Source of the DNA: Hwanghaeella sp.
Lineage (GTDB): Bacteria > Pseudomonadota > Alphaproteobacteria > UBA8366 > Aestuariispiraceae
NCBI RefSeq assembly: GCF_965227365.1
Contig: NZ_OZ245754.1
Span: 2,462,777 to 2,526,776 of the forward strand
Direction: 5' to 3'
DNA: 64,000 bases
Shown here: one piece after another, positions 1 to 64,000 of the stretch
How the letters are laid out: each line of letters starts with the position of its first letter
How positions within the stretch are numbered: position 1 is the stretch's first letter
Made by a program: the position numbers and the translations under genes
Notes under the pieces: generated by a model
What the model was told of the DNA's origin: nothing
What the model saw: the letters and a program-made list of their open reading frames with translations, nothing else
The model's database searches: none

Positions 1-657
1 TGTCTGGATTTGCGGTTCGAGGGGGCCAGCGCCGTGATCGGCGACCGGTCCTACGGGAAGGATCCCGACCTTGTAGGGAAACTGGGCCTCGCCGCCGTGG
101 AGGGATTCCGGGAAGCGGGCGTCATGCCGGTGATCAAACACCTTCCGGGCCACGGACGGGCATTGGTCGACAGCCATCACGGATTGCCGATCATCGATAC
201 CGATCTGACTATTCTGGAAAAAACGGACTTCAAACCATTCGTCACCTGTCGCGCGGGAACGTGGGGCATGACCGCACATCTGGTGCTGACGGCGGTCGAT
301 CCCGACCGTCCGATCACGCAATCCGCCACCGGCATCCAAGACATCATTCGAGACAGGATCGGATTCGAAGGCCCGCTGATGACCGACGATCTTTCGATGA
401 ACGCGCTGACCGGTGAAATGGTCTGCCGCGCGGACAAGGCCATCGCGGCGGGATGCGATCTGCTGCTGCATTGCAATGGCAAGATCGACGAAATGGAGGC
501 CGTGGCGGAAGCGTCGGTGCCACTTGCCGGCGCAGCGCTGAAAAGGATCAGCGAGACCCCCATTCCCCGGCCCGCCTCCCGTCTCAGCATCGCCGAGGTT
601 CAGGCGGAGCTCACCGAACTGCTCGGCCCTTCCATCCGCGCGGAAGGCAGCGTCTAG
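1..657 (+). CDS. nagZ: beta-N-acetylhexosaminidase (GH3, NagZ-like), C-terminal part; the 5' end lies outside the window
   Basis: Frame is open from base 1. GH3 motif [20 protein letters not shown]. Stop at 655-657. Confidence 0.8.
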
Positions 658-1172
658 AGCGCGTCGCGGATTTCCTTAAGTTCCGCCAGGATTTCCTTCA
701 GGGCCGCCTTGGTCGCGGCCGGCATGCCCGCCGGCGCCATCGGGAACAACGAGCCCTGCGGCCCGGTATCCACAGGTGCACTGACCTCGGCTGCGGCTTC
801 CGTCACGACGGGTTCCGCTGTCGGCGCGGGTTCTGGCGCGGTCGCGGAAACATCCTCCGCCTCGGCCAGAAGGCCCTTCGGCCCCTTTTCCCGCAACAGC
901 TTTTGCACCCCACGGATCGTATAACCCTCGGAATAGAGAAGATCGCGAATACGCGAGAGAAGCTGGACGTCTTCGGGCCGGTAGTAGCGGCGCCCGCCGG
1001 CACGCTTCATCGGCTTTACCTGGGCGAATTTCGTTTCCCAGAACCGCAGCACATGCTGGGGGATGTTGAGATCGGAGGAAACTTCGCTGATGGTCCGAAA
1101 GGCCGCATCAGACTTGCCGCCCCTGGACTCGTTTCGGCCGCCCGTGACTGCGCTCTTCTCTGCCATGGTCAA
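654..1172 (-). CDS. MerR family transcriptional regulator
   Basis: 172-aa ORF with a MerR-type HTH ([25 protein letters not shown]). Sits next to ihfA, as in many alphaproteobacteria. Confidence 0.8.
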
Positions 1173-1236
1173 AAACCGTCCTACCGCGCCGGTATGTTTC
1201 CATCCGGCCGCCCGTCCATTCGGTTAAACCGAATGT

Positions 1237-1539
1237 CTAGTCTTTCAGATTCGCGTTGATTCTGTTCTTGAGAACGTGACTCGGTCTGAAAACCAAGACT
1301 TTGCGGGGCAGAATCGGCACTTCCTCACCCGTTTTCGGGTTTCGGCCGATACGTTCGCCCTTCTGACGCACCGAAAAGCTGCCGAAGGACGAGATCTTCA
1401 CGGATTCCCCGCGAGTAAGCGCATCCGACATTTCACTCAAGACCGCCTCGACCAGATCCGCCGATTCATTCCGGGATAGGCCAACTTCCTGGTATACCGC
1501 TTCGGACAATTCCGCGCGGGTAACCGTCTTCTCAACCAT
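1237..1539 (-). CDS. ihfA: integration host factor subunit alpha
   Basis: 100 aa, HU/IHF family, with the arm motif [17 protein letters not shown]. Confidence 0.92.
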
Positions 1540-1725
1540 ATTCTCCCCCGCCGCCTTTGCAGGACTGTGAAAGAGCCGGGAAGGTCGGGTTCACCCCCCT
1601 AAACCGCCTCGGCGTCGTTGCGCAAAACTTTGGCTATTTCATGAGGTTAACGTCGGGCCTTACCGAGGTCAACGAGAAGCTCCGGGTGGAAAACCGATTA
1701 CCGGAACGGATTGGACCGGGCGGTC

Positions 1726-2703
1726 CTACCAACGCAGAATTGCCGACCCCCAGGAGAATCCGCCGCCCATTGCGGTCAGGGCCAGCAAATCGCCCGGCTT
1801 GAACAGCTGGCGCTCGAAACCATGGGTCAGTGCCAGCGGAATGGTGGCCGCTGAGGTATTGGCGTGGTTCTGGACCGTGACGATCACCTTGTCCTCGTCG
1901 ACGCCGAGCGTTTCCCCGACCTTGGCGATGATCCGGCTGTTGGCCTGATGGGGAATAAGCCAGTTGATGTCCTTCAAGGTCAGGCCATTCGCCTCAAGTC
2001 CCGTCCGAACAGAGGAGGCCATGCTATTGACCGCAAAACGAAAAACTTCCTGCCCCTGCATCCGGACATGACCGGAGGAACCGTTCGTCGCCGGCCCGCC
2101 GTCGACATAGAGTTGGTCGTAACGGGTACCGTCAGTATAGAGATGCGTGGAGAGGATCCCGCGATCGGTGCTGCTGCCCGCACCATCGACCGCGCGCAGA
2201 ACGGCCGCGCCGGCACCGTCTCCAAACAGGACGCAGGTCCCGCGATCGTTCCAGTCCAGGATGCGGGAATAGATTTCCGCACCGATCACCAATGCGGTGG
2301 TCGCCTGCCCCAAGCGGATCATGTTGTCCGCCATGGCGAGGCCGAAGACGAAACCGCTGCAGACCGCCTGCACATCGAAAGCCGGTCCCTTGGTTACGCC
2401 GAGCTGGCTTTGGATGCGTGCCGCCGTCGCGGGAAAGGTATTGTCCGGGGTCGTGGTCGCCAGAACGATCAAGTCGACATCCTGCGGCTTGACCTGGGCC
2501 GCCGACAGCGCCCGCAGGGCCGCTTCCCGCCCTAAATCCGAGGTCAGTTCGCCCTCGGCCGCGATATGGCGCTGCTTGATCCCCGTCCGCTTGACGATCC
2601 ATTCGTCCGAGGTATCGACCTTCTTCGCCAGATCATCATTTGTAAGTACTTGTTCCGGAAGGTAACTGCCGACGCCGATGACCTGGGACCGAAGAATACT
2701 CAT
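1726..2703 (-). CDS. fabH: beta-ketoacyl-ACP synthase III
   Basis: 325 aa. Catalytic motifs AVCSGF, PHQANSRI and ANTSAAT. 4-bp overlap with plsX. Confidence 0.93.
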   Translation of the reverse strand: MSILRSQVIGVGSYLPEQVLTNDDLAKKVDTSDEWIVKRTGIKQRHIAAEGELTSDLGREAALRALSAAQVKPQDVDLIVLATTTPDNTFPATAARIQSQLGVTKGPAFDVQAVCSGFVFGLAMADNMIRLGQATTALVIGAEIYSRILDWNDRGTCVLFGDGAGAAVLRAVDGAGSSTDRGILSTHLYTDGTRYDQLYVDGGPATNGSSGHVRMQGQEVFRFAVNSMASSVRTGLEANGLTLKDINWLIPHQANSRIIAKVGETLGVDEDKVIVTVQNHANTSAATIPLALTHGFERQLFKPGDLLALTAMGGGFSWGSAILRW

Positions 2704-3749
2704 TGTGCTGCAGCCTCCCGCACGGCCTGAGAATCGGCCTGCAAGCTCTCAAAATCCGCCTTCATTGCATCGATGAACCCGTGAACCGCCATATCGGCAG
2801 CCACGCCGATGGCGTTCGCAAACCCGATACCGTCGGTACCGCCGTGGCTTTTCACCACGATGCCGTTCAACCCCAGGAAGACCGCACCATTGTAGCGCCG
2901 CGGATCCAACCGCAGCCGCAGCTTGTCGATCGAACGGCTGGCGAACAGATAACCGATCTTGGCAAGCAGGCTGCTCTGGAAAGTCTCGCGAATGAAAGTG
3001 CTGATCAGTTTGGACGTACCTTCCACGGTCTTCAGCGCGACATTGCCCGTGAAACCGTCGGTCACGATAACATCGACGGTCCCTTTGGAGATATCGTCAC
3101 CTTCGACGAAGCCTTTGAATTCGATCGGCAAATTGCTGTTTCGAATCGTATTCGCCGCGGTTTTGACCTCTTCCTTGCCCTTCAGATCCTCTACCCCGAT
3201 GTTGAGGAGACCGATCGTCGGCTTGGCCAAACCCAGCACGGTGCGCGCGAAAACCTCGCCCATCACCGCGAACTGCACCAGATTCTCGGCGCCGCATTCC
3301 ACATTGGCGCCAAGATCGAGCATGCAGCTTTCACCGCGCATCGTCGGCAGGACCGAGCAGATCGCGGGCCGGTCTATTCCGGGCAAGGTGCGCAGGCCGA
3401 ACATCGCCATCGCCATCAAGGCGCCGGTATTGCCGGCGGACACGGCACAGGAGGCCTCACCGGCCTTCACCGCGTCGATCGCCAGCCGCATACTGGACTG
3501 CTTGCCGTTCCGTAACGCCGCCGACGGCTTGTCGTCATTGGAGATCGCCTTGTCCGTGTGCCGGATCTCGACACAGCCGGACAGCAACGGCTGCGCCTCC
3601 ACCAAGGGGCGGAGACGCGCTTCGTCGCCATAGAGCAGGAAATAGGCGTTCGGCAGACGTTCCCGCGCAATGGCGGCGCCCGTAACAACAATATCGGGGG
3701 CGTGATCGCCCCCCATACCGTCCAGCGAAATTGTCAGCCGATCCGCCAA
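2700..3749 (-). CDS. plsX: phosphate acyltransferase PlsX
   Basis: 349 aa with full-length PlsX-like sequence (GGDHAP, FTGNVALKT). rpmF-plsX-fabH synteny. Confidence 0.93.
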   Translation of the reverse strand: MADRLTISLDGMGGDHAPDIVVTGAAIARERLPNAYFLLYGDEARLRPLVEAQPLLSGCVEIRHTDKAISNDDKPSAALRNGKQSSMRLAIDAVKAGEASCAVSAGNTGALMAMAMFGLRTLPGIDRPAICSVLPTMRGESCMLDLGANVECGAENLVQFAVMGEVFARTVLGLAKPTIGLLNIGVEDLKGKEEVKTAANTIRNSNLPIEFKGFVEGDDISKGTVDVIVTDGFTGNVALKTVEGTSKLISTFIRETFQSSLLAKIGYLFASRSIDKLRLRLDPRRYNGAVFLGLNGIVVKSHGGTDGIGFANAIGVAADMAVHGFIDAMKADFESLQADSQAVREAAAQ

Positions 3750-3881
3750 AGCGATGTCCCGCCGCTTGCCTTGTTCTTTTGCCTTAAAGGGCCCTTATCG
3801 TCCCTTGAAGGAGGCGGTCCGGGCCCGTGCGAGCTATTGAGCGCCCCTGTCCAACCGACCGGACGCCATCAGAACAGGCAA

Positions 3882-4064
3882 TCAGAGTCCGGCCGCTTCC
3901 ACAACCTCGCGGTTGTCGTAATGACCGCAGGATGCGCAAACATGATGCGGACGCTTCAGCTCACCGCAGTTCGGGCATTCGGCATGAGCCGCGCTTTTCA
4001 GGGAGTCATGAGCCCGGCGCATATCGCGACGCGAACGGCTCACCTTTCTTTTGGGTACAGCCAT
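3882..4064 (-). CDS. rpmF: 50S ribosomal protein L32
   Basis: ATG at 4064 gives [23 protein letters not shown]...CASC zinc ribbon. The TTG at 4073 is a less likely start. Confidence 0.9.
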
Positions 4065-4199
4065 TTTCTTCAACTTTCGACAAATGAGAAACGAGCGGCT
4101 TCATAAAGGATTTGATCAGCGACGACAAGCCGCAGCATGCAATAGTTCAGCATGCGCGGACACCCGTACGGCGATCCACCCTCAAACCGTGGCGGTGAC

Positions 4200-4787
4200 T
4201 TAATCCTTACGCTTCAGTTTTGCAAGCTCCGCGAACGGCCCGCTGGGCGCATTCAAGGTAATGACCTCCGCCTTCTGCTTCCCGCCATCGTCTTTCAGAA
4301 GGTCCTCGACGGCCACGCCTTCCGCCCGCGGATACGGATTCAGCGACAGCGAAAGGTGTTGGACGACCAGTTCCCCTATGTCGATGCCCTGGGGTTCGAA
4401 GGGCTCCACAGGATCTTCATCTTCCAGGGTCAGTTCCAGGTTCACCGCTTCCTCGACGGGACCGAATTCGGCGTCGAATTCCTCGTTGACCTCTTCTTCC
4501 ACCGGGTCCAGCGAAACAACACAGGCCTGCACCACGCGGGCTTCCAGCATGCCGGTGACCTTGACCCCGCGCCCGCCGCCCTTGGCAGGACGCAGATGCA
4601 CCTTGGCGGTGAAGGCCGGCAGTCCCAACAGGCCGAGCCGCTTGGCGATCGCGCCGCGCTCGTCCTCCGTCGGGGCCAGACGCACATGACGCCCCTCGCC
4701 CGGCAGAGAATCCGGATCGACCCAAATCGAGAATTCTCTCTCCGCCACGGAAACGGCGGTGCCCGTCTGATCGTCGTGTTCAGTCAT
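4200..4787 (-). CDS. yceD: YceD/DUF177 family protein (large-subunit rRNA accumulation protein)
   Basis: 195-aa acidic protein directly upstream of rpmF, the conserved position. 4-bp overlap with the upstream gene. Confidence 0.78.
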   Translation of the reverse strand: MTEHDDQTGTAVSVAEREFSIWVDPDSLPGEGRHVRLAPTEDERGAIAKRLGLLGLPAFTAKVHLRPAKGGGRGVKVTGMLEARVVQACVVSLDPVEEEVNEEFDAEFGPVEEAVNLELTLEDEDPVEPFEPQGIDIGELVVQHLSLSLNPYPRAEGVAVEDLLKDDGGKQKAEVITLNAPSGPFAELAKLKRKD

Positions 4788-5365
4788 GCTTCATTTCCTG
4801 TTCCGGACCGGGGCTCCGGGAAGGATACCGTGCCGCCTAGAATGGCGGCGGGATCCTGCGCGGCAAGCGCGGTCCTGGCTTCCAATACATAACGCGTCAG
4901 GCCTTCCAGAGCCGCGGCAAATCCCGGCCCCTCGGCCTCATTGCCCCGGTAGACGTTTCGCGTCAGGGCGTCGGCGATATCCTCCACCGGCGTCGCTCCG
5001 CCCAGGGCCTTCTCATACGTTTCGAAACGCCCGTAGAGGGCATCGATCATGCGGTGAATCTTTTTCGGCACGCTCAGGTCCCCGACACCGATTTCCCGCA
5101 GCGAATTGTCCATATCCGCGAAATGCTCCTCCAACAGCGCCCGCAGGACCGGACTTTGCCGCTCTTCACGCGGGAATCGGTTCAGGATCAGGAAGAGATG
5201 CAGCACGATCATATCGAAGCGACCATCCACCGTGTCGGCGACCTTCAGACCGGTATAGAAAACCGGTTTTCTGGCTTGCTCCACCACCGTGCCATACAGC
5301 GCGACCGCCCGGGGATCGTGACTGTCCAGGTCCAGAAAGCGTCGAAAGGCGCGCAACAGGGGCAT
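4784..5365 (-). CDS. ubiquinol-cytochrome c chaperone (Cbp3-like) family protein
   Basis: 193 aa. Recognised family pattern (DGRFDMIVLHLFLILNRF...DMDNSLREIGVGD). Typical neighbour of bamE and yceD in alphaproteobacteria. Confidence 0.7.
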   Translation of the reverse strand: MPLLRAFRRFLDLDSHDPRAVALYGTVVEQARKPVFYTGLKVADTVDGRFDMIVLHLFLILNRFPREERQSPVLRALLEEHFADMDNSLREIGVGDLSVPKKIHRMIDALYGRFETYEKALGGATPVEDIADALTRNVYRGNEAEGPGFAAALEGLTRYVLEARTALAAQDPAAILGGTVSFPEPRSGTGNEA

Positions 5366-5560
5366 GACATTCTCTATAGATCAATGAAACGAGCGCTGCG
5401 ACACGGCGTTCCCGAATTGACACGATCAGGGGCCGGTGCGAGTTTGCCCACCAAATCGGCCCTAATCGCGGCGGGGTCAAGGTCCCGCCCCTGAAAACGT
5501 TCAGGGGCCGCCTTGGACGCCGCGCCGGGTGATCCCATATGCAAGGGGTCGAAGCAGTAA

Positions 5561-6070
5561 ATGAAACGTAGCGAAACAGCGCCAACCATTCAGCTCATGA
5601 TGAAACAAACCGCCCTTCTTCCCAATATCGGTAGAACAGCCCGCCTCTTGACTGGCGTCGCCGTGATCGCGGTCGCGGTCACCGCCTGCACGCCGAAGAC
5701 GGCGCTGCGCGGCAACCTTCCGCGCGACTACCAGATCGAACAGTTGGAAGTGGGCAAACAGCGGAAATCGCAGGTCGAATCGATCCTGGGCAGCCCATCG
5801 GTGATCGGTACGTTCGACGACAACATCTGGTATTACATGAGCCGGCGGACGGAACGCTGGGCCTTCCTGGAGGAAGAAGTCGTCGAGCAGAAGGTCCTCG
5901 CGTTGTATTTCAACGACAACGGCTTCCTCGAACATGTCGAGACCTACACACAGGACGACGCCCGCGACATCGCGACCAGCGACCGGACGACCCCGACGGC
6001 CGGCAAGGAGCTGGGCTTCTTCGAGCAGATTTTCGGCAATCTCGGCAAGGTCGGCGGATCGGGATACTAG
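5561..6070 (+). CDS. bamE: outer membrane protein assembly factor BamE (SmpA/OmlA lipoprotein)
   Basis: Signal peptide with lipobox AVTAC. SmpA/OmlA-like body (QLEVGKQRKSQVESILGSP). Start is ATG 5561 or ATG 5597. Confidence 0.75.
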   Translation: MKRSETAPTIQLMMKQTALLPNIGRTARLLTGVAVIAVAVTACTPKTALRGNLPRDYQIEQLEVGKQRKSQVESILGSPSVIGTFDDNIWYYMSRRTERWAFLEEEVVEQKVLALYFNDNGFLEHVETYTQDDARDIATSDRTTPTAGKELGFFEQIFGNLGKVGGSGY

Positions 6071-6120
6071 GACCCTTCCGCAATAGCACGCTCCAAATAA
6101 CGCCACACCAGGAAACAAGA

Positions 6121-6156
6121 ACCCCCGAGGCATCGCCCCGGGGGTCAGTTTTTTTT
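6121..6156 (+). terminator. rho-independent terminator downstream of bamE
   Basis: ACCCCCG-loop-CGGGGGT stem followed by a T8 run (6149-6156). Confidence 0.75.
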
Positions 6157-6203
6157 CCACCCAGCGAACCGGGTTGAATGGTTAAGTCGGCGTTCGGCGC
6201 CTT

Positions 6204-8276
6204 TTAGTGCGCCAAGGCCGCCAGAAGCAGGATCGCCACGATGTTGGTGATCTTGATCATCGGGTTCACGGCCGGGCCCGCCGTATCCTTGTACGGATCG
6301 CCGACGGTGTCGCCGGTAACCGCAGCCTTATGGGCTTCGGACCCCTTGCCGCCGTGGTTGCCGTCTTCGATGTACTTCTTGGCGTTATCCCAGGCACCGC
6401 CGCCGGCCGTCATCGACAGCGCGACGAAAAGGCCCGTGACGATCACGCCGAGAAGCAGGGCGCCGAGCGCCGCGAAGGCGGCCGCCTGCCCGGCAATCGC
6501 GTTGATCACGAAATAGATCACGATCGGCGAGAAGATCGGCAGCAGCGACGGAATGACCATTTCCTTGATGGCGGTCTTGGTCAGCATGTCGACACAGCGG
6601 CCATATTCCGGCTTGGTCGTGCCCTCCATGATGCCCGGCAGTTCCTTGAACTGACGGCGCACTTCAACGACGACCGCACCGCCGGCGCGGCCGACAGCGG
6701 TCATGCTCATCGCACCGAACAGGTAGGGCAGCAGGCCGCCGAGCAGCAGACCGACCACGACATACGGGTTGGACAGCGAGAAGTTCACGTTCACATCGCT
6801 GAAATAGGCATCCAGGTCCGAGGTATAAGCCGCGAACAGCACCAGCGCACCGAGACCGGCGGAACCGATGGCATAGCCCTTGGTCACCGCTTTCGTGGTG
6901 TTGCCAACGGCGTCCAAGGCATCCGTGGTGTTGCGGACATTGTCTTCCAACTCGGCCATTTCCGCGATACCGCCCGCGTTATCGGTCACCGGACCGTAAG
7001 CGTCGAGCGCCACGACCATACCGGCCAGCGCCAGCATCGTCGTCACCGCGATGGCGATGCCGAACAGACCCGCGAACAGGTAGGTCACGATGATCGCGGC
7101 ACAGATCAGGATGGCCGGGACCGCGGTCGCTTCCATGGAAACGGCGAGGCCCTGGATGACGTTGGTGCCGTGACCGGTTTCGGACGCCTTGGCGACGGAA
7201 CGGACCGGACGGAATTCAGTCGAGGTGTAGTATTCCGTGACCCATACGATCAGGCCCGTCAGCACCAGACCGGTGATGCCGCACCAGAACAGGTCCATGC
7301 CGGTGAAGGTCGTCGCGCCGATCGTCAGTTCCGTGGCCGTTCCGATGGTCATTTCCGTGATCGGATACAGCGCGATCGCCGAGATGACCGCCGAGGCGAA
7401 GAAGCCTTTGTACAGCGCGCCCATGATGTTGTTGCTGCTGCCCAACCGTACGAAGAAGGTCGCGATGATGGACGCAACGAGGCAAACGCCGCCGATCGCC
7501 ATCGGGTAGATCAACATCTGTTCCAGGTTCGGGTTGTTGCCGAGATACAGCAGGGCCAGGACCATGGTGGCGCCGATGGTGACGACATAGGTCTCGAACA
7601 GGTCGGCGGCCATGCCCGCGCAATCGCCGACATTGTCGCCGACGTTATCGGCGATCACCGCCGGGTTGCGGGGATCGTCTTCCGGGATACCGGCTTCCAC
7701 CTTACCGACGAGGTCGGCGCCGACATCGGCGCCCTTGGTGAAGATACCGCCGCCGAGACGGGCAAAGATCGAGATCAGCGACGCGCCGAAGGCTAGGCCG
7801 ATCAGCGGGTTGATCATGTCACGGCCGGTTGCGCCCGTATTGCTGAGGATGGCGTAGTAGACAGCGATGGACAGCAGGGCCAAACCCGCGACCAGCATCC
7901 CCGTCACCGCACCGGAGCGGAAAGACATGCTGAGCCCGGCAGCAAGGCTGGTACGCGCCGCCTCCGTCGTCCGAACGTTCGCGCGGACCGAGACGATCAT
8001 GCCGATATAACCCGCGGCACCGGACATCACCGCGCCGATCAGGAAACCGACCGCCGTGGTCATGCCCAACGTCAGAAACAGCACCACCGCCACGATGATT
8101 CCGGCGATACCGATCGTCGTGTACTGCCGGTTCAGATAGGCGGACGCGCCTTCCTGGATCGCGCCCGCGATTTCCTGCATGCGCTCGTTACCGGCGCTCG
8201 AGGCGATAATGGCACGCGAGGTGAACAGCCCGTACAGGACCGCCAGCACACCGCAGCCGATAATAAGGTAAATCAT
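6204..8276 (-). CDS. hppA: H+-translocating (K+-insensitive type) membrane pyrophosphatase
   Basis: About 690 aa from ATG 8276 ([10 protein letters not shown]...). Motifs [20 protein letters not shown] and [19 protein letters not shown]. The ORF-track extension to 8408 lacks homology-like sequence. Confidence 0.95.
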
Positions 8277-8514
8277 TTTCCTCTGACCCTTCCCAAACTT
8301 GAAGTTTATCCCGATAGGGGATACCCGCCTGGCGGTCTTGTCGCCGCCTGAACGCCCCCAATCGCGGGGTTTTGCCCTTCGCCGTCTGCCTTCCGGCAAC
8401 AGGGACACAGTATACGTCGCCCCGACCTAAGCCGGGGCGCGAACCGCAAAAAAGCTACGGGAAGGTGTAAATTTAGGCAAGTAGAGGAATTGACCGTGCA
8501 ATGCGGCGGATCGA

Positions 8515-9792
8515 TCAGGCCAATCGGGCACCGTCCGGCCGGTAGAAACGCAGCCACAATGCGGCCAGGAAGACGACCAGTACCGGTCCGATGATCGCCA
8601 TGTTCACCGCGTCCCAGCCCACCAGATTCTGCAACATGCCGGCCGACAGGCTCGCCACGCTGACCGATCCGAAGACAATGAAATCATTGAGAGCCTGAAC
8701 CTTGTTCCGCTCCGTCGCCGTATAGGTGCTGGTCAGCAGCGTCGTCCCGCCGATGAACATGAAGTTCCAGCCAACGCCGAGCAGCAAAAGGCCGAGCCAG
8801 AACTCCTCGATATCGACCCCGGACAGGTTGACCGCAACACAGGCGATGTTCAGCACGGTGCCGAGCTTGATGATGTTCAGCACACCAAATCGACGAATCA
8901 GCGAGCCGGTGAAGAAACTGGGCGCGAACATGCCCAGTGCGTGCCATTGGATGACAAAGGCGGTGTCGGCCACGTCAAAGCCGCAGACCTGCATGGCAAG
9001 CGGCGTCGCGGTCATCACGAAGGACATCACCGCATAACCCAGCATGGCTGCGATCACGGCGATGACGAAAACCGGCTGCTTTACGATCTGGCCCATCGGG
9101 CGGCCGGTATCGCGACGCTCTTCGGGCGCCAAATTCGGAATTCGGATGAACTGAAGCACCACGACCGTGATCAGGCAGAGAACGATCACGACGGCATAAG
9201 ACCCCGCGAACATGACCGGCGCCATGAGGTCCTGGCTCTCCCTGGCCAGGGTCGGGCCAACCACGGCGGCGACAACGCCGCCGGCCATGACCAGCGATAT
9301 GGCGCGCGGGCGGAAGGCCTCACTCGCGGTTTCGGATGCCGCGAAGCGGTAATACTGCCAGAACGCATTGTGGAAGCCGATGATCAAACCGCAGACGGTG
9401 AACATCCAGAAACTGCCTTCCAGGATAGCGTAGCAGGCGAGAGCCGCCCCGCCGGCACCGATGAATTGTCCGATGGTGAAACCGACCCGGCGGCCAACCC
9501 GGCGCATGAACATCGATGCCGGGATCGTCGCCATCATGGTGCCGATGAATTGCATGCTGAGCGGCAGTGTCGCTAAACTGGCTTCCGGCAAAGTGCCGAG
9601 GAACGGCAGGGTCACCGTCGCGTTCGGATCCGCCAGCATTTTGCCCGTCAGCGCGGAGATGACCATGTTCAGGCTGGTCCCGGACATGCTCAACGCGAGG
9701 CAAACCGCCAATAGAATGACGTTGCGTTTGGTCGGGTCCGACCCAGAGAAGGCCGAAAGCTTGCCGGACAGGATAGACATGAGGCGTTTCAC
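8515..9792 (-). CDS. MFS transporter
   Basis: 425 aa with about 12 predicted TM helices and an MFS loop motif (MRRVGRRVGF). Confidence 0.75.
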   Translation of the reverse strand: MKRLMSILSGKLSAFSGSDPTKRNVILLAVCLALSMSGTSLNMVISALTGKMLADPNATVTLPFLGTLPEASLATLPLSMQFIGTMMATIPASMFMRRVGRRVGFTIGQFIGAGGAALACYAILEGSFWMFTVCGLIIGFHNAFWQYYRFAASETASEAFRPRAISLVMAGGVVAAVVGPTLARESQDLMAPVMFAGSYAVVIVLCLITVVVLQFIRIPNLAPEERRDTGRPMGQIVKQPVFVIAVIAAMLGYAVMSFVMTATPLAMQVCGFDVADTAFVIQWHALGMFAPSFFTGSLIRRFGVLNIIKLGTVLNIACVAVNLSGVDIEEFWLGLLLLGVGWNFMFIGGTTLLTSTYTATERNKVQALNDFIVFGSVSVASLSAGMLQNLVGWDAVNMAIIGPVLVVFLAALWLRFYRPDGARLA

Positions 9793-9811
9793 TTAAGCAG
9801 TTTTGAACAGG

Positions 9812-10264
9812 TCAGCTTCCGCGTTTTTCGTAGATGCCCTCGATCAGGACATCGACCAGGTTCTCGGACCCGATATTTTTTTCCGCTATTTTTCGGAGGC
9901 GACGCTTGATTGCCACAATACTGATCGGCTGGTCGAGAGGGGCTGCCGAAAAATAGTCGTGAAGCGATAGGTAGGTTTCTTCCTTGATCCGGGGCATGAC
10001 CTGATTGGCCAATTCCTTGCCGTCCTGGTCCATGACCTGAAGCGTGATCTTCAACAGGATATACTTCTTAACCGTTCCCTGCCGAATGACGGGAATGGTC
10101 AAGGATTCGAGCTGGACCAGTTCCGGATCGGGCGGTGGCGGCGGCGGTTCGGGCTCGGCGGGTTCCTCGGTCGCGTCTTTCAGGACAAACCAATAGTAGG
10201 CCGCGCCCCCGGCGGTACCGAAAAGCAGCAATACGGGAATTATGATCAGTAGTAGCTTTTTCAT
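9812..10264 (-). CDS. FliL-like (flagellar basal-body-associated family) membrane-anchored protein
   Basis: 150 aa. N-terminal TM helix, Pro-rich linker, then a FliL-like pattern (LESLTIPVI....KYILLKITLQV). Confidence 0.5.
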   Translation of the reverse strand: MKKLLLIIIPVLLLFGTAGGAAYYWFVLKDATEEPAEPEPPPPPPDPELVQLESLTIPVIRQGTVKKYILLKITLQVMDQDGKELANQVMPRIKEETYLSLHDYFSAAPLDQPISIVAIKRRLRKIAEKNIGSENLVDVLIEGIYEKRGS

Positions 10265-10321
10265 ATGCGCGCGCCGTCAGGCGAGACGCTTAGCATACCC
10301 GGCCCGCACCGGAAACCACCG

Positions 10322-10978
10322 TCACCGGGAATACCCGCTTCCCGGCGATTCACCTTCCTGCTTGCTCCAATCGATATAAACGGCCTGCCTGTTGCCGTGG
10401 CCTCTTTTCGGCAGGAACAATGCCCCCGCAATGACAAAGGCAATGCCGCCGAGTTCCATGACCCAGTTCATCCTGACATCGCCGATCTCATATCCGATGA
10501 TGATGTCGAAATGGTGGAACCCTACCGCGCGCACCGCGACGAATGTCATGACCAGAAAAACGCCCAGCAAGGCGAGCCAATTGGGCCGTAGGATTTTACG
10601 GAAGACCACAGCCAGGATGACAAATCCGCAAGCGGTCGCGCCCATCATCCCGTAAATGAATTGCCTTTGGAATCCGCGTCTCTCGTCGTACCAGCCGTTG
10701 ATCTTGGCGTGGCAGCGCCCGATTGCCGTGAACAGGGACTGCAAGTCCAACTGCTTGTTCACCGCCAGGAACAGGAACAGGACCGCCAGCGCGATCCAGA
10801 AGAAACGCTGCATGGCCACGGTTTCATCCGAATAGATGTGCTTCGCCTTCATTGCCGCGCGCACCGCCAGAAGGGAGGCCAAGGCATAGGCGGCGACCGT
10901 CACCCAGCCCATGATATGCGGATCGCCGATCTTCGGCGACCAGCTCGCGAAGGTGCAGGCTTGGATTTCCTCTAACAT
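10322..10978 (-). CDS. hypothetical integral membrane protein
   Basis: 218 aa with about 6 hydrophobic helices. No family recognised. Confidence 0.5.
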   Translation of the reverse strand: MLEEIQACTFASWSPKIGDPHIMGWVTVAAYALASLLAVRAAMKAKHIYSDETVAMQRFFWIALAVLFLFLAVNKQLDLQSLFTAIGRCHAKINGWYDERRGFQRQFIYGMMGATACGFVILAVVFRKILRPNWLALLGVFLVMTFVAVRAVGFHHFDIIIGYEIGDVRMNWVMELGGIAFVIAGALFLPKRGHGNRQAVYIDWSKQEGESPGSGYSR

Positions 10979-11096
10979 GAACCGAACTCGTCTTTGCCCG
11001 GCCAGGACCAGGACTTCCCCCAGGAGACCAATTCAGGCCCATCCGTGGGTATCATGGTGCGCATTTCTTCGGTCAAATGCAATCCGCGAGCGTCGA

Positions 11097-12254
11097 TTAC
11101 GCCACCCGGTATCGCTCCAAGGCCTCCCAGTTCACGGTGACGCCCAGGCCGGGGCGCATGGGCGGCTTCGCCTTTCCGTCCTGTCGTTTGACCTGCCCGA
11201 AGATATCCAGCGGTTCCTCCAGGATTTCGTCGCGGAAATGGCTGATCGTCGAATCGAATTCCAGCATCGGACTTTGCGGGAACAATCCGCCCGGCAGGTC
11301 CTGCTGGGCGCACAACAGGTGCAGTGTCATCGCCACGCTGACGTCGGATCCCCAGCAATGGTTCATGCAGGGTACGAAATGCGTATGCGCCAGCGCCAAT
11401 ACGTTCAGATATTCCGTGATCCCGCCCAAGCCGCAGACTTCCGGCTGAACGATATCGACGCAGCGCTTCTCGATCAGGTCGCGGAAACCCCAGCGCGTGA
11501 ACTCCGCCTCCCCGCCCGAGACCGGCGTCTTCAGGGCCTGGCACAGATCGCGATAGCCCTGATGGTCCTCATTGGCGACCGGTTCCTCGAACCAGGCGAT
11601 GTCCATCTCGTCCATCGCCGCCCCGACATACATCGCGTCCTTGAAGGCATAGGCATGGTTCGCGTCGACGCCGAGGCCCATCTCCTCGGGGATGGCATTG
11701 CGGACGGCCTCTATCAGTTTGACGTCCTTCTTCGGCCCCATGCCGATCTTCATCTTGGTGCATTTGAAACCCATATCGGCAATAGCGGCGGCTTCATCGG
11801 CGAAGGAGGCCTCAAGGTCCTCCTCCTCCCGCAGCATCATGCCGTATCCATAGACCGTGACCTCTTCCCGGCAGGGGCCGCCGAGCAGCTTCACCAGCGG
11901 CAGGCCCGTCGCCTGACCGGCGATGTCCCACAAGGCGATGTCGATCGCCGATTGCGCCTGCAGCGGCATGCCCTTCTGGCCGTGATCGCGCAACGCATTG
12001 TAGACTTTGTGCCAAAGATACTGCCGGGCGAGCGGATCTTCGCCCAGCAACATGGGTTGGATCACCTGTTCAACGATCGCCTTGTTGCCGAGCGCGACAT
12101 TGCCCGCGCCGAAGACCTCACCGACGCCGACCAGGCCTTCATCGGTTTCCACGCGCACCAAATGACAGGACCGGCGTGTGAACCAGGCCTGGCTGTAGCC
12201 CATCTTTGGCATGTCGTGGCCGTATACACGGCTTTCGATTTTGGTGATCTTCAC
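11097..12254 (-). CDS. enolase-superfamily enzyme (mandelate racemase/muconate lactonizing family), specificity unknown
   Basis: 385 aa. KxK (TKMKIG), metal ligands VDAN / FEEP / SGGE, and DIVQPE...NHCWGS (Asp-His dyad positions). Confidence 0.85.
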   Translation of the reverse strand: MKITKIESRVYGHDMPKMGYSQAWFTRRSCHLVRVETDEGLVGVGEVFGAGNVALGNKAIVEQVIQPMLLGEDPLARQYLWHKVYNALRDHGQKGMPLQAQSAIDIALWDIAGQATGLPLVKLLGGPCREEVTVYGYGMMLREEEDLEASFADEAAAIADMGFKCTKMKIGMGPKKDVKLIEAVRNAIPEEMGLGVDANHAYAFKDAMYVGAAMDEMDIAWFEEPVANEDHQGYRDLCQALKTPVSGGEAEFTRWGFRDLIEKRCVDIVQPEVCGLGGITEYLNVLALAHTHFVPCMNHCWGSDVSVAMTLHLLCAQQDLPGGLFPQSPMLEFDSTISHFRDEILEEPLDIFGQVKRQDGKAKPPMRPGLGVTVNWEALERYRVA

Positions 12255-12311
12255 CTGTCCGCCTCCCCTTCTCTTTTCTTGCTATCGGTCGGCGGAACGG
12301 TTGGATGTTCC

Positions 12312-13562
12312 CTAGCCGGCCTTGCGCGCAGCCTTGACCAATTCCTTCAGGGCGAGCCCCTCGTCCCCCGCTTCCGCCTGCGTCAGGGCATAGCCCGCAT
12401 CCAGCAAGCGGCGACTGGCGATATGGTTGGACGGCTGGTTCACGGTGTCGGTCCCCAGCCATTTGTCGCCCTTGAAGTAGAACACCGAGAATTCCCCCGC
12501 CGCAACATCGCCGCGGATGATCTCCTTGTCATACCCGGCGGTGATGCCGGTCATCTGAAGTTTCAGGTCGAACTGATCGGACCAGAACCAGGGCGCGGCG
12601 TCATACGGTTTCTTTTCTCCGGCCACAGTGGCGCCGGCCGTTCGCGCCTGATCGGTCGCGTTCTGCACGGATTCAAGGCGCAGCGGCCCATCGTAGAAGC
12701 GGCCTTCGAACTGGGCGCAATCCCCCACGGCAAGGATATCCGGGTCGTTGGTCTGGGTGAATTGATCGACGATGATTCCGTTGGCGCAATCGATCCCGGC
12801 CTCGGCCGCGATTTCCTGATTCGGCAATACGCCGATCCCGACGATCACAAGATCCGCCGCAAGAACTTCCCCGCCGCCAAGCACGACACCGGTGACATGA
12901 CCGTTCTCGCCGGCAAGGCTTTCGACCCCGGTCGACAGACGCAAATCGATTCCCTGTTCGCGGTGATGGTCGGCGAAATAACCGCTGACCGTCTTCCCGA
13001 CGCCGCGCGCCATGAGACGGTCGGCCAGCTCGACAACGGCAACGTCGCGCCCCATGGTCTTCAGGGCGGCGGCGCCTTCCAGGCCGATGAACCCGCCGCC
13101 GATGACGACGACCGATTTCACCCGATCCAGTTCGGCCATGATCGCATCGATATCGGACAGCGTTCGAATATAGTGAACACCGCCGAGTTCCGCGCCGGGA
13201 ACGGTGAGCGGACGGACCCGGGTGCCGGTTGCGATCACCAGCTTCCGATATGGCAGGACCGTCCCGTTGTCGCAGGTGACCGTGTGCCCTGCCCGGTCGA
13301 TCGTGGTGGCGGCGACACCGAGCCGCATATCAATGCCCTGATCTTCATAGAAACCGGCCGGACGGAAAAGCAGCGCTTCGCGCGGCTGCTTGCCCATCAG
13401 ATAGGCTTTCGACAAGGGCGGGCGTTGATAGGGCAGTTCGCGTTCGTCGCTCAGCACCGTGATCGGGCCTTCGAAACCGGCGCCACGCGCTGCGATCGCC
13501 ACTTGGTGTCCGGCATGGGACCCGCCGATGACGACAAGGCCCGCTGTTTCGTCCGCCGCCAT
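12312..13562 (-). CDS. FAD/NAD(P)H-dependent ferredoxin reductase (putidaredoxin-reductase-like)
   Basis: 416 aa. Two Rossmann motifs (VVIGGSHAGHQ, VVVIGGGFIGLE) and a reductase C-terminal domain. Confidence 0.85.
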   Translation of the reverse strand: MAADETAGLVVIGGSHAGHQVAIAARGAGFEGPITVLSDERELPYQRPPLSKAYLMGKQPREALLFRPAGFYEDQGIDMRLGVAATTIDRAGHTVTCDNGTVLPYRKLVIATGTRVRPLTVPGAELGGVHYIRTLSDIDAIMAELDRVKSVVVIGGGFIGLEGAAALKTMGRDVAVVELADRLMARGVGKTVSGYFADHHREQGIDLRLSTGVESLAGENGHVTGVVLGGGEVLAADLVIVGIGVLPNQEIAAEAGIDCANGIIVDQFTQTNDPDILAVGDCAQFEGRFYDGPLRLESVQNATDQARTAGATVAGEKKPYDAAPWFWSDQFDLKLQMTGITAGYDKEIIRGDVAAGEFSVFYFKGDKWLGTDTVNQPSNHIASRRLLDAGYALTQAEAGDEGLALKELVKAARKAG

Positions 13563-13885
13563 CAGATCTGGGTTTCCGGCATTTCGACGACGATTCCGTC
13601 CAGCGCGTCGCTCATCTCGATCTGGCAGCTGAGGCGGCTATTCGGCTTCCGCTCGGCAGCCGTATCATCCAGCATCTCGTCTTCCAGCACCTGCACTTTC
13701 GGGAGCTTGTCGAGCCAGGCTTCGTCCACATAAACGTGGCACGTAGCGCACATGCAGGACCCGCCGCATTCCGCCTCGATGCCTTCGACGCCATTCGTCA
13801 ACGCCCCCAGCATCAAACTGGTCCCTGCCCGGACATCAACCGTTTCCTCGGACCCGTCATGTTGCCTGTAGATAACCTTGGGCAT
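13562..13885 (-). CDS. 2Fe-2S ferredoxin (adrenodoxin/putidaredoxin type)
   Basis: 107 aa. Cys ligand pattern [12 protein letters not shown] plus a distal LSCQI. 1-bp overlap with the reductase gene. Confidence 0.9.
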
Positions 13886-14008
13886 CGCCTTATCCCCTGA
13901 TCAAAAGAAACTCAGTTCGGTTCGCTAACAAATCGCGGCGCGAAGGGCAATTACTCCGTGGCGTCATCCGGGTTCCAGGACCTGTTCCCGCATGTCAGGG
14001 AACGAAAC

Positions 14009-15241
14009 TCAGTCGAGCGCGGTGAGAACGGATTCGAACTGCTCCAGGCACCAGTCGACCTGCCCGCGGTCGATCACCAATGGCGGTGCGATGCGGATCG
14101 AATGCTCATGCGTGTCCTTGCAGAGGATTCCCTTGTCCTTCAAAGCCTCGCAATAGCGCCGCGCGCCGCCAGCTTCCGGATCCAGTTCGACGGCGATCAT
14201 CAATCCGCGGCCGCGTACCTCACGCACCGCATTGGCGCGAATGCCTTCCAGGCTTTCCTTGAGATAGGCCCCCTGCTTGGCGGAGTTCTCGATCATTCCC
14301 TCCTCGACAAGGACCCGCATGGCGGTGCGCGCAATGGCGCAGGCCAACGGGTTGCCGCCGAAGGTGGACCCGTGCTGCCCAGGCTGCAAAACGCCGAGGA
14401 CGTCACTGTTAGAGAGTACGGCCGAGACCGGATAGAACCCACCCGACAGGGCCTTCCCGACCAAGGTCACATCCGCCACAATCCCCTCATGCTCTTCGGC
14501 GAGCAGTTTGCCGGTCCGACCCAGGCCCGTCTGAATTTCATCGAGGATCAGCGTGATGTTGCGTTCGGTGCAGATCTCGCGGACCTGCCGCAGGTAACCC
14601 TCGGGCGGGATGATGACGCCGGCTTCGCCCTGGATCGGTTCGACCAGGAAGGCGACGGTATTGTCTGTGATCGCCGCCTTGAACGCCTCGATGTCTCCGA
14701 ACGCGGCGACCCTGAAGCCGGGCGCAAAGGGACCGAATCCGCCGCGAGCCACGGGATCGGTGGAAAACCCGACCACCCCCAGCGTACGGCCGTGGAAATT
14801 GTTTGAGCAGACGATAATCTCCGCCTTGTCCTCGGGCACGCCCTTTACTTCATAGCCCCATTTCCGGACCGCCTTGATGGCGCTTTCCACCGCTTCCGCA
14901 CCGGAATTCATCGGCAGAACCTTGTGGGACCCGGTCAGTTCCGCGATTTCCTCGTAAAAAGGCGCCAGTTGATCGTTCCGGAAGGCGCGCGAGGTCAGCG
15001 TCAGCTTTCCGGCCTGTTCGACCATGGTTTCCAGAATCTTCGGATGGCAGTGGCCCTGGTTCACCGCCGAATAGGCGGACAGGCAATCCAGATACCGGTT
15101 ACCGTCCACGTCCCACAGATACACCCCTTCGCCGCGGCTGAGCACGACATCGATCGGCTTGTAGTTATGCGCGCCGAGAAGCTTTTCCGTCCGGATCAAT
15201 TGGTCTGCGACGCCGGTTTCCTGCATGGCTGCGGAAGGCAT
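14009..15241 (-). CDS. rocD: ornithine--oxo-acid aminotransferase
   Basis: 410 aa class-III aminotransferase. OAT-like [14 protein letters not shown] (PLP Lys). Adjacent to the arginase gene. Confidence 0.87.
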
Positions 15242-15285
15242 GATACTCTCCTACTCTGACTGAATTTACCGCGCGTTTGGATCGA

Positions 15286-16260
15286 TCAGGCCGCGTAGGT
15301 CCAATCTGGGCCCTGCATGCGGTTAACGTCCTGCGGGGCGCGGTCGATGATCTTCTTGCCGAACAAACTGGTGACCAGATCGACGAGCAGAAGAGAGGTC
15401 TTCCCACGCTCGTCCAGGAAGGGGTTCAACTCCGCCAGATCCATCGAGGTGACCAATTCGGAATCGCTCAGCATCTCCATGATCAGATGCGCTTCGCGAT
15501 AGGTCGCGCCGCCCGGCACGGTGGTACCGACCGCCGGCGCGATCGAAGGATCGAGAAAATCGACATCCAGGCTGACATGCAGCATGGCGTCGCGCATCTC
15601 CACCTCTTCCAAGATACCGCCGATCAGATAGGAAACCCCCTTCTCGTCGATCAGGCGCATATCCATCACCGATACGCCGCGGCGGGACAGCAACTGCCGT
15701 TCCATCCGGTCGACCGAGCGGATGCCGAACAGATGAAAATCGGCGGGCGCGACGCCCACCCGGTCCATACCCTCGAAGACGAATTCCATGCCCGGCTCGC
15801 CGCACAGGCCGGCGACCGGCATGCCGTGAATGTTCCCGCTGGGTGTGGTTTCGGGCGTGTTGTAATCGGAATGCGCATCGAGCCACAGAACGACAAGATC
15901 GCGTTCCTGATCGCGCGCACGCCGCGCCATCGCATTGATCGTCCCCAGGGCCATGCTGTGATCCCCGCCCATGAAGATCGGGAATTTGTTTCCTTGCGAG
16001 ATTTCATAGGCTTTCGCGTCGGCGGCCCTGGACCAGGCCGTAACCTCGAGGGTTCGGTTCGGCTGCGGCGCGATGACGACATCGCCCGCATCCTCGACCT
16101 GATGTCCCAGGTCCCGCAGCGATTCGGCCAGCCCGGCGGTACGCAGCGCCGCCGGCCCCATCGCGCAACCGCGCAACTGCGTGCCCGCCTGAATGGGCAG
16201 ACCGAGCAGCACGATGTCCGCTGCGCTCTGTTCCGCCCCGGATTGGATGTCGGCTGTCAT
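15286..16260 (-). CDS. rocF: arginase (ureohydrolase family)
   Basis: ATG at 16260 (MTADIQSG...). Motifs GGDHSMALG, WLDAHSDYNTP, SGNIHGMP and SLDVDFLDP. The longer ORF to 16605 overlaps the lrp gene and is rejected. Confidence 0.85.
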   Translation of the reverse strand: MTADIQSGAEQSAADIVLLGLPIQAGTQLRGCAMGPAALRTAGLAESLRDLGHQVEDAGDVVIAPQPNRTLEVTAWSRAADAKAYEISQGNKFPIFMGGDHSMALGTINAMARRARDQERDLVVLWLDAHSDYNTPETTPSGNIHGMPVAGLCGEPGMEFVFEGMDRVGVAPADFHLFGIRSVDRMERQLLSRRGVSVMDMRLIDEKGVSYLIGGILEEVEMRDAMLHVSLDVDFLDPSIAPAVGTTVPGGATYREAHLIMEMLSDSELVTSMDLAELNPFLDERGKTSLLLVDLVTSLFGKKIIDRAPQDVNRMQGPDWTYAA

Positions 16261-16277
16261 GGGTATTTCCTCTCGGC

Positions 16278-16294
16278 AATGCTCATACAGCATT
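16278..16294. promoter_or_regulatory. inverted repeat AATGCT-N5-AGCATT in the arginase/lrp divergent region (candidate operator)
   Basis: Perfect 6-bp arms inside the AT-rich 127-bp intergenic region. Confidence 0.3.
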
Positions 16295-16387
16295 TGTACG
16301 ACAGGGATATGACGGCATATAGTCGGATAATTGTGCATTTTTTCTATCAAACTGACCAAATTGACGATCAATAATAGGCATATTGGC

Positions 16388-16810
16388 ATGGATGATCTGG
16401 ACAACGCCTTGATATCGCTCTTGCGCGCGGATGCCCGCAGTCCCGTCTCCAGCTTGGCGCAGCGCCTGAACGTATCGCGCGCGACGGTAAAGGCGCGGAT
16501 CGACAGATTGGTCGAAACGGGCGTGATCCAGGGCTTCACGATTACGACCGGGACCGAGGCGCCGAGCGGCGTGCGCTCGATCATGATGGTCGAGGTCGAG
16601 GGCAAGGCGGCGGAAACCGTGTTGCGGCGGTTGCGCGGTATTCCGGAGGTCAGGACGATCTATGCGACCAACGGGCGTTGGGACATCGTCGCGGAACTGG
16701 AAACGGCGAATCTTGCCGATTTCGACGAAGTACTTCGGCGCATCCGCCTGATTGACGGAATCGCCGCAACGGAGACCAGTATTCTCCTCGCTTCGCACAA
16801 ACGGACTTGA
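16388..16810 (+). CDS. Lrp/AsnC family transcriptional regulator
   Basis: ATG 16388 (MDDLDNALISLLRADARSPVSSLAQRLNVSRATV). HTH plus a RAM/ACT-like C-terminal domain. Confidence 0.85.
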   Translation: MDDLDNALISLLRADARSPVSSLAQRLNVSRATVKARIDRLVETGVIQGFTITTGTEAPSGVRSIMMVEVEGKAAETVLRRLRGIPEVRTIYATNGRWDIVAELETANLADFDEVLRRIRLIDGIAATETSILLASHKRT

Positions 16811-16899
16811 TGCCACGAATAAGAACAATCCGGTTGGGCACGGCCCTTGGCGGCGTGTAGGCTGACCGACCGAGACAACACCTTCTATTTCGACAGGAT

Positions 16900-18222
16900 T
16901 TGCCCGTGACTAGACTGACGCGCCGCGGCTGGGTGCCGGCGGAAACAGAGGATTTCGTGATCGCTGTGGCCTCCGAGGCGGCTGTGCTCGACGCAGATGC
17001 GCAGGAAGCCGAAATCGACCGGTTGGTCGCCTGGAACCGCGACATCCATGACCGTGACTGCATCAACCTGAATCCGGCCACCAATGTCATGAACCCGAAA
17101 GCGGAAGCCGTCTTGTCCTCGGGCATCGGCTCCCGCCCCTCGCTCGGCTATCCCGGCGACAAATACGAGATGGGCCTCGAAGCGATCGAACGGATAGAGG
17201 TCATCGCCGCCGAAATCGCCGCAGAGGTTTTCAACGCCGGTTTCGCGGAGATCCGAGTTGCCTCCGGCGCGCTGTCGAACCTCTACGCTTTCATGGCGAC
17301 CTGCGCGCCGGGTGACGACATCATCGTTCCTGCCGCCGTCATCGGCGGTCATGTCACTCATCACGCGCCCGGGGCCGCGGGTCTTTACGGCCTGAACATC
17401 CATGCCGCGCCCGTCGATCCCGCGCGTTACACGGTCGATCTGGACGCGCTAGGACGTTTGGCACGACAGGTCCGTCCCAAGCTGATCACGATCGGCGGCA
17501 GTTTGAACCTGCATCCGCATCCGGTCGCCGAGATCCGGGCCATCTGCGACGAGGTCGGGGCTTACCTGTTGTTCGACGCGGCGCATCTTTGCGGCATGAT
17601 CGCCGGCAAGGCATGGCCCAATCCATTGGATGAAGGCGCGCATCTGATGACGATGAGCACCTATAAGAGCCTGGGCGGCCCGGCCGGCGGCCTGATCGTC
17701 ACGAACGACGCGGTACTGGCGGAACGCTTGGACAAGATCGCCTTTCCCGGTCTGACGGCGAATTTCGACGCCGCGAAATCGGCCGCGCTCGCCCTCTCCC
17801 TGCTGGATTGGAAGCAATTTGGCGAGGCCTATGCCGAAACCATGGTCGACACCGCGGCCGCCCTTGCAGCCGCGTTGCAGAAACGCGGCCTGCCAGTCTT
17901 CACCGCGGGTAATCAAGCAACAGCCTCCCACCAGTTCGCCATCGAAGCGGCAGCTTTCGGCGGCGGCCAGGCCGCGGCCAAGAAATTGCGCCAGGCCAAT
18001 ATCCTGACCTGCGGAATTGGCCTGCCCATAGACCCGGTGCCCGGCGACATGAACGGGTTGCGCTTCGGCACGCCGGAAATCGTTCGCTGGGGCATGACGG
18101 TCGCGGATATGGATCCGCTGGCCGATCTTATCAAACGCGGGTTGGAAGATCCTGCGGCCACCGTCGACGACGCGACGGCCTTCCGCCATCGCTTTCAGGA
18201 TCTGCATTACATTAGAAAATAG
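16900..18222 (+). CDS. serine hydroxymethyltransferase-family PLP enzyme (divergent paralogue)
   Basis: 440 aa with SHMT fold-type I pattern. PLP-Lys motif is MSTYKSLGGPAGG (canonical TTTHKTLxGPRGG). Start is uncertain (TTG 16900 or GTG 16906). Confidence 0.72.
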   Translation: MPVTRLTRRGWVPAETEDFVIAVASEAAVLDADAQEAEIDRLVAWNRDIHDRDCINLNPATNVMNPKAEAVLSSGIGSRPSLGYPGDKYEMGLEAIERIEVIAAEIAAEVFNAGFAEIRVASGALSNLYAFMATCAPGDDIIVPAAVIGGHVTHHAPGAAGLYGLNIHAAPVDPARYTVDLDALGRLARQVRPKLITIGGSLNLHPHPVAEIRAICDEVGAYLLFDAAHLCGMIAGKAWPNPLDEGAHLMTMSTYKSLGGPAGGLIVTNDAVLAERLDKIAFPGLTANFDAAKSAALALSLLDWKQFGEAYAETMVDTAAALAAALQKRGLPVFTAGNQATASHQFAIEAAAFGGGQAAAKKLRQANILTCGIGLPIDPVPGDMNGLRFGTPEIVRWGMTVADMDPLADLIKRGLEDPAATVDDATAFRHRFQDLHYIRK

Positions 18223-18302
18223 CGAAAAGAGTCTCCGGCCGCCTTTGCCCGTCGGAAGAAATCGTTATCCTGGCCGCACTGGCATCACAGTGGACGGGTG
18301 GG

Positions 18303-18749
18303 ATGAACCATCAGCAGGTCTTGAAATCGGCTTTGGCGGGATTGCCGGCGGAAAAAGCCGGCTATTTCGTCGAACTCGGGGCTTTCATCGACGAGACCCC
18401 GGCTTTCGAGGAATACAAGCATTGGATGTTCCTGCTGCTCGCCAAAGGCTGCGAACTGATCCCGCCGGTGCTTGAAAAGAAGGTAATGGCCGCCGAACTG
18501 TCAGGTTTCGTTCGACAGCGCATCATGCGCATTCAGCAGGCCGCCTATAGCCGTGACTACATCCTTAGCAACGGCGCTCCGATCGCCGAAATCGCGACGG
18601 AATTCGCCAGCATGGTCTCGGAGACCGCACTGAAGGCCTATTCAGAAGGAAAGCTGAAGAGCGACGAGCCGGAGGTCATCGTCTATCGCTGGCCCTACGA
18701 CGATGTCGACGCATTCCCCTATGAGGACCTGGACGACCTCGACGACTGA
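18303..18749 (+). CDS. hypothetical protein with an acidic C-terminal tail
   Basis: 148-aa ORF with gene-like codon usage and SD-like GGGTGGG before the ATG. No family recognised. Confidence 0.45.
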   Translation: MNHQQVLKSALAGLPAEKAGYFVELGAFIDETPAFEEYKHWMFLLLAKGCELIPPVLEKKVMAAELSGFVRQRIMRIQQAAYSRDYILSNGAPIAEIATEFASMVSETALKAYSEGKLKSDEPEVIVYRWPYDDVDAFPYEDLDDLDD

Positions 18750-18788
18750 ACCCCGTGCATACGGACGATCGATACAAAGTGAAGAGCA

Positions 18789-19229
18789 CTAGAGCTGGAT
18801 CAATCCCTCGGTCACCAAAGCCAGGAATATGTATCGGCCGAACTTGGCGATGGTGACGATGATTACGAAATCCAGAAGCCTTTCACGCATCAATCCCGCG
18901 ACAATGGTCAGCGGGTCGCCGATGAAGGGCGCCCAACTCATCAGCAGCGACCATTTGCCATAGCGGTGGTACCAATGCTGGGCGCGGTCCAGGGCCTTCT
19001 GTTTGGCGGGGAACCAGGGCCGGTCCCGAAACCGTTCTATCCAGGTCCCCAGAAACCAGTTCACGACGGCACCGAGCGTGTTGCCGACCCCTGCGACGAG
19101 CACCAGGAGCCACGGCACATAGTCTGCCGCCTGCATGCCGACAAAGACGATCTCGGACTGGATAGGCAGGACGGTCGCCGCCCCAAAGGCAGAAAGAAAG
19201 AGACCGCCATACGCCAGTATTTCATTCAT
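18789..19229 (-). CDS. YqaA/DedA-related small membrane protein
   Basis: 146 aa with 4 TM helices. YqaA-like pattern (GNTLGAVVNWFLG...YGKWSLLMSWAPFIGDPLT). Confidence 0.7.
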   Translation of the reverse strand: MNEILAYGGLFLSAFGAATVLPIQSEIVFVGMQAADYVPWLLVLVAGVGNTLGAVVNWFLGTWIERFRDRPWFPAKQKALDRAQHWYHRYGKWSLLMSWAPFIGDPLTIVAGLMRERLLDFVIIVTIAKFGRYIFLALVTEGLIQL

Positions 19230-19322
19230 GACGCAGGCATTCCGATCCGCTCAACCGTGTTCCGACGCGATGTGCCGGGACGCTATCGCCCGGGCCTGCG
19301 TCGCGCAAGGGATGCTTTGCCC

Positions 19323-22040
19323 CTATTCCGTCCCACGCCACCGCAGGCCGTGACGCAGCCGTTTTTCGATTTCAAGGACCGCGAACAAGGCAAAGCCCAT
19401 GCCGAAGATCATGACGGTCTCTTTCAGGGGCATCGCTTCAGTTTCGAAGACGGCCTGAAGCGGCGGCAGGTACGTCATCGCCGCCTGCGCCAACGTGACC
19501 GTGGCGACGGTTATCCAGACCACATTGGTTGCGCGGAGCGTCCGCCAGCCCAGACGCTCTCCATACATGTTGCGTATGAAGAACAGCTGGAACGCTTCCA
19601 TTACTACCAACGTGTTGACCGCAAGGGTCCGGGCCAGTTCCAGGGAATGCCCCTGTTCGATGGCATAAAAGTAGATCCCGAAAACGCCGATGATGAACAA
19701 TATGGAGACCAGCACGATGTGCCAGGCCAAGTCCCCGGTCAGCAAGGGCTGGTTCCGCGGCCTGGGCCGCCGCAGCATGGTATTGCCCTCGGTCGGGTCG
19801 AAAGCGAGCGCGATCCCGAGTGTCGTAACGGTGATCAGGTTGATCCACAGGATTTGAATGGGCGTCACGGGCAGGGTCATGCCGAGCAACAGGGCGACGA
19901 TGATCGTCATCGCCTCGCCGGTGCTGGTCGGCAGCGTCCAACTGATGACCTTCTTGATATTGTCGTAGACGGTCCGCCCCTCCCGCACCGCCGCAACGAT
20001 GGATGCGAAATTGTCATCCGCGAGGACGAGATCCGCGGCTTCCTTGGCCGCCTCGCTACCCTTCCTGCCCATCGCGATCCCCGCATCGGCCCGCTTCAGG
20101 GCCGGTGCGTCGTTCACGCCATCACCGGTCATGGCGACCGTCATGCCGTGGGATTGCAGCGCCATGACAAGGCGCAGTTTGTCCTCCGGGCTGGTCCGGG
20201 CGAAGACATCGGTTTCCAGCACCGCCGCGGCGAGGGCATCATCGTCCATCCGTTCCAGGTCTGCGCCGGTCAGGACGGCGTCCGGGTGGTCCAGGCCGAT
20301 CTGGCGACCAATGGCCATGGCGGTTCCCTTGTGATCGCCGGTGATCATCTTCACGCCGATCCCGGCCCCGCGGCATTCCGCCACCGCCGCCTTGGACTCG
20401 CTGCGCGGCGGATCGATGAAACCGACAAGGCCGAGCAGTGTCAGCGGGCCTTCCACATCGGCGAATTCCAGCACGGTGTGGGACTGATCCGCATCCCGCA
20501 CGGCGATCGCCAGCACACGTTCCCCCAGCCCGGCGATCGCCTCGGCCTTCTCATGCCAGTAGGCGGCGTCAAGCGATGTCACGCCGCCGTCGACCGTACG
20601 CTGATCGCGACACATCTCCAGGATGCGTTCCGGCGCGCCTTTCACGGAAATCACCGCATGGCCTTCCCGGTCGTGGTGGAGGGTCGCCATGAAGCGATGT
20701 TTCGCGTCGAAAGGAATGGTGTCGGTGCGTTTCCAACTCGCGACCCCCTCGGCCAGATCGAGACCGATCTTGCCGCTGAGGGCGAGCAAGGCACCTTCCA
20801 TCGGGTCGCCCTCGACCGCCCAGTCGCCCTCCCTGTCATGCAGGGAGGCATCGTTGCAGAGCGCCGCGACGCGACCGATTTCCTCCAAGACCAGATGGTC
20901 GGGCCCGTCGACGCTGTCGCCGCGCAGACGAATGGTGCCCTTCGGCTCGTAGCCGTTGCCTTCCAGCAGAAACAGATGCTCCTGCGTGGCGACGGAGGCG
21001 ACCATCATTTCGTTCCGGGTCAGCGTGCCGGTCTTGTCGGTGCAGATCACCGATACCGCCCCCAGCGTCTCGATCGACGGCAGGCGGCGAACAATGGCAT
21101 TGCGCCGGGCCATGGCCTGCACGCCAACCGCCAGCGTGATGGTGAGGACCGCCGGCAGACCTTCCGGAATCGCGGCGACCGAAAGACCGACCACGGCCAT
21201 GAATAGTTCCGCGAAATCCAGGTTGCGAACGAAATGACCGAATAGAAGCAACAGGGCCGCCACGCCCAGGATGACCACGGACAGCCACTGCGCGAAGACG
21301 TTCATCTGCCGGATCAACGGCGTGGTCAGCGTCTCCACCTTCGAGAGCATGCCGCTGATCTGGCCGATTTCCGTCGCACCGCCCGACGCGACGACGACCC
21401 CCCTCGCCAGGCCGCTGGTCACCATGGTGCCGCTGAAGGCCATGCAGGCGCGATCGCCCAGCGCCGCGTCAACGCTCACCGGGTCGACGCTCTTTTCCAC
21501 CGGCACGGATTCGCCGGTCAGAATGGCTTCCTGGATTTTCAGCCCCGCGACTTCCAGCAGGCGCATATCCGCGGGCACCTTGGCCCCCGCCTCCAGCAGC
21601 ACGACATCGCCCGGAACGAGTTTCTCGCCTTCCACGGTCTGACGCCGGCCATCGCGTATGACGGAAGCTTGCAGGGCCAACATGCGACGGATGGCATCCA
21701 TCGCCTTTTCCGCCTTGCCTTCCTGAATGACGCCGATCACCGCATTGGCGAGCACAACCGCCAGGATGACCCCCATATCGACGAAATGGCCGAGAATGGC
21801 GGTGATCGCGGCGGATCCCAGCAACACGTAGATCAGAACGTTATGGAACTGCAGCAGCAGCCGGACCAGCAGACCGCGTTTCGCCGCTTCTGGCAGGCGG
21901 TTCAAGCCATAGGTATCAAGGCGCCGGGCCGCCTCGGCGGATGACAAGCCGCCCGAACCGACGCCAAAGCGCTCCAACGCCGCCAGAGCGTTCTCCGCAT
22001 GCCACGCTTGCAGGTCATCGCTCTCGATCGGTCCTGACAT
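19323..22040 (-). CDS. cation-translocating P-type ATPase (P2/P3-like, Ca2+/Mg2+ type)
   Basis: 905 aa. Motifs TGES, PEGLP, ICTDKTGTLT and MTGDGVNDAPAL. Confidence 0.93.
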   Translation of the reverse strand: MSGPIESDDLQAWHAENALAALERFGVGSGGLSSAEAARRLDTYGLNRLPEAAKRGLLVRLLLQFHNVLIYVLLGSAAITAILGHFVDMGVILAVVLANAVIGVIQEGKAEKAMDAIRRMLALQASVIRDGRRQTVEGEKLVPGDVVLLEAGAKVPADMRLLEVAGLKIQEAILTGESVPVEKSVDPVSVDAALGDRACMAFSGTMVTSGLARGVVVASGGATEIGQISGMLSKVETLTTPLIRQMNVFAQWLSVVILGVAALLLLFGHFVRNLDFAELFMAVVGLSVAAIPEGLPAVLTITLAVGVQAMARRNAIVRRLPSIETLGAVSVICTDKTGTLTRNEMMVASVATQEHLFLLEGNGYEPKGTIRLRGDSVDGPDHLVLEEIGRVAALCNDASLHDREGDWAVEGDPMEGALLALSGKIGLDLAEGVASWKRTDTIPFDAKHRFMATLHHDREGHAVISVKGAPERILEMCRDQRTVDGGVTSLDAAYWHEKAEAIAGLGERVLAIAVRDADQSHTVLEFADVEGPLTLLGLVGFIDPPRSESKAAVAECRGAGIGVKMITGDHKGTAMAIGRQIGLDHPDAVLTGADLERMDDDALAAAVLETDVFARTSPEDKLRLVMALQSHGMTVAMTGDGVNDAPALKRADAGIAMGRKGSEAAKEAADLVLADDNFASIVAAVREGRTVYDNIKKVISWTLPTSTGEAMTIIVALLLGMTLPVTPIQILWINLITVTTLGIALAFDPTEGNTMLRRPRPRNQPLLTGDLAWHIVLVSILFIIGVFGIYFYAIEQGHSLELARTLAVNTLVVMEAFQLFFIRNMYGERLGWRTLRATNVVWITVATVTLAQAAMTYLPPLQAVFETEAMPLKETVMIFGMGFALFAVLEIEKRLRHGLRWRGTE

Positions 22041-22159
22041 CCGGCGTCCCTCAGGTAAAAATCCATGCCGGCTTCAGCCCGCCAGGGCCGTACCGCGCCG
22101 GTATGCTGTATCCTGCAAAACCGCACGGCAAGTAGTGTCTTATGAAGATTTACCGCGCC

Positions 22160-22465
22160 CTACTCACCAATCTCCATATCCAGGATGGTGGAGCCCAAAG
22201 CCTTGCCATGGGCATCCAGCGCGAGCGAGCGGGTGACCCCGCCGGCAAGTGCGCCGCGCAGCACGAAATTTAGGGCGTGAAGCTGCGGCAGTTCATAGCG
22301 AACCACGTCTCCGCCCATGACGGGCCCGAAATGCGCGGCCACGCGTTCAGCCGTCACCTCACTCAAGATCAGGGGCCAATCCTCGGCACGATAGGCGATG
22401 ACGGAGATATTACATGTATCCCCCTTGTCGCCGGTGCGGGAATGAGCAATGTCGCGCAACTGCAT
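22160..22465 (-). CDS. AtuA-like ferredoxin-fold domain protein (DUF4387-like), partner of DUF1446
   Basis: 101 aa with motif SRTGDKGDTCNISVIAY...LNFVLRGALAGGVTRSL. 1-bp gap to the upstream DUF1446 gene. Confidence 0.7.
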   Translation of the reverse strand: MQLRDIAHSRTGDKGDTCNISVIAYRAEDWPLILSEVTAERVAAHFGPVMGGDVVRYELPQLHALNFVLRGALAGGVTRSLALDAHGKALGSTILDMEIGE

Positions 22466-22466
22466 C

Positions 22467-23801
22467 TCAGCTCTCCAACATCGTCACTGTCTGGGAGACC
22501 AGCGTCTCCGGAATAAAGGTCGAGGCGATGGCGACGACTTCCCGCGCCTGTTTGGTGACCCCGCCCCCGCCGTAAGGACCGTTGAGATAGAGGCTTTCCA
22601 CCTCCTCCCCGATCCTCTGCGCATCCTCGCGGCTTTCGCAGCGGGCGGCGAACCGCACCCGGACCTCGCGCGGCGGGGCCTGGGAGACATTGCCCGGCAG
22701 CACGGAATTCACGCCGATCAACTCACCGCGGCTTTCCAGCACCTTCGGACCCAGCGCCGCCAGCCTCTGCTCGACAAGGTCGATCGCGAGGCGTCCCCGT
22801 TCCTCCGCCGCCGGTCCGGCATAGGAGATCTGCCCCTCGCCGATCCAGCCGTCCACATATCCGACAGAGACTTTCAGCAGGCCCGTCCGCTTAGCGCCCG
22901 CGGCCCCGTCTATGACGACGCGGTCCGGACCGTCATGGGTGAACGTCACTTTCGAGAAATCCGCCACCACATCGGGCTGGAAATAGGTGGAGGGATCGTG
23001 AACTTCGTAGAGCAGTTGTTCCGTACAGGTCGCGGTCGACACCACGCCGCCGCTGCCCGCCACCTTCGTGATCACCGCGCCGCCATCCGCCCGCACCTCG
23101 GCGAGCGGATAACCGATATGCAGCATATCCGGCACATCCTTGACCCCGGGATCAGCGAAATAACCGCCGGTCACCTGGGCGGCGCATTCCAGCAAATGTC
23201 CGACCAGGGTACCACGCCCGAGGGCGGACCAATCGTCACGCGCCCAACCGAATTCATGTACCAGCGGTGCAAGGAAAAGCACGGGGTCGGCGGCGCGGCC
23301 CGTGATGACGATATCGGCGCCCTGTTCCAGTGCATCCACGATCCCCTCGATCCCGGTATAGGCATTGGCCGACACCAGCTTGTTGCCGAGTTCGGAAACC
23401 GGCCGGCCATCACCGTCCAGGCGGTAATCCCCCTGCAGGATCAGGTCGAGGACGTCATCGCCCGTGACCGCGGCGATCCGCAGCCCTTTCAATCCCATCT
23501 CCCTGGCGACGCGTTGGGCCGCCTCGGCCGCGGCCTTCGGATTGGCGGCCCCCATATTGGTGATGATTTTCGTGCCCTTCGCCCGCGCCGCCGGCAGCAC
23601 GGCCTTCAGGCGCCGGACGAGCATTCCGTCATAACCAGCTGACGGATCGTGCATTTTTTCTTGCTGAGCAAGTGCGATCGTACGCTCTGCAAGGCATTCG
23701 AATGCGAGGTAATCCAGTTCGCCCTTTTCCGCCAATTCGACGGCCGGTTCTATCCTGTCCCCCGCGAAACCGGCACCCGATCCGATCCTTACTGTCTTCA
23801 T
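22467..23801 (-). CDS. acyclic-terpene-utilisation AtuA family protein (DUF1446)
   Basis: 444 aa. N-terminus VRIGSGAGFAGDRIEPAVELAEKGELDYLAFECLAERT is typical of DUF1446. Confidence 0.78.
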   Translation of the reverse strand: MKTVRIGSGAGFAGDRIEPAVELAEKGELDYLAFECLAERTIALAQQEKMHDPSAGYDGMLVRRLKAVLPAARAKGTKIITNMGAANPKAAAEAAQRVAREMGLKGLRIAAVTGDDVLDLILQGDYRLDGDGRPVSELGNKLVSANAYTGIEGIVDALEQGADIVITGRAADPVLFLAPLVHEFGWARDDWSALGRGTLVGHLLECAAQVTGGYFADPGVKDVPDMLHIGYPLAEVRADGGAVITKVAGSGGVVSTATCTEQLLYEVHDPSTYFQPDVVADFSKVTFTHDGPDRVVIDGAAGAKRTGLLKVSVGYVDGWIGEGQISYAGPAAEERGRLAIDLVEQRLAALGPKVLESRGELIGVNSVLPGNVSQAPPREVRVRFAARCESREDAQRIGEEVESLYLNGPYGGGGVTKQAREVVAIASTFIPETLVSQTVTMLES

Positions 23802-25654
23802 TGCAACACTTCCCTACGTCGACGCCCGATTAGAGTTCCACCGATCAGGATCGCGCCAGCCAGGAACGGTCCCATGGGATTCGGCCATATGGCCACCGCG
23901 ATGGCCGCGCCGTACAACCCCATATCCACCAACCGCACGCCGCTGAACCGCGTGCCCGAAAGCAGTCCCGGCACGGAGACCACCAGAACCAGTCCCGATA
24001 TCACCGCCTCAAAAATTGAGAGCACACCGCCGCGCATGGTCATGCCCGGATACAGAAGAAGCGTGAACGGCACGATATAGGTCACCGCCCCCAACCGTAC
24101 CGCTTCGATCGCGGCGGGCAACCAATCCGTTCTGGCGATACCGGCGCCGACGAATACCGCAACGCAGACGGGCGGCGTGATGACGGAGATGGTGGCGAAA
24201 TAAAAGACGAATAGATGCGCAGCCAGCGGATCGACCCCGACCGCGGTCATCGCCGGCGCCAGAACGGCCGCGACCAGAACATAGGCGGCCGTCGTCGGTA
24301 ACCCCATTCCCATCACCAGGCAGACAAGCCCGACGATCAGGGAGACCAGAATGACGGAATCGCCCGCCAGCGTGACGATCAGGGACGACAGCGTGACGCC
24401 GATCCCGGTCATGTTGATCATGGAGACAAGGATCTGCGCCCCACCCAGCAACACACCGATGATCACCATGCCGCGGCCCGCATCGGCCAATCCGTCCACC
24501 ACCATCCTGATCAATTCACGCGTCGGGGTCTGCCCGACACGCACCAGAACGAAAGCCAGCAGCAGGCCGCATATACCGTAGAAGGCCGCGGTTGAAATCG
24601 ATCTGCCGAGCCAGATCCCGATGCCGAGCCCGCCGAGAGCACAAAGCACCGGCAGGACCCGGCGCGGCTTCACAATTTCGGCCCAGGGCGGCAGTTCATC
24701 GTCCGGCACGACGGCCAGGGATCGGCGCAAGGCGAGCATATGCACGGTAACGAAGACGGAGACATAGAACAGCACCGCCGGAATGATCGCCGCCAGGATG
24801 ATGGTGAGATAGGAGACACCCAGAATTTCAGCCATTACGAAGGCGGCCGCCCCCATGATCGGCGGTGCGATCTGGCCGCCGGTCGAGGCGACGGCTTCGA
24901 CCGCCGCGGCCAGCGGGGCCGGATAGCCAAGCCTTTTCATCATCGGGATGGTGAAATTACCCGTCGTCGCCACATTGGCGACGGCGGAGCCGGAGATCAT
25001 ACCGAACAGGCCGCTGGCAATCGTCGCGATCTTGGCGGCCCCGCCCGGCTGTCGACCGCCGAGGCGCATGGCGAGGTCCATGAAGGCCTGCCCGCCGCCG
25101 GTATGCAACAGCAGAGCCCCAAACAGGACGAAGGCGGCGATCACCGTGGCGGCGACGCCGGTCAGCATGCCCCAGACACCCAGGTCGCCCAGAAAGATCG
25201 TCTCCGTCACAAAGGCTATATCGAAACCGCGATGCTGCAGCGGACCGGGCAGATGGTTGCCGAACAGCGCGTAAGCGATTCCCGCCGACACCAGGATCGG
25301 AAAGATCGGTCCGACGGTCCGGCGGCCCAATTCGAGCAGCGCGACCACCAGTCCCGCCGTGAGGGCGATGTCCACCGTCTCCGCCCAGGGCAGGGTCGTC
25401 ATGATCCTGTCGTAATGCACAACGATATAGGCGCAGGCTGCCACGGAGGCGCCGGTCAATAGGAGGTCGACCGCCGCGCCGACCGGCCGCCACTTCCTGC
25501 CCTTGCCCAAGGGATACAGCGTGAAACCCAGCGCCGTCACCAGGGCGAGGAAAACGGCGCGTTGGATCAGGCCTTCAAAGGGGCCGGTTGCCGCCGTGTA
25601 GAAGACGAAACAACCGACCAGGACGGCCAAGCCCTGCTGTACTCGCTCAAACAT
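23798..25654 (-). CDS. TRAP transporter fused permease (TAXI-type, DctQM-like fusion)
   Basis: 618 aa polytopic membrane protein. 4-bp overlap with the DUF1446 gene. Directly downstream of a TAXI binding protein. Confidence 0.83.
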   Translation of the reverse strand: MFERVQQGLAVLVGCFVFYTAATGPFEGLIQRAVFLALVTALGFTLYPLGKGRKWRPVGAAVDLLLTGASVAACAYIVVHYDRIMTTLPWAETVDIALTAGLVVALLELGRRTVGPIFPILVSAGIAYALFGNHLPGPLQHRGFDIAFVTETIFLGDLGVWGMLTGVAATVIAAFVLFGALLLHTGGGQAFMDLAMRLGGRQPGGAAKIATIASGLFGMISGSAVANVATTGNFTIPMMKRLGYPAPLAAAVEAVASTGGQIAPPIMGAAAFVMAEILGVSYLTIILAAIIPAVLFYVSVFVTVHMLALRRSLAVVPDDELPPWAEIVKPRRVLPVLCALGGLGIGIWLGRSISTAAFYGICGLLLAFVLVRVGQTPTRELIRMVVDGLADAGRGMVIIGVLLGGAQILVSMINMTGIGVTLSSLIVTLAGDSVILVSLIVGLVCLVMGMGLPTTAAYVLVAAVLAPAMTAVGVDPLAAHLFVFYFATISVITPPVCVAVFVGAGIARTDWLPAAIEAVRLGAVTYIVPFTLLLYPGMTMRGGVLSIFEAVISGLVLVVSVPGLLSGTRFSGVRLVDMGLYGAAIAVAIWPNPMGPFLAGAILIGGTLIGRRRREVLQ

Positions 25655-25676
25655 GATCTCAGCCGTCCCGTCCGGA

Positions 25677-26648
25677 TCAATTGGCTGGTTTCAGCTTGGC
25701 CGGCAATTCATAGCCGTTCTCGGTGAACCATTTCGCGGCCCCCGGATGCAGCGGCACCGTCCCGTATTGCAGGGTCAGCTCCGCGAGGTTCACGCCCTTC
25801 ACGCTGGCCATGGCGTTCCCCTGAACGGAGGTGTCCTCCATGATCGCCTTCACGATCTTGTAGGCATCCTCTTCGGACATTTCCGGCCCGGCGGCGACAC
25901 CGACGCCGAAGCTCCAGGTCTTGTAGGCGGGAATGCCGTCCGCCGCGCCGGCCGGAATGTCGACGACGGAAATGTCCGGCATCTCGGCAATCAGCTTATC
26001 GGCCTGGGCATCGCTCAATCCCAGGATCCGGATCGGCGTTTGGGTCGCGATGTCCATGGTCGATGAATCGAGCTTCAGACCCGCGCCGGACTTCACATAG
26101 CCCGCAACGCGATTGTCCTTGATGGCGCTGACGATATCGGTGGTCGACCCGCGGACATAGTCCGCCGAAAGGCCGAGCGTCGAGAAGACGGCTTCAGTCG
26201 TCGCTTCGGTCGCGGAGCCTTTGATCCCCGGATTGAACCGTACACCGTTCAACCCCTCCAGGTTTTCAACCGACGCGTCCGCGCGGGTCACGACATTCTG
26301 CGGCGCCCCCGTATAGACCCAAAGCAGGGAGAGATTCTGCGGCCTGCCATCGAACTTTTTCGTCCCGGAAACGGCGTGTTGCACAACATTCGTGGTCACC
26401 AGGCCGAGGTCGACCTGTCCGCGTTCCATGCGGCGGATATTGTCCAGCGTCGCGCCGGTCTCGACGACGGTCGAGCTCAAGCCATCAGCCTTATCGTTGA
26501 TCAACTGGCCGACGGCGACGAAGTAGCCGTAATGGCTGGACGATGCCGAGGTAGAGCCGATCAACAGATTCTTGTCCGCTGCAAACGCGGTGCCGGCAAC
26601 AGAAAATGCCACGGTGGCGCCGAACAGCGCCCGGGTAATTGAATTCAT
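25677..26648 (-). CDS. TAXI-family TRAP transporter solute-binding protein
   Basis: 323 aa with a signal peptide (AFSVAGTAFA) and a TAXI-like body. Confidence 0.8.
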   Translation of the reverse strand: MNSITRALFGATVAFSVAGTAFAADKNLLIGSTSASSSHYGYFVAVGQLINDKADGLSSTVVETGATLDNIRRMERGQVDLGLVTTNVVQHAVSGTKKFDGRPQNLSLLWVYTGAPQNVVTRADASVENLEGLNGVRFNPGIKGSATEATTEAVFSTLGLSADYVRGSTTDIVSAIKDNRVAGYVKSGAGLKLDSSTMDIATQTPIRILGLSDAQADKLIAEMPDISVVDIPAGAADGIPAYKTWSFGVGVAAGPEMSEEDAYKIVKAIMEDTSVQGNAMASVKGVNLAELTLQYGTVPLHPGAAKWFTENGYELPAKLKPAN

Positions 26649-26747
26649 GATTTCCTCCCATATTCGACCTGTAATCCAGGTTCACACGAAACGATATCCT
26701 TGAAAGTTTATTGCGTGAGTTTCGATTTATTTTATAATTGTTGCGTT

Positions 26748-27707
26748 ATGCGCAATTATCCTGATCTACGCGACTGCCAGGCTTTCATGGCCGTCTTCCG
26801 CCATGGATCGTTTCGCCGGGCAGCGGAAGAAATCGGCCTGTCCCCTTCGGCACTGTCACGTCAAATCGTGGGGTTGGAGGAGAGCGTCGGCGCGCGCCTG
26901 TTCAACCGGGACACGCGCAACGTATCACCGACCGACCAGGGAGTGGCTTTCGCGACAATGGCAGAGCGGATGCTGAATGTCGCCGATCTGGAAATGACCG
27001 ATTTCCGCGACTATCTCGCCGCCCGAAACGGCAGGCTTGTCATCGCCGGCCTGCCGTCCGTCACGGCCGGCCTGCTGCCGCGCCTGCTGACCCGGTTCAA
27101 GGCGGCGCATCCCAAGGTCGACGTGGTCGTCCTGGACGCCTTGTCGGACAGCGTCCTCCATGCCGTTGAAAACGGAGAGGCGGATATCGGCTTTACCGCC
27201 GCCACGGTGAGCCCGCGCGGTCGGCTATCCTTCCTGCGCTTGATGGAGGACCGGTTCATCGCCATCGGCACACCGGACAGCGCCCTGTCAGAAGCCCGCC
27301 CCTATTCCTGGCAGGAGATCGTGGAGATGCCCTTCATCGCGATGGCGAAGGGCACCAGCGTCCGCGAGTTGGTCGACTGGGCCTGCCAGCGGATCGGTCA
27401 TCCGCTGGAACCGCAATACGAGGTGTCCCATTTGGCTACCGCTGGTGCGCTCGTCAGCGAGGGTCTGGGCGTCACCGCTTTGCCCGAACTCACGCTTCCC
27501 GTTCTGGGGAACTGGAACCTCGTTCAACGACCGATCTCGGATTTCGGAACCGAGCGGCGGATCGGCCTGATTTGGCGTGCCGGACAGATTCTCTCCCCCA
27601 GCGCCGGCGCCTTCTTGAACATGGTCCGCGGCAACATGACCGACGGGCCGGCCCAGCCGCATGGCGGCCAGCCTTCCCGCACCGATGCGGAAACCCTCAA
27701 TCCCTGA
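26748..27707 (+). CDS. LysR family transcriptional regulator
   Basis: ATG 26748 (MRNYPDLRDCQAFMAVFRHGSFRRAAEEIGLSPSALSRQI). Divergent from the TAXI-TRAP/AtuA operon. Confidence 0.85.
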   Translation: MRNYPDLRDCQAFMAVFRHGSFRRAAEEIGLSPSALSRQIVGLEESVGARLFNRDTRNVSPTDQGVAFATMAERMLNVADLEMTDFRDYLAARNGRLVIAGLPSVTAGLLPRLLTRFKAAHPKVDVVVLDALSDSVLHAVENGEADIGFTAATVSPRGRLSFLRLMEDRFIAIGTPDSALSEARPYSWQEIVEMPFIAMAKGTSVRELVDWACQRIGHPLEPQYEVSHLATAGALVSEGLGVTALPELTLPVLGNWNLVQRPISDFGTERRIGLIWRAGQILSPSAGAFLNMVRGNMTDGPAQPHGGQPSRTDAETLNP

Positions 27708-27761
27708 CTGGCGCCGGACGCGGCAGCGTCGCCGGAATGCAGGATGGAGGGTTAAACGCCC

Positions 27762-29177
27762 TCACAGAAACTCGAGCATCTCTTCGCGTTCTTCCGCATA
27801 CACCGTATAGAAGCTGCGCTCCCATTCCTTCATCTTGAAGTCCAGATAGATATCGCGGAACTCGGCGCCGAACGTCTCGGCGACCAGCGGGTCGATCTCG
27901 AACCCTTCCAGTGCCTCCAGCAACGTGCGCGGCAAACGGCGGATGGCCCCCCCCTTCACCTTGTGAACGCCCTTGGCCGACGCCTTGCCCAGGCTTTGAT
28001 AAAGGTTCTGGTTGAACGGTCTGCCCGGATCGGCGTTCTTGGCGATGCCCTCCAGGCCGGCGCTCAGGGACAAGGCGGCGGAAAGATGGAAATTGGCCGA
28101 CATGTCCGGTGCGCGGTTCTCGATACAGGGGCGGCTCATCGGCAGGCGCAGCATGGCGGACCGGTTATTGTCGCCGTAACAGCGCAGCACCGGCGCCCAG
28201 CTCATGTCCGGCATGGCGCCCTGAGCCAGCAATCCCTTGTATGAGTTATGCGTCGGACAGGTAATCGCCGACAGCGCTTGGGCATGATCCAACAGCCCCG
28301 CCACGAAATGATATCCCAGATCCGGGAAAGCGATACCGTGCTTTTCCGCCAGCGCGCCCGTCCCCATCGCGTCACGATCGAACAGGTTCACGCCGGTCTC
28401 GGCATCGGCCAGCGACATATTGAAATGCGCGCCCGATCGGAAGTCGGTGGAGAACGGCTTTGGCATGAAGGAGGCCACCAATCCCATCTGGGATGCGATC
28501 GACTTTGCCATCAAGCGGAAGAAGGTGACGCGATCGGCCATGGTCAATGCATCGGCATAGTCGAAATCGGTTTCGAACTGGCCGTGCCCGCCTTCCGCGT
28601 CGAAGGAATAGACGCCCCAGCCCAGTTCGTTCATTGCGGTCACCAGCGGGTCCAGGAACACCGACCCCAGAACCGTCTGGTTGACGTCATAGGCCGGGCA
28701 AGGCCCTTTGAACCGTCGTTCCTGAACAGGTTCGATGCCGTCTTCCGTTTTGCGATAGACGTAGAACTCCGTCTCGACGCCGAGGTTGAAGACGTAGCCC
28801 TGCTTCGCGGCTTCCGCGACCGCCTTTTTCAGAATGGTACGGGAACAGTTCGCATAGGGCTCTCCGTGATAGTAAAGGTCGGCCGCAAACCAGGCGAAGC
28901 GCTTGTCCCAAGGCAGAACGGTCATGGAGCTCAAATCCGGGACGGCCGCGCATTCGTCCTGCTCGGGACCGACCAGACCCATCCCATCCATCGCCCCCAC
29001 GGTGAACAGTTCGGAGCCCTTGGCCATTTTTTCGAACCGGTCGATCGGAACCGTCTTGGCCTTCGGCACGCCGTTCACGTCGACATAGGCGGCGAAGCAG
29101 TATTTGACCCCCAACTCCTCCAGTTTCCGCTTCGTTTCGGCAATCAAGGCCGGGTCATTCACACTCGCTTCGCTCAT
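27762..29177 (-). CDS. glutamine synthetase family protein (GlnT / gamma-glutamyl-amine ligase-like)
   Basis: 471 aa with GS catalytic-domain pattern (GVETEFYV, GHGQFE, SFMPKP, NRSAMLRLP). Confidence 0.85.
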   Translation of the reverse strand: MSEASVNDPALIAETKRKLEELGVKYCFAAYVDVNGVPKAKTVPIDRFEKMAKGSELFTVGAMDGMGLVGPEQDECAAVPDLSSMTVLPWDKRFAWFAADLYYHGEPYANCSRTILKKAVAEAAKQGYVFNLGVETEFYVYRKTEDGIEPVQERRFKGPCPAYDVNQTVLGSVFLDPLVTAMNELGWGVYSFDAEGGHGQFETDFDYADALTMADRVTFFRLMAKSIASQMGLVASFMPKPFSTDFRSGAHFNMSLADAETGVNLFDRDAMGTGALAEKHGIAFPDLGYHFVAGLLDHAQALSAITCPTHNSYKGLLAQGAMPDMSWAPVLRCYGDNNRSAMLRLPMSRPCIENRAPDMSANFHLSAALSLSAGLEGIAKNADPGRPFNQNLYQSLGKASAKGVHKVKGGAIRRLPRTLLEALEGFEIDPLVAETFGAEFRDIYLDFKMKEWERSFYTVYAEEREEMLEFL

Positions 29178-29221
29178 TTGGCACCCCCAAAAACAGGTTC
29201 AATGGATTTGGGGAAGTTTCA

Positions 29222-29236
29222 GCAAAAAGAGGGCCA
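29222..29236 (-). promoter_or_regulatory. sigma-54 (-24/-12) promoter candidate for the GS-like gene
   Basis: Minus strand reads TGGCCC-tcttt-TTGCT with canonical GG-N10-GC spacing, about 45 nt upstream of ATG 29177. Confidence 0.55.
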
Positions 29237-29280
29237 TTGCCGCGCCTCAGCGCCGAATAGAAGCCAAGCCGTTGATTTCT

Positions 29281-29307
29281 GTAGGCCGGCACATTGATCC
29301 GGACTAC
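29281..29307. promoter_or_regulatory. inverted repeat GTAGGCCGG-N9-CCGGaCTAC (candidate activator site between the divergent sigma-54 promoters)
   Basis: 9-bp arms with 1 mismatch. A related TAGGC-N5-GCCTA lies at 29378-29392. An AT-rich, IHF-like tract lies between them. Confidence 0.25.
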
Positions 29308-29434
29308 CCGGGTAAATGTCCATTTTTTAATCATGCCTATTTTTTGACCATTCGAAAAAATGAATCAGTTCAAAGTTTAGGCAGAACGCCTACCCTCAAC
29401 CGAAAAAACCGAACAAATTCAAACAGAACCGGGC

Positions 29435-29450
29435 TGGCATATCCATTGCT
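29435..29450 (+). promoter_or_regulatory. sigma-54 (-24/-12) promoter for the creatininase/ABC operon
   Basis: TGGCAT-atcca-TTGCT, a near-perfect match to TGGCAC-N5-TTGCW, 78 nt upstream of ATG 29528. Confidence 0.65.
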
Positions 29451-29527
29451 CTTCCCTCTTCATCCGCGTTTTGCCGAAACAGCCATATCGGCACCGGCAA
29501 TGGGCTCGAAACCGCGTAGGAGTTTAC

Positions 29528-30301
29528 ATGCCCCGTTGGGATCTGATGACCAGCACCGAGATCGGCGACGCCATCGCGTCGGGCATTGATCTGGCCATCC
29601 TGCCGGTTGGCGCGACGGAGCAGCACGGCCCTCATCTGGCGACCGGTTGCGACACGGTCTCGGCAGAGACCATCGCCGTTCTGGCGTCAGAGAAAAGCGG
29701 TGCCTTGGTCCTACCCGGCATCCCCTATGGATGCTCGCTCGGCCATACGGACAAATGGCCCGGAACGCTCTCGCTCCACCCCATGACATTGACTCAGGTC
29801 GTCCTGGAGTCGTGCCGCTGGCTGGCAAAAAACCGCATCCGCAAGGTGCTTCTGCTGTCAGGGCACGCGACAAACGACCCGCCGCTGAAAAGCGCAATCC
29901 TTCAACTCCGCTATGAGTTCCCCGATTGCCGTTATGCGACCATGGGGCTGTGGGAAATCTCCCGCCGGGCGCGGGACCTCTATCTGCGCGACGGCGACGA
30001 TATTCACGCCAATCGGGGCGAGACCTCGATCCTGATGCATCTGCGCCCGGAAATGGTGCGCCCGGACCACGCCGAAGATGTCGGCGACGTCACGCCGGGC
30101 AAGGTCTTTTCCTATGCCATGCCGGCTACGACCCCGAACGGTGTTGTCGGCAGACCGACAGAATCCAGCGCCGAAGACGGCGAGATGATGGTTCGGACCA
30201 TCGTCGAAGATTTGGAGAATTGGATCGAAACGGCACTGGCCGAGGGCTGGCCGGATGTCCCGCATGCCTGCGGTCCCGTGGCCGCCGAGCAACAGATTTG
30301 A
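29528..30301 (+). CDS. creatininase-family amidohydrolase
   Basis: ATG 29528 with AGGAG SD. Family motif LPVGATEQHGPHL...LLSGHATN...ANRGETS. Confidence 0.8.
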   Translation: MPRWDLMTSTEIGDAIASGIDLAILPVGATEQHGPHLATGCDTVSAETIAVLASEKSGALVLPGIPYGCSLGHTDKWPGTLSLHPMTLTQVVLESCRWLAKNRIRKVLLLSGHATNDPPLKSAILQLRYEFPDCRYATMGLWEISRRARDLYLRDGDDIHANRGETSILMHLRPEMVRPDHAEDVGDVTPGKVFSYAMPATTPNGVVGRPTESSAEDGEMMVRTIVEDLENWIETALAEGWPDVPHACGPVAAEQQI

Positions 30302-30428
30302 CGACAGGTTCGAACCAAGGCGCCGCAAGCAAAAAAGTGCGCCGGACGGACGGGGAAGTGAGACGGCCCACAAGCCGAGTTTCACGCGGGGCTCAACCCG
30401 CGATCTGTGGAGAAGGAGAGTATTTGCA

Positions 30429-31526
30429 ATGCTGACCAACAAGAAATCGCTGAAGAGGTTCTCGGTGGGGAAGATGGCGTCGGCCGTGGCCATCGCCGCC
30501 GCCCTGATGACCGGCGCCGTCGGTGCCGCCGAAGCGAAAACCTATAAATTCGCCTACAACATCTATGTCGGCTTCATGCCGTATGGCTGGATGGAGAAAA
30601 GCGGCATTCTCGACAAATGGGCCAAGAAATATGGTGTCGATATCGAGGTCATCCAGGTCAACGACTATGTCGGCGGCATCAACCAGTTCACCGCCGGAGA
30701 GATTGACGGCATGGCCGTCGCCTCGATGGACGGGTTGACCATCCCCGCCGCCAGCGGCGTCGACACCTCCATCGTTCTCGCCGGTGACTTCTCGAACGGG
30801 AATGACGGGATCCTTTCCAAGAACATTACCGACATCAAGTCGCTGAAGGGTGAAACCATTCACCTCTTTGAGCTGACCGTGTCGCACTATCTGCTGTCCC
30901 GGGCCCTGGAACTGAACGGCCTGTCCCTGCGCGACGTGAAGACCGTCAACATCACCGACGCGGATATCGCGCCGGCCTATATGGGGTCGGATGAAATCCA
31001 GCATGCCGTCACCTGGAACCCGATGCTGCTGCAAATGGAAACCAAGGTCGCCGGCACCAAGCGCATCTTCGACAGCGCATCCACGCCGGAGGAGATTGTC
31101 GACGTCATGCTGATGCATACGAAGACGGTCAAGGAGAACCCCGCCGTCGCCAAAGCCCTGGTCGGTGCCTGGTATGAAACCATGGCAATCATGAATGGCG
31201 GCGACGCCGCGGCCGAATCCATGATCGCGGACCTCGCCGACGCGTCCGGCGGTTCCGTCGATGAATACAAGGCCCAGCTCGCCAGCACCAAGATGTACTA
31301 CGATCCCGCCGAAGCCCTCGACCTGATGAATTCCAAACGTCATCAGAAGACCTGGGATTTCGTTCGCACCTTCTCCTACGATGTCGGTCTGTTCGGCGAA
31401 GCCGCCGCCTCGGCTGATTTCATCGGCATCGAATTCCCGGACGGCACTGTCCTGGGGGACAAGGGTAACATCCAGCTGCGCATCGACTCCTCCTTCACCG
31501 AAATGGCCGTGAAGGGCGAGCTCTGA
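30429..31526 (+). CDS. ABC transporter periplasmic binding protein (NitT/TauT-like, of the type found in urea-carboxylase regions)
   Basis: ATG 30429. Signal peptide ...GAVGAAEA. NMT1/SsuA-like fold pattern. Confidence 0.78.
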   Translation: MLTNKKSLKRFSVGKMASAVAIAAALMTGAVGAAEAKTYKFAYNIYVGFMPYGWMEKSGILDKWAKKYGVDIEVIQVNDYVGGINQFTAGEIDGMAVASMDGLTIPAASGVDTSIVLAGDFSNGNDGILSKNITDIKSLKGETIHLFELTVSHYLLSRALELNGLSLRDVKTVNITDADIAPAYMGSDEIQHAVTWNPMLLQMETKVAGTKRIFDSASTPEEIVDVMLMHTKTVKENPAVAKALVGAWYETMAIMNGGDAAAESMIADLADASGGSVDEYKAQLASTKMYYDPAEALDLMNSKRHQKTWDFVRTFSYDVGLFGEAAASADFIGIEFPDGTVLGDKGNIQLRIDSSFTEMAVKGEL

Positions 31527-31628
31527 TCGCCGGTCGTCAGGAACGCTGGCGCAGCCAGGGCCTCGGCTGCGTCGGCTTCCGCGATCGCCCCATTCTTTAC
31601 GTCAACGCGCAGGACAAAGGTCACGGAA

Positions 31629-32441
31629 ATGCGTCGCGCCATTAATTACGTCCCGGACCGGCATAGCGGTCTGCTTCTGGCGATCGTGCCGTTCGCTTTT
31701 CTCCTCGGCGTCTATTTCATCGGGTCCGACGCACGGTTGAGCGCCAATCCGGACGACAAGCTGATGCCGGGGCTGCAAGCCTTCGTCGATGCGATCAATT
31801 CCCTGGCCTTCACCGAGAACAGGCGCACGGGCGAATATGTTTTCTGGACGGATACGCTCATCAGCCTGCAGCGTATTTTTCTCGGCCTTTCGATTTCGAC
31901 CGTCATTGCGGTTGTCCTTGGCCTGCCGATCGGTCTGCTGCCGTATCTAAATCGGTTGTTCGGTCCGTTCATGGCGGCCTTCTCGCTGATCCCGCCGCTG
32001 GCCGTCCTTCCGATCCTTTTCATCATTTTCGGATTGGGCGAACTTTCGAAGATCGTCCTGATCATCTTCGGCGTCGCCCCTTTTCTGGTCCGCGACATGG
32101 CCATGGCGACCGTCGCCATCCCGAAAGAACAGATCGTCAAGGCGCAGACTTTGAGCGCATCGAGTTGGCAGATCCTGATCCACGTTGTTTTCCCGCAGAT
32201 CCTGCCGCGCTTGATCGACTCGCTGCGCCTGATGCTGGGCGCAACCTGGCTGTTCCTGATCGCCGCGGAGGCAATCGCTTCGGAAGGCGGTTTGGGATAC
32301 CGGATCTTCCTCGTCCGGCGTTATCTCGCCATGGATGTCATCCTGCCCTATGTCGCCTGGATAACCCTCCTGGCCTTCCTGATGGATTACCTGTTGATGC
32401 TAGGCTCGCGCGCCTTGTGCCGTTGGCACCACATTCGATGA
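31629..32441 (+). CDS. ABC transporter permease (NitT/TauT family)
   Basis: 270 aa with 6 TM helices and an EAA-like loop (AAEAIASEGGLGY). Confidence 0.85.
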   Translation: MRRAINYVPDRHSGLLLAIVPFAFLLGVYFIGSDARLSANPDDKLMPGLQAFVDAINSLAFTENRRTGEYVFWTDTLISLQRIFLGLSISTVIAVVLGLPIGLLPYLNRLFGPFMAAFSLIPPLAVLPILFIIFGLGELSKIVLIIFGVAPFLVRDMAMATVAIPKEQIVKAQTLSASSWQILIHVVFPQILPRLIDSLRLMLGATWLFLIAAEAIASEGGLGYRIFLVRRYLAMDVILPYVAWITLLAFLMDYLLMLGSRALCRWHHIR

Positions 32442-32463
32442 ACCGGCAAAGGAACGACGCGAT

Positions 32464-33342
32464 ATGACCGAGATCACGATCAATAACGTCTTCAAGGAAT
32501 ATAACGGCGTCCCGGTGCTGGAACGGGTTAACGTGACGCTGCCAGATCACGAGTTCTGCCTGATCCTGGGGTCCTCGGGCGCCGGCAAGAGCACGCTTCT
32601 GCGTATGCTGTTGTCCCAGGAAACACCGACGCGCGGCGAGATATTGATCGATGGCGAACCGATCGATGTGGAGCCCCAGGCTGACCGTGGAGTCGTGTTT
32701 CAGCGCTATTCCGTTTTCCCTCACAAGACCGTATTGGCCAATGTCATGGCCGGCCCCAGTTTTCGCCAATCGCGGTTTGCCGGATGCCTGTTCGGATCAA
32801 GAAAGGCGCAGCTTCGCGACCGAGCGATGGAATTGCTGCAACAGGTCGGATTGGCGGATGCGGCGGAGAAATATCCGGCCCAGCTATCCGGCGGCATGCA
32901 ACAGCGTCTTGCCATTGCACAGGCCCTGATCATGGAACCGAAAGTGCTGTTGCTGGACGAACCCTTCGGCGCGCTCGACCAAAGCACCAAGAAGTCGATG
33001 CATAAACTGATCCTGGATCTGTGGCGCGCCAACAAGATGACCATCGTGATGGTAACCCACGATATCCAGGAAGCCTTCACGCTGGGCACCCGCATCCTGA
33101 TGGTCGACAAGACCCGACAGGATCCGCAGGCACCCGAAGCCTATGGATCGACTATCGTCCACGACATCCGCCTGGACCCCACCCGCAAGGCGCCTCTCGA
33201 CCCGGACGAAAGTGAAGAAAAACAGAGCATGGAGGACATCTTCCTGAAATGGGCCGGAAAGATGGAACATGCGGTTATCAGCGATGAGACACCCGCCGGG
33301 TCGGAAAAACCCGATGCGATCAAAACCAGGGAAGTCGCCTAG
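32464..33342 (+). CDS. ABC transporter ATP-binding protein
   Basis: Walker A GSSGAGKST, signature LSGGMQQR, Walker B LLLDEP. Confidence 0.92.
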   Translation: MTEITINNVFKEYNGVPVLERVNVTLPDHEFCLILGSSGAGKSTLLRMLLSQETPTRGEILIDGEPIDVEPQADRGVVFQRYSVFPHKTVLANVMAGPSFRQSRFAGCLFGSRKAQLRDRAMELLQQVGLADAAEKYPAQLSGGMQQRLAIAQALIMEPKVLLLDEPFGALDQSTKKSMHKLILDLWRANKMTIVMVTHDIQEAFTLGTRILMVDKTRQDPQAPEAYGSTIVHDIRLDPTRKAPLDPDESEEKQSMEDIFLKWAGKMEHAVISDETPAGSEKPDAIKTREVA

Positions 33343-33345
33343 TCG

Positions 33346-34092
33346 ATGACAACTCAGTCCACTGAAAGCTTGCCGCTTTCCGGCAAGGTCTTCGCCGTGA
33401 CCGGCGGCGCCAGAGGCATCGGCGCAGCGGTCTGTTCCGTCCTGAACGCGCGTGGCGCAATCGCTGTCGCGTTCGATATCGATCCCGCCGCCGCGGCAGG
33501 TCGTGAAGCCATAGCCTGCGACGTCACCGACGAAACCTCGGTCAAAGCCGCCTTCGCCGCGCTTCACGAAACCCATGGCCGATTGGACGGGGTCGTCAGC
33601 AATGCGGGCATCATGGTTGAGAAACCTCTCGCGGAGACGACGATGGAGGATTTCGACCGCGTCATCGCGATCAATCTGCGCGGTGTGTTCCTGACGGCCA
33701 AATCCGCCCTGCCCTATTTCCGCAAAGGCATGCCAGATGCGGAGAAACCGCGCATCGTCAACGTCGCCTCCGAACTCGGCCATCTAGGTCGGCCTGAATA
33801 TGCCGCCTATTGCGCCAGCAAAGGCGGGGTCATCACCCTCACACGCGCCCTAGCCCGGGAACTGGCGCCCGACATCCTGGTCAACACGCTGGCCCCCGGC
33901 CCGACGGATACGGACATGCTGCGTGCGGAAAAGAACTACGACAGTTGGGTAAAGGACGGCGAAGGTATTCCGCTGGGACGGGTCGCAACGGCGGAGGAAG
34001 TCGCCTTGGCGGCCGCCTTCCTGTGCGGTCCCGATTCCCGTTTCATGACCGGCACAATCATCGATGTGAATGGCGGCGCGGCGATGTATTGA
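33346..34092 (+). CDS. SDR family oxidoreductase
   Basis: TGGARGIG, NAG, and the YCASK catalytic motif. 3-bp gap after the ABC ATPase gene. Confidence 0.88.
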   Translation: MTTQSTESLPLSGKVFAVTGGARGIGAAVCSVLNARGAIAVAFDIDPAAAAGREAIACDVTDETSVKAAFAALHETHGRLDGVVSNAGIMVEKPLAETTMEDFDRVIAINLRGVFLTAKSALPYFRKGMPDAEKPRIVNVASELGHLGRPEYAAYCASKGGVITLTRALARELAPDILVNTLAPGPTDTDMLRAEKNYDSWVKDGEGIPLGRVATAEEVALAAAFLCGPDSRFMTGTIIDVNGGAAMY

Positions 34093-34104
34093 TCGCCGCG
34101 TATC

Positions 34105-35160
34105 CTAACTCGCCTGCTTTTCCAGGTGGAAACGGCCGAACTGATTGGTCTCCAGCGATCCGTCAGGCAGATCGACATCCTTCAGATATTTGAAGGTCTG
34201 AATGGTCTGCGCCACCAGGTGGTCGCCGGCGGAAATCGGACCGTATCTGGTTTCCGTGCCCGCCTCGATCAATTCCGGTATCGGCGAGACCACGGTCTCG
34301 TAGTCTGTCGCGAAGAACAGCGGAAAGGAATAGCGTTCCTCGTTCACCCGATCGACACGGTGCGAATTGGCCACATAGAGACCGTTCGACCAGTTCTCCA
34401 GCATATCGCCGATATTGATGACGAAGGTGCCTTCCACCGGCGGCGCGTCGACCCATTCGCCGTCATTGCGCAGAACCTGCAGCCCCGGCGCGGTCGGCAG
34501 CAGGATGGTGAAAAGTTCGTAATCCGTGTGGGCGCCTATCCCCATCCGTTTCAGCCGCGCCTGTTCCTCCGCGCTCACCACCTTGTCGGTTTCCCAATAA
34601 TGGATCAGGCGCAACTGGCTGGTCGGCTTTGAAACATGCTTGACGAAAATGTCTTCGGGTAGTCCCAGTCCAAGGGCGAAACCGCGCAGCAAATCCTTGC
34701 CCAGATCCAAAGCCGCCGCGTAATAGCGGTCGACGGCCGCCTTGTGATCGGCCACTTCGTCCGGCCAGACATTCGGGCCGAGCATCCGATTTCCGGCGAG
34801 ATAATCGGGGTCGTCCGCCGGCAGGTCCAGCGCGGTGTCGAAGGCTTCCTTCAAATCGCCGCCGCCTTCGCCGTAGAATTCCTCACCCTGGGGAACATAA
34901 CCGCGATGGTTGGTCGACTTGCCGATATAATAGTCCATCTTGGTTTCGAGCGGCAGAGCGAACAGCGCCTTGGCTGCCTGCTTCAGCCCTTCCACCGTCT
35001 CTTCCGGGATTCCGTGGCCGGCGATATAGACAAAGCCGACATCGCGGGCGGCGCGGTCAAGATCCTTCACCGCCGCCATGCGCTTTTCCGGGTCAGACGA
35101 CCGAAGGCCGGAAACATCCACCAAGGGGATCTCGGAAAAGTTCGTCCGCGCTTTGGCCAT
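34105..35160 (-). CDS. 2-oxoglutarate/Fe(II)-dependent oxygenase, isopenicillin-N-synthase/EFE family (paralogue A)
   Basis: 351 aa. Facial triad GIGAHTDYE ... SHRV, and RYSFPLF (2OG-binding Arg-x-Ser). Confidence 0.85.
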   Translation of the reverse strand: MAKARTNFSEIPLVDVSGLRSSDPEKRMAAVKDLDRAARDVGFVYIAGHGIPEETVEGLKQAAKALFALPLETKMDYYIGKSTNHRGYVPQGEEFYGEGGGDLKEAFDTALDLPADDPDYLAGNRMLGPNVWPDEVADHKAAVDRYYAAALDLGKDLLRGFALGLGLPEDIFVKHVSKPTSQLRLIHYWETDKVVSAEEQARLKRMGIGAHTDYELFTILLPTAPGLQVLRNDGEWVDAPPVEGTFVINIGDMLENWSNGLYVANSHRVDRVNEERYSFPLFFATDYETVVSPIPELIEAGTETRYGPISAGDHLVAQTIQTFKYLKDVDLPDGSLETNQFGRFHLEKQAS

Positions 35161-35313
35161 AACCGCTTCCTATCGCAATACCGATATTGATACCTGGACA
35201 AATATTGTGCAGCGCAATAGATCGCTTGTCCAATGTTCACTGCTCCCACATTATAGGCCGAGCGGAAAAATTTTGCAGCGCACCACTGCCATTCCAATAG
35301 AAGGCAAACCCAC

Positions 35314-36081
35314 GTGATCTCACTTACCGGCAAAACCGCGTTGATCACCGGTGGCAGCCGCGGCATCGGTTACGGTATCGCGGAACGTTTTCTGGAGGCG
35401 GGCGCGCGCCTACATATCCTTGCCGAAACCGAGGCTGCCTTGGAAGCCGCTGACGCATTGGGCACGCAAGTGACCGGGCATGTCTGCGACATCACGGACG
35501 GGGACGCGGTCGCGACGCTGGTCGCCTCCCTCGGACCGATCGACATCCTGGTCAATAATGCCGGCCTGGAACGGATCACCGCGCTGACCGATATGTTCGA
35601 CCCGGCACCGGTCGTCGAAGAGACCTTCCGGCGGATCATGGATATCAACGTGACCGGCACGTTCCTGTTGACCCGCACTGTCCTGCCGCTGATCCCCGAT
35701 GGCGGAACGATCATCAACACCGCCTCAATCTGGGGGAAGTCGGGCCCTGCCTGGTATTCCGCCTATTCCGCCTCGAAACATGCCGTCATCGGATTGACCC
35801 GCGTCTGGGCCCGTGAACTCGGGCAGCGGCGGATCAGGGTCAATGCCGTTTGCCCTGGCTGGGTGGAAACGGAACCGGCGATGCTGTCACTGCAACGGCT
35901 TTCGGACGCAACTAGCCGGGACCCGGACGACCTGTTGAACGAGATCGTCTCGGCGCAGGACCTGCCGGGTTTGATGAAGCCCGCCGATGTCAGCGGATTA
36001 TACGTTTTCCTGGCCAGCGACCTCGCCGCCAGCATCACGGGACAGGCAATCAATGCGGATCGCGGCGAAGTTCACGGATAG
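35314..36081 (+). CDS. SDR family oxidoreductase
   Basis: GTG start. TGGSRGIG, NNAG, YSASK. Confidence 0.86.
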   Translation: MISLTGKTALITGGSRGIGYGIAERFLEAGARLHILAETEAALEAADALGTQVTGHVCDITDGDAVATLVASLGPIDILVNNAGLERITALTDMFDPAPVVEETFRRIMDINVTGTFLLTRTVLPLIPDGGTIINTASIWGKSGPAWYSAYSASKHAVIGLTRVWARELGQRRIRVNAVCPGWVETEPAMLSLQRLSDATSRDPDDLLNEIVSAQDLPGLMKPADVSGLYVFLASDLAASITGQAINADRGEVHG

Positions 36082-36100
36082 GCGCCCGGCGCCCCGCCGG

Positions 36101-36763
36101 TCAGTCCGGCTTCAACGCGTGGGCGACGTCTGCGCAGGTCGCGATCCAGCCGAACAGATGGCCTTCGCTTTGAATTATCGCCATGGTCGCGTCATGCAAG
36201 GCACGGTCGAACGTCGCGCAACCGTCGGCCAGTGTCAGGCAGCGATATCCTCTGTCCACGGCTTCCCGCAACGTCGACTGGACGCAGCATTGGGTCGTGA
36301 CGCCGCCGATGATCAAATGGGTGATCCCGCGCGCCCGCAGGCGCAAATCCAGATCGGTCGCGTAAAAGGAACCGAAGCCCGGCTTGTCGATGATCCATTC
36401 ACCGGGTTCCGGTTGCAATTCGTCGATGAAGTCATGTCCGTATTCCCCGCGGACGAGATAACGCCCCAACGCCCCCGGCGCACCGATTTCAGCGCCCGCG
36501 TCCCGGCTGCGTTGCCGCTTCGCCTCGTTGAGGTCCGACAGGTCGGGCACATGCCCTTCCCGTGTATGGGCGACGGTCAATCCGCTGGCGCGCGCCGCCT
36601 GCAGCAGGTCACGCAGGGCCGGCACAATCGCCTGAACCGGACCGCTCTCGCCGTTCGCCGCTTCGTTCTGGATGAAGTCCCTTTGCATATCGATCAGAAG
36701 AAGCGCCGTCTTATCGGGCGGGAAGGAATATGTCCGATCAGCAAAGGCGGGAACGGTGATCAT
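36101..36763 (-). CDS. isochorismatase-family cysteine hydrolase
   Basis: ATG 36763 with GGAG SD 8 nt upstream (TTG 36790 is an alternative). Motifs ALLLIDMQRDF, a Lys region, and GVTTQCCVQST (catalytic Cys). Confidence 0.8.
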   Translation of the reverse strand: MITVPAFADRTYSFPPDKTALLLIDMQRDFIQNEAANGESGPVQAIVPALRDLLQAARASGLTVAHTREGHVPDLSDLNEAKRQRSRDAGAEIGAPGALGRYLVRGEYGHDFIDELQPEPGEWIIDKPGFGSFYATDLDLRLRARGITHLIIGGVTTQCCVQSTLREAVDRGYRCLTLADGCATFDRALHDATMAIIQSEGHLFGWIATCADVAHALKPD

Positions 36764-37472
36764 GCCTGATACTCCAGCGTCGAAAATCAATTGGGAAACC
36801 GGACCGGCACCGATCCGCTACAGAGGATTGTGGCGCCGCCGCCTGCTGGTGGAAGAGGACGGCAGCCGCGATGCGGATACCATAGTCTGGTGGCTGCAGA
36901 GCCGACAACTCTTTGCCGACATCCGGCTGTCCCCCGATCGCAGCGCCGTTGCCGGCGCGACCTGTTTCGGCGATCTAGATCACGCCGGACTGCAGACGCT
37001 TGTTCTACAGGAAGGGTTTGCCGGTTTTCTGGAATGGACCGACACGGCCTGTGCCTGGCGTCGAAAGGTGGACTATCGCCCCCTACCCGGTCCGCCCGAT
37101 GAAGGCTGGATGGAGGCAAAAGGAAACGATCTGATGATCGAGCGCGGCATCCATCGCGGCTACCTGGAAGAATGGGTGCAAACCGCCGCCACCGATGCCG
37201 TCATGAACGACTGGATCTGGCATGATGGCTGGAACGGCCCGACACTTTTGCGGATCGGCAGCACCTTCATGTTCGCCGAGGATCGGCGCGGCAGCCCACC
37301 GCACGCAGAGAATTTCGAAACGAATGTCCTGGCCGCATTAGGGGACGAGGCTGCCCTCGCCGCGCTTCTCGATTGTGAAATCTCCTTCGGGAAGATCGGC
37401 GCGGACGGAACCTGGTCGATCACGATGTCCACCATTCCCTGGCGCGAGGGCGAAACGGTCACCGCCCTCTGA
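36762..37472 (+). CDS. hypothetical Trp-rich protein
   Basis: 236 aa with gene-like GC3 codon usage. No recognised family. Confidence 0.5.
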   Translation: MPDTPASKINWETGPAPIRYRGLWRRRLLVEEDGSRDADTIVWWLQSRQLFADIRLSPDRSAVAGATCFGDLDHAGLQTLVLQEGFAGFLEWTDTACAWRRKVDYRPLPGPPDEGWMEAKGNDLMIERGIHRGYLEEWVQTAATDAVMNDWIWHDGWNGPTLLRIGSTFMFAEDRRGSPPHAENFETNVLAALGDEAALAALLDCEISFGKIGADGTWSITMSTIPWREGETVTAL

Positions 37473-37537
37473 GCAATATTTTTTGCACTGCAACACTTCC
37501 CTTTTTCTGTCCCGCAGGTATACTTTCTATTCAAAGA

Positions 37538-37645
37538 TTGCGGCTAGGGTTCCGATCGTCATCACGGCGGTGTCTGGACCGAGAGCTGACGCCTGGTCCA
37601 TCAACAGACCGGGTCCACGGCGGGATAAAAGCCCGGGAGGTCATG
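37538..37645 (+). promoter_or_regulatory. guanidine-I riboswitch (ykkC-yxkD class) aptamer
   Basis: Conserved blocks are in the right order and spacing: CTAGGGTTCCG (37544-54), TGGACCGAGAG (37575-85), CACGGCGGGATAAAAGCCCGGGAGG (37616-40). Lies in the 300-nt leader of the DUF1989/carboxylase operon. Confidence 0.85.
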
Positions 37646-37773
37646 GTGGTGCTGCGGTGCGCCCAACCTCCGAGACGTTTGTCTCCCGGATATCAGGACC
37701 GCTCCGTTCAGCATCAGAGCTTCAATTGCCGTCCGCCCCTGGAAAGGGCAGGCCGGCGGTGACGAGGGAGGCG

Positions 37774-38613
37774 ATGATGACGGCCGAAACAGCGAGCATT
37801 GACGAGTTGAAAGCCCGTTATGCCGCATTGAAAGAAACAGGGCAGAAGGAAGGCGAGTTCGAGGCCAGATTGGCCGGCGCCCCTGCAGCGCCCGTGACGA
37901 TCCCGGAAAACAGGATATCGAAACAGGAAACGGTCCCCGGCGGCTGGTATTGGACCACGACCGTGAAGCGCGGGCAGACGCTGCGCATCGTGAATTCGCA
38001 CGCCACGCCCGGTATCGCCCTGCAGATCTGGAACCAACACGACCCGTCCGAACGGTTCAATTCCGCCGATACGATCAAGGTTCAGTGGACGGCGCGGATC
38101 GGCAAGGGCCGTGTGCTGTTGTCCGATATGGGCCGGGTCTTGATGGCGATTACCGAAGACACCTGTGGTTATCATGACTGCGTCGCCGGACACTCGACGG
38201 CAATCACCAACGAAAAGAGTTATGGTTCGGGCACCCTAAGGAACAGCCCTGTCCCGGTGCGCAACAGCCGCGATAACTTCCTGATCGCCGCCGCGAAACT
38301 GGGGCTCGGCAAGCGGGACGTCCATCAATCCTTTTGCGCCTTCGCCCCCGTCGAGACGGGCGAAGAAGGCGCCCTGACCTGGAAGGACGGCGCCCTGAAA
38401 GCCGGCGATTTCATCGATCTGCGCGCGGAAATGGATTGCATCCTCTGCCTGTCGAATTGTCCCCATCCACTGGCACCGGGCGGGAGTTACGATCCTCAAC
38501 CCGTTGCCGTGACCATCTGGGATGCGGGCCCGGTCGCCGAGAATGATCTGTGCCGGACCGGAACCGCGGAAGCGGTCCGCGCCTATGAGAATACGGACCC
38601 GCTTTTCGACTGA
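37774..38613 (+). CDS. urea-carboxylase-associated DUF1989 protein 1 (carboxyguanidine deiminase subunit-like)
   Basis: ATG 37774 after GAGGGAG SD. Motif RGQTLRIVN...ERFNSADT...DTCGYHDCVAGHS. The upstream part of the ORF-track frame covers the riboswitch and is not coding. Confidence 0.8.
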   Translation: MMTAETASIDELKARYAALKETGQKEGEFEARLAGAPAAPVTIPENRISKQETVPGGWYWTTTVKRGQTLRIVNSHATPGIALQIWNQHDPSERFNSADTIKVQWTARIGKGRVLLSDMGRVLMAITEDTCGYHDCVAGHSTAITNEKSYGSGTLRNSPVPVRNSRDNFLIAAAKLGLGKRDVHQSFCAFAPVETGEEGALTWKDGALKAGDFIDLRAEMDCILCLSNCPHPLAPGGSYDPQPVAVTIWDAGPVAENDLCRTGTAEAVRAYENTDPLFD

Positions 38614-38681
38614 GTCCCTTGGATATGCCGATGCGCGGCGGGCGCGGAACGACCCGCATGACCGCCGCCGGGAGATGAAAC

Positions 38682-39323
38682 ATGACCACATTGAGCAACC
38701 TGCAACCGGACACCGCCAAACAACGCCTTAAAGTGCCGGCAAACGCCCCCTTCTCCGCCATCGTGAAGAAGGGGCAGACCATTCGCATCGTCGACAGTTT
38801 CGGCCAACAGGCCGTCGACACCCTATTCTACAACGCCGCGGATACGGACGAGCGCTATTCCGCGCATGACACGGTCGCCGCCCAAGGCGCCGCCTATATC
38901 ACCACCGGATCCAAGGTGCTTTCCAACGAAGGCAACCTGATGTTGACGGTAACCGCGGATACGGTCGGCTATCACGACACATCCGCCGGCGCGTGTTCGG
39001 TTGAATCGAACACGGTTCGCTTCGGCCACCACACGCGCTTCATGCATGCCTGTCGCGAGAACTTCGTTCTGGAAGCCGCGAAATACGGCATGGACAAGCG
39101 AGACATCGTTCCCAACATCAACTTTTTCATGAACGTCCCGATCGAGCCGGACGGCAATCTCGCCATCGTCGACGGCTTGTCGGAACCCGGCAACTATGTG
39201 GAGTTGAAGGCCGAGATGGATGTGATCTGCCTCATCTCGAACTGTCCGCAGGTGAACAATCCCTGCAACGGGTTCAATCCAACGCCGATCGAAATCCTGA
39301 TCTGGGATCGAGAACCGGCATGA
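38682..39323 (+). CDS. urea-carboxylase-associated DUF1989 protein 2 (carboxyguanidine deiminase subunit-like)
   Basis: 213 aa. Motif KGQTIRIVDSFGQQAVD...ERYSAHDT...DTVGYHDTSAGACS. 4-bp overlap with the carboxylase gene. Confidence 0.8.
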   Translation: MTTLSNLQPDTAKQRLKVPANAPFSAIVKKGQTIRIVDSFGQQAVDTLFYNAADTDERYSAHDTVAAQGAAYITTGSKVLSNEGNLMLTVTADTVGYHDTSAGACSVESNTVRFGHHTRFMHACRENFVLEAAKYGMDKRDIVPNINFFMNVPIEPDGNLAIVDGLSEPGNYVELKAEMDVICLISNCPQVNNPCNGFNPTPIEILIWDREPA

Positions 39324-42300
39324 TCAACAAAGTCCTCATCGCCAACCGGGGAGAGATCGCCGTCCGGATCATCCGGACCTTGCGGGAAATGGGTCTCCCC
39401 TCGGTGGCTGTCTATTCCGACGCGGATCGCCACGCCGCGCATGTGCGTCTTGCCGATGAAGCGGTTCGGATCGGTCCCGCGCCCGTCACGGACAGTTATC
39501 TAAACCGTGATGCGATCCTAGCCGCCTGCAAACAGACCGGGGCGGACGCGGTTCACCCGGGTTATGGGTTCCTGTCGGAGAACCCGGATTTCGCCGAAAG
39601 CCTGGAAGCGGAAGGGATCCGGTTCATCGGGCCGACGCCGGACCAGATGCGCATTTTCGGTCTGAAGCACAGCGCCCGCGAAGCGGCCGAGAACAGCGGT
39701 GTGCCGCTGCTGCCCGGCAGCGGATTGGTCGATACGCTGGAAGAAGCGAAGGCGGAGGCAGAACGGATCGGCTATCCCGTCATGCTGAAAAGCACCGCGG
39801 GCGGCGGCGGTATCGGCCTGCAATTATGCGAGAGGGCAGAGGATCTGCCGGAACTGTTCGAAACCGTCAGACGGCTCGCGAGGTCCAACTTTTCCGATCC
39901 GGGCATCTTTATCGAAAAATACATCGCCCATGCCCGTCATGTGGAAGTGCAGATCTTCGGCGACGGCAAGGGCCACGTCGTGTCTCTCGGCGAACGTGAC
40001 TGCTCCCTGCAGCGCCGGAACCAGAAGGTCGTCGAGGAAACGCCCGCCCCGAACCTGCCGCAAGCCACCAGGACGGCCCTGATCGATGCCGCTCTATCCC
40101 TCGGGCGGTCCGTCGATTACCGGTCAGCCGGAACGGTGGAATTCATCTATGACGGCAAGGCGGACGAATTCTACTTTCTGGAGGTGAACACCCGCCTGCA
40201 GGTCGAACATCCGGTCACCGAATTGGTCACCGGCGAGGACCTGGTATCCTGGATGGTGAATCTGGCGGCGGACAAGATGGACCTCGCCGCCTATCCCGAC
40301 GTACTGCCGGTGCGCGGCGCGGCCATGGAGGTGCGCGTCTATGCGGAAGACCCGGGCAAGGGATTTCAACCTTCCGCCGGACCGCTCACGCATGTCTCTT
40401 TTCCCGAAGGCGTGCGCGTAGACAGCTGGATAGAGACCGGGTCCGACGTTTCCATGTATTACGACCCGATGCTGGCCAAGGTCATCGTTCATGCGGACAC
40501 CCGGGACGCGGCGGCGGATGCCCTTTCCGACGCGCTGCGGAAATCGGCCATCTACGGCATTGAAACAAACCTGGCCTATCTCAGGGCGATTTCGGAAAGC
40601 GCCATGTTCCGTGCCGGCCATGTCTTCACGAAGGCGCTCGACCGGTTCGACTTCACGCCCAATACCGTCGACGTTCTTGCCCCCGGAACCCATTCGGCAC
40701 TTCAGGATTGGCCGGGACGGGTCGGTTTTTGGGATGTCGGTGTCCCTCCGTCGGGCCCGATGGACGCACTGAATTTCCGGCTGGCCAACGCCTTGCTCGG
40801 CAACGCGCCCGACGCCGCCGGACTGGAAATGACAATGACCGGGCCGACATTGCGGTTCAACCGCGATGCCGTCATCGTGCTGACCGGTGCCGACTTTCAT
40901 GCGAAGCTCGACGGCGACCCGGTCGATTGTTACCGACCAATCTCTATCCATCGCGGTCAAACGCTCAGTCTTGGCAAGGCCGGGGACGGCGGCGTTCGCG
41001 CCTATCTGGCGGTCGCGGGCGGGTTCGATGCGCCGCTCTATCTGGGCAGCCGTGCGACCTTCGATCTGGGCGGCTTCGGCGGACACGCCACCGGGAACTT
41101 GAAAAGCGGCGATGTCCTGCGTCTGACGGATAAGGCGGATGCCCCGGTTCTTCGCGGCGCCCTGCCCGGATCTCATTGGCCGCACTTGCCCGACGATTGG
41201 GAAATCGGCGTGCTTTACGGTCCACATGGCGCGCCGGACTTTTTCACGGATTCGGATATCGAAATCCTGTTCTCGACGCCCTACGAAGTCCATTTCAACA
41301 GCGCCCGCACAGGTGTCCGCCTGATCGGCCCGAAACCCGCATGGGCAAGGCCCGATGGCGGTGAAGCCGGTCTGCATCCATCGAACATCCACGACAATGC
41401 CTATGCCGTCGGGGCCATAGACTTCACCGGGGACATGCCGATCATTCTCGGCCCCGACGGTCCCAGCCTGGGTGGGTTCACCTGTCCCGCCGTCGTCGCC
41501 AAGGCCGAGCTTTGGAAGATGGGACAGTTGCGGCCGGGTGACCGTGTGCGTTTCAAGCGGCTGGCCCTGGCGGAAGCCGAAGCGCTCGAGGAACAGCAGG
41601 AAGCGTTCCTGAACGCCTTGTCCTTCGGCCGGGATGTCGAGCAGGCAGCCCCGCCCTCGCCCAGCATTCTGAAAGCATCCGGGCTGCGGGAGGACGCGGT
41701 CGTCGCCCGCGACGAAACGAATGGTATCGAGATTTGCTACCGCCGGACGGGTGAAGACTTCCTGCTCGTCGAATTCGGCGAACAGGAACTGGACCTGGAT
41801 CTCCGCGTAAAGGCCCATTTGTTGATGCAACGCATCCAGGCCGAAGAAATGGACACCGTCATCGACCTGACGCCGGGTATACGGTCGCTGCAAGTCCATT
41901 TCGACAACCGCCGGGTCAAGCCGAGCGATATGCTCGCCAAACTGCGCGAGTTCCAGAGCGACCTGCCGGCGCTGGACGATGTGATACTGCCGAGCCGGGT
42001 GGTCCATATGCCTTTGTCCTGGGATGACGAAAGCACGCGGATCGCGACGAAACGCTACCAGGACCTGGTCAGGCCCGATGCGCCCTGGTGCCCCTGGAAC
42101 ATCGAATTCATTCGTCGCATCAACGGGCTGGACAGTGTTGACGACGTCAAGAAGGTCGTTTTCGACGCAGATTACATGGTTCTGGGTTTGGGGGATGTCT
42201 ATCTCGGCGCGCCCGTCGCTACACCTGTCGATCCCCGCCATCGCTTGGTCACCACAAAATACAATCCGGCCCGCACCTGGACGCCACAAAACGCGGTCGG

Positions 42301-42946
42301 GATCGGCGGCGCCTATATGTGCGTTTATGGCATGGAAGGGCCTGGTGGGTATCAATTCGTCGGGCGTACCGTTCAGGTCTGGAACACCCATCGCCAAACC
42401 GGGAATTTCAAAGAAGACAAACCCTGGCTTCTGCGTTTCTTCGACCGCATCAAGTTTTACCCCGTCACCAACGAAGAACTCACCGAAATGCGTGACGGCT
42501 TCCTGCATGGAGAAGCGGAACTGAAGATCGAGGACGGCACATTCGACCTGGCCGAGTATCACCGGTTCCGGGCACAAAATGCGACGTCGATCGAGACCTT
42601 CCGAAGCAGGCGTCAAGCCGCCTTCGACGAAGAACGCGCGCGCTGGGAAGCGCAAGGGATCGCGGCCATTGTCGATGAAACCGATCTGGCGCCGGAACCG
42701 GTCGGCGTTGATCTGGCCGACGGCGCCATGCTGATCGAAGCACCGATGAACGGGTCGGTTTGGAAAGTCTCTGTCGAAATCGGTGATCGCATTTCCGCCG
42801 GCGACAAGGTCGCCGTCCTGGAAGCCATGAAGACAGAAATCGCTGTGGATGCAACGCAGGACGGGCACATCACCGATATCCTGTGCAAGCCGGGACAGAT
42901 CGTCCGGCCGGGTGACCCGCTGCTGGTCATTCAAACGGAGGCTTGA
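39320..42946 (+). CDS. uca: biotin-dependent urea/guanidine carboxylase
   Basis: 1208 aa. N-terminal biotin carboxylase (KVLIANRGEIAVRIIRT, MLKSTAGGGGIGL), central KipA/KipI-like carboxyltransferase domains, and a C-terminal biotinyl motif VLEAMKTEI. Confidence 0.92.
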   Translation: MINKVLIANRGEIAVRIIRTLREMGLPSVAVYSDADRHAAHVRLADEAVRIGPAPVTDSYLNRDAILAACKQTGADAVHPGYGFLSENPDFAESLEAEGIRFIGPTPDQMRIFGLKHSAREAAENSGVPLLPGSGLVDTLEEAKAEAERIGYPVMLKSTAGGGGIGLQLCERAEDLPELFETVRRLARSNFSDPGIFIEKYIAHARHVEVQIFGDGKGHVVSLGERDCSLQRRNQKVVEETPAPNLPQATRTALIDAALSLGRSVDYRSAGTVEFIYDGKADEFYFLEVNTRLQVEHPVTELVTGEDLVSWMVNLAADKMDLAAYPDVLPVRGAAMEVRVYAEDPGKGFQPSAGPLTHVSFPEGVRVDSWIETGSDVSMYYDPMLAKVIVHADTRDAAADALSDALRKSAIYGIETNLAYLRAISESAMFRAGHVFTKALDRFDFTPNTVDVLAPGTHSALQDWPGRVGFWDVGVPPSGPMDALNFRLANALLGNAPDAAGLEMTMTGPTLRFNRDAVIVLTGADFHAKLDGDPVDCYRPISIHRGQTLSLGKAGDGGVRAYLAVAGGFDAPLYLGSRATFDLGGFGGHATGNLKSGDVLRLTDKADAPVLRGALPGSHWPHLPDDWEIGVLYGPHGAPDFFTDSDIEILFSTPYEVHFNSARTGVRLIGPKPAWARPDGGEAGLHPSNIHDNAYAVGAIDFTGDMPIILGPDGPSLGGFTCPAVVAKAELWKMGQLRPGDRVRFKRLALAEAEALEEQQEAFLNALSFGRDVEQAAPPSPSILKASGLREDAVVARDETNGIEICYRRTGEDFLLVEFGEQELDLDLRVKAHLLMQRIQAEEMDTVIDLTPGIRSLQVHFDNRRVKPSDMLAKLREFQSDLPALDDVILPSRVVHMPLSWDDESTRIATKRYQDLVRPDAPWCPWNIEFIRRINGLDSVDDVKKVVFDADYMVLGLGDVYLGAPVATPVDPRHRLVTTKYNPARTWTPQNAVGIGGAYMCVYGMEGPGGYQFVGRTVQVWNTHRQTGNFKEDKPWLLRFFDRIKFYPVTNEELTEMRDGFLHGEAELKIEDGTFDLAEYHRFRAQNATSIETFRSRRQAAFDEERARWEAQGIAAIVDETDLAPEPVGVDLADGAMLIEAPMNGSVWKVSVEIGDRISAGDKVAVLEAMKTEIAVDATQDGHITDILCKPGQIVRPGDPLLVIQTEA

Positions 42947-42949
42947 GGC

Positions 42950-43207
42950 ATGATGCCTGACGCACCGAAAACGACAATGTTCGAACTGAGCCTGGACAGT
43001 TTGGCCGTGGCGATTGTCGTCGAGGCCTTTGGCAGTTTTGCCGAGCTGATCCCACGGCAGCTGGGTATCGGCACAGAGGCCCTGGCAAACGGACTGCAGG
43101 TCAAAGGTTTCATCTGCGAACCGACTGGTATCGCAGCCGCAACCGAGATCACGCAATATGGCCGATGGCGATCCTATTGCGCGGAAACTGCCGCCTGGAG
43201 TGCATAA
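42950..43207 (+). CDS. 85-aa ORF matching only the C-terminal domain of allophanate hydrolase (remnant or stand-alone domain)
   Basis: FGSFAELIPRQLGIGTEALANGLQVKGFICEP...EITQYGRWRSY resembles the AtzF/DUR1,2 AH C-terminus. GGAGG SD present. Occupies the slot where full-length AH normally follows the carboxylase. No amidase-signature domain is present. Confidence 0.5.
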   Translation: MMPDAPKTTMFELSLDSLAVAIVVEAFGSFAELIPRQLGIGTEALANGLQVKGFICEPTGIAAATEITQYGRWRSYCAETAAWSA

Positions 43208-43273
43208 AAGCACAAGACCAAAACCAATTGGCACGGAGAAATAGCGTTTACAGAACCGAACAGGAGCGCCGCC

Positions 43274-44350
43274 ATGGAACTGCCGAAGTATGATGCTAAC
43301 GCCGCCATCCGCCCGACCGATGTCCGCAAGGGCACCGGCTATGCGGCAGAGCGCATCGATTTCGATAGCATCCCCATCGTCGATATCGGTGCGGCGATCA
43401 ACGGAGATCCGGACGGCAAGCAAAGGGCCGCGGCGGCGTTGAGAGAGGCCGCCGCGAATGTCGGTTTCTTCTACATCAAGAACCACGGCGTCCCCGACGA
43501 CGTCATCAGCAAGGCGCAAGCGGCCGCGGATCGTTTCTACGGACTGCCAATAGCGGTGAAATCGCAATACGACGTTGCCAAGGCGAAACGCCACCGGGGC
43601 TATGTTCCGGTCGGCGGTCTCAGCGCCGATCCGACCACTTCCGACCTGCAGGAAGGATACGAGGTCGGCCTGGAAGTGCCTGAGGACGATCCCGACTATC
43701 TATCCGGCAATCCACTGTTCGCGCCGAACAACTGGCCGGCGGAACTACCGGAATTCCGGGCCGACATCTATGCCTATTTCGAAGAGATGATGAAACTCGG
43801 CCGCACGATGTACCGGCTGTTCGCGCTGGCGGTCGGCATGCCGGAAGACTATTTCGACGACAAGGTGACCAAGCCCTGCGCGCAGCTGCGTGTGATGTAC
43901 TACCCGGAGACGGACCCGAAAGACAGCGCGGTCGGCATCGGCGCCCATACGGACTACGAAAGCTTCACTGTGCTCTACCAGTCGGAATCCGGACTGCAGG
44001 TACAGAACCGCGCCGGCGCCTGGATCGAAGCCCCGCCGATCCCCGGTACCTTCATCGTCAACATCGCCGACATGATGATGCGATGGACCAACGAACTTTT
44101 CGTGTCCACACCGCACCGCGTGATCAATACGTCCGGCAGGAAACGCTTCTCCCTGGCGCTGTTCTTTGCGGCTGATTACGACACGGTGGTGGAGTGCCTG
44201 CCTAGTTGCACGAATGCTGACAATCCGCCGAAATATCCGCCGACGCATTTCGGATATTGGATCGAAAACATGCATTCCTATTCCTACGCTTATCGCTGGG
44301 ACGAACGCGGCAAACTGCCGAACCCGGAACTCACGGACACGAGAGGCTGA
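43274..44350 (+). CDS. 2-oxoglutarate/Fe(II)-dependent oxygenase, isopenicillin-N-synthase/EFE family (paralogue B)
   Basis: 358 aa. GIGAHTDYE ... PHRV and RFSLALF. By eye roughly 40% identical to the 34105-35160 product. Confidence 0.85.
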   Translation: MELPKYDANAAIRPTDVRKGTGYAAERIDFDSIPIVDIGAAINGDPDGKQRAAAALREAAANVGFFYIKNHGVPDDVISKAQAAADRFYGLPIAVKSQYDVAKAKRHRGYVPVGGLSADPTTSDLQEGYEVGLEVPEDDPDYLSGNPLFAPNNWPAELPEFRADIYAYFEEMMKLGRTMYRLFALAVGMPEDYFDDKVTKPCAQLRVMYYPETDPKDSAVGIGAHTDYESFTVLYQSESGLQVQNRAGAWIEAPPIPGTFIVNIADMMMRWTNELFVSTPHRVINTSGRKRFSLALFFAADYDTVVECLPSCTNADNPPKYPPTHFGYWIENMHSYSYAYRWDERGKLPNPELTDTRG

Positions 44351-44378
44351 GCCCCGCCCCATTTGAAAGGAACGAGCT

Positions 44379-45281
44379 ATGATCCAGAATCCCATTCCCT
44401 GGCCGAACGGCGCGAAATGCGCCTGCGCGATCACCTTCGATATCGATGCCGACAGCTTGATCCATGTGGCACGGCCCGGCGACTCCCATAACCGCCTATA
44501 CCCGATCAGCATGGGGAAATACGGTCCCGACGTCGCCATTCCACGAATTCTGGAGACCTACAAGCGGCTTGGCATCAAGCAGAGCTTCTTCGTCCCCGCC
44601 TGGTGCATCGACCAATACGCGCCGGTGATGGAGAAGATCCTGGAAGGCGGCCACGAGATCGGCCATCACGGGCTTATTCATGAAGACCCGATCGAGACGA
44701 TGGGCCCGCGTCAGCGCGAAGCCTTCGAAAAGGCGCTTTCAATCCATCGGCGCGTGTGCGGCGGCAAGCCCAAGGGTTATCGCGCCCCGGTCTATAACAT
44801 TACGCCGCAAGTCGTGGATCTGTTGATCGAACATGGCTTCGCCTACGACTCTTCCCTGATGGGGGATGATATCCCCTATCTACTGGAGAAGGACGGCAAC
44901 AGCATCGCGGAAATCCCGGTGCATTGGGGCTGCGACGACTGGCCCCCCTTCGCGCATTACGAGGAAATCGGTTACATGATGCATGTACAGCCGCCATCGC
45001 TCGGCTATCAGGGTTTCTGGGAGGAATTCGAGGCCCAGTATGAAGCCGGCGGTTTCTTCATGATGATAGTACATCCCTTCCTGACCGGCCGCCTCGCGCG
45101 GTGGCGGGTTGTCGAAAAGTGGTTGGAAAACACCTTGGAGACGAAGGATGTCTGGTTCGCCAGACTGGACGAAATCGTCGACTACGTCCGCAGCCTGGAA
45201 AAGGCCGGCACCTATACCCCGCGCAAGGATCTGCTTCCCTACTATCCCGAACAGGTAAACCGGGCCGAAGCAGCGGAATAA
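44379..45281 (+). CDS. polysaccharide deacetylase family protein (PuuE-allantoinase-like size and architecture)
   Basis: 300 aa. NodB-like motifs (TFDIDADS, GHEIGHHG, YRAP). Confidence 0.78.
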   Translation: MIQNPIPWPNGAKCACAITFDIDADSLIHVARPGDSHNRLYPISMGKYGPDVAIPRILETYKRLGIKQSFFVPAWCIDQYAPVMEKILEGGHEIGHHGLIHEDPIETMGPRQREAFEKALSIHRRVCGGKPKGYRAPVYNITPQVVDLLIEHGFAYDSSLMGDDIPYLLEKDGNSIAEIPVHWGCDDWPPFAHYEEIGYMMHVQPPSLGYQGFWEEFEAQYEAGGFFMMIVHPFLTGRLARWRVVEKWLENTLETKDVWFARLDEIVDYVRSLEKAGTYTPRKDLLPYYPEQVNRAEAAE

Positions 45282-45298
45282 CTCCGATCAACCGGAAA

Positions 45299-45327
45299 GA
45301 CCCGCCGCGGATTTCTCCGGGCGGGTC
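45299..45327. terminator. GC-rich hairpin between convergent genes
   Basis: GACCCGCC-loop-GGCGGGTC. The minus-strand reading is followed by TCTTTCC. Confidence 0.45.
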
Positions 45328-45360
45328 CCATCCTGTCAAACCGCTTTGGGAACCGTGCCG

Positions 45361-45912
45361 TTACGCGGCGCGCCCGGCCGGTTCGACTTCCGGGAAGTCG
45401 ATCGGAGTGCCGAACACTTCGTTAACATAGTTGGTCAGCGTGTTCAGCGCGACATGCACAACGATTTCCACCAGTTCCGCATCCGAGAAACCGGCGTCGC
45501 GAACCGCCTGCACGTCGGTAGCGGTGACATCGGCCCGGGAAATCGCGACTTTGCGCGCGAAGGCCACCGCGGCTTCCGCTTTCGGGTCTGAAGAACGGCC
45601 CCGGCGGTTCGCCTCAATTTCAATCGCATCCAGCTTCAGCATACCGGCAATCGCCGTATGGGCAGCGTTGCAGTAGTTGCAGCCATTCACATTGGCGATG
45701 GCAAGCGCGATGCGTTCGCGGGTCCGGGCATCCAGCGCGCCCTTGCCGAGAGCCTCGCTCAAGGAGAGCGTTCCTTCCAACGCCGCCGGACTGTTGGCGA
45801 TAAGCTTGTAGAGGTTCGGTGCGAAACCGATCTTCTTTTCCACTGCTTGCAGCAGGGGTTGGGAAGCCGCAGGGGCGCTGGCGACGTCAGCGGGCAAATT
45901 TACGTTCAACAT
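45361..45912 (-). CDS. carboxymuconolactone decarboxylase / AhpD-like family protein
   Basis: 183 aa with AhpD-type CxxC (NGCNYCNAAH). Confidence 0.83.
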   Translation of the reverse strand: MLNVNLPADVASAPAASQPLLQAVEKKIGFAPNLYKLIANSPAALEGTLSLSEALGKGALDARTRERIALAIANVNGCNYCNAAHTAIAGMLKLDAIEIEANRRGRSSDPKAEAAVAFARKVAISRADVTATDVQAVRDAGFSDAELVEIVVHVALNTLTNYVNEVFGTPIDFPEVEPAGRAA

Positions 45913-46082
45913 TTCTCATTCCTTTCGTGGTTTCTGTAACAGAGGTCCAGGTTGATATTCAGGTTAGGCTTTCTCGCGGGGTTATTCGGCCGGTCAGCCG
46001 CCTTTCGGGTCCCGCATTGACTGACCGTTGTACCGGTGCACCGGGTGACCTTTTTCGGACTCGGTCCTCGGAGCGCCGAAAT

Positions 46083-46454
46083 TCACTTTTTTGTCCCAAG
46101 GCTCGGCCGTAATTCGAACTGGGCCGACAATTCACGTTCCCCTGACAAGGCCCGTATGCAGACATGACGCGGTGTCGCTTTCGACCCGCCGGACAATTGC
46201 TCGATCGCCATCACCATCACGGACCGTTCTGTCGGCTTACAAACGCCACCGCCGGTTTGCGGTCTTCCAATGTCGGCGGCAGTGACCTCGGTTCGGATTC
46301 TATCGATCGGGACCGGGGCCGTTTGAACGACCCTCACTTCCTCAACCTCCGCGCCAAACCAGTCCGCATCCCATAACTGCTCCACCGCCGACCCGGCGGC
46401 GAAGTCCAACGCCAAGGTCAACGCCGTCAACGCTCCTTTAGACATCAGGTTCAT
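46083..46454 (-). CDS. hypothetical small protein
   Basis: ATG 46454 is preceded by a strong SD (GGAGAGGG). 123 aa, no family recognised. Coding status uncertain. Confidence 0.35.
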   Translation of the reverse strand: MNLMSKGALTALTLALDFAAGSAVEQLWDADWFGAEVEEVRVVQTAPVPIDRIRTEVTAADIGRPQTGGGVCKPTERSVMVMAIEQLSGGSKATPRHVCIRALSGERELSAQFELRPSLGTKK

Positions 46455-46520
46455 GTCCCTCTCCTCTCTCAGACCCGCCTCGAACTCCCCCGTCCAAAGG
46501 CTCCAGCGTTTCGTTTCTGC

Positions 46521-46578
46521 AAACATTAACTGATCGGTTAATCTCATATGCTAAACATTAACCGTTCTGTCAATGTTT
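46521..46578. promoter_or_regulatory. candidate TetR operator cluster
   Basis: AAACATTAAC direct repeat (46521-30, 46553-62). Palindromes ATTAACtGATCgGTTAAT (46525-42) and AAACATT-N12-AATGTTT (46553-78). Confidence 0.4.
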
Positions 46579-46698
46579 GTGGTTCGGAAAACGACTGACG
46601 TTTTCGTGATCACAAGCCTTTTCCTTGTTTTCTTGAAACTTTCTGCCATATGTTGACCCGGAAACGGGAAAACCGTTCGGTAATTGTGAAGAGCGAAA

Positions 46699-47268
46699 AT
46701 GTCTGAATCTAAAAGAGATCAACTCATCCAGCGCGCCTTATCGGTCTTCTATAAGGACGGGTTTCATGCGGTTGGCATGGACAAGATCGCGAAAGAGACG
46801 GGTGTTTCAAAAACCGCGATCTATAAACACTTCAGGACCAAGGACGACCTGATCCTGGCGACGCTGCGCCTGCGGGACGAACAGTTTCGAAATTGGATTA
46901 TTCGCCGGATCGAAGAGATTGCGGAGGATCCCGCGGAGAGGATCCTGGCGTCTTTCGATGCATTGAAGGAATGGTTCCTGGAACCGACCTATCTGGGATG
47001 CATGTTCATCAAGGCATCGTCGGAGTTTCAGGAGCGCGACAGTTCCATCCACGCCATCTGCGCGGAGCATAAACGGATCCTGGAACGCTATCTGATTGAC
47101 CTTGCGGAAAAGGCGGGCGCACGGAACCCGGACCAACTGGGCGCGCAGATCCTATTGCTGCAGGAAGGCGCCATCGTGGTGGCGGCCCTAATGAATCCCG
47201 AAAAGGCCGTAAGCGACGCCAAGGCGGCTGCCGCCACCCTGTTGGAGCAGGCCCTCAGCGCCGCTTAA
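46699..47268 (+). CDS. TetR/AcrR family transcriptional regulator
   Basis: 189 aa with N-terminal HTH (GMDKIAKETGVSKTAIYKHF). Confidence 0.88.
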   Translation: MSESKRDQLIQRALSVFYKDGFHAVGMDKIAKETGVSKTAIYKHFRTKDDLILATLRLRDEQFRNWIIRRIEEIAEDPAERILASFDALKEWFLEPTYLGCMFIKASSEFQERDSSIHAICAEHKRILERYLIDLAEKAGARNPDQLGAQILLLQEGAIVVAALMNPEKAVSDAKAAAATLLEQALSAA

Positions 47269-47291
47269 AAAGGAGGCGGACCCTGCCGCCC

Positions 47292-49583
47292 CTATTCGAT
47301 GATAGGCGGATCGTAGGCCCTGCTTTCGGGAATATCGCCGCGCGCGGCCTCGACATCCACAAGGCAACTATGCGCCGTCGGCCCTTGGGCCATGCTGGAC
47401 GTCCCCTTGTCCAGGGTCAGGACATTCGGGTTGCCGTGCCGGCAGGTATTTCCGTCCGGTTCATACCATGCACCGGTGGCAATCTGAATCACGCCGGTCC
47501 GTACATCATCGCTGATCCTGAGCCCCGCGTAACACGCACCGCGCCCATTGAATATCCGCACGATCTGGCCTTCTGAAAGGCCACGCGCAGCGGCATCGTC
47601 AGGATGCATCGTCACAGGTTCGCGCCCGTCAATCCGGTCCGCCCGGCTGACGGAGCCGTGGTCCAACTGGCTGTGAAGTTTGGTTCGCGGCTGATTTGAA
47701 ATCATGTGCAGCGGATAGGATCCGACATTGCCGAGCCATTCGCCCGGCTCAAGCCAGACCGGGTGTCCCGGGCAATCCGCATCACCGAAGCCGGCCACGG
47801 TTTCGGAATAGATTTCGATCTTTCCACTTGGCGTCTTCAAGGGATTCGCGTCGGGGTCATCCCGAAACGCGTCGAACAGAACCGCCGGTTTCTCCGGCGG
47901 CGGAACCTTCATCCAACCCTTTTGCTGCATCGTGTCCCAATCGGGCAGTTCGAAAGCCGAGCGGGAGGCGGATTGGCGTGAAATTTCGTACATCCACTTC
48001 TGCCATTCCTCAGGGCTGCGCCCTTCCGTAAAGGCGTCCTCCAGCCCGAGTTCGGCGGCAATGCCGCGAAAGATGTCGTGGTCGCTCTTCGCCTGACCGA
48101 TCGGCTCGATCGCCTTGTCCATCACGACCTGATAGGCATCACGCGGATTGAGGGCGAGGTCCGACCGCTCAAGCGTCGTGCTGCAGGGAAGAACGATATC
48201 CGCATGACGGGCAAGGCTGTTCCAGCACCACTCGTTGACAATGACGGTTTCCGGCCGCGCCCAGGCTTTCCGCAGGCGGTTCAGGTCCTGATGGTGGTGA
48301 AACGGATTGCCGCCGGCCCACCAGACGAGACGGACGTCGGGATAGGTATGGTCCTTGCCGTTGTACCGGAAGCTGCCGCCCGGGTTTTCCAGCATCTCCG
48401 AAACGCGCGCGACAGGAATGAATTTGCGCACGGAATTCTTGCCCTGGGGGAAGGACGCGAAGTGCATTTTCCGCAAACTCTGCCCCACCTTGTTGGTGGC
48501 GGAGTATCCGAAACCGATGCCGGTGCCCGGCAGGCCGATCTGCCCCAGCATGGCGGCCAGGTTGATCGCCGCCCAATAGGGTTGCTCCCCATGGTCCTGA
48601 CGGGTCAGCGACCAGGAGATCGAGATCATCGTCCGCTGCGACGCCATGCGCCTCGCCAATGCGCGGATCTCATCGGCAGGCAGTTCGCAGATTTCCGACG
48701 CCCATTCCGGCGTTTTGGCAACACCGTCTTCCTCACCCGCGAGATAGGCGGCATAACGGTCGAACCCGACCGTATATCTGTCCAGAAATGCCCGGTCGTG
48801 CAGCCCTTCCGACAACAGCACCTGCGACAGGGCAATCATCAGGGCGGCGTCGGTGGACGGACGCGGCGACAACCACTCGGCCCCGACCGAGTCCAGCAGA
48901 TCCGATCTCAAGGGGGAAACATTGACGAATTTCACGCCCGCCTCGTGCGCGGCAAGCAGGCCCTGTTTCTGAATGTGGCTGCCCGTCCCGCCCTGGGAAA
49001 TCTGTCCGTTCTTCAGCGGAACGCCGCCGAAGGCGACGAAAAGCTCGCAGGCTTCCGCAATCGAATCCCAGCCCGTGCATTCGGCTAACAGTTCGTAGAA
49101 TGAGCCCAAAACATGCGGCACGATGACCTCGGCCGCCGCATAGCTGTAGGTATTCACCGAACTGGTGAACCCGCCCAGGCAGTTCAGGAATCGTTTCAAC
49201 TGTCCTTGCGCGTGATGGAATCGGCCGGCGCTGGCCCAGCCATAAGAGCCGGCATAGATCGACGCATTGCCGAACTCGGTTTTGACGCGCTTCAACTCGG
49301 CGGCGACCAACCGGTTGGCTTCGGCCCAAGTCACCTCTACGAAAACGTCCTCGCCGCGTTTCTCGCCGGCGGTGCCGGGGCCGCCTTCCAACCAGCTCTT
49401 GCGCACCATTGGCGCCTTGATCCGGGTCGGCCCGTCGAGGACATCGACGATTCCATGTCCGATGGGCGACGGATCCGGATCCTCCGCGAAGTCCTTCATG
49501 CCGGTCACACGTCCGTTTTCGACGGAGACATGATAGGTTCCCCAATGAGTGGCGGTGATCAGATCACGGTTGCGGATATCCAT
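47292..49583 (-). CDS. molybdopterin (bis-MGD) oxidoreductase, biotin-sulfoxide/TMAO reductase (BisC) type
   Basis: Collinear with E. coli BisC by eye (ATHWG..., SYGWASAGRFHHAQ, PVARVSEMLENPGG, GHPVWLEPGEW). ATG 49583 has a GAAGGGA SD. GTG 49634 is an alternative start. Confidence 0.9.
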   Translation of the reverse strand: MDIRNRDLITATHWGTYHVSVENGRVTGMKDFAEDPDPSPIGHGIVDVLDGPTRIKAPMVRKSWLEGGPGTAGEKRGEDVFVEVTWAEANRLVAAELKRVKTEFGNASIYAGSYGWASAGRFHHAQGQLKRFLNCLGGFTSSVNTYSYAAAEVIVPHVLGSFYELLAECTGWDSIAEACELFVAFGGVPLKNGQISQGGTGSHIQKQGLLAAHEAGVKFVNVSPLRSDLLDSVGAEWLSPRPSTDAALMIALSQVLLSEGLHDRAFLDRYTVGFDRYAAYLAGEEDGVAKTPEWASEICELPADEIRALARRMASQRTMISISWSLTRQDHGEQPYWAAINLAAMLGQIGLPGTGIGFGYSATNKVGQSLRKMHFASFPQGKNSVRKFIPVARVSEMLENPGGSFRYNGKDHTYPDVRLVWWAGGNPFHHHQDLNRLRKAWARPETVIVNEWCWNSLARHADIVLPCSTTLERSDLALNPRDAYQVVMDKAIEPIGQAKSDHDIFRGIAAELGLEDAFTEGRSPEEWQKWMYEISRQSASRSAFELPDWDTMQQKGWMKVPPPEKPAVLFDAFRDDPDANPLKTPSGKIEIYSETVAGFGDADCPGHPVWLEPGEWLGNVGSYPLHMISNQPRTKLHSQLDHGSVSRADRIDGREPVTMHPDDAAARGLSEGQIVRIFNGRGACYAGLRISDDVRTGVIQIATGAWYEPDGNTCRHGNPNVLTLDKGTSSMAQGPTAHSCLVDVEAARGDIPESRAYDPPIIE

Positions 49584-49706
49584 GGTCAACTGTCCCTTCA
49601 AGAAATTCCGGCGATTGTACTCTCTGCGGGACACAGAACAATTGACAACTATCGCCGCTGGGGAACACTGCCCTTTCCCTGGCAGCCGATAAGTCCAACA
49701 ACGAAG

Positions 49707-49731
49707 AGGGCGCTGAAATGATCAGCGCCCT
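49707..49731 (-). terminator. stem-loop downstream of ahpF
   Basis: Perfect 10-bp stem AGGGCGCTGA-N5-TCAGCGCCCT. The minus-strand trailer CTTCGTTGTT is T-rich. Confidence 0.5.
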
Positions 49732-49838
49732 TAGGGTTTCCATGAGCTGTCCCCGACCATCCTATCGGCGCCGTTCGTCGGGGTGACCGCCCGCACAGCA
49801 GCCACCCCTCTGATGCAACCGAAGCCGGCCGGGGCTTC

Positions 49839-51404
49839 TTATTGTTGGAAATTCTTCAGCAGGTAATCGAAGGCGGACAGGGCCGCTTTCGATCCTTCAC
49901 CCATTGCGATGACGATCTGTTTGTAGGGAACGGTCGTCACGTCACCACAGGCGAAGATGCCGGGAACATTCGTTTCGCAGCGCTCGTTCACGATGATCTC
50001 GCCGAACTTGCTCTGCTCCACGACGTCCTTCACGAACGCGCTGTTCGGCACCAGACCGATTTGAACGAATACACCGGCAAGGTCCTGCTTGCGCACTTCG
50101 TCGGTCGCGCGGTCCTTGTACTCGATCGCCGTGACCTTGCCGCCTTCCGCAATGATCTGCTGCGTCGCGGCGTTCTTGACGATGGTGATATTGTCCCGTG
50201 CCTCAGCCTGATCGACCAGGATCTTGTCGGCCTTCAACTCGGGCAGGAATTCGAACACCGTGACCGATTTTACGATACCCGCCAGATCCAGGGCAGCTTC
50301 GACGCCTGAATTTCCACCGCCGATAACCGCAACGTCCTTGCCTTTGAAGAACGGGCCGTCGCAATGCGGGCAATAGGCCACGCCGTTGCCGATGTTTTCC
50401 TTCTCACCGGGGCAGCCCAGTTCTCGCCATTGCGCACCGGTAGCGATGATCAGGGTCTTCGCGTCGATCACTTCGCCGGAGGTCAGCGTGACCGATTTCG
50501 TCTCGCCGTTCTCCACTTTCTCAACGGAGAAATGTTCCTTCAGGGTGATGTCGTATTCGCGCAGATGCGCCATCAGGGCGTTGGACAGTTCGGGCCCGGT
50601 CGTCTTCGGAACGGAAACAAAGTTCTCGATGCCGAGGGTGTCCTTCACCTGCCCGCCGACCCGGTCCGCAACCACCGTCACCTTCAGCCCCTTGCGCGCC
50701 GCATAGATCGCCGACGCGACGCCGGCCGGCCCGCCGCCTATAACCAGGACGTCCTGCAGCGGCATCTTCTCGACAGGCGCGGATTTGGCCGCCGACTTTG
50801 GTTTCGTTTCCATCAGGCGGTTGACCAGGATCGAGGCATCGACCTTGCCGTTCGCGAACACGTCACCATTCAGATAAACCGTCGGCACACCCTGGATGTT
50901 GCGCTTTTCGATCAACTCCGGATAAAGCCCGCCATCGATCATCTCGCAGGTTATGCGCGGATTGAGGACAGCGAACTGGTTCAGCGTCTGAACCACTTCC
51001 GGACAGTTGTGGCAGCTCAAGCTGACGAAGACTTCGAATTTAAGATCTTCGTCGATACCGGCAATGATCGCCTTCAGGCTGTCATCCAGTTTGATCGGCG
51101 TGCCGGAGGAATGCAGCAATGCCAGCACAAGGGAATTGAACTCGTGCCCGCCAGGAATGCCGGAGAACCGAATGCCGCTGTCGGCGCCGTCGACCTCGAG
51201 CAGGAAGCTGATCGGGCTCATCAGCTTTTCCGGTTCGTCGCGCTCGACCACAGTGATGCGCGCGCTGACGGAAGCAACATCGTCCAAAAATTTCTTCAAC
51301 TCATCGCGTTTTTCATGGCTGCCCGTCTGCAGCACCAGCGCCACGTCCTTGCTCATCGCGGCGGTGTAACCCTTCAAGGCATTCAGAATATCGGGACTCA
51401 ACAT
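49839..51404 (-). CDS. ahpF: alkyl hydroperoxide reductase subunit F
   Basis: 521 aa. Redox centres CHNCP and CPHCDG. FAD/NAD Rossmann motifs. Confidence 0.93.
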
Positions 51405-51481
51405 GGCTTTTATCTCTTTTTTGCAAGCGCAGGGGGCGCGTGTCGGGAATCCAAAAGGGGTCGGCTGCTGTCGGGAGGAGT

Positions 51482-51517
51482 GAAACCCGGCCCCGGGGGA
51501 GGAAGGGGCCGGGTTTC
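51482..51517 (-). terminator. ahpC-ahpF intercistronic stem-loop (attenuator or stabiliser)
   Basis: Perfect 13-bp stem GAAACCCGGCCCC-N10-GGGGCCGGGTTTC, 11 nt after the ahpC stop. Confidence 0.5.
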
Positions 51518-51528
51518 CAAGGTCGGAC

Positions 51529-52092
51529 TTAGATCTTGCCGACCAGGTCCAGGCTCGGCGTCAAGGTTTCTTGACCCTGTTCCCAAGCGGCCGGGCAGAC
51601 TTCGCCGTCATGAGTGGCGACATACTGTGCGGCCTTGACCTTACGCACCATGTCCTTCGCGGACCGGCCGATACCCAGGTCGTGGATTTCGCAGACCTTG
51701 ATGATGCCTTCCGGGTCGGCGAGGAAGGTGCCACGCAGGGCCAGACCTTCTTCTTCGATCATTACGCCGAAACCGCGGGAGATGACGCCGGTCGGGTCAC
51801 CGATCATCGGGTAGTTGATCTTGCCGATCGCATCGCTGGTGTCATGCCACGCCTTGTGGGTGAAATGCGTGTCGGTCGACACGGAGTAGACTTCGACGCC
51901 CAGGCCCTGCAGCTCTTCGTAATACTTCGCCATGTCTTCCAGTTCCGTCGGGCAGACGAAGGTGAAGTCGGCGGGATAGAACACGAAGATCGACCACTGG
52001 CCTTTGACGTCTTCGGACGTGACCGTCTTGAATTCGCCGTTGTGGAAGGCCTGCGCCGTAAATTCGGGGATCGGTTTGTTGATCATGCTCAT
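51529..52092 (-). CDS. ahpC: peroxiredoxin AhpC
   Basis: 187 aa. Peroxidatic Cys motif [10 protein letters not shown] and resolving Cys (EVCPA). Confidence 0.95.
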
Positions 52093-52216
52093 GGATTACA
52101 TCTCTCAAAATTAAAGGTTCATAGGGTCTCGCGGGACCCCGACGTGCGGTGACGTCGATGCGCGCTATATGCCCCCTTGCTGCGACGCAATAAAACGATA
52201 TATATTGGCCAATATG

Positions 52217-52231
52217 ATCGATTTTTTCGAT
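52217..52231. promoter_or_regulatory. LysR-type box ATCGA-N5-TCGAT (T-N11-A), candidate OxyR site in the ahpC/oxyR divergent region
   Basis: Perfect dyad in an AT-rich spacer, 35 nt upstream of the oxyR ATG. Confidence 0.4.
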
Positions 52232-52265
52232 TACTAATGTGGCTTGAACTTCAAAGGTTTGTGCG

Positions 52266-53186
52266 ATGCAAAACCTGCCGACAATGAAACAATTACAATA
52301 TCTTTCAGCCTTGGCCGAACATCTGCATTTCGGCCTCGCAGCAGAATCCTGTTTCGTCACCCAATCCACATTGAGTGCAGGCATCCGAGAATTGGAGGAG
52401 GTCCTTCAGGCAAAGGTCGCCGAACGCACGAACCGGTCGGTCATCATCACGCCGTTGGGGGAACGGCTGACCGCAAAAGCGCGGGAATTGCTGCGCGGGG
52501 CGGAGGAGATGTTGGACCTTGCCCATAGTGCGTCCGCGCCCCTCTCCGGCCCGCTCAGACTGGGTGTCATTCCAACAATCGGGCCCTATATCCTGCCCGC
52601 CGTCCTGCCCTCAATTCACCGAAATTTTCCCGGCCTGGAGCTGTACCTGCGGGAAGATTATACGGACCGCCTGCTGGAACGATTGCAGGACGGAAGATTG
52701 GACCTGCTGTTGCTCGCACTTCCCTATGAGATGGATGGCGTGGAAACGGAACTTCTGTTCGAGGAAGGATTCGTCCTCGCCTGCCCGACAGGCCATCCCT
52801 TGGCCGAAGAAGTGTCGGTGGATACCAGCGCATTCGCCGAACAGCCCCTGCTCTTGCTTGAGGAAGGCCATTGCCTGCGGCGACACGCACTGGAAGCATG
52901 CAGTCTCGAGGGGCGCTTCAAACGCAAGAATTACGAGGCGTCCTCCATGCAGACCCTGGTTCAGATGGTGGCGCTCGGCATGGGGATCACCCTGTTGCCG
53001 CAAATGGCGGTCGAAGCGGAAATCACCAAGGGGCTCGATATCTCATTGGTCCCGTTGAAGGAAGATATCGGCACAAGGCAGATCGGGCTCGTCTGGCGCA
53101 AATCTTCCGCCCGTGAATCGGAGTTTCGAATACTCGGCGATTTGCTGCTCAAGGCGGGGCCGAAGAAATCCTCCGAAGGGACCTGA
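52266..53186 (+). CDS. oxyR: hydrogen-peroxide-inducible LysR regulator OxyR
   Basis: 306 aa. HTH region, plus redox Cys pair context EEGHCLRRHALEAC. Divergent from ahpCF. Confidence 0.87.
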   Translation: MQNLPTMKQLQYLSALAEHLHFGLAAESCFVTQSTLSAGIRELEEVLQAKVAERTNRSVIITPLGERLTAKARELLRGAEEMLDLAHSASAPLSGPLRLGVIPTIGPYILPAVLPSIHRNFPGLELYLREDYTDRLLERLQDGRLDLLLLALPYEMDGVETELLFEEGFVLACPTGHPLAEEVSVDTSAFAEQPLLLLEEGHCLRRHALEACSLEGRFKRKNYEASSMQTLVQMVALGMGITLLPQMAVEAEITKGLDISLVPLKEDIGTRQIGLVWRKSSARESEFRILGDLLLKAGPKKSSEGT

Positions 53187-54297
53187 GCGCCCGCCGCGGC
53201 GAGCCGGCCTCTGTCTGCAACAACTCACGAAGGCGCAGCAAAGCCGCCCTGAACCTGCGCAGCGGGACTTCAAACAAAACCGCGAAGAGGAAGCAGGTCG
53301 CGAGCGTAAAGGTCAGCAACAGGCCGTCCCGTGCAAGGGCCGACCCGTCATTGGGCAGAACGGCCTGCCAGAATTGCAAGGCCGGGTAATGCACCAGGTA
53401 GATCGAGAAGCTGGCCCCGGCGAGCCATGAAACAATCCGGTTCAAGCCGTCCGGCGCCGTCACGCGGTTGAACAGTGTCATCGCCCCGGCGAGATGCGCG
53501 AAGACCAAAAGGCCGAGCAATCCGTTCCAGACGAACTCGTTGGAAAAACGCAGCGCGGCGACATTCCCCTGCCCCAATCCCGCAACCGTCACCGCCAGCA
53601 AATTGTCCGGCACATCGAGGGCAAGCGAAAAAACGTACACGACCAAGGATCCGCCAAAGCCGGCCATCGCCGAACTCAAACCGGAAAGCGCGGAGGGGCC
53701 GCGCCGATACAGCCAGACGCCCAGCAGCCAGGCAGGCATCAACAGCAGCGGCTTGATGCCGATCAGCAGCAGAAACAGGGCCAGTACAAGAAGCCGTCTG
53801 ACCCCGGACAGATAGGCGGTTATGCCGAACAGCGCGTAATACGCCGCTTCGTAACTCAAGGACCAGAACGGTCCGTTGGTACCCGGCCGAAAGGCGTTGC
53901 CGCTCCATTCGGTGGTAAAGCTCATACTCCTCAGCAGGACCTCCCAGATCGGCGCGGGGTTCCACCACCAACCGTCATAACCGGCCGGATCGAGACGCGA
54001 ACCGAGGAAATCCAGCAGAAGGGTCAGCAGAATTGCGGGCAGAACGACGGAATAAAGTCGTGTCGCGCGGGCAAATATGAATGCCGAACCAGACTTGTCC
54101 CTCTCCCGGGCCGCATAGGCGATGACGAAGCCGGAGATCACGAAGAAGACAATGACCGCGTCGCTCCCCAGGTTCCATTCCCGAATAAAAAGATAGTCCC
54201 CCCGCGTGAACCGCTCATAGGCGAAATGAGAGAGCAGCACGACGAAAGCCGCGGCAAATCTCAACAGGTTCAGATAGAAGGAAAACCCCTGCGTCAT
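53149..54297 (-). CDS. acyltransferase family 3 (OafA-like) membrane protein
   Basis: 382 aa with about 10 TM helices. N-terminal LRFAAAFVVLLSHF motif. Confidence 0.8.
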   Translation of the reverse strand: MTQGFSFYLNLLRFAAAFVVLLSHFAYERFTRGDYLFIREWNLGSDAVIVFFVISGFVIAYAARERDKSGSAFIFARATRLYSVVLPAILLTLLLDFLGSRLDPAGYDGWWWNPAPIWEVLLRSMSFTTEWSGNAFRPGTNGPFWSLSYEAAYYALFGITAYLSGVRRLLVLALFLLLIGIKPLLLMPAWLLGVWLYRRGPSALSGLSSAMAGFGGSLVVYVFSLALDVPDNLLAVTVAGLGQGNVAALRFSNEFVWNGLLGLLVFAHLAGAMTLFNRVTAPDGLNRIVSWLAGASFSIYLVHYPALQFWQAVLPNDGSALARDGLLLTFTLATCFLFAVLFEVPLRRFRAALLRLRELLQTEAGSPRRALRSLRRISSAPP

Positions 54298-54301
54298 CTT
54301 C

Positions 54302-55294
54302 CTATCTCCGCCGCGTCGAGAGATGGAGGATTCGTCCCGGGCTCGAAAACAGCGTCAAAGGCTGGATAAGAGCGTCCTTCAAACTGCCATGGGGCTGCGG
54401 CAGCGGCCTTCCCTCCGCGTCGGAAAGACCGAACTCCAGGGCCTCGGCTTTCCGGGGAACGAAGAGTGTTCCGAACATCCAGTCCCAGATCGCCAGCACC
54501 TCACCGTAGTTCTTGTTGTGATGCGCCGGCGCGCGGCTGTGATGAATTTGATGCTGCGCCGGAGAAATCAGAACATGCTCCATGATCCACCCGTAACTCA
54601 GCCAGATATGACTGTGACGCAGGTTGGAGCCGAGAAGGTTGAACAGGAAATAGAACAGATTGATGCCGATAACGGTCGTGATGGATACCGGGCCGAAGAA
54701 GAGTGCGAGCAAACCGCCCTGCAGAATGCCGTAAAATGCGCCGCGCACCAAAGACGAAATCAGATCGTAAACCGGATGTTTCCGATAGGTGGTGATCGGT
54801 GTCATTACCTCGGCACTGTGATGGACCGCATGGAACGGCCAAAGACAGGACGATTCATGATGTAGACGGTGCACCCAATAGACGCAGAAATCGTTGACCA
54901 GCAAGATGGACAGACCGACCAGTATCGGATTGGCGGATTCACCGCTACCGCTTGCACCGCCCATCACACCCAGCATCGACACCGAGACGGCGTTGGTAAC
55001 GGCAATCTGGTTGAATAGCCCGAGGAAGGTCAGCACCCGCCCCAGGGCAAACAGTTTGATATCCAGCAATGTCGAGGCATGGCTCCAAACCTCCCGCGGC
55101 AAAAGCCATGTCAGAAAGGATTTGTTTGGTTTCGCGGCCAGATAGACCGCGAAGGCGATGACGACGGTCGCGATCAGATAGATCGGAAACAGCCGTACGC
55201 CCGGCCCTATCAATACGCTCGCAAGGTCTTCCATGTCGGCCAGACTGCAGTCCCAGTTATTGATGCTCGGATCAGCATGGCCGCTCTCGAGCAA
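54302..55294 (-). CDS. fatty acid hydroxylase / sterol desaturase superfamily membrane protein
   Basis: Three His boxes: HRLHH, HAVHH, HQIHH. Confidence 0.82.
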   Translation of the reverse strand: MLESGHADPSINNWDCSLADMEDLASVLIGPGVRLFPIYLIATVVIAFAVYLAAKPNKSFLTWLLPREVWSHASTLLDIKLFALGRVLTFLGLFNQIAVTNAVSVSMLGVMGGASGSGESANPILVGLSILLVNDFCVYWVHRLHHESSCLWPFHAVHHSAEVMTPITTYRKHPVYDLISSLVRGAFYGILQGGLLALFFGPVSITTVIGINLFYFLFNLLGSNLRHSHIWLSYGWIMEHVLISPAQHQIHHSRAPAHHNKNYGEVLAIWDWMFGTLFVPRKAEALEFGLSDAEGRPLPQPHGSLKDALIQPLTLFSSPGRILHLSTRRR

Positions 55295-55429
55295 GCGGCC
55301 CCGCCCTAATACATAGTCCGGGCACCGCCGAGACGGGCGGGCAATTTGTCGGCATTTGTCTGGGTTTTTGCGGGCATTTCAGCCCGTCGGGTGTCGTTCC
55401 TATCCCGAACCCGGGAAACGGCACGGACG

Positions 55430-56077
55430 TCAGAACCGAAGGCGGCGAAAGACCAGCAGCCCAAGCACGACAGCGCCGGCGAGCACAAGAACCATGTCCT
55501 CTCCAAGGCCCAGCACATTGGCCCGAACCCCCTCCCAGCCCAGCAGAATGACCGGAATGGGCAAAAGCCAAGACGGGCTGCGGACGTGATTGATCAGCAG
55601 CAGGGCAAGGGTTGCCGTGATCGTCGCCAACGGCATGACGCCGATCGCTTGGGTCGGAACAACAGCCTCCTCAGGGAACATGCTCATGGTCGGACCGATC
55701 AACGCCGCGAGCGCCAGGGCGGCCAGACCGATCCAGCATCCGGCGGATCGAAGGTCGAGCTTCGGACGGAAATTTCCGGTACCGATCCCCCAAATCGCAA
55801 TCAGGGCGGCCTGAACCAACGAGGCCCATCCGAAGTACGTCCCGGCCCAGTTCAGTGGCTGATAGGTCTGCCAGTAGAACCCAACGCCAATCCACCCCCA
55901 CAGCAATGCAAGGAAAACAGCAGCAGCCCTATTCCCGATATGCCCCCCCGCGCGCCCGAAGAGCAGGAAAACAGCGACGGCAAGCAGAGTGCAAATCTCG
56001 ATCGGCAGATAGGCGCCGCCATATTCCGCGGTCACATAGGCGTAAACCTCGGCCGAATATGGAATAAGGCGGTTCAC
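55430..56077 (-). CDS. hypothetical integral membrane protein
   Basis: 215 aa with about 6 TM helices. 4-bp overlap with the upstream AKR gene. Confidence 0.5.
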   Translation of the reverse strand: MNRLIPYSAEVYAYVTAEYGGAYLPIEICTLLAVAVFLLFGRAGGHIGNRAAAVFLALLWGWIGVGFYWQTYQPLNWAGTYFGWASLVQAALIAIWGIGTGNFRPKLDLRSAGCWIGLAALALAALIGPTMSMFPEEAVVPTQAIGVMPLATITATLALLLINHVRSPSWLLPIPVILLGWEGVRANVLGLGEDMVLVLAGAVVLGLLVFRRLRF

Positions 56078-57003
56078 AGCGCCTCCACGTAGCGGATCAT
56101 GCGTTGCCGCGTCTCGGCATCGGGAACCTCCCCTTCCATCGCCCGCATGTTCTCATCCATATGCGCGACCTGTGTCGTCGCTGGGATGGCACATGTCACG
56201 GCCGGGTGCGAGATAATGAATTTCAACAGGAATTGGGCCCAGTTCTCGATACCGAACTCCCGCGCCCAATCCGGCAACGGCTTGCCTTTCAGCGCGTCAG
56301 GCAGAGCACCGCGCCTGAAAGGCCGGTTGACGATCACGGCCTTGCCCAGATCCGCCGCCATCGGCAGAAGACGGTCTTCCGCCTCGCGATCCAAGATGTT
56401 GTAGGTCAATTGAACGAAGTCGACCGCATCGCTTTTCATCACCTGCGCCATTTCTCCATGCCGGGACCCATGCGAGGTGGTCAACCCGACATAACGGACC
56501 CTCCCCGCCTGCTTCTGGTCGGCGAGCATCGGTAGATGGGCTTCCCAGTTCACCAGATTGTGGACCTGCATCAAGTTGAACCGATCGATACCCCAGAGCC
56601 GGAAAGACTCCGAAAGCTGGCTCGGTCCTTCTGCACTGCTACGCGTCCAGATCTTGCTCGCACTGAACAAGCCGGTCGTATCCCCCAATTGTTCGAAACA
56701 GTGGCCCAAAACCTCTTCCGAGGTGCCGTACATGGGCGAAGAATCGATCATGCCCCCGCCATGACGGAAGAAGCTGCGCAGTACTTCGGTTCGCTGCGCC
56801 CGTAAGGCCGGCACGGGACCAACATTGAAGGTGACCCATGTTCCCATGCCGACGGCCGGCAGCAACTCACCCGAGGCCGGTATTCGTTTCGCCAGTTTCT
56901 TCTCGGATGCGGTTCCCGCGGAAGGAAACCCCAACAACGATGCCGTGATACCCGACAGGCAACCGGTCAGAACAGCGCGGCGGCGGACGGGAAACTTCAT
57001 CAC
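56074..57003 (-). CDS. aldo/keto reductase with a predicted twin-arginine signal peptide
   Basis: 309 aa. N-terminus VRRRAVLTGCLSGITASLLGF...GTA. AKR body (GMGTW, DSSPMYG). Confidence 0.85.
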   Translation of the reverse strand: MMKFPVRRRAVLTGCLSGITASLLGFPSAGTASEKKLAKRIPASGELLPAVGMGTWVTFNVGPVPALRAQRTEVLRSFFRHGGGMIDSSPMYGTSEEVLGHCFEQLGDTTGLFSASKIWTRSSAEGPSQLSESFRLWGIDRFNLMQVHNLVNWEAHLPMLADQKQAGRVRYVGLTTSHGSRHGEMAQVMKSDAVDFVQLTYNILDREAEDRLLPMAADLGKAVIVNRPFRRGALPDALKGKPLPDWAREFGIENWAQFLLKFIISHPAVTCAIPATTQVAHMDENMRAMEGEVPDAETRQRMIRYVEAL

Positions 57004-57093
57004 ACTCTCCCATACAAATAATCTGTCAGGACAAAGATAGTGTGATCGGCGTGGGTTTCACCCGCGTCCGTATGGCGCAGATATTGGGACGCG

Positions 57094-58356
57094 CTACACC
57101 GGCGCGTGCCCGGAATCGCGGTTCAACCAAGCCAGAACGCCCTTCGCCGCCGCAACGCCCGTGGCGAAGGTGGCCTGCAGCAGATAGCCTCCCGTCGGCG
57201 CTTCCCAGTCCAGCATTTCACCGGCGGCAAAAACGCCGGGCAAGCGCTTCAGCATGAAATTTCCGTCCAATTCTTCAAGCGCAATACCGCCAGCGGAGGA
57301 TATCGCGCGCTCGATGGGCATCGTGGCGGTCAGTGTGATCGGGACCGCCTGAACGAGATCCGCCAATGCATGAGGATCCCGCGGCAGGGCAGGCCCCACG
57401 GCCTCCCGCATCAGATTGACCGCGATCGGCGGAAGGCCCAGGGAACGGCGTAGAAAATCGCTCTGCGAGTGTTTTCCGCGCGGTTTGCCGAGACGCTGCA
57501 GGACGTCTTCATGCGACCGATCCGGCAGCAGATTGACGTGCAGCACCGCCGATCCGTCACGGGCGATCCGCTCCCGCAACAGAGAGGACAAGGCATAAAC
57601 CGCGCCGCCTTCGATGCCCTGCTCGGTCACCATGGCATCACCACGCGCCGTTTGTCCGGCGCAGGTCAAAGCGACGTTCTTCAAGGGCTGTCCCTGAAAC
57701 TTCTTCCTGAAGATATCACTCCAATGGACCGCAAAACCGCTATTGGCGGATCTCAACGGCGCAACGGCGACGTCCATTTCCGCCAAGATATCGACCCACG
57801 CCCCTGTGGATCCGAGGCGCGGCCAACTTCCGCCGCCAAGGGCGAGGAGGGTCGCATGCGGTTCGACCCGCTCCAAATCTCCACCTTCTCTGCGGAAAAG
57901 AAGTGCGCCCGCCTCGTCCCATCCCCGCCATTCCGTTCGGAAGCGGAACACACATCCCTGTGCCCGAAGTCTTTCCAACCACGCCCGCAGCAAGGGCGCG
58001 GCTTTCATCGCCGTCGGGAAAATCCGCCCGCTGGACCCGATGAAGGTCGGCTGTCCCAATCCTTCGGCCCAATCCCGCAGCGCCGTCGGCGGAAAGGCCT
58101 CGATGACCGGCGTCAGGAAAGGACGCCCGGCCCCGTACCGTTGCAGGAATGACGCAAGCATCTCGGAATGGGTCAGATTCAAGCCGCCCCGACCCGCCAT
58201 CTGCAGTTTACGCCCGAATGTCGGCATGCGGTCGTAGACGGTGACCGCCAATCCGGCGCGGCTCAATAGTTCCGCTGCGATCAATCCGGCCGGACCGCCA
58301 CCGATCACCGCAACGGTTAAATTTTCCGCTGTATCACCCATGGCGCCGTTATCCAT
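57094..58356 (-). CDS. HI0933/BaiN-like flavoprotein (TIGR03862-type)
   Basis: 420 aa. Motifs [15 protein letters not shown] and GRKLQMAGRGGLNLTH. Confidence 0.8.
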   Translation of the reverse strand: MDNGAMGDTAENLTVAVIGGGPAGLIAAELLSRAGLAVTVYDRMPTFGRKLQMAGRGGLNLTHSEMLASFLQRYGAGRPFLTPVIEAFPPTALRDWAEGLGQPTFIGSSGRIFPTAMKAAPLLRAWLERLRAQGCVFRFRTEWRGWDEAGALLFRREGGDLERVEPHATLLALGGGSWPRLGSTGAWVDILAEMDVAVAPLRSANSGFAVHWSDIFRKKFQGQPLKNVALTCAGQTARGDAMVTEQGIEGGAVYALSSLLRERIARDGSAVLHVNLLPDRSHEDVLQRLGKPRGKHSQSDFLRRSLGLPPIAVNLMREAVGPALPRDPHALADLVQAVPITLTATMPIERAISSAGGIALEELDGNFMLKRLPGVFAAGEMLDWEAPTGGYLLQATFATGVAAAKGVLAWLNRDSGHAPV

Positions 58357-58409
58357 GGCAGGACTGCTCAGGACAAGTCCGTATCAGGCGGAAGATGACA
58401 CTTGGCACC

Positions 58410-58440
58410 AAAGAAAAAGCCCGCCTTTCGACGGGCCTTC
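58410..58440 (-). terminator. rho-independent terminator after the DUF465 gene
   Basis: Minus strand reads GCCCG-tcgaaagg-CGGGC followed by TTTTTCTTT. Confidence 0.75.
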
Positions 58441-58488
58441 TGCTGATTTTCGCGAGGTGTTTCGCTGGCAGGCCCCACTTTTTCTCAA

Positions 58489-58722
58489 TCAATCAAGAAA
58501 GGTCACGATCTCATCGAGAAGTGCGAGGCGTTGTTTCTTGAGTTCCTCAAGATGCATGTCGTCCATCGGCTCGATATTTTCCTCTCCCCGATGAATTTCC
58601 CGATTGATGCGATGATGCGTATCGCAAAGCTTCGCGAAATGGGCATTCTCCGCTTTCAATGCGTGAATGCGATCCGCATGTTCAGGAAACTCCTCGGCGA
58701 TATCGTGCGGTGTATGCGTCAT
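58489..58722 (-). CDS. YdcH/DUF465 family protein
   Basis: ATG 58722. 77 aa with pattern HALKAENAHFAKLCDTHHRINREI...LEELKKQRLALLDEI. Confidence 0.75.
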   Translation of the reverse strand: MTHTPHDIAEEFPEHADRIHALKAENAHFAKLCDTHHRINREIHRGEENIEPMDDMHLEELKKQRLALLDEIVTFLD

Positions 58723-58829
58723 GATGATCTCCCCTTTTGAACGAATGTTGGGAAGAATTTCCATGCATGCTCCGCGATCGTCATTGATGCTGGTCAAGTC
58801 CGTGTCGAATTTCCGCTGCCGCCTGCCCT

Positions 58830-59951
58830 TTACAGGTTGGGAAAGTAATCCTCACAGGTGCCTTCGCGATACACATCGGCCGTGCAGCAATGGAGACCGC
58901 CGCCGAAGGCATAGGCGTCCCGCAACTCCACTTCGACCACTTCCATGCCAAGCTTGTCCATTTGCTCGGCCTGATACACCTCGCTCTTTTCGACGCAGAC
59001 CGTTCTTGGGTCAAGAACGAGGACGTTCATGCTGAGCCAGACGGAGGAGTAGCAAAGCGCCGGCGGCTGGTTATGGGCAGGCTGGGCGGCATCGACGATT
59101 TCCCAGCCATTGTCATGGAACATCTTGCGCTGGTCGTCCGGGAGACGACGCTGCGGGTTGTTCAGGATCAGGCCCGGTCGAAGCGGCGTGAAGGTCGCAT
59201 CGATATGAATCGGATACGGATCCCCGGGGAAGTTCACGGCATGGACCCGATGCTCCGGGAAATGCCGCCGCAGCCACTCGATCCCTTTCAGATTGGTCGT
59301 GAAACCATGCTGAACGACAAGGTCTCGTCCGAATCGCAGCACGTCGGCGGCATCGAACAGCGGCTCCTCTTCCGTCGTGACGAAGAATTTTTCCGCTGTC
59401 CATTTCAGCCGTTTTTCCACACCGATCTTTTCCGACAGATAATCCGGCCGGTAATCGGCGTCGGTAAGTCGCGGTTTCGGCGCCGCCTCATGCCGGAAAT
59501 TGGGGTCTTCTTCCCAATAGCGCTGCATCAACGGGCGATAGCATAGATACTCGAACCACCGGCAGCGATAAGACATCGTCGCTTCCAGTATTTCCGGCCC
59601 GACGGTCAACAGCACGTCCCGCGGCGGCATACAGCCGAATTGGCTCGCGGTTTCGAAATCGGGTGTCGTGACCGGTTGAGAAAAGTCTATCGGGGTTGGG
59701 CGGTCGACCCGGATGCCCCGTGCTTTCAACTGCTCGGCAAAGCGGTCCAGCAACTCGTTGGCGCGATCGATTGTTTCCTGCGGGCGTCGACCCCATTGGC
59801 CTCGCATGTCGCTGTCTTCGGGAACCTTGGCATCGAGAGCCGGTTCCTCGGGCGGGATGTGACAGTCATCCGCACGCCCGACAATCACATGACGCAACGG
59901 ATCCCATTCATTCCAACTGTTTACGACCGTTGGTTCGCCTGCCTGCGTCAT
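58830..59951 (-). CDS. glycine/L-arginine amidinotransferase (AGAT/StrB family)
   Basis: ATG 59951. 373 aa, collinear with vertebrate AGAT by eye. Catalytic Asp (FDAADV), His (IHIDATF) and Cys (GGGLHCCTADV) are present. Confidence 0.88.
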   Translation of the reverse strand: MTQAGEPTVVNSWNEWDPLRHVIVGRADDCHIPPEEPALDAKVPEDSDMRGQWGRRPQETIDRANELLDRFAEQLKARGIRVDRPTPIDFSQPVTTPDFETASQFGCMPPRDVLLTVGPEILEATMSYRCRWFEYLCYRPLMQRYWEEDPNFRHEAAPKPRLTDADYRPDYLSEKIGVEKRLKWTAEKFFVTTEEEPLFDAADVLRFGRDLVVQHGFTTNLKGIEWLRRHFPEHRVHAVNFPGDPYPIHIDATFTPLRPGLILNNPQRRLPDDQRKMFHDNGWEIVDAAQPAHNQPPALCYSSVWLSMNVLVLDPRTVCVEKSEVYQAEQMDKLGMEVVEVELRDAYAFGGGLHCCTADVYREGTCEDYFPNL

Positions 59952-60278
59952 ACCTCGACTCCCTCTCCATCCTGGATTTCGGGCATTATCATCACAGGAA
60001 GGGAATGAAAACCGAATTGAGGGAGATTGCGTTCCGCCACAACGCATTACCCCTCCCTGAACAGGAGGCACCACATTCAGCGAGCCCCTATGATAGAAAC
60101 GTAGGGTGCGGGGAAAAATGTCCTCTCTTAGCTCCGGCGAAGCTTGGCTGAAAACCTGGGCTTTCCAGGCCTTGCCAGGCCCTTGTCGCATCATGCACGG
60201 AGCCATAAAATACAGGGGCGGCCTTCGCGAAGCGATAGCCATGCTTGTCGATTTCCCTGTCGGCGCATCCGGCGAAAC

Positions 60279-60293
60279 GCCTGAACGGTGCCA
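60279..60293 (-). promoter_or_regulatory. weak sigma-54-like element upstream of the amidinotransferase
   Basis: Minus strand reads TTGGCAC-cgttc-agGCg. The -24 box is perfect. The -12 box keeps only the GC. Confidence 0.2.
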
Positions 60294-60338
60294 ACTTCCG
60301 GCACCGCTCTTAGTCACTCTCTGAAGGCATTGGTCCAA

Positions 60339-61289
60339 ATGTCGCGTATTGATTGGGATCATCTTCGATACGTCCTTGCGCTTGGTCGCGCCGGCACGCT
60401 TTTGGGCGCGGCCGAAATGCTCGGCGTCAATCATACGACGGTGCTGCGGCGTCTCGATGCTCTCGAGAGCCAACTCAGCACTAGGTTGTTCGACAGGCAA
60501 CGCACCGGTTACGAGCCGACCGATGCCGGCTTGACCCTTCTCGAGAAGGCGCGATCCATGGAGCAGAAGGCCGATGAGATCGAACGGCAGATCCTCGGCG
60601 CCGACCGGACGCTCGAGGGGCCTCTACGCGTCGTGACCGCCTTCGCGGTCATGGAGCACCTCTTGGCGGAGCCCCTTGCCGAATTCGTCAGAGCCTATCC
60701 AAGCATCGAGGTCGAAGTGGTCGAGAACGCGGTCCTCAGCGATCTTTCGAGCCGCCGCATCGACCTTGCCCCCACCTCCAACAGACGCGAGGCGGACGTT
60801 GCCGTACGCCTGTCCGCTCAGGTTTCGGAACACCTGTTCGGCCGGCAACTCGGCATGACGCAATACGCCGTATACGCATTGCGGGGGGAAAACACGCTGC
60901 CGCAGGTAATCACGCCGGTGGAGACATTGATCCGGACCGCGCCCTGGGTGACCTTCGAACTGGACCCTGCGACGCGGGTCTACGACAGGTGGACGCAAAC
61001 CAACCTGGCGGAGGCAAATGTCGTCGCCCGCGTTGATTTCTTCAATGCAAAGGCGGCAATGCTGCGGACAGGCATCGGCGTGGGATTCCTACCGACATTC
61101 ATGGAGAAAAACCATCCCGAGTTCATAAGGATATCGGACACGATCCCTGATCTGAGCCTGCCGCTTTGGATCGTGACCCATCCCGACCTGCGCTACACGG
61201 CCAGAGTCCGTACCTTCATGAAATTTGTCGGCGACCTGTTGTCGAAACGACTGTGGAACTTGGCCGAACAGGTCAATGATATCCGCTGA
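60339..61289 (+). CDS. LysR family transcriptional regulator
   Basis: ATG 60339 (MSRIDWDHLRYVLALGRAGTLLGAAEMLGVNHTTVLRRL). Confidence 0.85.
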   Translation: MSRIDWDHLRYVLALGRAGTLLGAAEMLGVNHTTVLRRLDALESQLSTRLFDRQRTGYEPTDAGLTLLEKARSMEQKADEIERQILGADRTLEGPLRVVTAFAVMEHLLAEPLAEFVRAYPSIEVEVVENAVLSDLSSRRIDLAPTSNRREADVAVRLSAQVSEHLFGRQLGMTQYAVYALRGENTLPQVITPVETLIRTAPWVTFELDPATRVYDRWTQTNLAEANVVARVDFFNAKAAMLRTGIGVGFLPTFMEKNHPEFIRISDTIPDLSLPLWIVTHPDLRYTARVRTFMKFVGDLLSKRLWNLAEQVNDIR

Positions 61290-61427
61290 CCGGGAAAAAA
61301 CTCGACGCTACTAGCAAATCCCTCGACGGCCGGCTCCCACCCGCCTCGCCGTAAACGGCCATACGCCCAAGGACGAACACCCGCACGCCGGAATGAGCCG
61401 GACGTGCAGGCGTTAATCCTTCGTTCC

Positions 61428-62225
61428 TTAAGCAGGCACTTTTGCCGTCAATAAGCAGTCGTCCGATAGCGGTACAAGCGGACTATGGTCGCGATTGTTG
61501 TGGTACTCGGCCCGCTTCTGCTTCGTTGGTGCGTTTTTCACCGAATTTGCATTGATGAACAGCAACGTGCGCGGCCAAGGCGTAACATTGCCGGCCGACG
61601 CGTGAAGCAGATTGCAGTTGATAAAGACAGCCGTGCCAGCTTTGCCGGTCAGAGATTCTATACCATTCTCGTCGGCAAGACGTTTTACCGTGTCGCCCTT
61701 TACCTCCATGACGGTATAGCCTGTCTTGTCGGGGTCGGCCGCCGTATCCTCGATCTCACCCAGGCGATGAGATCCCGGAATTACCAACATTGGCCCGGCC
61801 GTTTCCAGAATGTCATCCAGGAACACGGCGATCATCAACGCATTGGGCGTAGGCATCCCGTCTTCGTAATGCCACGTTCCGTAATCCTGATGCCACCAGA
61901 ATCCTTCTCCATCAAATCCACGCTTGGGGTTGATGCGAAGCTGATGAATATAGACGTCGTCGCCGACCAATTGCTTGGCCACCTCAATCCAACGCGGATG
62001 CCGTGAAAGTTTGTAGAACTCATCGGTATACTTGTCCGCACCGTAGATCAGCCGGGGAGCCTTTCCATTCTTTTCCATGGCAACCTCAGGGCGATCCAGA
62101 TGCTTGTCCAGTATCTCATCCAAACCGTGTTTCAATACCGCGACCTCCTCGGCAGTAAAGAGCCCTTCCTTCGTCAGGTAGCCTCTGGCGTTGTATTCAT
62201 CGACTTCTTCCTTCGAGAGATTCAT
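61428..62225 (-). CDS. phytanoyl-CoA dioxygenase (PhyH) family Fe(II)/2OG oxygenase, ectoine-hydroxylase-like
   Basis: 265 aa. FWWHQDYGTWHYEDGMP resembles the EctD signature F-x-WHSDFETWH-x-EDG-M/L-P. Distal His in CNLLHAS. Confidence 0.8.
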   Translation of the reverse strand: MNLSKEEVDEYNARGYLTKEGLFTAEEVAVLKHGLDEILDKHLDRPEVAMEKNGKAPRLIYGADKYTDEFYKLSRHPRWIEVAKQLVGDDVYIHQLRINPKRGFDGEGFWWHQDYGTWHYEDGMPTPNALMIAVFLDDILETAGPMLVIPGSHRLGEIEDTAADPDKTGYTVMEVKGDTVKRLADENGIESLTGKAGTAVFINCNLLHASAGNVTPWPRTLLFINANSVKNAPTKQKRAEYHNNRDHSPLVPLSDDCLLTAKVPA

Positions 62226-62253
62226 GTCATTCCTCCTTTTTATGGACGGTACA

Positions 62254-63003
62254 CTAGAGACTTATGCCGCCATCAATCGAATACATGCATCCTGTGACGA
62301 AGGCCGACTCGTCGGATACAAGATAGACGATGAGCGGCGCGATATCTTCAGGCATGCCCAACTGCCCCATCGGCTGCCTCGCGGCGAATGCCTCCATTGC
62401 CTTTTCGGCATCCCCCATGCGGGACAGCCGTTCTCGCAAGGATGGCGAGTCCACGATGCCGGGGCATACAGCATTGCACCGTATTCCGTCGCGAATGAAA
62501 TCGATGGCAATCGCCTTGGTGATGCCCAGGATCGCCGCCTTGCTCGCGGAATACGCAAATCTGTTGGGCACGCCTTTCACGGTCGAGGCCATCGACGACA
62601 TGTTGACGATACTGCCCGTTCCGCGCGCCAGCATGCCCGGAAGAAACGCCTTGATCACACGATAGGTGCCCGTCCCGTTGATATCTTGAGTCCGGTCCCA
62701 CTCCTCTTCCGAGCAATCGAGGATCGTTCCCTCGGACACGTATCCCGCGCAGTTGAAAAGAGCGTCAACCGGCCCGACCGCCTCTGCGACCTCCTGAACG
62801 CGGCGACTGTCGGTCACATCCATGACCTCACCGATCACGCCTTCAACCCCCCGCAGCCTTTCCACCGACACGGGGTCCTTGTCCGTCGCCACGACCGCCG
62901 CGCCTTCCCTTATCATCGCCAAGGCGCTGGCAAGACCGATCCCCTGGCCAGCACCGGTGACGAATATGCGCTTACCGGATAATCTGCCACACCCGTGTTC
63001 CAC
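62254..63003 (-). CDS. SDR family oxidoreductase
   Basis: GTG 63003 with GGGGAGGG SD (TTG 63036 is an alternative). TGAGQGIG, YSASK. Confidence 0.85.
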   Translation of the reverse strand: MEHGCGRLSGKRIFVTGAGQGIGLASALAMIREGAAVVATDKDPVSVERLRGVEGVIGEVMDVTDSRRVQEVAEAVGPVDALFNCAGYVSEGTILDCSEEEWDRTQDINGTGTYRVIKAFLPGMLARGTGSIVNMSSMASTVKGVPNRFAYSASKAAILGITKAIAIDFIRDGIRCNAVCPGIVDSPSLRERLSRMGDAEKAMEAFAARQPMGQLGMPEDIAPLIVYLVSDESAFVTGCMYSIDGGISL

Positions 63004-63017
63004 GCTACGCCCTCCCC

Positions 63018-63815
63018 TCAAGACCTGTTCAGCCAATCGATCAATATCCGATTGAATTCATCGGGCCGTTCGACGTTCGGGAAATGTTGGCAATCGGCGA
63101 TCTCGACATATTTGCCACCTGGGATCATTTCCGACATCCGACGATTTTCGCTGGCGGGCGTCCCCTGATCGTTCGCGCCGCACACCACCAAAGCGGGCGG
63201 CTTCAATTCGCCCAAGCGCCCCGTGAAGTCGAAGCTGCGCACCGCGTGTACGCAACCGAGGAAGCCGGCGACATCCGTCACCAGAATACTCTCGAAGATC
63301 TGACGCCATCGTCCGGGACGCTTTTCCCGAAACTCGGCAGTAAGCCATCGGGCCATGGTACTCTCTGCCAGCGGGGCCAGGGATTGCGCATCCTGCACCG
63401 TCCTCTTGCGTTCAATCCAAACGGACTCGGCGGCGGGAACGGAAGCCGGCAGGGTATCGGCGAACAACGCGGACCGGATCAGGTCCGGATACCGGAGGGC
63501 CAACGACTGCCCCAGCATGCCGCCGATCGACAGACCGACGAAATCGACCGGCCCGATATCCAGGGCAGTGATGACATGGGCGGCATCGTCAGCGAGCTCA
63601 TCCATCGTATAGTCGCCGAAGACGGTTTCGCTGGCTCCGTGGCCGCGCATGTCTACGCGGAGCACTCTGTAACCGGAGGCCAGCAATTCGGGAACCTGTT
63701 CAGCCCACATCGAACTGTCCGCAGTCAAGGAATGCGCGAGGCAAACCGTTTGTGCGGCGCCCTCGGGTCCGAGGAGATCGAAGTACAATCTTCGATTTTC
63801 TTTCGGAAGGAACAT
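63018..63815 (-). CDS. alpha/beta hydrolase (3-oxoadipate enol-lactonase-like)
   Basis: 265 aa. HSLTADS region, nucleophile elbow GLSIGG, C-terminal His (CQHFPNVE). Confidence 0.82.
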   Translation of the reverse strand: MFLPKENRRLYFDLLGPEGAAQTVCLAHSLTADSSMWAEQVPELLASGYRVLRVDMRGHGASETVFGDYTMDELADDAAHVITALDIGPVDFVGLSIGGMLGQSLALRYPDLIRSALFADTLPASVPAAESVWIERKRTVQDAQSLAPLAESTMARWLTAEFREKRPGRWRQIFESILVTDVAGFLGCVHAVRSFDFTGRLGELKPPALVVCGANDQGTPASENRRMSEMIPGGKYVEIADCQHFPNVERPDEFNRILIDWLNRS

Positions 63816-64000
63816 TTGCGTTTCCCCTCAATTGTCGAGCGATCTTCACCGACATCAATTTCCCTCCGGCACCGTTCCGAAGGCGGACATACCACGCATC
63901 AATTTTTTTTCAGGAACAATGCGGAATACTGCAAGAGAACCTTGCATCTTTGCACAGTGACGGCTGCGGCGAAGGGGCCCCGGTGATGTGCAAACAAAAA

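Follow-up and report, generated by a model that had tools for sequence, protein, structure and literature searches.

A guanidine carboxylase gene cluster with candidate guanidine-releasing branches in the marine alphaproteobacterium Hwanghaeella sp.

A block of about 17.5 kb in the marine alphaproteobacterium Hwanghaeella sp. is, on balance, likely to be a cluster for scavenging nitrogen that centres on the guanidine carboxylase pathway, with at least two guanidine-releasing branches and six further proteins that would act on related compounds. It occupies positions 27762 to 45281 of the window (the whole 64-kb stretch of DNA analysed) and its features are listed in Table 1. Note that we counted 16 open reading frames (ORFs); an earlier sequence-only reading, which had rightly recognised the block, gave 17 genes. 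Pfam and NCBIfam models upheld that reading's family calls, at their places, for a GS-like ligase, a creatininase-family protein, two short-chain dehydrogenases (SDRs), two oxygenases, an isochorismatase-family protein, a DUF1989 pair and a carboxylase. We infer all substrates, and the roles of the six further proteins.

Table 1. Features of the block, in window coordinates
Feature	Position	Strand	Basis or remark
GS-like ligase	27762..29177	-	Pfam Gln-synt_C
Sigma-54-type site TGGCCCTCTTTTTGC	29222..29236 (29236..29222)	-	45 nt 5' of GS-like start codon
Sigma-54-type site TGGCATATCCATTGC	29435..29449	+	5' of creatininase-ABC-SDR1 operon; kept in L002, L003, L004
Creatininase-family amidohydrolase	29528..30301	+	PF02633, 209 bits
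ABC importer periplasmic binding protein (SBP), carboxylase-associated	30429..31526	+	TIGR03427, 424.8 bits (cutoff 333.9)
ABC permease	31629..32441	+	PF00528; 54% identity to V. boliviensis permease
ABC ATPase	32464..33342	+	PF00005; 50% identity to V. boliviensis ATPase
SDR1, short-chain dehydrogenase	33346..34092	+	begins 3 nt past ATPase gene
2OG_A, DIOX_N/2OG-FeII_Oxy oxygenase, MgdH-like	34105..35160	-	52% identity, full length, to V. boliviensis MgdH, E 2e-122
Motif TTTTGCASYGCAA, two copies	35205..35283	+	mgdH/SDR2 divergent gap
SDR2, short-chain dehydrogenase	35314..36081	+	recurs as ABC-SDR2-SDR1-PDA in marine contigs
Isochorismatase-family cysteine hydrolase, GuuH/BiuH/TrtA subgroup	36101..36763	-	PF00857
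MgdL-family protein, N-(hydroxymethyl)guanidine lyase homologue	36762..37472	+	BLASTP 2e-13, 28% full-length identity to V. boliviensis MgdL
Third motif copy TTTTGCACTGCAA	37481..37493	+	just 5' of riboswitch
Guanidine-I riboswitch aptamer	37533..37641	+	RF00442, 86.4 bits (gathering score 63)
CgdA-like protein (UAAP1, DUF1989)	37774..38613	+	TIGR03425, 273 bits (cutoff 206); start codon taken by reading the sequence
CgdB-like protein (UAAP2, DUF1989)	38682..39323	+	TIGR03424, 333 bits (cutoff 285)
Biotin-dependent guanidine/urea carboxylase (Gca), 1208 aa	39320..42946	+	TIGR02712, 1846 bits
atzF relic, 85-codon ORF	42950..43207	+	in-frame internal deletion of ~1.6 kb
2OG_B, second IPNS/EFE-type 2OG oxygenase, MgdH paralogue	43274..44350	+	40% identity to MgdH, 41% to 2OG_A
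PDA, polysaccharide-deacetylase-fold amidohydrolase	44379..45281	+	PF01522

The block had been called an island. In the sense of acquired DNA this is unsupported: GC content is flat, no tRNA genes were found, and no mobility genes were seen in the annotated flanks. Lack of conservation in related genomes had been named as grounds for rejecting a composite cluster. We found the full block to be syntenic in five other genomes or contigs (L002, L003, L004, L075 and L107); L036 and L037 carry parts of it. Every full copy comes from a single Hwanghaeella-related clade. Conservation of the extra genes matches that of the core, at 61–87% identity in L004, the most distant copy.

The core genes clear their curated cutoffs and the riboswitch, which had been predicted, clears its gathering score. 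The importer is an NMT1-type ABC system that would take up guanidine-type compounds; its SBP is 44% identical to that of the Vreelandella boliviensis operon. Gca, 54% identical to its V. boliviensis counterpart, would carboxylate guanidine, and CgdAB would deiminate carboxyguanidine to allophanate. A core at 37.5–43 kb had been said to include a transporter and allophanate hydrolase. In fact, the importer lies outside, at 30.4–33.3 kb, and the hydrolase gene is a relic, its deletion having been missed. The first 21 and last ~60 codons of this relic align to the ends of intact Hwanghaeella atzF, and it matches only residues 539–596 of the 601 in AtzF. No second allophanate hydrolase was found in the 64-kb window. 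The encoded trunk ends at allophanate, since this genome has lost atzF by deletion and L075 and L107 lack the gene; the AtzF step would have to be provided from elsewhere.

A first branch would start from methylguanidine. The 2OG_A protein is a probable orthologue of MgdH, a methylguanidine hydroxylase described in 2025 (PMC12508155), and may catalyse the same reaction. Every 2OG gene adjoining an MgdL-like gene elsewhere is a better match to 2OG_A than to 2OG_B. What had been described as a Trp-rich orphan is an MgdL-family protein, with no Pfam match. Residues D53 and R55 correspond to catalytic D49 and R51 and do not vary among 31 family members, and the predicted model is confident and mostly beta (pLDDT 91.9). 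The protein could act as a lyase, splitting the hemiaminal to guanidine and formaldehyde. Note that it has only 28% identity to the tested enzyme and is encoded upstream of the riboswitch, not behind it. For V. boliviensis, MgdH and MgdL activity, and growth on methylguanidine, have been demonstrated (PMC12508155).

The isochorismatase-family protein would provide a second branch. The product of its ORF, whose true start may be later, has 57% identity to P. mendocina MET guanylurea hydrolase, a verified enzyme, as against 50% to BiuH and 48% to TrtA. Hydrolases of this subfamily can differ in specificity at up to 65% identity (PMC9800807). In such a mixed subfamily, 57% against 48–50% suggests a GuuH-like enzyme with a putative substrate; it would deamidate guanylurea or a close ureido analogue. 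We consider it very improbable that the locus is instead a urea, biuret and triuret cluster, with the carboxylase acting on urea and the hydrolase feeding allophanate from biuret or triuret. NCBIfam does name the carboxylase a urea carboxylase, and the hydrolase has BiuH as its best NCBIfam model and TrtA and BiuH as its closest solved structures, but the BiuH score (NF050097) is 225 bits, well under the cutoff of 370. Furthermore, the operon is gated by a guanidine-specific riboswitch class, CgdAB, which acts on carboxyguanidine, is present, the MgdH and MgdL homologues are guanidine-specific, and the allophanate hydrolase essential to the biuret route is deleted.

Because of this homology to MgdH, MgdL and guanylurea hydrolase, two of the "extra" branches match published guanidine-releasing enzymes. 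The sequence-only reading had proposed a funnel to free guanidine, made up of enzymes outside the described pathway. The funnel is supported in part, by the homology of two branches to characterised enzymes (PMC12508155; PMC9800807), and for the three proteins concerned the second part of that proposal is outdated. For the creatininase-like and GmaS-like proteins, SDR1, SDR2, 2OG_B and PDA, gene context is what suggests a guanidine-related role. Most likely, these six process further cyclic, N-alkyl or N-acyl guanidines, hydroxylated intermediates or amine products, and creatinine or creatine is the leading candidate substrate. The creatininase-like protein was rejected as a creatininase equivalog (TIGR04448, 109.7 against a cutoff of 235); metal and catalytic positions are kept except E122, replaced by T (GHATN versus GHYEN). 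The GS-like ligase most resembles gamma-glutamylmethylamide synthetase (GmaS) and type III glutamine synthetase. It scores 447.9 bits with TIGR03105, just under the cutoff of 469.6, and its best solved relatives are the glutamate–methylamine ligases 9qur (272 bits) and 7cql. SDR1-like genes adjoin MgdL-like genes in 7 of 26 distant loci. The best solved relative of 2OG_B is 9ovh, an ethylene/succinate-forming enzyme. For PDA, 84–92% identical within the clade, the deacetylase fold proposed earlier was borne out, though not the PuuE assignment (TIGR03212, 58 bits against 425); its best solved relative, 3rxz, is a structure of unknown function.

The SDRs, 2OG_B and PDA also occur in contexts without guanidine genes. 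The block might be a mosaic of adjacent, functionally separate nitrogen-scavenging units, which we think possible but unlikely. Guanidines would then concern only riboswitch-cgdAB-gca, the importer and MgdH/MgdL. SDR1, SDR2 and PDA, perhaps with 2OG_B and the creatininase-like and GS-like proteins, would deal with an imported compound that has nothing to do with guanidines, for example a cyclic ureide, pyrimidine derivative or methylated amine. The order ABC-SDR2-SDR1-PDA is indeed found without any guanidine gene in L061, L063, L064, L083, L098 and L102, where the importer is another NMT1-type system. PDA relatives with 60–76% identity lie within URC-like pyrimidine clusters, and relatives of 2OG_B have varied neighbours (creatinase/M24, Rieske, GS-like and TMADH-like genes). 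While 2OG_B and PDA co-occur with MgdL only in three syntenic relatives, they are probably riboswitch-controlled, because they come after gca at intervals too small to hold an obvious promoter; L075 has the 2OG_B start codon directly abutting the stop codon of gca. Also against a mosaic, L004 keeps the gene order at 61–87% identity, and MgdL is linked to SDR and creatininase genes in distant lineages.

Sub-modules recur independently in distant taxa. Mariprofundus has SBP-MgdL-MgdH-...-creatininase-GS-like-permease-ATPase-CgdA, Acidocella-type contigs have a Rieske oxygenase-MgdL-SDR-creatininase set beside Gca and AtzF, and L005, L006 and L029 share Isoch(-)/MgdL(+)-riboswitch-CgdAB-Gca. Recurrence of the oxygenase-MgdL-SDR-creatininase order, with 2OG or Rieske oxygenases, fits a further explanation that we regard as improbable: the SDRs and the PDA- and creatininase-fold hydrolases process what the oxygenases produce and open no new entry routes. 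N-(hydroxymethyl)guanidine, or a different stable guanidino-hemiaminal, would for instance undergo oxidation to an N-acyl or N-formyl guanidine followed by deacylation, yielding guanidine and formate or an acid, with no free aldehyde. That both hydrolase folds belong to de-N-acylase or cyclic-amide hydrolase families counts in its favour. However, the oxidation step is without precedent, and the SDR-SDR-PDA module occurs in contigs with no nearby oxygenase. The unusual stability of N-(hydroxymethyl)guanidine, which needs an enzyme of its own (PMC12508155), is in line with this scheme, but with MgdL present the hemiaminal would already be resolved.

Returning to the guanidine cluster that we favour, its control would be layered. 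Two sigma-54 promoters had been predicted, and two sigma-54-type sites lie in the GS/creatininase gap, both correctly oriented and kept in three relatives. The site nearer the GS-like gene is a block kept in L002, L003 and L004 inside an otherwise diverged gap. From these divergent promoters the GS-like gene and the creatininase-importer-SDR1 operon would be transcribed, presumably in response to nitrogen limitation. The riboswitch, whose position between mgdL and cgdA is kept in seven related loci, would gate cgdA-cgdB-gca-2OG_B-PDA. A 13-nt motif, found only in promoter gaps of the block, is common to the mgdH/SDR2 gap and the promoter region of the riboswitch; at the former it is conserved in L002, L003, L075 and L107.

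In V. boliviensis (L031), the guanidine carboxylase operon also includes mgdH and mgdL (Sinn et al. 2025; PMC12508155). Both loci have an ABC importer, cgdA, cgdB, gca, a guanidine-I riboswitch, an IPNS-type 2OG oxygenase and an MgdL-family protein; identities are 44–57% for core proteins (CgdA 33%), 52% for MgdH and 28% for MgdL. In V. boliviensis, mgdH and mgdL are adjacent, between gca and atzF, behind the riboswitch. Conversely, in the window they lie upstream of it, separated from each other and on opposite strands. V. boliviensis carries a second, class II riboswitch, whereas no guanidine-II element was found at the window locus. The window also differs in its deleted atzF, seven further genes and sigma-54 promoters as a second control layer. 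The canonical rhizobial uca cluster (L001; SBP-permease-ATPase-UAAP1-UAAP2-uca-atzF) has the same seven families in the same order. In the window, an insert of 4.2 kb with five genes and the riboswitch separates the ATPase gene from UAAP1, atzF is a relic, and two genes are added downstream and two upstream.

P. mendocina converts guanylurea to guanidine using GuuH, together with Gca, CgdAB and AtzF (Tassoulas et al. 2021, as cited in PMC9800807). A hydrolase of the same subgroup thus accompanies the carboxylase pathway in both cases. The Pseudomonas gene is unlinked to the carboxylase genes: strain MET has it on a plasmid, and GU at a separate place on the chromosome. In the window, the gene, for an enzyme of putative substrate, is divergently paired with mgdL directly 5' of the riboswitch, as in L005, L006 and L029. 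Bacterial conversion of creatinine to methylguanidine (van Eyk et al. 1968, as cited in PMC12623156) would need a creatininase-family hydrolase and a methylguanidine-consuming pair. The window has both, but its hydrolase is far under the creatininase equivalog cutoff, with one metal ligand replaced, and a link to this route is purely hypothetical. The cluster enlarges a known system and does not represent a new kind; it joins the trunk to two recently described guanidine-making routes and to the six further conserved proteins.

The cluster at positions 27762-45281 of the window most likely serves to obtain nitrogen from guanidine and its substituted forms. It contains 16 ORFs, rather than the 17 genes counted in the sequence-only reading, and one riboswitch. 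Every protein family named in that reading was recovered by family scans with Pfam and NCBIfam. The 236-aa protein, first described as a tryptophan-rich orphan, had no match in either scan. The binding protein, both DUF1989 proteins, and the carboxylase exceed curated NCBIfam cutoffs for the "urea carboxylase-associated" set. In the present understanding, this set is the guanidine carboxylase pathway (PMC12508155). Import, carboxylation, and deimination are predicted steps supported by homology to tested enzymes.

Features of the block, in order along the window
Feature	Position	Strand	Description
GS-like protein	27762-29177	-	GmaS-like ligase
Creatininase-family protein	29528-30301	+	
SBP			NMT1-type importer binding protein
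Permease			
ATPase			
SDR1	33346-34092	+	SDR
2OG_A	34105-35160	-	MgdH-like oxygenase, DIOX_N + 2OG-FeII_Oxy
TTTTGCASYGCAA, copy 1	35205-35217		mgdH/SDR2 gap
TTTTGCASYGCAA, copy 2	35271-35283		mgdH/SDR2 gap
SDR2	35314-36081	+	SDR
Isochorismatase-family hydrolase	36101-36763	-	
MgdL-like protein	36762-37472	+	236 aa, no family match
TTTTGCASYGCAA, copy 3	37481-37493		just upstream of riboswitch
Riboswitch	37533-37641		guanidine-I aptamer, RF00442
CgdA			DUF1989 protein
CgdB			DUF1989 protein
Gca	39320-42946	+	urea-type carboxylase, 1208 aa
atzF relic	42950-43207		85 codons
2OG_B	43274-44350	+	second IPNS/EFE-type oxygenase, DIOX_N + 2OG-FeII_Oxy
PDA	44379-45281	+	polysaccharide-deacetylase-fold protein

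We rejected the idea that the block is an acquired island. GC content is flat, there are no tRNA genes, and the annotated flanks showed no mobility genes. A 1156-aa ORF antisense to the carboxylase gene (40124-43594, minus strand) is no real gene but a common kind of artefact in high-GC DNA. A near-identity search of a plasmid collection returned only matches of ~73%, at the DNA level, to rhizobial uca genes; their value is limited to showing the canonical gene layout. Exact look-up of the window's carboxylase found no entry on record. At 11 kb upstream from the block (14009-16605, minus strand) are genes for a class III aminotransferase and for an arginase-family protein of 439 aa, possibly a hydrolase of guanidino acids. 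Their neighbours are ferredoxin-reductase-like, enolase-superfamily, and SHMT-like genes.

The carboxylase scores 1846 bits against TIGR02712, for which the cutoff is 1304. CgdA and CgdB are above the cutoffs of TIGR03425 and TIGR03424, respectively. From the presence of the riboswitch and CgdAB, we infer that the carboxylase prefers guanidine to urea. Of the pathway core proposed from sequence, the carboxylase and the DUF1989 pair are present. An intact allophanate hydrolase is not; only an 85-codon relic is present. This ORF follows the carboxylase gene, and its match to allophanate hydrolase is confined to the final 58 residues of that enzyme. Alignment to the intact atzF gene of a close relative shows that ~21 first and ~60 last codons are kept, with an in-frame gap of ~1.6 kb between them. 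No further allophanate hydrolase was found elsewhere in the 64-kb window. Hence, the encoded pathway ends at allophanate. Among homologous loci, atzF is intact in L002, L003, L004, L036, and L037, and absent without trace from L075 and L107. In the latter two, the gca stop codon abuts the 2OG_B start (L075 8890-8900 and L107 16252-16254). We conclude that atzF was lost at least once in the clade, and the differing junctions suggest more than one loss. Repeated loss would raise the question of how these bacteria clear allophanate.

A guanidine carboxylase operon in Vreelandella boliviensis was found, in 2025, to hold two extra genes, mgdH and mgdL (PMC12508155). MgdH, a 2OG oxygenase, hydroxylates methylguanidine. 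MgdL, which is of no known family, converts the resulting stable hemiaminal to guanidine and formaldehyde. Mutagenesis showed that MgdL requires D49 and R51, and a barrel structure has been described (PMC12508155). The orphan protein of the window can be aligned to MgdL from end to end, at 28% identity (E 2e-13). Furthermore, the D53-I-R55 segment corresponds to MgdL D49/R51 and is invariant in 31 family sequences. The structure model of the protein is confident (pLDDT 91.9), mostly beta, and barrel-like. Among solved structures it resembles only lipocalin-like barrels, and these weakly, in agreement with the barrel described for MgdL. The two oxygenases are 52% (2OG_A, full length) and 40% (2OG_B) identical to V. 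boliviensis MgdH. Alignment of 2OG_A with MgdH shows that the HxD...H motif and RxS-type region are shared (GAHTDYE and SHRV). In every case, 2OG oxygenases near MgdL-like genes in other genomes are a better match to 2OG_A than to 2OG_B. Demethylation of methylguanidine is thus a predicted activity supported by homology to tested enzymes. The gene layout differs from that of V. boliviensis, where mgdH and mgdL are adjacent and within the riboswitch-controlled operon. In the window, 1.6 kb separates the two genes, which are in opposite orientation and each located upstream of the riboswitch.

A second source of guanidine may be guanylurea. The isochorismatase-family protein matches PF00857 and has an Asp-Lys-Cys triad; its IDMQRDF, IDKPG, and TTQCCV segments align with counterparts in GuuH, TrtA, and BiuH. 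Our GuuH reference was the verified enzyme of the MET strain, from plasmid CP098607. After purification, this Pseudomonas mendocina enzyme hydrolysed guanylurea to guanidine (PMC9800807). Identities and scores are 57% and 236 bits for GuuH, 50% and 184 bits for BiuH, and 48% and 190 bits for TrtA, a small margin for this subfamily. Note that subfamily enzymes of unlike specificity can be up to 65% identical (PMC9800807). Against the BiuH model, the score is well under the cutoff. The identity margin favours a guanylurea hydrolase, though it does not settle specificity. Deamidation of guanylurea, or an analogue, is the probable activity. The longest-ORF starts of this gene and the divergent MgdL-like gene overlap (CATG, 36761-36764), and L002 and L003 are alike. 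In L107 the gene caller chose a later hydrolase start, so the overlap may simply reflect which start was chosen.

The neighbourhood is conserved in related genomes. The full block, with order and orientation kept, is found in Hwanghaeella grinnelliae (Rhodospirillales) with protein identities of 83-93% (68% for MgdL) and an intact atzF. It is also present in two metagenome-assembled genomes, one at 61-87% identity (47% for MgdL), and in contigs L075 and L107, making five other genomes or contigs. Partial copies are in L036 and L037. The extra genes are conserved to the same extent as the core genes. In a contig titled "uncultured Flavobacteriaceae" (L003, CAYGKA010000001.1), the alphaproteobacterial block is present with proteins 82-94% identical to those of the window (67% for MgdL); this contig is probably mis-binned or mislabelled.

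The full copies all belong to one clade. Hence, functional linkage is better argued from parts of the block that recur in distant lineages. A scan of species-representative genomes with an alignment of closely related MgdL sequences identified 29 loci. Excluding three syntenic relatives leaves 26; near MgdL, these encode MgdH-like (13), SDR1-like (7), and creatininase-family (5) proteins, or the carboxylase (5). A divergent pair of isochorismatase (minus) and MgdL (plus) genes, followed by riboswitch-cgdA-cgdB-gca, occurs at three more loci, including that of Acuticoccus mangrovi. Locus L012 has the same arrangement, but the isochorismatase gene was not found there. Mariprofundus ferrooxydans has the order SBP-EamA-MgdL-MgdH-MBL hydrolase-creatininase-GS-like-...-permease-ATPase-CgdA, and Hyphomicrobium species have MgdL-SBP-MgdH. 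In two Acidocella-type contigs (L034 8766-12263 and L035 8766-12232), a Rieske oxygenase-MgdL-SDR-creatininase operon lies beside a LysR gene and adjoins genes for an NMT1-type ABC importer and a luciferase-like monooxygenase. Only in L035 are carboxylase and allophanate hydrolase genes adjacent to this operon. The Rieske-MgdL operons indicate that MgdL pairs with a second class of oxygenase.

Control of the block appears to be split, as had been proposed, between sigma-54 and the riboswitch. The guanidine-I aptamer scores 86.4 bits (gathering threshold 63) and covers model positions 1-107 of 107. It is 133 nt upstream of cgdA, and its position between mgdL and cgdA is identical in 7 related loci. 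No intrinsic (U-tract) terminator was found after the aptamer. The predicted fold in this region may occlude the Shine-Dalgarno sequence, with a z-score of only -0.65, and control may be translational. Two sigma-54-type sites, each with one mismatch to a pattern of GG and GC elements (TGGCAC-N5-TTGC spacing), are in the 350-bp gap between the GS-like and creatininase-family genes. Each faces its own gene. From the shuffle rate, ~0.01 sites per strand are expected by chance in such a gap. Across the window, there are 6 sites compared to 4.4 expected, which is not above chance. Hence, the argument rests on position and on conservation of both sites, in four genomes, amid diverged surroundings. 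The motif upstream of the riboswitch was rejected as a sigma-54 site because GG is absent at the required spacing. Together, these elements suggest a way in which control by nitrogen limitation may be combined with product sensing.

Allowing up to one mismatch, a 13-nt near-palindrome, TTTTGCASYGCAA, has only three copies in the 64 kb, all in promoter gaps of the block. The positions are kept in L002, L003, L075, and L107, not in L004. The motif may be the operator of a shared regulator, and no regulator gene for it lies within the block. No enrichment of the exact palindrome TTGC-N3-GCAA was seen in the window, and the information lies in the longer degenerate motif. A LysR gene (26700-27707) was rejected as the block regulator. 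It diverges from a TRAP transporter operon and converges with the GS-like gene; L107 lacks it.

Six further enzymes extend the cluster. The closest solved structures to the GS-like protein are glutamate-methylamine ligases. The creatininase-family protein is not a creatininase equivalog (TIGR04448 score of 109.7, cutoff 235) and has Thr at the E122 metal-ligand position. Likewise, PDA is not PuuE (TIGR03212 score of 58 bits, cutoff 425). A metagenome scan anchored on PDA revealed alternative settings for its relatives. The first is an ABC importer-SDR2-SDR1-PDA module from which guanidine genes are absent. The second is a cluster that resembles the yeast URC pyrimidine pathway in encoding URC1 and URC4 homologues and one of uracil phosphoribosyltransferase. 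One such cluster, at marine locus L038 (5883-14488), has a PDA relative (76% identity) beside a PotABCD-like importer and a CDA-type deaminase. It also encodes GTP cyclohydrolase II-like (URC1-like) and DUF1688 (URC4-like) proteins, with uracil phosphoribosyltransferase, and may represent a URC-type pyrimidine pathway in bacteria. The literature searched on bacterial URC-type clusters does not mention the PDA family. The 2OG_B family is large, and members adjoin creatinase-like, Rieske, GS-like, or amine dehydrogenase genes. Given these settings, PDA, its module partners, and 2OG_B may act on non-guanidine compounds. Against this, both 2OG_B and PDA are close behind gca and so are probably on the riboswitch-controlled transcript.

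Judging by context, the creatininase-like hydrolase, SDRs, 2OG_B, and PDA could provide further entry routes or process hydroxylated intermediates, while the GmaS-like ligase could capture an amine product or ammonia. It is conceivable, though we consider it rather unlikely, that all six form an undescribed route from cyclic or N-substituted guanidines to methylguanidine or guanidine. Creatinine, an N-methylguanidine unit in a cyclic amide, or creatine may be the most attractive substrate; this is a hypothesis rather than a finding. Bacterial conversion of creatinine to methylguanidine was reported in 1968 with no enzymes assigned to it (cited in PMC12623156). If true, the six-protein route would be the missing enzymology.

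Extension of guanidine carboxylase operons by guanidine-releasing enzymes is already known. For the composite of split layout, dual control, GuuH-like partner, second oxygenase, and four other conserved enzymes, we found no description in the literature searched. MgdH and MgdL, described in halophilic gammaproteobacteria, are now seen to extend to marine alphaproteobacteria, Hyphomicrobium, Mariprofundus, and actinobacteria. If the proposed route is correct, MgdL-family lyases would be general partners of N-demethylating oxygenases, of 2OG or Rieske type, and not a peculiarity of halophiles. Guanidine is the ligand of four riboswitch classes and, to our knowledge, natural sources of the free compound are poorly known. 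The cluster places at least three candidate guanidine-releasing activities alongside a mineralising pathway. Its conserved genes can be tested on methylguanidine, guanylurea, creatinine, and related compounds as possible origins of environmental guanidine.

Follow-up and report, generated by a model that had tools for sequence, protein, structure and literature searches.

Guanidine-I riboswitches and guanidine carboxylase operons

The guanidine-I riboswitch (Rfam RF00442) is known from Dickeya dadantii, Sulfobacillus acidophilus (PDB 5T83) and Bacillus subtilis ykkC. In the crystal structure, nucleotides G83–G87 are all engaged and G85 contributes to the guanidinium pocket, and the 3′ end of the aptamer is common to a competing hairpin (Battaglia 2017, PMC5340920). 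The class is usually transcriptional (PMC12186494), and its typical, although not defining, expression platform is a stem formed on CCCGGGAG followed by a U-tract. Subtype 1 differs from subtypes 2a and 2b at A46 (5T83 numbering), which is an adenosine in 5T83 and a pyrimidine in the ppGpp and PRPP aptamers (PMC6031431). Operons of Pseudomonas syringae, enterobacteria, and Vreelandella boliviensis encode two carboxyguanidine deiminase subunits and a guanidine carboxylase behind a guanidine-I element (PMC12508155, PMC12186494), and in V. boliviensis the Gd-I element presumably works by way of a terminator (PMC12508155). The riboswitch class, its regulon and the guanidine assignment have all been textbook knowledge since 2017–2020. 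The locus described here has the same pocket blocks, helices and kind of genes; it departs from the known systems in what lies between the aptamer and the first gene.

An ordinary guanidine-I aptamer

The window, by which we mean the whole 64-kb stretch of Hwanghaeella sp. DNA that was analysed, contains a single Rfam match. This is RF00442 (Guanidine-I) at 37533–37641 on the plus strand, with 86.4 bits against a gathering score of 63, model positions 1–107 of 107 covered, and E = 4.7e-14 for a search of 64 kb, both strands and 4227 families. A sequence-only reading had proposed a guanidine-I riboswitch at 37538–37645, to be given up if the covariance score fell below the gathering score; the score lies above it and the element stands, with its ends displaced by about 4–5 nt. 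The three conserved ykkC blocks that it had listed are all found, in order, on the plus strand: CTAGGGTTCCG (37544–37554), GGACCGAGAG (37576–37585), and ACGGCGGGATAAAAGCCCGGGAG (37617–37639). The aptamer and its pocket block are located as follows.

37533–37641, plus strand: guanidine-I (ykkC subtype 1) aptamer with helices P1, P1a, P1b, P2, and P3, from RF00442 and covariation
37616–37639, plus strand: 3′ pocket block CACGGCGGGAUAAAAGCCCGGGAG, identical to the consensus and equivalent to D. dadantii C64–G87

Compensatory changes on both sides of a pair were found in 11 of the 29 predicted pairs of the aptamer helices across 14 relatives, with a covariation term of −2.75 kcal/mol. The pocket signature ACGR … GGGA … CCCGGGAG (D. 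dadantii G67, G68, G84, G85, A86, and G87) is present, the whole of 37616–37639 agreeing with the consensus, and GGGAG at 37635–37639 corresponds to D. dadantii G83–G87 when numbering is mapped by sequence identity. The CCGAGAG block (37579–37585) matches the subtype 1 consensus with both adenosines; by our own mapping, the adenosine that separates the subtypes, A46 of 5T83, would lie in this block. UAAP1 begins 135 nt after the aptamer on the same strand and is followed by UAAP2 and the guanidine carboxylase. We conclude that 37533–37641 is almost certainly a guanidine-I riboswitch, an ordinary member of a well-known class, and we predict that it binds guanidinium.

The downstream genes encode a guanidine carboxylase pathway

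The genes behind the riboswitch are arranged on one strand.

37777–38613, plus strand: UAAP1 (DUF1989), carboxyguanidine deiminase subunit of 278 aa and first regulated gene (PF09347, TIGR03425)
38682–39323, plus strand: UAAP2 (DUF1989), second carboxyguanidine deiminase subunit, 213 aa (TIGR03424, 333.3 bits, cutoff 284.7)
39320–42946, plus strand: predicted biotin-dependent guanidine carboxylase, 1208 aa (TIGR02712, urea_carbox, 1845.6 bits, cutoff 1303.85)
42950–43207, plus strand: allophanate hydrolase remnant of 85 aa, with an in-frame deletion and the amidase domain missing (Pfam AH_C)
43274–44350, plus strand: 2OG-Fe(II) oxygenase (Pfam DIOX_N and 2OG-FeII_Oxy)
44379–45281, plus strand: polysaccharide-deacetylase/PuuE-like protein (Pfam Polysacc_deac_1)

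UAAP1, which has a protein counterpart of 100% identity in Hwanghaeella sp., scores 274.8 bits with TIGR03425 (cutoff 205.95), and both DUF1989 carboxyguanidine deiminase subunits as well as the carboxylase exceed their curated cutoffs, in agreement with the DUF1989 pair plus carboxylase recognized earlier. Urea carboxylase is the family-model annotation of the 1208-aa protein. Asp marks guanidine carboxylases and Asn urea carboxylases at the position of Kluyveromyces lactis 1330 (Palatinszky et al. 2024, PMC11410670), and alignment to the K. lactis urea carboxylase (3VA7/5I8I) placed D701 opposite N1330 and D959 opposite D1584. The earlier preference for guanidine over urea as the substrate is supported because the carboxylase has Asp at both signature positions (K. 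lactis 1330 and 1584). The chief use of the locus is for annotation: this is a marine Rhodospirillales genome whose "urea carboxylase" and "urea amidolyase associated proteins" should be taken as a guanidine-induced guanidine carboxylase pathway.

The match of the 85-aa remnant covers only the last part of Pfam AH_C. Its first 21 aa align to the N-terminus of the hydrolase of the related locus L001 and the remainder to the C-terminus of that protein, and a full allophanate hydrolase gene is kept in L001, L002, and L122. Beyond the remnant, no allophanate hydrolase that would complete the pathway was matched within the 64-kb window. The oxygenase and the PuuE-like gene follow on the same strand after gaps of 66 and 28 nt, respectively, and are probably further operon members; an operon-associated 2OG-Fe(II) oxygenase is also found in V. 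boliviensis (PMC12508155). Unlike the operons of P. syringae, enterobacteria, and V. boliviensis, the present one has its ABC transporter 4–7 kb upstream, outside the riboswitch-controlled unit, and its allophanate hydrolase deleted. A further difference is that the Rfam search of the window gave no internal guanidine-II riboswitch. The hydrolase deletion makes the strain a natural test of the pathway without its last enzyme in cis.

Relatives and selection on the spacer

The riboswitch-spacer-operon arrangement is repeated at 13 related loci fetched from genomes and assemblies, the useful relatives having been obtained through exact-protein look-ups. The comparison set consists of 14 relatives' sequences, of which eight genomes form the Hwanghaeella-type clade. 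A metagenome scan for closer relatives returned a best match of 55% identity and none carrying this spacer. In many metagenome loci the riboswitch sits ~2.9 kb upstream, before transporter genes. Pairwise identity of the spacer is 0.87 overall and 0.965 in hairpin H1 (described below), whereas fourfold-degenerate sites in the neighboring gene reach 0.65, a difference that argues for selection acting on the spacer. Beyond H1, spacer sequence is not conserved outside the Hwanghaeella-type clade.

Promoter region and leader geometry

Upstream of the aptamer and upstream of the first gene, the following signals were recognized.

37479–37506, plus strand: upstream box TTTTTTGCACTGCAACACTTCCCTTTTT, near-invariant in 8/8 Hwanghaeella-type genomes
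37519–37524, plus strand: −10-like TATACT, 16 nt after TTCCCT; TATACT or TATAGT in 8/8 Hwanghaeella-type leaders
37766–37771, plus strand: Shine-Dalgarno GGGAGG, read from the sequence; GGAGG invariant in the eight Hwanghaeella-type leaders

The upstream box holds the near-palindrome TTGCACTGCAA (37483–37493) and a weak −35-like TTCCCT (37497–37502), and the intergenic DNA that flanks it is not alignable among the eight Hwanghaeella-type genomes; we infer that it contains the promoter and possibly a regulator site. The strict consensus promoter scan did not call TATACT at 37519–37524; the relatives have TTTACA-type −35 boxes at an equal distance from the −10-like hexamer. Transcription would start at about 37531–37533, where the aptamer match begins. 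The gap between the genes measures 304 nt (37473–37776), close to the 300-nt leader described earlier, but the transcribed part is probably ~245 nt because the −10-like TATACT is conserved at 37519–37524. From the end of the aptamer it is 132 nt to ATG 37774 and 135 nt to ATG 37777, a distance previously put at about 130 nt. ATG 37774 is CTG in 6 of the 7 other Hwanghaeella-type genomes, and ATG 37777 is the likely start because it alone is conserved in the relatives. The Shine-Dalgarno hexamer is the same as the aptamer tail plus one base (37635–37640).

The U-tract of the usual terminator is missing

The 135-nt spacer contains no U-tract: its longest T run is 3 nt and sits in a hairpin loop, and in the spacers of the clade the longest run is 2–4 nt. 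Among the guanidine-I leaders of this data set, those of cyanobacteria and most of those of soil alphaproteobacteria have T4–T6 runs at +19 to +49, and in those leaders the T run follows a stem pairing with CCCGGGAG. This T-run census replaced a consensus scanner as the terminator test; the consensus promoter/terminator scan gave no matches, a result of little weight since an obvious terminator, that of L065 with its 16-nt loop, also escaped the scanner. The typical platform of the class, a stem on CCCGGGAG and then a U-tract, is thus not found here, and the leader very probably has no intrinsic terminator. Both the missing U-tract terminator and the resulting uncertainty over the expression platform had been remarked upon in the sequence-only reading.

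Conserved helices of the spacer

The spacer was resolved into one hairpin that uses the aptamer tail, an alternative helix that uses one strand of that hairpin, two further hairpins, and a candidate sequestering strand.

37635–37671, plus strand: hairpin H1, folding in 14/14 relatives at −17.8 to −24.6 kcal/mol
37647–37657, plus strand: H-alt 5′ strand UGGUGCUGCGG, common with the H1 inner stem, from the RNAalifold consensus fold
37704–37716, plus strand: H-alt 3′ strand CCG-UU-CAGCAUCA, with 11/11 pairs kept in eight genomes
37669–37690, plus strand: hairpin H2, 100% paired; in L128 one A-U pair has become U-G through a double change
37719–37723, plus strand: candidate anti-Shine-Dalgarno GCUUC, from RNAalifold, pairing with GAGGC (37768–37772) as a basal extension of H3
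37726–37759, plus strand: hairpin H3, directly 5′ of the Shine-Dalgarno, with no U residues after it

The outer stem of H1 pairs GGAGGU (37636–37641) with ACCUCC (37666–37671), and its inner stem pairs GGUGC (37648–37652) with GCGCC (37659–37663). MAFFT left-justified the 3′ strand of H1, so that counts were confined to the inner stem. This stem is 93% paired, its variants being G-C/G-U, U-G/U-A, and G-C/A-U, which is not significant against shuffles. A tally of the outer stem by eye gave no changes other than G-C to G-U, since its 5′ strand, the aptamer tail, does not vary. The bases that H1 pairs are equivalent to D. dadantii G84–G87, the builders of the guanidinium pocket (PMC5340920), and because H1 uses these pocket nucleotides it would exclude the ligand-bound fold. 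A competing hairpin on the aptamer 3′ end is the known guanidine-I principle, but here H1 pairs only GGAG and 2 nt more rather than all eight CCCGGGAG residues, and it is followed not by a U-tract but by 100 nt of conserved structure (H-alt, H2, and H3) before the ribosome binding site.

H-alt is the consensus fold picked by RNAalifold. In the eight genomes, 100% of its cells are paired, and the two positions that vary do so to G-U or U-G. The GGUGC of its 5′ strand is invariant in 14/14 relatives, and the near-invariance of H1 and H-alt leaves almost no covariation to count. H1, together with a downstream Watson-Crick complement of its 5′ strand, recurs in every one of the 7 lineages; the summed length of the complement is 47, compared with 35.8 ± 2.5 in shuffles, none of which (0/2000) reach 47 (Fisher p 0.004). 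Once the tail is blocked, 10 of 14 sequences exchange H1 for H-alt in their minimum-free-energy fold. RNAduplex energies of H-alt and of the helix closing the ribosome binding site lie mostly inside the shuffled range, and whole-leader minimum-free-energy folding gave z-scores of −0.9 and −0.4, which are uninformative in G+C-rich RNA.

The core of H2 pairs GAGAC (37672–37676) with GUCUC (37681–37685), and distant relatives have a CUUC-N4-5-GAAG hairpin at the same place. The imperfect hairpin noted earlier, TCCGAGAC-GTTT-GTCTCccGGA, corresponds to H2, which spans 37669–37690 rather than starting at 37668. H3 is the segment of lowest identity (0.76), and its pairing is kept. In H2 and H3 together, three pairs are changed on both sides, two of them in H3 (G-C/G-U/A-U), and the two hairpins are 95.5% paired, compared with 33–48% in slid controls; the covariation count was reached by 16/500 shuffles. 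The GCUUC strand pairs in 7 of 8 genomes, and the sole variant, GCUAG in L002, breaks the pair without covariation, so that an anti-Shine-Dalgarno role for GCUUC is only weakly suggested. A further RNAalifold pairing, GUCAU (37640–37644) with AUGAC (37777–37781), was rejected as coincidental, as it is not conserved outside the clade.

A predicted coupling of the aptamer tail to the ribosome binding site

By calculation, the mean cost of opening the region from −15 to +5 around the start codon is higher by 2.07 kcal/mol when the tail is free than when it is blocked, and the difference was positive in 12–13 of 14 sequences. Controls in which only the mid-part of the spacer was shuffled gave −0.24 ± 0.58 kcal/mol, with 0/60 shuffles reaching the observed 2.07; counted by 7 independent lineages, the values were +2.02 versus −0.08 ± 0.66 kcal/mol. 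These figures describe equilibrium thermodynamics of a G+C-rich RNA, and real switching is co-transcriptional. The window's own sequence shows no predicted coupling, at 0.0 kcal/mol (0.4 with a span limit). The opening-energy measure with its shuffled-middle control replaced the mean unpaired probability of the Shine-Dalgarno, which was inconsistent between sequences when the 3′ region was free versus blocked. In the minimum-free-energy folds of most relatives, the partners of the ribosome binding site map to the 37704–37716 strand, and the longest contiguous Watson-Crick helix between spacer and ribosome binding site is not enriched.

A model that accommodates these results is a translational ON switch that works through exchange of H1 and H-alt and dispenses with the usual intrinsic terminator; we give it an even chance as a whole. 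The riboswitch would stand at the 5′ end of its own transcript, and it is very likely that guanidinium turns the operon for the guanidine carboxylase pathway ON. When ligand is absent, the aptamer tail GGAG (37636–37639) and the adjoining GU would be trapped in H1 (37635–37671), leaving the pyrimidine-rich strand at ~37700–37725 free to fold onto the Shine-Dalgarno and start codon, around H3. When guanidinium is bound, the tail would be held by the aptamer and H1 would lose its outer stem; the freed 5′ strand UGGUGCUGCGG (37647–37657) could then pair with 37704–37716 as H-alt. A predicted H2 extension, UCC/GGA, can recapture the anti-Shine-Dalgarno-like CCUCC released when H1 opens, and the ribosome binding site would become easier to open. 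Untranslated mRNA would probably also be exposed to Rho or RNases. Among the parts of this model, the H1/H-alt exchange is somewhat favored, and a main output at the ribosome binding site has slightly less than an even chance.

Alternative readings of the leader

The strongest alternative keeps the aptamer and the H1/H-alt exchange and moves the output to termination by Rho, or entry of an RNase, within the leader. Without ligand, a C-rich segment at ~37660–37740 would be exposed and serve as a Rho loading site; H-alt would hide it when guanidinium is bound, and translation would be affected only secondarily. The lack of an intrinsic terminator is compatible with this, as are a negative GC skew (−0.11 to −0.36 across 37650–37740), the pyrimidine-rich nature of the segment that is exposed in the ligand-free state and sequestered in H-alt, the sparse signs of a discrete helix closing the ribosome binding site, and the nil coupling of the window's own sequence. 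The exposed stretch is, however, only ~30–45 nt long with a mild C excess, and the cost of opening the ribosome binding site in the clade responds to tail blocking beyond the shuffled controls. We regard a Rho- or RNase-based output as possible but unlikely.

The spacer could instead act as a conserved RNA module in its own right, one that is bound by a protein, a small RNA or a second ligand and integrates guanidine with a second signal, for example nitrogen status. Unpaired primary sequence is indeed conserved, e.g., GGACCGC and AGCUUCAAUUGCCG, GGUGC does not vary in the 14 relatives, and spacer identity exceeds that of silent sites (0.87 versus 0.65). Most of this conservation is nevertheless explained by the invariance expected of strands that fit two alternative partners, a search to E 10 found no plausible Rfam family in the spacer and nothing below E = 0.9, and past H1 the conservation stops at the border of the Hwanghaeella-type clade; an independent module is accordingly quite improbable. 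A self-standing spacer that made the element a relay-type translational or Rho-coupled switch, with the GGGAGG tail as a Shine-Dalgarno mimic and the unpaired invariant stretches binding a second factor (protein, small RNA or ligand) through which a signal such as nitrogen status gates guanidine catabolism, is improbable as well.

Inverting the logic, guanidine would free the anti-Shine-Dalgarno ACCUCC (37666–37671) from H1 to pair with GGAGG of the Shine-Dalgarno and shut translation off. ACCUCC is the exact Shine-Dalgarno complement and is released on tail capture, and the tail resembles the Shine-Dalgarno in L003, arguably also in L060, and could compete for the true sequestering strand there. 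Yet the characterized guanidine riboswitches are all ON switches and the regulated genes consume guanidine (PMC12186494), the H2 extension is predicted to recapture the freed CCUCC locally, and the computed coupling has the ON sign, which together leave an OFF switch very improbable.

It is more doubtful still that the element is a decaying relic, the pathway and its regulation perhaps no longer being selected in this genome after the in-frame internal deletion in the allophanate hydrolase. The window sequence, unlike those of its closest relatives, has no predicted coupling to the ribosome binding site, but the aptamer is consensus-perfect in every pocket block, the spacer differs from its relatives at few positions only, the three upstream pathway genes are intact and above curated cutoffs, and the hydrolase could be encoded elsewhere in the 5.2-Mb genome.

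A translationally coupled leader peptide from ATG 37643 or GTG 37646, for which ribosomes would bind at the GGGAGG tail, was rejected because its start, frame, and stop are not conserved: although the stop TGA (37760–37762) of the window ends 14 nt before AUG 37777, as in L112 and L116, and indels of +1 and −1 that offset each other set the window apart from its relatives, 4 of 8 genomes have ATA in place of the ATG, the reading frame of the peptide varies from genome to genome, the stop lies 14, 35, 53, none, 14, 14, 45, and 33 nt before the AUG in the eight genomes, distant relatives have 6 to 49 codons, conservation is at the nucleotide rather than the codon level, and only 2 nt separate GGAGG from the ATG.

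Comparison with other guanidine-responsive leaders

The translational ON switches guanidine-II and guanidine-III have unrelated aptamers and carry their Shine-Dalgarno in or next to the aptamer, whereas under the H1/H-alt model the signal would be relayed over ~130 nt by helix exchange. Closer in kind are the terminator-less alphaproteobacterial leaders L003, L031, L060/L061, and L076, in which, as here, the GGGAG tail starts a hairpin without a U-tract and the Shine-Dalgarno lies in or beside a downstream hairpin. Their spacers are unrelated in sequence and shorter (81–93 nt), and no switching was seen in their equilibrium folds. The current understanding of guanidine sensing is unchanged by the present locus. 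If the proposed exchange is correct, the clade would be a compact example of a terminator-type riboswitch class rewired in a G+C-rich alphaproteobacterium, with its aptamer tail, trap hairpin, swap helix, and clamped ribosome binding site defined to the nucleotide and represented by 14 natural variants.

Guanidine-I aptamer and related leaders

The three conserved ykkC blocks recognized in the sequence-only reading, CTAGGGTTCCG (37544-37554), GGACCGAGAG (37576-37585), and ACGGCGGGATAAAAGCCCGGGAG (37617-37639), lie in order on the + strand. An RF00442 search, the check which that reading had proposed, placed a full-length Guanidine-I match (model positions 1-107 of 107) at 37533-37641 (+), scoring 86.4 bits where the gathering score is 63 (E = 4.7e-14). 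The refuting condition named in that reading, a score below gathering, thus did not occur. The match was the single match above gathering when the whole window was compared with all 4227 Rfam families. We gathered 13 related leaders, two by genome scan (L001 and L002) and 11 by exact-protein look-ups (L111, L112, L116, L117, L118, L122, L123, L125, L126, L127, and L128; homologues of 84-59% identity). The nearest genomes are Hwanghaeella grinnelliae (L001, 83% amino acid identity) and a MAG (L002, 81%). All 13 leaders contain the aptamer, with 121-156 nt of spacer behind it. Across the 14 aligned aptamers the pocket blocks never vary, and 11 of 29 predicted pairs, in P1, P1b, and P2, show compensatory changes on both sides. 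By every sequence-based criterion the window aptamer is a guanidine-I aptamer; the riboswitch observation is confirmed and its earlier interpretation is supported. The L002 contig (CAYGKA010000001.1, 150 kb) is labelled 'uncultured Flavobacteriaceae', yet it carries a Hwanghaeella-type operon and leader with a nearly identical spacer, and the bin label is probably wrong.

The downstream genes

Downstream of the riboswitch are the following genes:

37777-38613, +, UAAP1, DUF1989 protein (TIGR03425, 274.8 bits, cutoff 205.95)
38682-39323, +, UAAP2, DUF1989 protein (TIGR03424, 333.3 bits, cutoff 284.7)
39320-42946, +, 1208-aa carboxylase (TIGR02712, 1845.6 bits, cutoff 1303.85)
42950-43207, +, 85-aa ORF, allophanate hydrolase remnant, directly 3' of the carboxylase
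43274-44350, +, 2OG-Fe(II) oxygenase, downstream on the carboxylase strand
44379-45281, +, polysaccharide-deacetylase/PuuE-like protein, downstream on the carboxylase strand

The DUF1989 pair and carboxylase expected there are present, each above its family cutoff, and constitute the classic guanidine-I regulon. In the three-step pathway, carboxyguanidine deiminase is a heteromer of the two DUF1989 proteins, and the carboxylase acts as guanidine carboxylase (PMC11410670; PMC12186494), whose signature is Asp at both Kluyveromyces lactis positions 1584 and 1330, replacing Asn at the latter (PMC11410670). In a phmmer alignment to the K. lactis urea carboxylase (3VA7 chain index + 593 = K. lactis number, checked against 5I8I), D701 of the window enzyme lies opposite N1330 and D959 opposite D1584. 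Both signature positions carry Asp, which argues, as had been proposed, that the enzyme acts on guanidine rather than urea. The 85-aa ORF is an in-frame internal-deletion remnant of allophanate hydrolase that has lost the amidase domain: it joins ~21 residues matching the H. grinnelliae N-terminus to ~60 that match the C-terminus of that enzyme. A full ~600-aa gene is kept at the same position in L001, L002, and the related locus L122, and no second allophanate hydrolase match was found in the 64-kb window. The 2OG-Fe(II) oxygenase and PuuE-like genes recall the methylguanidine hydroxylase and lyase genes (MgdH/MgdL) that are inserted in the Vreelandella boliviensis guanidine operon (PMC12508155).

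The spacer between aptamer and start codon had been put at about 130 nt, and measures 132 nt to ATG 37774 or 135 nt to ATG 37777. The latter is the likely UAAP1 start, because the first ATG is not conserved (CTG in 6/7 other clade genomes); start conservation is limited to ATG 37777. The UAAP1 frame stays open upstream through spacer, aptamer, and promoter, giving a mechanical 412-aa ORF (37375-38613, +), and the annotation is N-terminally extended in two relatives (P0005, 291 aa; P0006, 289 aa).

Conserved alternative helices in the spacer

The spacer is under selection. In six genomes with gap-free UAAP1 alignments, identity at fourfold-degenerate sites is 0.65, versus 0.87 for the spacer overall (H1 0.965, H2 0.92, middle 0.86, H3 0.76, around the Shine-Dalgarno 0.90). 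Even with E allowed up to 10, the spacer matched no other Rfam family.

The first hairpin, H1 (37635-37671), pairs GGAGGU (37636-37641) with ACCUCC (37666-37671) and GGUGC (37648-37652) with GCGCC (37659-37663), the first of these strands drawing on the GGGAG tail of the aptamer (37635-37639). An equivalent hairpin is predicted in 14/14 sequences (-17.8 to -24.6 kcal/mol), where the 3' strand varies (ACCUCC, UGACUUCC, GACUUCUC, GACCUUC) and each variant pairs with the invariant tail. Pairing in the inner stem reaches 93%, and its variants (G-C/G-U, U-G/U-A, and G-C/A-U) are not significant relative to shuffles, since GGUGC is constant. In the Dickeya dadantii crystal, the tail (G83-G87) is fully engaged: G84 and G87 make long-range pairs, A86 pairs with G67, and G85 lines the guanidinium pocket (PMC5340920). 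These bases correspond by sequence identity to 37635-37639, and we therefore infer that H1 and the bound pocket are mutually exclusive.

The 5' strand of H1 has a second partner. In H-alt, UGGUGCUGCGG (37647-37657) is complementary to CCG-UU-CAGCAUCA (37704-37716); this is the RNAalifold consensus fold of the clade, with 11/11 pairs kept in 8/8 genomes and both variable positions going to wobble pairs. Each distant lineage carries, 20-40 nt past H1, a Watson-Crick complement of its own to the 5' strand of H1; examples are UCAUGAAGG/CCUUCAUGA (L123) and GAUGGUG/CACCAUC (L118 and L126). The longest complements add up to 47 nt over seven lineages, versus 35.8 +/- 2.5 in dinucleotide shuffles, none of 2000 reaching 47 (Fisher p 0.004). 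In 10 of the 14 sequences, blocking the five tail bases moved the minimum-free-energy fold from H1 to H-alt, costing 0-10 kcal/mol.

The imperfect hairpin noted earlier at about 37668-37690 exists as H2, although its position is 37669-37690. Both H2 and H3 (37726-37759) are real hairpins: pairing over the two is 95.5%, against 33-48% with partners slid, and three pairs show changes on both sides, a count reached by 16/500 shuffles. A UCC/GGA extension of H2 is predicted to be able to recapture the CCUCC freed from H1.

An expression platform without a U-tract terminator

H1 is the counterpart of the terminator left arm of typical guanidine-I members, but lacks the U-tract. The reported absence of a U-tract terminator holds: T runs in the eight Hwanghaeella-type spacers do not exceed 2-3, and the longest lies inside a hairpin loop; in six more distant relatives the maximum is 2-4. 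A consensus terminator scan found no match in the window or relatives; the scanner also missed a clear positive control, and we therefore relied on the T-run census. In contrast, the cyanobacterial and most of the soil alphaproteobacterial guanidine-I leaders in the sample have the textbook design, a stem pairing with CCCGGGAG and then T4-T6 at +19 to +49. The cyanobacterial locus L006 carries two divergent, back-to-back guanidine-I aptamers, 5791-5897 (+) and 5476-5360 (-), each with its own terminator-type platform. The U-tract is also missing from other alphaproteobacterial guanidine-I leaders (L003 3158-3252, L060/L061 2922-3004, L031, and L076), which suggests repeated origins of platforms that lack a terminator. 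L003 pairs its tail GGGAGGA with AUCCUCC and masks the Shine-Dalgarno in a second hairpin, GUCCUCCAAA/UUUGGAGG.

With moderate confidence, we model the platform as a translational ON switch that would operate through H1/H-alt exchange. The final output step is the weakest part of this argument. Mean Shine-Dalgarno unpaired probability was inconsistent, duplex energies lay within the shuffled range, a contiguous helix between spacer and ribosome binding site (RBS) was not enriched, and the sole variant of a GCUUC anti-Shine-Dalgarno breaks the pair. Opening positions -15 to +5 costs more with the tail free than blocked in 12-13 of 14 sequences (mean 2.07 kcal/mol, range -0.2 to +9.5), the sign expected for an ON switch. 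Shuffling only the middle of each spacer while preserving H1 and RBS gives a mean of -0.24 +/- 0.58, and 0/60 shuffles reach the observed difference; over seven independent lineages it is +2.02 versus -0.08 +/- 0.66 in shuffles. The effect is absent from the window's own sequence (0.0, or 0.4 with a span limit), and in the nearest relatives it is +2 to +4.6.

The main rival to the translational switch, or an effect accompanying it, is Rho-dependent attenuation on an exposed pyrimidine-rich strand, with which the GC skew of -0.11 to -0.36 across 37650-37740 is consistent. A leader peptide from ATG 37643, ending in the window 14 nt before the main AUG, was rejected, as this ATG is ATA in 4/8 genomes and neither frame nor stop is conserved.

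Guanidine-I riboswitches are usually transcriptional, and guanidine-II and -III translational (PMC12186494); a terminator is presumed for the Gd-I element in the similar V. boliviensis operon (PMC12508155). We found no description of a translational guanidine-I platform in the literature searched. In Proteobacteria, many riboswitch classes normally act through translational platforms. The window platform is of an uncharacterised type, but not a surprising one, given this prevalence and the other terminator-less guanidine-I leaders in the sample.

Upstream region

The following features precede the aptamer:

30255-33342, NMT1-type binding protein, permease, and ABC ATPase
after the transporter genes, within 30255-37472, two short-chain dehydrogenases
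34105-35160, -, second 2OG oxygenase
36101-36790, -, isochorismatase-like hydrolase
ending at 37472, conserved protein without a Pfam family
37479-37506, +, conserved upstream box TTTTTTGCACTGCAACACTTCCCTTTTT
37483-37493, +, near-palindrome TTGCACTGCAA within the box
37519-37524, +, conserved TATACT

The box is nearly invariant in 8/8 Hwanghaeella-type genomes, is not present in relatives farther away, and may bind a regulator that adds a layer of control to the riboswitch. Since the box and TATACT are conserved upstream, transcription likely starts at the first aptamer base. The block 30255-37472, which contains no riboswitch, is syntenic in relatives (L112 and L122). Many soil relatives place the guanidine-I riboswitch ~2.9 kb upstream of UAAP1, ahead of transporter genes, whereas in the window it stands directly before UAAP1.

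Follow-up and report, generated by a model that had tools for sequence, protein, structure and literature searches.

A short reading frame behind the guanidine carboxylase of a Hwanghaeella strain is very probably the decaying remnant of an in-frame deleted allophanate hydrolase gene

Bacterial Gca operons, which are controlled by a guanidine-I riboswitch, encode an ABC importer, CgdAB, Gca and an allophanate hydrolase (AH); guanidine is first carboxylated, CgdAB deiminates the carboxyguanidine to allophanate and ammonia, and AH frees the other two ammonia (PMC12186494, PMC12508155). In the stretch of Hwanghaeella sp. DNA analyzed here (64 kb, hereafter the window), the place behind the carboxylase is taken by a reading frame of only 85 codons, which raises the question of whether this frame encodes a small working part of the pathway or is what is left of a lost gene. 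The original prediction, made from the sequence alone, noted the similarity of the frame to the C-terminal domain of AH and left two readings side by side, namely an internal deletion of the AH gene or a stand-alone C-domain that works with a different amidase. We found that the frame is very probably a non-functional, decaying in-frame deletion relic of the atzF-type AH gene of the operon. We take it as a case of ordinary gene decay rather than as a new small enzyme.

The operon to which the frame belongs was identified by profile searches (Table 1). The full-length RF00442 aptamer lies ahead of a cgdA-like gene, which indicates that the apparent "urea carboxylase" operon is a guanidine carboxylase operon, and RF00442, TIGR03425, TIGR03424 and TIGR02712 were all matched above their cut-offs. 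The start of the cgdA-like gene was taken as the ATG at 37774, after GAGGGAGG. The window thus resembles the described Gca operon in its riboswitch, in its cgdA and cgdB genes (both DUF1989), in its TIGR02712 carboxylase and in a TIGR03427 ABC substrate-binding protein encoded nearby, but it differs in that the canonical AH step is missing from the operon of this lineage.

Table 1. Positions of the operon genes, of the signals and of the parts of the AH remnant in the window
Feature	Position	Strand	Basis
Guanidine-I riboswitch aptamer, operon head	37533..37641	+	Rfam RF00442, 86.4 bits (gathering 63), E=4.7e-14, positions 1-107 of 107
cgdA-like gene (UAAP1 / DUF1989, carboxyguanidine deiminase subunit)	37774..38613	+	TIGR03425, 273 bits (cut-off 206); PF09347
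cgdB-like gene (UAAP2 / DUF1989)	38682..39323	+	TIGR03424, 333 bits (cut-off 285); PF09347, 227 bits
Biotin-dependent urea/guanidine carboxylase, 1208 aa, intact	39320..42946	+	TIGR02712, 1845.6 bits (cut-off 1303.85)
Shine-Dalgarno sequence GGAGG, inherited from the AH gene	42937-42941	+	read from the sequence; 8 nt before the remnant ATG
delta-atzF remnant, 85 codons, ATG start	42950..43207	+	translation, profile and blast matches
5' segment, homologous to AH codons 1-19	42950..43005	+	blastn: window 42800-43005 = L005 9081-9286
Deletion junction zone, codons V-A-I-V-V-E	43006..43025	+	between the two blastn segments
3' segment, about the last 57 AH codons, second half of AH_C	43026..43195	+	blastn, tblastn, Pfam
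TGG (43196-43198) at the AH stop position of the relatives, then read-through W-S-A to TAA (43205-43207)	43196..43207	+	nucleotide alignment with L005, L004 and L001
2OG/Fe(II) dioxygenase, next gene of the operon	43274..44350	+	PF14226 and PF03171; syntenic in AH-bearing relatives
Polysaccharide-deacetylase-fold protein, last gene of the cluster	44379..45281	+	PF01522, 45.9 bits

The ATG of the remnant lies 3 nt past the carboxylase stop codon (TGA, 42944-42946), and the original prediction was right in placing an 85-aa ORF with a good Shine-Dalgarno sequence directly behind the carboxylase, the distance between the carboxylase and the gene that starts at 43274 being 327 bp. The proposed similarity to the AH C-terminal domain stood only for a part of that domain. 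The match to the Pfam model AH_C (PF21986) was significant (E=6.3e-15, 55.7 bits, cut-off 27), but it was limited to remnant residues 22-78 and to profile positions 67-123 of 123, that is, to the C-terminal half of the domain and the last ~57 residues of AH. A complete AH_C domain is absent from the remnant, whereas the intact orthologue matches positions 1-122 of the 123. The same end of the protein was matched in TIGR02713 (E=2.5e-16, 59.3 bits, positions 506-563 of 563) and in the Granulibacter AH chain 4gyr_A of the PDB (E=1.8e-15, residues 565-620 of 621). The whole-protein cut-offs for AH were far from being reached (59.3 vs 511 bits for TIGR02713, 58.2 vs 487 bits for NF006043), and a Pfam search of the 85-aa remnant gave no match to the amidase-signature domain PF01425. 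At the other end, the first ~19 residues of the remnant (MMPDAPKTTMFELSLDSLA) are the original N-terminus of AH, for which H. grinnelliae has MTVSVSKTEMLDLSLDSLAS. The remnant therefore joins the two ends of an AH protein, the C-terminal end being encoded by codons ~26-82.

An intact version of the gene was found in two close relatives, H. grinnelliae (L005) and a MAG (L004), which were retrieved when the C-terminal part of the carboxylase was used to scan the genomes of species representatives (86-87% protein identity). Both loci are colinear with the window across ~17 kb at ~78% nucleotide identity, with one break: L005 1-9286 aligns with window 33745-43005 and L005 10876-17223 with window 43026-49322, while L005 9287-10875 is without counterpart in the window. 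In both relatives a 605-aa AH (9231..11048) lies at this site, flanked by the carboxylase and the same 2OG dioxygenase, and it follows the carboxylase at the same spacing of 3 nt; within it, aa 39-441 match Amidase and aa 477-600 match AH_C. A full AH was present directly downstream of the carboxylase in 76 of 80 related loci, which indicates that the full-length state is ancestral and bears out the expectation that an AH of ~600 aa normally follows the carboxylase. On the right side of the break, blastn aligned window 43026-43398 with L005 10876-11250, and tblastn aligned AH aa 545-605 with window 43013-43195 at 66% identity. The change of offset across the break amounts to a net loss of 1569 bp (523 codons), which leaves the frame intact. 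A syntenic AH in two relatives, the in-frame loss and the retention of both gene ends directly support the first of the two readings, an internal deletion. Alignment to the full-length gene placed the breakpoint within 43006-43025, where the left and right homologies fade. At the ~22% divergence from the nearest intact gene, no convincing microhomology was found there that would point to a mechanism, the GTGGC match to the right being out of register by 1 nt.

The fate of the frame after the deletion could be followed in a sister strain (L001, a Logan assembly of another sample, SRR34438647), which is 97.2% identical at the nucleotide level to window 41446-45638 and also has the 85-codon ORF, joined at the same point, so that every difference between the window and L001 arose after the deletion. 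In this comparison, the remnant had a dN/dS of 0.95 (N:S 12:4), based on 16 differences in 258 nt of a single strain pair, as opposed to 0.08 for the last 500 codons of the carboxylase (N:S 14:49), 0.07 for the 2OG dioxygenase (3:13) and 0.02 for the deacetylase-like gene (1:13). The N:S ratio of the remnant equals the neutral expectation and differs from that of the pooled flanks (18:75; Fisher p=2.3e-5). The amino acid sequence points the same way: across the 57 C-terminal residues that survive, identity is 93% between the two intact orthologues but drops to 68% between the window and either of them, whereas in the three flanking genes the window, L005 and L004 are equidistant (83-92%). Furthermore, when 119 full-length AHs were used as the reference for conservation, columns that are 92-100% conserved were found to be broken in the remnant, with P37Q and D47N in both the window and L001, G72R confined to the window, and T68M and G71N confined to L001. 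The stop codon of AH, TAG in both relatives, is TGG in the window and in L001, which adds 3 codons. The frame is nevertheless open and free of frameshifts in both strains and has kept its good Shine-Dalgarno sequence; however, 16 random substitutions left the remnant without a stop in 58% of simulations, and the open frame thus carries little weight.

Taken together, these data are best accounted for by the following course of events. The ancestral order would have been guanidine-I riboswitch, cgdA, cgdB, carboxylase, 605-aa AH, 2OG dioxygenase and deacetylase-like gene. The loss, in one deletion or several, would have removed AH residues ~22-544, and with them the linker, all of the amidase-signature catalytic domain and the C-domain up to about position 66 of 123. 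As the loss would have been in frame by chance, the old start codon and ribosome-binding site would now read 19 N-terminal codons into the last ~57. Given the mid-operon site and the kept translation signals, the 85-aa peptide is probably still transcribed and translated. With the catalytic domain absent, no allophanate-hydrolyzing activity is predicted for it, and as half a domain that lacks the catalytic residues it would have drifted neutrally since the deletion. The rest of the operon is still under selection, with allophanate presumably handled by an AH elsewhere or by another route. The comparison with known enzymes is consistent with this course: the remnant descends from an orthologue of AtzF, the bacterial AH (TIGR02713) for which structures are available from Granulibacter bethesdensis (4GYR/4GYS) and Kluyveromyces lactis (4ISS), and it shares with that family the place in the operon behind the carboxylase and the start region, but it differs in scoring only 59 bits where the cut-off is 511 and in evolving neutrally.

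One alternative accepts that the peptide is useless and holds that its frame has been kept for the sake of downstream expression, an in-frame deletion having been selected because it avoids polarity or preserves coupling. The deletion is indeed exactly in frame, strong constraint acts on the dioxygenase and deacetylase-like genes that follow, and no promoter-like or terminator-like site was found in 42947-43273, so that these genes probably need transcription from upstream. However, a random deletion falls in frame one third of the time, and the open frame is unsurprising in view of the simulation. The stop codon of the remnant lies 66 nt before the next start, which argues against tight coupling, and the change of TAG to TGG shifted the stop without apparent consequence. 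We therefore consider selection for the frame itself distinctly improbable.

The second reading of the original prediction, a functional stand-alone AH C-domain that completes allophanate breakdown with another amidase as its partner, either the deacetylase-like or the isochorismatase-family protein, would explain the significant AH_C similarity, the good Shine-Dalgarno sequence and the frame that is open in two strains. It also has some plausibility from the enzyme itself, since the N and C domains of AH catalyze sequential reactions (PMC5770610), and from the existence of separate AH_C ORFs of ~140 aa. One of these, P0003 (140 aa), is likewise a short ORF with AH_C as its sole Pfam match, but its domain is complete (positions 1-122 of 123, 180 bits) and an amidase-domain ORF ends 27 nt ahead of it, i.e. 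it is part of a split AH, and it was therefore rejected as a precedent for a free-standing C-domain. The remnant, on the other hand, is without an adjacent amidase, retains 57 of the 123 AH_C positions and has this half domain fused to the AH N-terminus. Its near-neutral dN/dS, the near-invariant residues lost independently in each strain and the loss of the AH stop codon are likewise at odds with a maintained function. The proposed partners fared no better: the deacetylase-like, dioxygenase and isochorismatase genes were all rejected as replacement amidases, as the relatives have each of them next to an AH that is still intact, and the window shows no gene gain. A conserved small protein family was also not apparent from database searches. 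A phmmer search of 1.84 billion representatives gave 691 significant matches to the remnant, and among the 150 of these that were listed, only the ORF of L001 aligned over residues 1-85, the remaining ones being confined to residues ~14-83. Neither the exact junction DNA pattern nor a degenerate junction-peptide pattern had any match in JGI metagenome contigs (0 each). Together, these findings make a stand-alone C-domain highly improbable.

The chance that faulty assembly or sequencing, such as the collapse or mis-joining of an intact AH, produced the short ORF is close to nil, since the same junction and 85-codon ORF recur in a strain that was assembled independently (Logan) and that differs from the window at 2.8% of positions, and an identical 85-aa protein is present in RefSeq.

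The evidence thus says that the frame is best treated as a pseudogene remnant, contrary to its RefSeq entry (Hwanghaeella sp.), in which the identical protein is named "allophanate hydrolase-related protein" and carries no pseudogene label. The main value of this result is a correction of annotation, and no operon-encoded AH should be counted when the pathway of this strain is reconstructed. It also makes a small biological point, which is that selection on the carboxylase has outlasted the loss of the AH encoded in cis.

How, then, is the allophanate step completed after the loss? The carboxylase has been under purifying selection since AH was lost, as seen in its dN/dS of 0.08 against L001 over the last 500 codons, and this constraint implies that AH is either supplied in trans or dispensable for the benefit that the operon provides. 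We found no other AH in the 64-kb window, where a tblastn search with the H. grinnelliae AH matched the remnant only, and Pfam searches of the window revealed neither an amidase-signature gene nor a urease. Among the best 120 AH homologues listed (at least 52% identity), none was on the 5,246,406-bp contig that carries the remnant; a more distant paralogue is possible. Most likely, we infer, another locus supplies AH; otherwise the pathway would run without it. A lineage that lacks AH throughout its genome and in which the riboswitch-controlled carboxylase and CgdAB are still under selection is unlikely. If this were true, the pathway would be productive without a dedicated AH: either only the ammonia released by CgdAB would be harvested, or the allophanate would decarboxylate spontaneously to urea, or else a hydrolase other than AH would dispose of it, for example the neighboring BiuH-like or deacetylase-fold enzyme.

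The same data also allowed us to make a number of observations on the related loci. One of these (L009) has the carboxylase without AH within 8 kb on either side, and in another (L044) AH lies upstream of the carboxylase, unlike the norm. In two metagenome contigs (L002 2-1449 and L003 56-478), the amidase domain and the full AH_C domain of AH are encoded by two ORFs 27 nt apart, the latter of 140 aa, which could be either a natural split or a frameshift; this split AH adjoins genes for an HpcH/HpaI aldolase, TauE and formamidase (FmdA_AmdA). The MAG contig of L004 (CAYGKA010000001.1) is labelled "uncultured Flavobacteriaceae", yet it is colinear with, and ~78% identical at the nucleotide level to, a locus of Hwanghaeella, a member of the Alphaproteobacteria, suggesting that its taxonomic label or its binning is probably wrong. 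Between the window and L001, dS is uneven over window 41447-45281, being 0.15 for the carboxylase (3' part) and 0.05-0.07 for the genes behind it, and there may be a recombination boundary near the remnant.

The genes around the carboxylase are also of interest. The 2OG dioxygenase and the PF01522 protein extend the guanidine operon as a pair that is syntenic in H. grinnelliae and in the MAG, and they may free guanidine from a substituted guanidine. There is a precedent for an extra 2OG dioxygenase in MgdH of the guanidine operon of Vreelandella boliviensis, and the pair resembles the MgdH/MgdL extension of that operon, in which MgdL is only a hypothetical protein (PMC12508155). The deacetylase-like protein itself matched the PuuE and XrtA deacetylase models weakly, far under their cut-offs. 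On the opposite strand beside the operon, the isochorismatase-family hydrolase gene at 36101-36790 (-) had biuret amidohydrolase BiuH as its best NCBIfam match (225 bits, below the cut-off of 370) and is predicted to encode a BiuH-like cysteine hydrolase. Between this gene and the riboswitch lies a 266-aa ORF (36672-37472, +) without a significant family match (HRI1 was weak, E=0.009), the 5' end of which overlaps the start of the opposite-strand gene. Farther upstream, a 940-aa ORF (10911-13733, +) has no Pfam match and is overlapped by minus-strand ORFs of 385 aa and 416 aa; it is probably spurious, owing to high GC, with the true genes on the other strand. Finally, the regions 15286-16605 (-) and 29471-35160 appear to form a guanidino-compound island, which contains an arginase-family gene (TIGR01229, 285 bits), a creatininase-family gene, two SDRs, the TIGR03427 "urea-carboxylase-associated" ABC substrate-binding protein with a permease and an ATPase, and a second 2OG dioxygenase (34105-35160, -).

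Follow-up and report, generated by a model that had tools for sequence, protein, structure and literature searches.

The Fe(II)/2OG oxygenase EFE releases guanidine through the C5 hydroxylation of L-arginine. In plants, the 2-ODD-C23 homoarginine-6-hydroxylases and Din11 add a hydroxyl group to the carbon adjacent to a guanidino nitrogen, giving a hemiaminal that breaks down to guanidine and an aldehyde (Funck et al., eLife 2024, PMC11018352). The described system that comes closest to the locus discussed here is that of Vreelandella boliviensis, in which MgdH, a 2OG dioxygenase, and MgdL, a lyase, convert methylguanidine to guanidine and formaldehyde (Sinn et al. 2025, Nat Commun, PMC12508155). 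Both are encoded in a gca operon controlled by Gd-I/Gd-II riboswitches, the whole of which is induced by guanidine or methylguanidine, and N-(hydroxymethyl)guanidine is unusually long-lived (PMC12508155). Natural sources of methylguanidine have remained elusive, except for the abiotic decay of creatinine (Sinn et al. 2025, PMC12508155). Beyond this work and a hypothesis paper (PMC12623156), we found in the literature no second characterised oxygenase, no DUF1989 partner and no link between creatininases and riboswitches.

The locus from Hwanghaeella sp. described here touches on an open question, the origin of environmental guanidine and methylguanidine. It lies in a 64-kb stretch of DNA, analysed as a whole and called the window below, and its features are collected in Table 1. 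On one strand, a guanidine-I (Gd-I) aptamer is followed by cgdA, cgdB, the carboxylase gene gca, a remnant of allophanate hydrolase (AH), a gene for an oxygenase that we call OxyB and, starting 28 nt 3' of it as the final gene of the operon, a gene for a CE4 hydrolase. Of the parts of a riboswitch-controlled gca operon, the Gd-I aptamer, CgdA/CgdB and the urea-type carboxylase—with its biotin carboxylase, carboxyltransferase and BCCP domains all found—are present, and an intact AH is absent from the 64-kb window.

Table 1. Features of the Hwanghaeella locus, in positions of the window.
Feature	Coordinates	Strand	Basis
Glutamine-synthetase-like ligase (type III-like)	27762..29177	-	Pfam Gln-synt_C
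Creatininase-family amidohydrolase	29471..30301	+	Pfam Creatininase 9e-62
ABC importer: uca-type NMT1 substrate-binding protein, permease, ATPase	30255..33342	+	
SDR oxidoreductase 1	33346..34092	+	Pfam adh_short
OxyA, second IPNS-type 2OG oxygenase	34105..35160	-	Pfam domains; MgdH ortholog (by sequence)
SDR oxidoreductase 2	35314..36081	+	Pfam adh_short
Isochorismatase-family cysteine hydrolase, BiuH/TrtA-like	36101..36766	-	Pfam Isochorismatase
MgdL homolog (N-(hydroxymethyl)guanidine lyase family), 236 aa	36762..37472	+	tblastn
Guanidine-I riboswitch aptamer	37533..37641	+	Rfam RF00442, full-length, 86.4 bits (gathering score 63)
CgdA-like DUF1989 protein (UAAP1)	37774..38613	+	TIGR03425 273 bits, above cutoff; ATG at 37774 read from the sequence
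CgdB-like DUF1989 protein (UAAP2)	38682..39323	+	TIGR03424 333 bits, above cutoff
Guanidine (urea-type) carboxylase Gca, 1208 aa	39320..42946	+	TIGR02712 1845 bits, above cutoff
Allophanate hydrolase (AH) remnant, 85 aa	42950..43207	+	AH_C, TIGR02713
OxyB, IPNS/EFE-type Fe(II)/2OG oxygenase, 358 aa	43274..44350	+	Pfam, ligands, AF2 model
CE4 / polysaccharide-deacetylase-family hydrolase, 300 aa	44379..45281	+	Pfam Polysacc_deac_1

Upstream of the riboswitch lies an island of further genes. Its ABC importer is of the same type as the transporter of the V. boliviensis operon, scoring above the cutoff of TIGR03427 (425 bits) and carrying the Pfam domains BPD_transp_1 and ABC_tran. The glutamine-synthetase-like (GS-like) ligase falls just under the cutoff of TIGR03105 (448 bits), and the isochorismatase-family hydrolase stays below that of NCBIfam BiuH (225 bits) and matches PDB entries 6xix/6xjm at E 1e-57 to 1e-55. 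The creatininase-family protein, whose true start is probably at 29528, lies below the NCBIfam cutoffs for both creatininase and MftE and finds PDB creatininases at E 1e-22. At the other end of the locus, the CE4 protein, WP_425405159.1, matches the PuuE/allantoinase family weakly, and its top PDB match is 3rxz, a structure with no assigned function.

The OxyB gene opens with an ATG, has the ribosome-binding site AGGAG 8-12 nt 5' of it, and encodes a protein that an exact-sequence look-up identifies as WP_425405158.1 (Hwanghaeella sp.). An NCBIfam profile search matched no family to OxyB or OxyA, and both Pfam domains of IPNS/EFE-like Fe(II)/2OG oxygenases exceed their gathering scores in OxyB (DIOX_N, 5.5e-29, 101.6 bits against a cutoff of 27.3; 2OG-FeII_Oxy, 8.2e-24, 84.3 bits against 23). 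The protein has the HxD...H iron triad (H225, D227, H281) and the RxS motif that binds 2OG (R291, S293); across 50 homologs the first four of these residues are invariant and S293 is nearly so. Its AlphaFold2 model (mean pLDDT 91, pTM 0.91) predicts a double-stranded beta-helix with an N-terminal alpha/beta domain, and the best PDB matches are IPNS-type oxygenases, with a Foldseek probability of 1.00 for 9ovh, 6jyv, SpoC, T7H, CC_0200 and IPNS. By its sequence, OxyB is a genuine IPNS/EFE-type Fe(II)/2OG oxygenase in which the metal and 2OG ligands are complete, and we judge it from domains, ligands and predicted fold to be catalytically intact.

The family assignment made in the earlier note was right at this broad level; a special closeness to EFE was not borne out. 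EFE of Pseudomonas savastanoi/syringae shares with OxyB the broad DIOX_N and 2OG-FeII_Oxy family and the fold, but EFE chains match OxyB at only 1.4e-15 to 2e-15 and over residues 55-240 alone, compared to 5.6e-66 for the protein Anc357, and the top 50 Foldseek matches include no natural EFE. Of the PDB entries, the one that matches best, 9ovh, does carry the name 'EFE'; it is actually the reconstructed ancestor Anc357, which is closest to PaIPNS (6jyv) and whose natural substrate is not known (PMC12329707).

A bacterial oxygenase that liberates guanidine and is coupled to guanidine assimilation, presented in the earlier note as a new functional link, has already been published in the form of MgdH/MgdL (PMC12508155). 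Oxygenases feeding guanidine breakdown were described in 2025, and OxyB, by its placement in a separate clade, is not that enzyme. The window's counterpart is OxyA, protein WP_425405150.1, which is 51.7% identical to V. boliviensis MgdH (A0A265DXP8) over 350 aa, compared to 39.6% for OxyB. In a neighbour-joining (NJ) tree, MgdH and OxyA form one clade and OxyB belongs to another, each with a bootstrap of 100/100, and many other subfamilies fall between the two. From these comparisons OxyA is an ortholog of the methylguanidine hydroxylase and OxyB a paralog at ~40% identity; identity, tree and bootstrap together rule out OxyB as the MgdH ortholog. The clades also differ at a few presumed pocket positions: in the alignment, the MgdH clade has acidic residues at 115, 116 and 269 (the E115, E116 and E269 equivalents) and lacks R270, and the OxyB clade instead has G/A115, L116, M269 and an invariant R270. 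These differences suggest that the OxyB substrate pocket is not built for a bare small cation. OxyA itself, on the minus strand, had been absent from the earlier note.

A homolog of MgdL is also encoded in the window, directly upstream of the riboswitch and with OxyA nearby, both outside the riboswitch unit. The protein, WP_425405153.1, matches V. boliviensis MgdL in tblastn at E 5e-11, with 28% identity over 227 aa. Its residues D53/R55 align with the catalytic D49/R51, and neither they nor D113, E127 and several Trp residues vary; D113/E127 would be equivalent to the guanidine-binding D112/E126. The 85-aa AH_C reading frame and the CE4 gene were considered as the MgdL counterpart and rejected, as the published MgdL matches 36762..37472 instead; the gene that follows OxyB is a CE4 hydrolase gene and not mgdL.

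The operon around OxyB is conserved. The Gd-I aptamer occupies the same position in loci L001, L032, L024 and L020, and relatives at 88% and 69% protein identity (L001, L030-L032, L024) share the order gca-(AH)-OxyB-CE4. In L032, AH is wholly deleted and the ATG of OxyB lies one base past the gca stop, so co-transcription is well supported. In the window itself, the spacer between the AH remnant and OxyB (43208..43273, 66 nt) holds no stable hairpin or terminator, its folding being unexceptional (z = 0.98, 168 of 200 shuffles as stable), and no terminator-like site was found on the plus strand from gca to the end of the following gene. The earlier note's description of OxyB as lying downstream of the carboxylase and the AH remnant, on the same strand and after a 66-nt gap free of hairpins, is accurate, and from the conserved gene order and the gca-OxyB junction of L032 the oxygenase is likely to be co-transcribed with the riboswitch-headed gca operon, as had been suggested. 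Guanidine inducibility, which had been thought probable, would be conferred by the Gd-I aptamer upstream; how far downstream its control extends can only be presumed, because no canonical intrinsic terminator was found in the expression platform of the riboswitch. Neither a Gd-II nor any other riboswitch was detected before gca or OxyB at E <= 1 across 33000..45500. A motif conserved in the AH-OxyB spacer of the 88% group, TTGGCA(C/T)GGAG, could be an internal promoter; in the window its TTGGCAC form lies at about 43228.

The AH remnant, as the earlier note had called it, is real. The 85-aa reading frame matches just the C-terminal end of AH (the last ~58 residues; AH_C/TIGR02713), and alignment with the full-length AH of L001 and L024 maps an in-frame internal deletion that leaves ~18 N-terminal and ~62 C-terminal residues and removes the amidase domain. 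No other AH match lies within the 64-kb window. To judge from the sequence, guanidine assimilation at the OxyB locus may be incomplete, AH being broken.

Outside the gca operons, the OxyB clade occurs in other arrangements. L025/L037 hold OxyA, an SDR, a uca-type ABC transporter, a creatininase, a GS-like ligase, a single DUF1989 gene and OxyB, and L055, at 50% identity, holds DUF1989, OxyB, a creatininase, an SDR, an isochorismatase and an NCS1 permease. The single DUF1989 gene is divergent from OxyB in L025/L037, L027, L036 and L055, and proteins of this kind beside OxyB homologs stand at much the same distance from CgdB as from the DUF1989 domain of TMAO demethylase. The gene set of the window recurs in the OxyB clade after rearrangement.

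Our tentative reading, which we consider quite possible, is that OxyB acts on a substituted guanidine that is not methylguanidine, hydroxylating the carbon beside a guanidino nitrogen, and that the product feeds guanidine to the operon. We infer the hydroxylation mechanism, and speculate that in the Hwanghaeella lineage OxyB was recruited, along with the CE4 hydrolase, to the 3' end of the Gd-I-controlled cgdAB-gca operon. Candidate substrates would be guanidinoacetate, creatine, taurocyamine and similar guanidino acids or, alternatively, a ring compound resembling creatinine on which the neighbouring creatininase-family, SDR and BiuH-like enzymes would act. The hemiaminal formed by OxyB would break down to guanidine or methylguanidine and a carbonyl product, either spontaneously, through the MgdL homolog, or after processing by the CE4 hydrolase; the guanidine so released would be assimilated by the carboxylase pathway. 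Induction of OxyB by guanidine would then amount to positive feedback, following the same logic as in V. boliviensis. The precedent of MgdH/MgdL in a Gd-I/Gd-II-controlled gca operon (PMC12508155) argues by analogy for such a role. Also in its favour are the complete ligands and predicted fold of OxyB, the conserved gene order downstream of the aptamer, the unstructured spacer, the residue differences from the MgdH clade, the company that the OxyB clade keeps in other loci and the genes that follow OxyB in L027, which fit an N-dealkylating oxygenase. Against it stand several homologs at ~70% identity in loci without guanidine genes, the surroundings of a marine group at 55-70% identity that look like amine catabolism, the lack of a riboswitch beside homologs outside gca operons, and three features described above, namely the possible internal promoter motif, the riboswitch without a canonical terminator and the broken AH.

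A wider version of this proposal, which we regard as doubtful, would join OxyB to the whole island—the creatininase-family enzyme, two SDRs, BiuH/TrtA-like amidase, GS-like ligase, CE4 hydrolase, MgdH ortholog and MgdL homolog—in one enzymatic route from an abundant guanidino compound to methylguanidine and guanidine. Such a route might start from creatinine/creatine or guanidinoacetate and proceed by hydroxylation at Calpha or at the ring C5, followed by cleavage of the hemiaminal.

The rival that survives best, in our view somewhat unlikely, is that OxyB N-dealkylates a nitrogen compound other than a guanidine, for instance an alkylamine, a gamma-glutamyl-alkylamide or a quaternary amine, that its place in the gca operon reflects nitrogen scavenging or chance, and that no guanidine is released. 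Homologs at ~70% identity in L023, L028/L029/L038 and L048 have no guanidine gene nearby, and we found no guanidine riboswitch beside any homolog outside the gca operons. In a marine group at 55-70% identity, homologs are accompanied by GS-like ligases, alpha/beta hydrolases and FMO/PhyH oxygenases, with ABC transporters as well in L033-L035 and the members at ~55%, a context that looks like amine catabolism. In L027, a GFA-family (formaldehyde-activating) gene and a choline-dehydrogenase-like gene come after OxyB, neighbours that fit an N-dealkylating oxygenase, and L036 has reading frames that match them in size and order. However, loci whose arrangements are independent (the window, L024, L025/L037, L055) repeatedly combine the clade with DUF1989, creatininase-family, SDR and BiuH-like genes, and OxyB stays intact in the gca operon across 69-100% identity and abuts gca in L032. 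A guanidine-specific riboswitch would also be odd for an enzyme with an unrelated substrate.

The CE4 gene allows for another possibility, one that we consider improbable: OxyB and the CE4 hydrolase might together demethylate methylguanidine without formaldehyde. OxyB would carry the oxidation of N-(hydroxymethyl)guanidine on to N-formylguanidine, and possibly as far as N-carboxyguanidine, the CgdAB substrate, and the CE4 hydrolase would split N-formylguanidine into guanidine and formate. CE4 enzymes depend on a metal to remove N-acyl groups, and only within gca operons is the OxyB-CE4 pair conserved (L001, L030-L032, L024). Fungal thymine-7-hydroxylase (T7H), which takes a methyl group step by step through hydroxymethyl and formyl to carboxyl, ranks with the top structural matches of the OxyB model (TM 0.73-0.84); the MgdH ortholog OxyA would supply N-(hydroxymethyl)guanidine, and this compound is long-lived (PMC12508155). 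Yet the scheme is purely inferential, and an MgdL homolog with residues aligned to the catalytic dyad is already there to cleave the hemiaminal. OxyB homologs outside gca operons also lack a CE4 partner, and in Crenobacter (L009/L010) CE4 homologs occur with creatininase and MgdL-like genes and no oxygenase. That OxyB is simply redundant with MgdH, a second and guanidine-controlled hydroxylase of methylguanidine or dimethylguanidine, seems just as improbable: it occupies the mgdH position of V. boliviensis right after gca (or AH) and shares the protein family at ~40% identity, but it lies outside the MgdH and OxyA clade (bootstrap 100/100) with many subfamilies between, lacks the acidic positions of that clade and neighbours a CE4 hydrolase rather than MgdL in a window that already has an MgdH ortholog.

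If the reading we favour is correct and OxyB frees guanidine or methylguanidine from a common guanidino compound, this would be a new guanidine-forming reaction, through which nitrogen of the creatine or phosphagen type would enter the guanidine carboxylase pathway; the route through the whole island, if true, would supply the missing biological source of methylguanidine as well as an oxygenase activity new among those that form guanidine. If OxyB frees no guanidine, the finding shrinks to a correctly annotated oxygenase in a known kind of operon. The Hwanghaeella locus extends the MgdH/MgdL system to marine Alphaproteobacteria, and its island is larger, having a second, distinct oxygenase under a guanidine riboswitch together with CE4, creatininase-, BiuH- and SDR-type enzymes.

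Several known enzymes invite comparison with OxyB. PHM/PAL and ureidoglycolate lyase offer a parallel for a candidate reaction in which an N-substituted glycine (guanidinoacetate, creatine) would be hydroxylated at its alpha carbon and then split by a lyase into the N-compound and glyoxylate, but they have no sequence kinship with OxyB, and PHM uses copper. Among the closest solved structures, T7H (PDB 5c3p-5c3s, 28-31% identity) oxidises a methyl group on a nitrogen heterocycle; it differs in its substrate class, its iterative oxidation to a carboxylate and its eukaryotic origin, and the likeness to OxyB is one of fold only. The plant 2-ODD-C23 enzymes belong to the same 2OG oxygenase superfamily and perform the chemistry that we propose for OxyB, but they are eukaryotic, act on amino acids and have no operon link to guanidine assimilation. 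The MgdH/MgdL system differs in that OxyB is a paralog (39.6%) in a separate, well-supported clade and has a CE4 hydrolase in place of MgdL as its partner; in that the riboswitch unit does not include the window's MgdH and MgdL homologs, with OxyA on the opposite strand; in the absence from the window of a Gd-II riboswitch before gca; in the truncated AH; and in the host, an alphaproteobacterium rather than a halophilic gammaproteobacterium. Common to both are an IPNS-type Fe(II)/2OG dioxygenase encoded downstream of gca in a cgdAB-gca operon with a Gd-I riboswitch, a uca-type ABC importer near the operon, an MgdH enzyme (here OxyA) and an MgdL-type protein with the D/R dyad positions conserved, and, as the logic that we propose for OxyB by analogy, a guanidine-inducible oxygenase that itself makes guanidine.

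The Fe(II)/2OG oxygenase OxyB, the flagged IPNS/EFE-type protein of the window, reads from an ATG with an AGGAG ribosome-binding site close upstream. Its DIOX_N and 2OG-FeII_Oxy domains both score far over the Pfam threshold, no NCBIfam model was found for it, and the iron triad H225/D227/H281 and the 2OG-binding residues R291 and S293 are present and conserved across 50 homologs. The AlphaFold2 model is confident (pLDDT 91, pTM 0.91), and its top PDB matches are IPNS-type oxygenases, the best being 9ovh, the reconstructed ancestor Anc357, which is nearest to PaIPNS (6jyv); a natural substrate is recorded for neither. The earlier note had related OxyB to the ethylene-forming enzyme (EFE), which holds at the superfamily level, but the kinship with natural EFE is distant. 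The description in that note of the ORF, the remnant of allophanate hydrolase (AH), the hairpin-free spacer and the upstream riboswitch and carboxylase was right in every checkable detail; we found no structure in that 66-nt spacer (z = 0.98).

Features of the operon containing OxyB and of its surroundings in the window
Feature	Position	Strand	Remarks
LysR regulator	5' of riboswitch		
GS-like ligase	5' of riboswitch		
Creatininase-family hydrolase	5' of riboswitch		
uca-type ABC importer	5' of riboswitch		
Two SDRs	5' of riboswitch		
OxyA, IPNS-type oxygenase	34105..35160	-	
BiuH/TrtA-like cysteine hydrolase	5' of riboswitch	-	PDB 6xix, E 1e-57
MgdL homolog	36762..37472	+	
Guanidine-I aptamer, full-length	37533..37641	+	86.4 bits, gathering score 63
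cgdA-like and cgdB-like DUF1989 genes	5' of OxyB	+	
gca, urea-type (guanidine) carboxylase	39320..42946	+	5' of OxyB; TIGR02712, 1845 bits
AH remnant	42950..43207	+	85-aa ORF; similarity confined to the C-terminal end of allophanate hydrolase
OxyB	43274..44350	+	358 aa; WP_425405158.1
CE4, polysaccharide-deacetylase-family hydrolase	44379..45281	+	3' of OxyB
Convergent AhpD/CMD-family gene; TetR regulator	within 45361..52092		downstream of operon
TorA/BisC-type molybdopterin S/N-oxide reductase	47292..49634	-	downstream of operon
ahpF/ahpC-like genes	49839..52092	-	downstream of operon

The expression platform of the riboswitch (37642..37773) has no canonical intrinsic terminator and no U-tract, and its minimum-free-energy fold pairs the cgdA Shine-Dalgarno region, so that sequestration of this site is possible in the predicted structure; this suggests that control may be translational or Rho-dependent rather than simple attenuation. 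Its control of the distal genes is accordingly putative. No terminator-like site was found on the forward strand from gca to the end of the gene after OxyB. The order gca-AH-OxyB-CE4, with a convergent AhpD-like gene next to it, is kept at about 88% identity in four relatives (L001, L030, L031 and L032); the same order is also found in the more distant L024 (69% identity), and the guanidine-I aptamer of the relatives lies, as in the window, between the MgdL homolog and cgdA. AH is full length (598-606 aa) in L024 (8121..9917), L001 (16193..17986) and L030, and apparently in L031, though the contig end cuts the gene there. The window carries an in-frame internal deletion, and L032 a precise, complete one (9990..10003), which leaves a single base between the gca stop codon and the OxyB ATG: expression of OxyB in L032 can therefore come only from the gca transcript. 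Because of this tie and the kept gene order, co-transcription of OxyB with the riboswitch operon in the window, as the earlier note had proposed, is likely, the support being comparative. The repeated loss among close relatives suggests either that AH is not needed here or that another place in the genome provides it.

Two further observations concern these relatives. The AH-OxyB spacer contains a motif, TTGGCA(C/T)GGAG, kept across the group of about 88% identity (window 43220..43245; L001 ~18030..18055; L030 ~4290..4315), which could be an internal promoter element; L024 lacks the motif, and in L032 it is deleted. The L001 contig (CAYGKA010000001.1) belongs to a MAG titled "uncultured Flavobacteriaceae bacterium", is syntenic with the Hwanghaeella window at about 82-94% protein identity for most genes (67% for the MgdL homolog) and is probably mis-binned.

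Sinn et al. (Nat Commun 2025, PMC12508155) described in Vreelandella boliviensis an operon under guanidine-I/guanidine-II riboswitch control that comprises an ABC importer, cgdA, cgdB, gca, mgdH, mgdL and atzF and is induced in its entirety by guanidine or methylguanidine. MgdH is a 2OG/Fe(II) dioxygenase that hydroxylates methylguanidine and rejected creatine, creatinine, guanidinoacetate, guanidino acids, arginine derivatives and metformin (PMC12508155); MgdL is the N-(hydroxymethyl)guanidine lyase, and the two enzymes together turn methylguanidine into guanidine and formaldehyde. With the MgdL sequence from the supplementary alignment of that paper as the query, tblastn against the window located a homolog directly upstream of the riboswitch (E 5e-11, 28% identity over 227 aa). 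Its D53 and R55, aligned to the catalytic D49 and R51 of MgdL, are invariant in the alignment, as are D113, E127 and several tryptophans; D113 and E127 are taken to be putative equivalents of the guanidine-binding D112 and E126. The ATGs of this gene (36762, +) and of the divergent BiuH-like hydrolase (36766, -) overlap. With no room for a promoter between the genes, either one of the two starts or both promoters must fall within the neighbouring gene.

OxyA came to light when the neighbourhood was annotated with Pfam, and it is to this oxygenase that the characterised MgdH is closer, with 51.7% identity over 350 aa against 39.6% to OxyB. A neighbour-joining tree of 93 oxygenases, drawn from all fetched loci, groups V. 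boliviensis MgdH with OxyA and with Halomonas and Caulobacteraceae enzymes that adjoin MgdL and gca, while OxyB and its homologs at no less than 69% identity form another clade; bootstrap support is 100/100 for both, and many other subfamilies lie between them. On these grounds of identity and tree position, sequence comparison makes OxyA the ortholog of MgdH and OxyB a paralog, and rules out OxyB as the MgdH counterpart. The MgdH ortholog and the MgdL homolog of the window both stand outside the riboswitch-controlled unit, just upstream of the riboswitch.

Positions 115, 116 and 269 are acidic in the MgdH clade, which is without Arg270; in the OxyB clade they are G/A, L and M respectively, and R270 is invariant. 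With the acidic positions replaced and R270 invariant, the pocket would fit a substrate other than a bare small cation. Tentatively, we favour as the target of OxyB a substituted guanidine distinct from methylguanidine; its hydroxylation would feed guanidine into the operon, a plausible role.

A survey of 80 metagenomic loci, with five targeted look-ups in addition, gives a mixed picture of the gene context of OxyB homologs. At 71% identity (L025/L037) OxyB is still joined after rearrangement to the same island, there made up of OxyA, SDR, uca-type ABC transporter, creatininase-family and GS-like genes and one divergent DUF1989 gene, and at 50% (L055) an independently organised locus holds DUF1989, OxyB, creatininase, SDR, isochorismatase, MBL hydrolase and NCS1 permease genes. 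A divergent DUF1989 gene also adjoins OxyB in L027 and L036 (70% identity); in L027 OxyB is followed by GFA-family (formaldehyde-activating) and choline-dehydrogenase-like genes, which suggests N-dealkylation, and the ORFs downstream of OxyB in L036 match these when compared by size and order only. That OxyB acts on an unrelated nitrogen compound would suit the remaining contexts: several 70% homologs have unrelated neighbours, marine homologs at 55-70% adjoin GS-like ligases, alpha/beta hydrolases and FMO/PhyH oxygenases, and no guanidine riboswitch was found beside homologs that lie outside gca operons. Set beside the loci that keep the island, this alternative is less likely. Further oxidation of the MgdH product by OxyB, with the neighbouring CE4 enzyme serving as deformylase, and simple redundancy with MgdH are both improbable.

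The recurrent single DUF1989 genes (L025/L037 7163..7855 and 9181; L027 7109..7795; L036 1011..1700; L055 8081..8692) encode an uncharacterised subfamily, equidistant from CgdB and the TMAO-demethylase DUF1989 domain.

A genome scan with the MgdL alignment gave 22 loci, the V. boliviensis operon (L021) among them, and in many of these creatininase-family and MgdL-like genes occur together, often with BiuH-like and SDR genes. This co-occurrence points to the island of the window as a multistep pathway that makes methylguanidine or guanidine from a guanidino compound of greater complexity. In Betaproteobacteria (L006, a Herminiimonas MAG, 117..11389; L008, L013, L016; L009/L010 of Crenobacter oryzisoli) MgdL-like genes are clustered with creatininase-family, BiuH-like, SDR, MBL, aldehyde dehydrogenase, NMT1-type binding-protein and AH genes, which gives the impression of a conserved, uncharacterised module for the catabolism of guanidino compounds. 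Their fetched flanks yielded no 2OG oxygenase; L006 instead has a membrane FA-desaturase-type di-iron oxygenase, and the Crenobacter loci have an arginase-family gene and a CE4 homolog with 39% identity to that of the window. Two of the candidate routes, drawn from gene context and general chemistry, would be chemically coherent. Guanidinoacetate or creatine could be alpha-hydroxylated and the hemiaminal cleaved to guanidine or methylguanidine and glyoxylate, analogous to PHM/PAL; alternatively, creatinine could undergo C5-hydroxylation, then oxidation, ring opening and deacylation, following the creatol route, a known chemical path to methylguanidine.

The reading of OxyB in the earlier note is thus partly supported. 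What it called a new functional link, together with the feed-forward logic, is already established for one enzyme pair, MgdH/MgdL, since mgdH lies in a gca operon induced by guanidine or methylguanidine (PMC12508155). The value of the present locus is a second, distinct oxygenase and a CE4 hydrolase, both probably under guanidine control, within an island that may explain where methylguanidine comes from. OxyA and the MgdL homolog extend the MgdH/MgdL system from V. boliviensis to marine Alphaproteobacteria, namely Hwanghaeella and the Phenylobacterium/Caulobacteraceae loci L003-L005.
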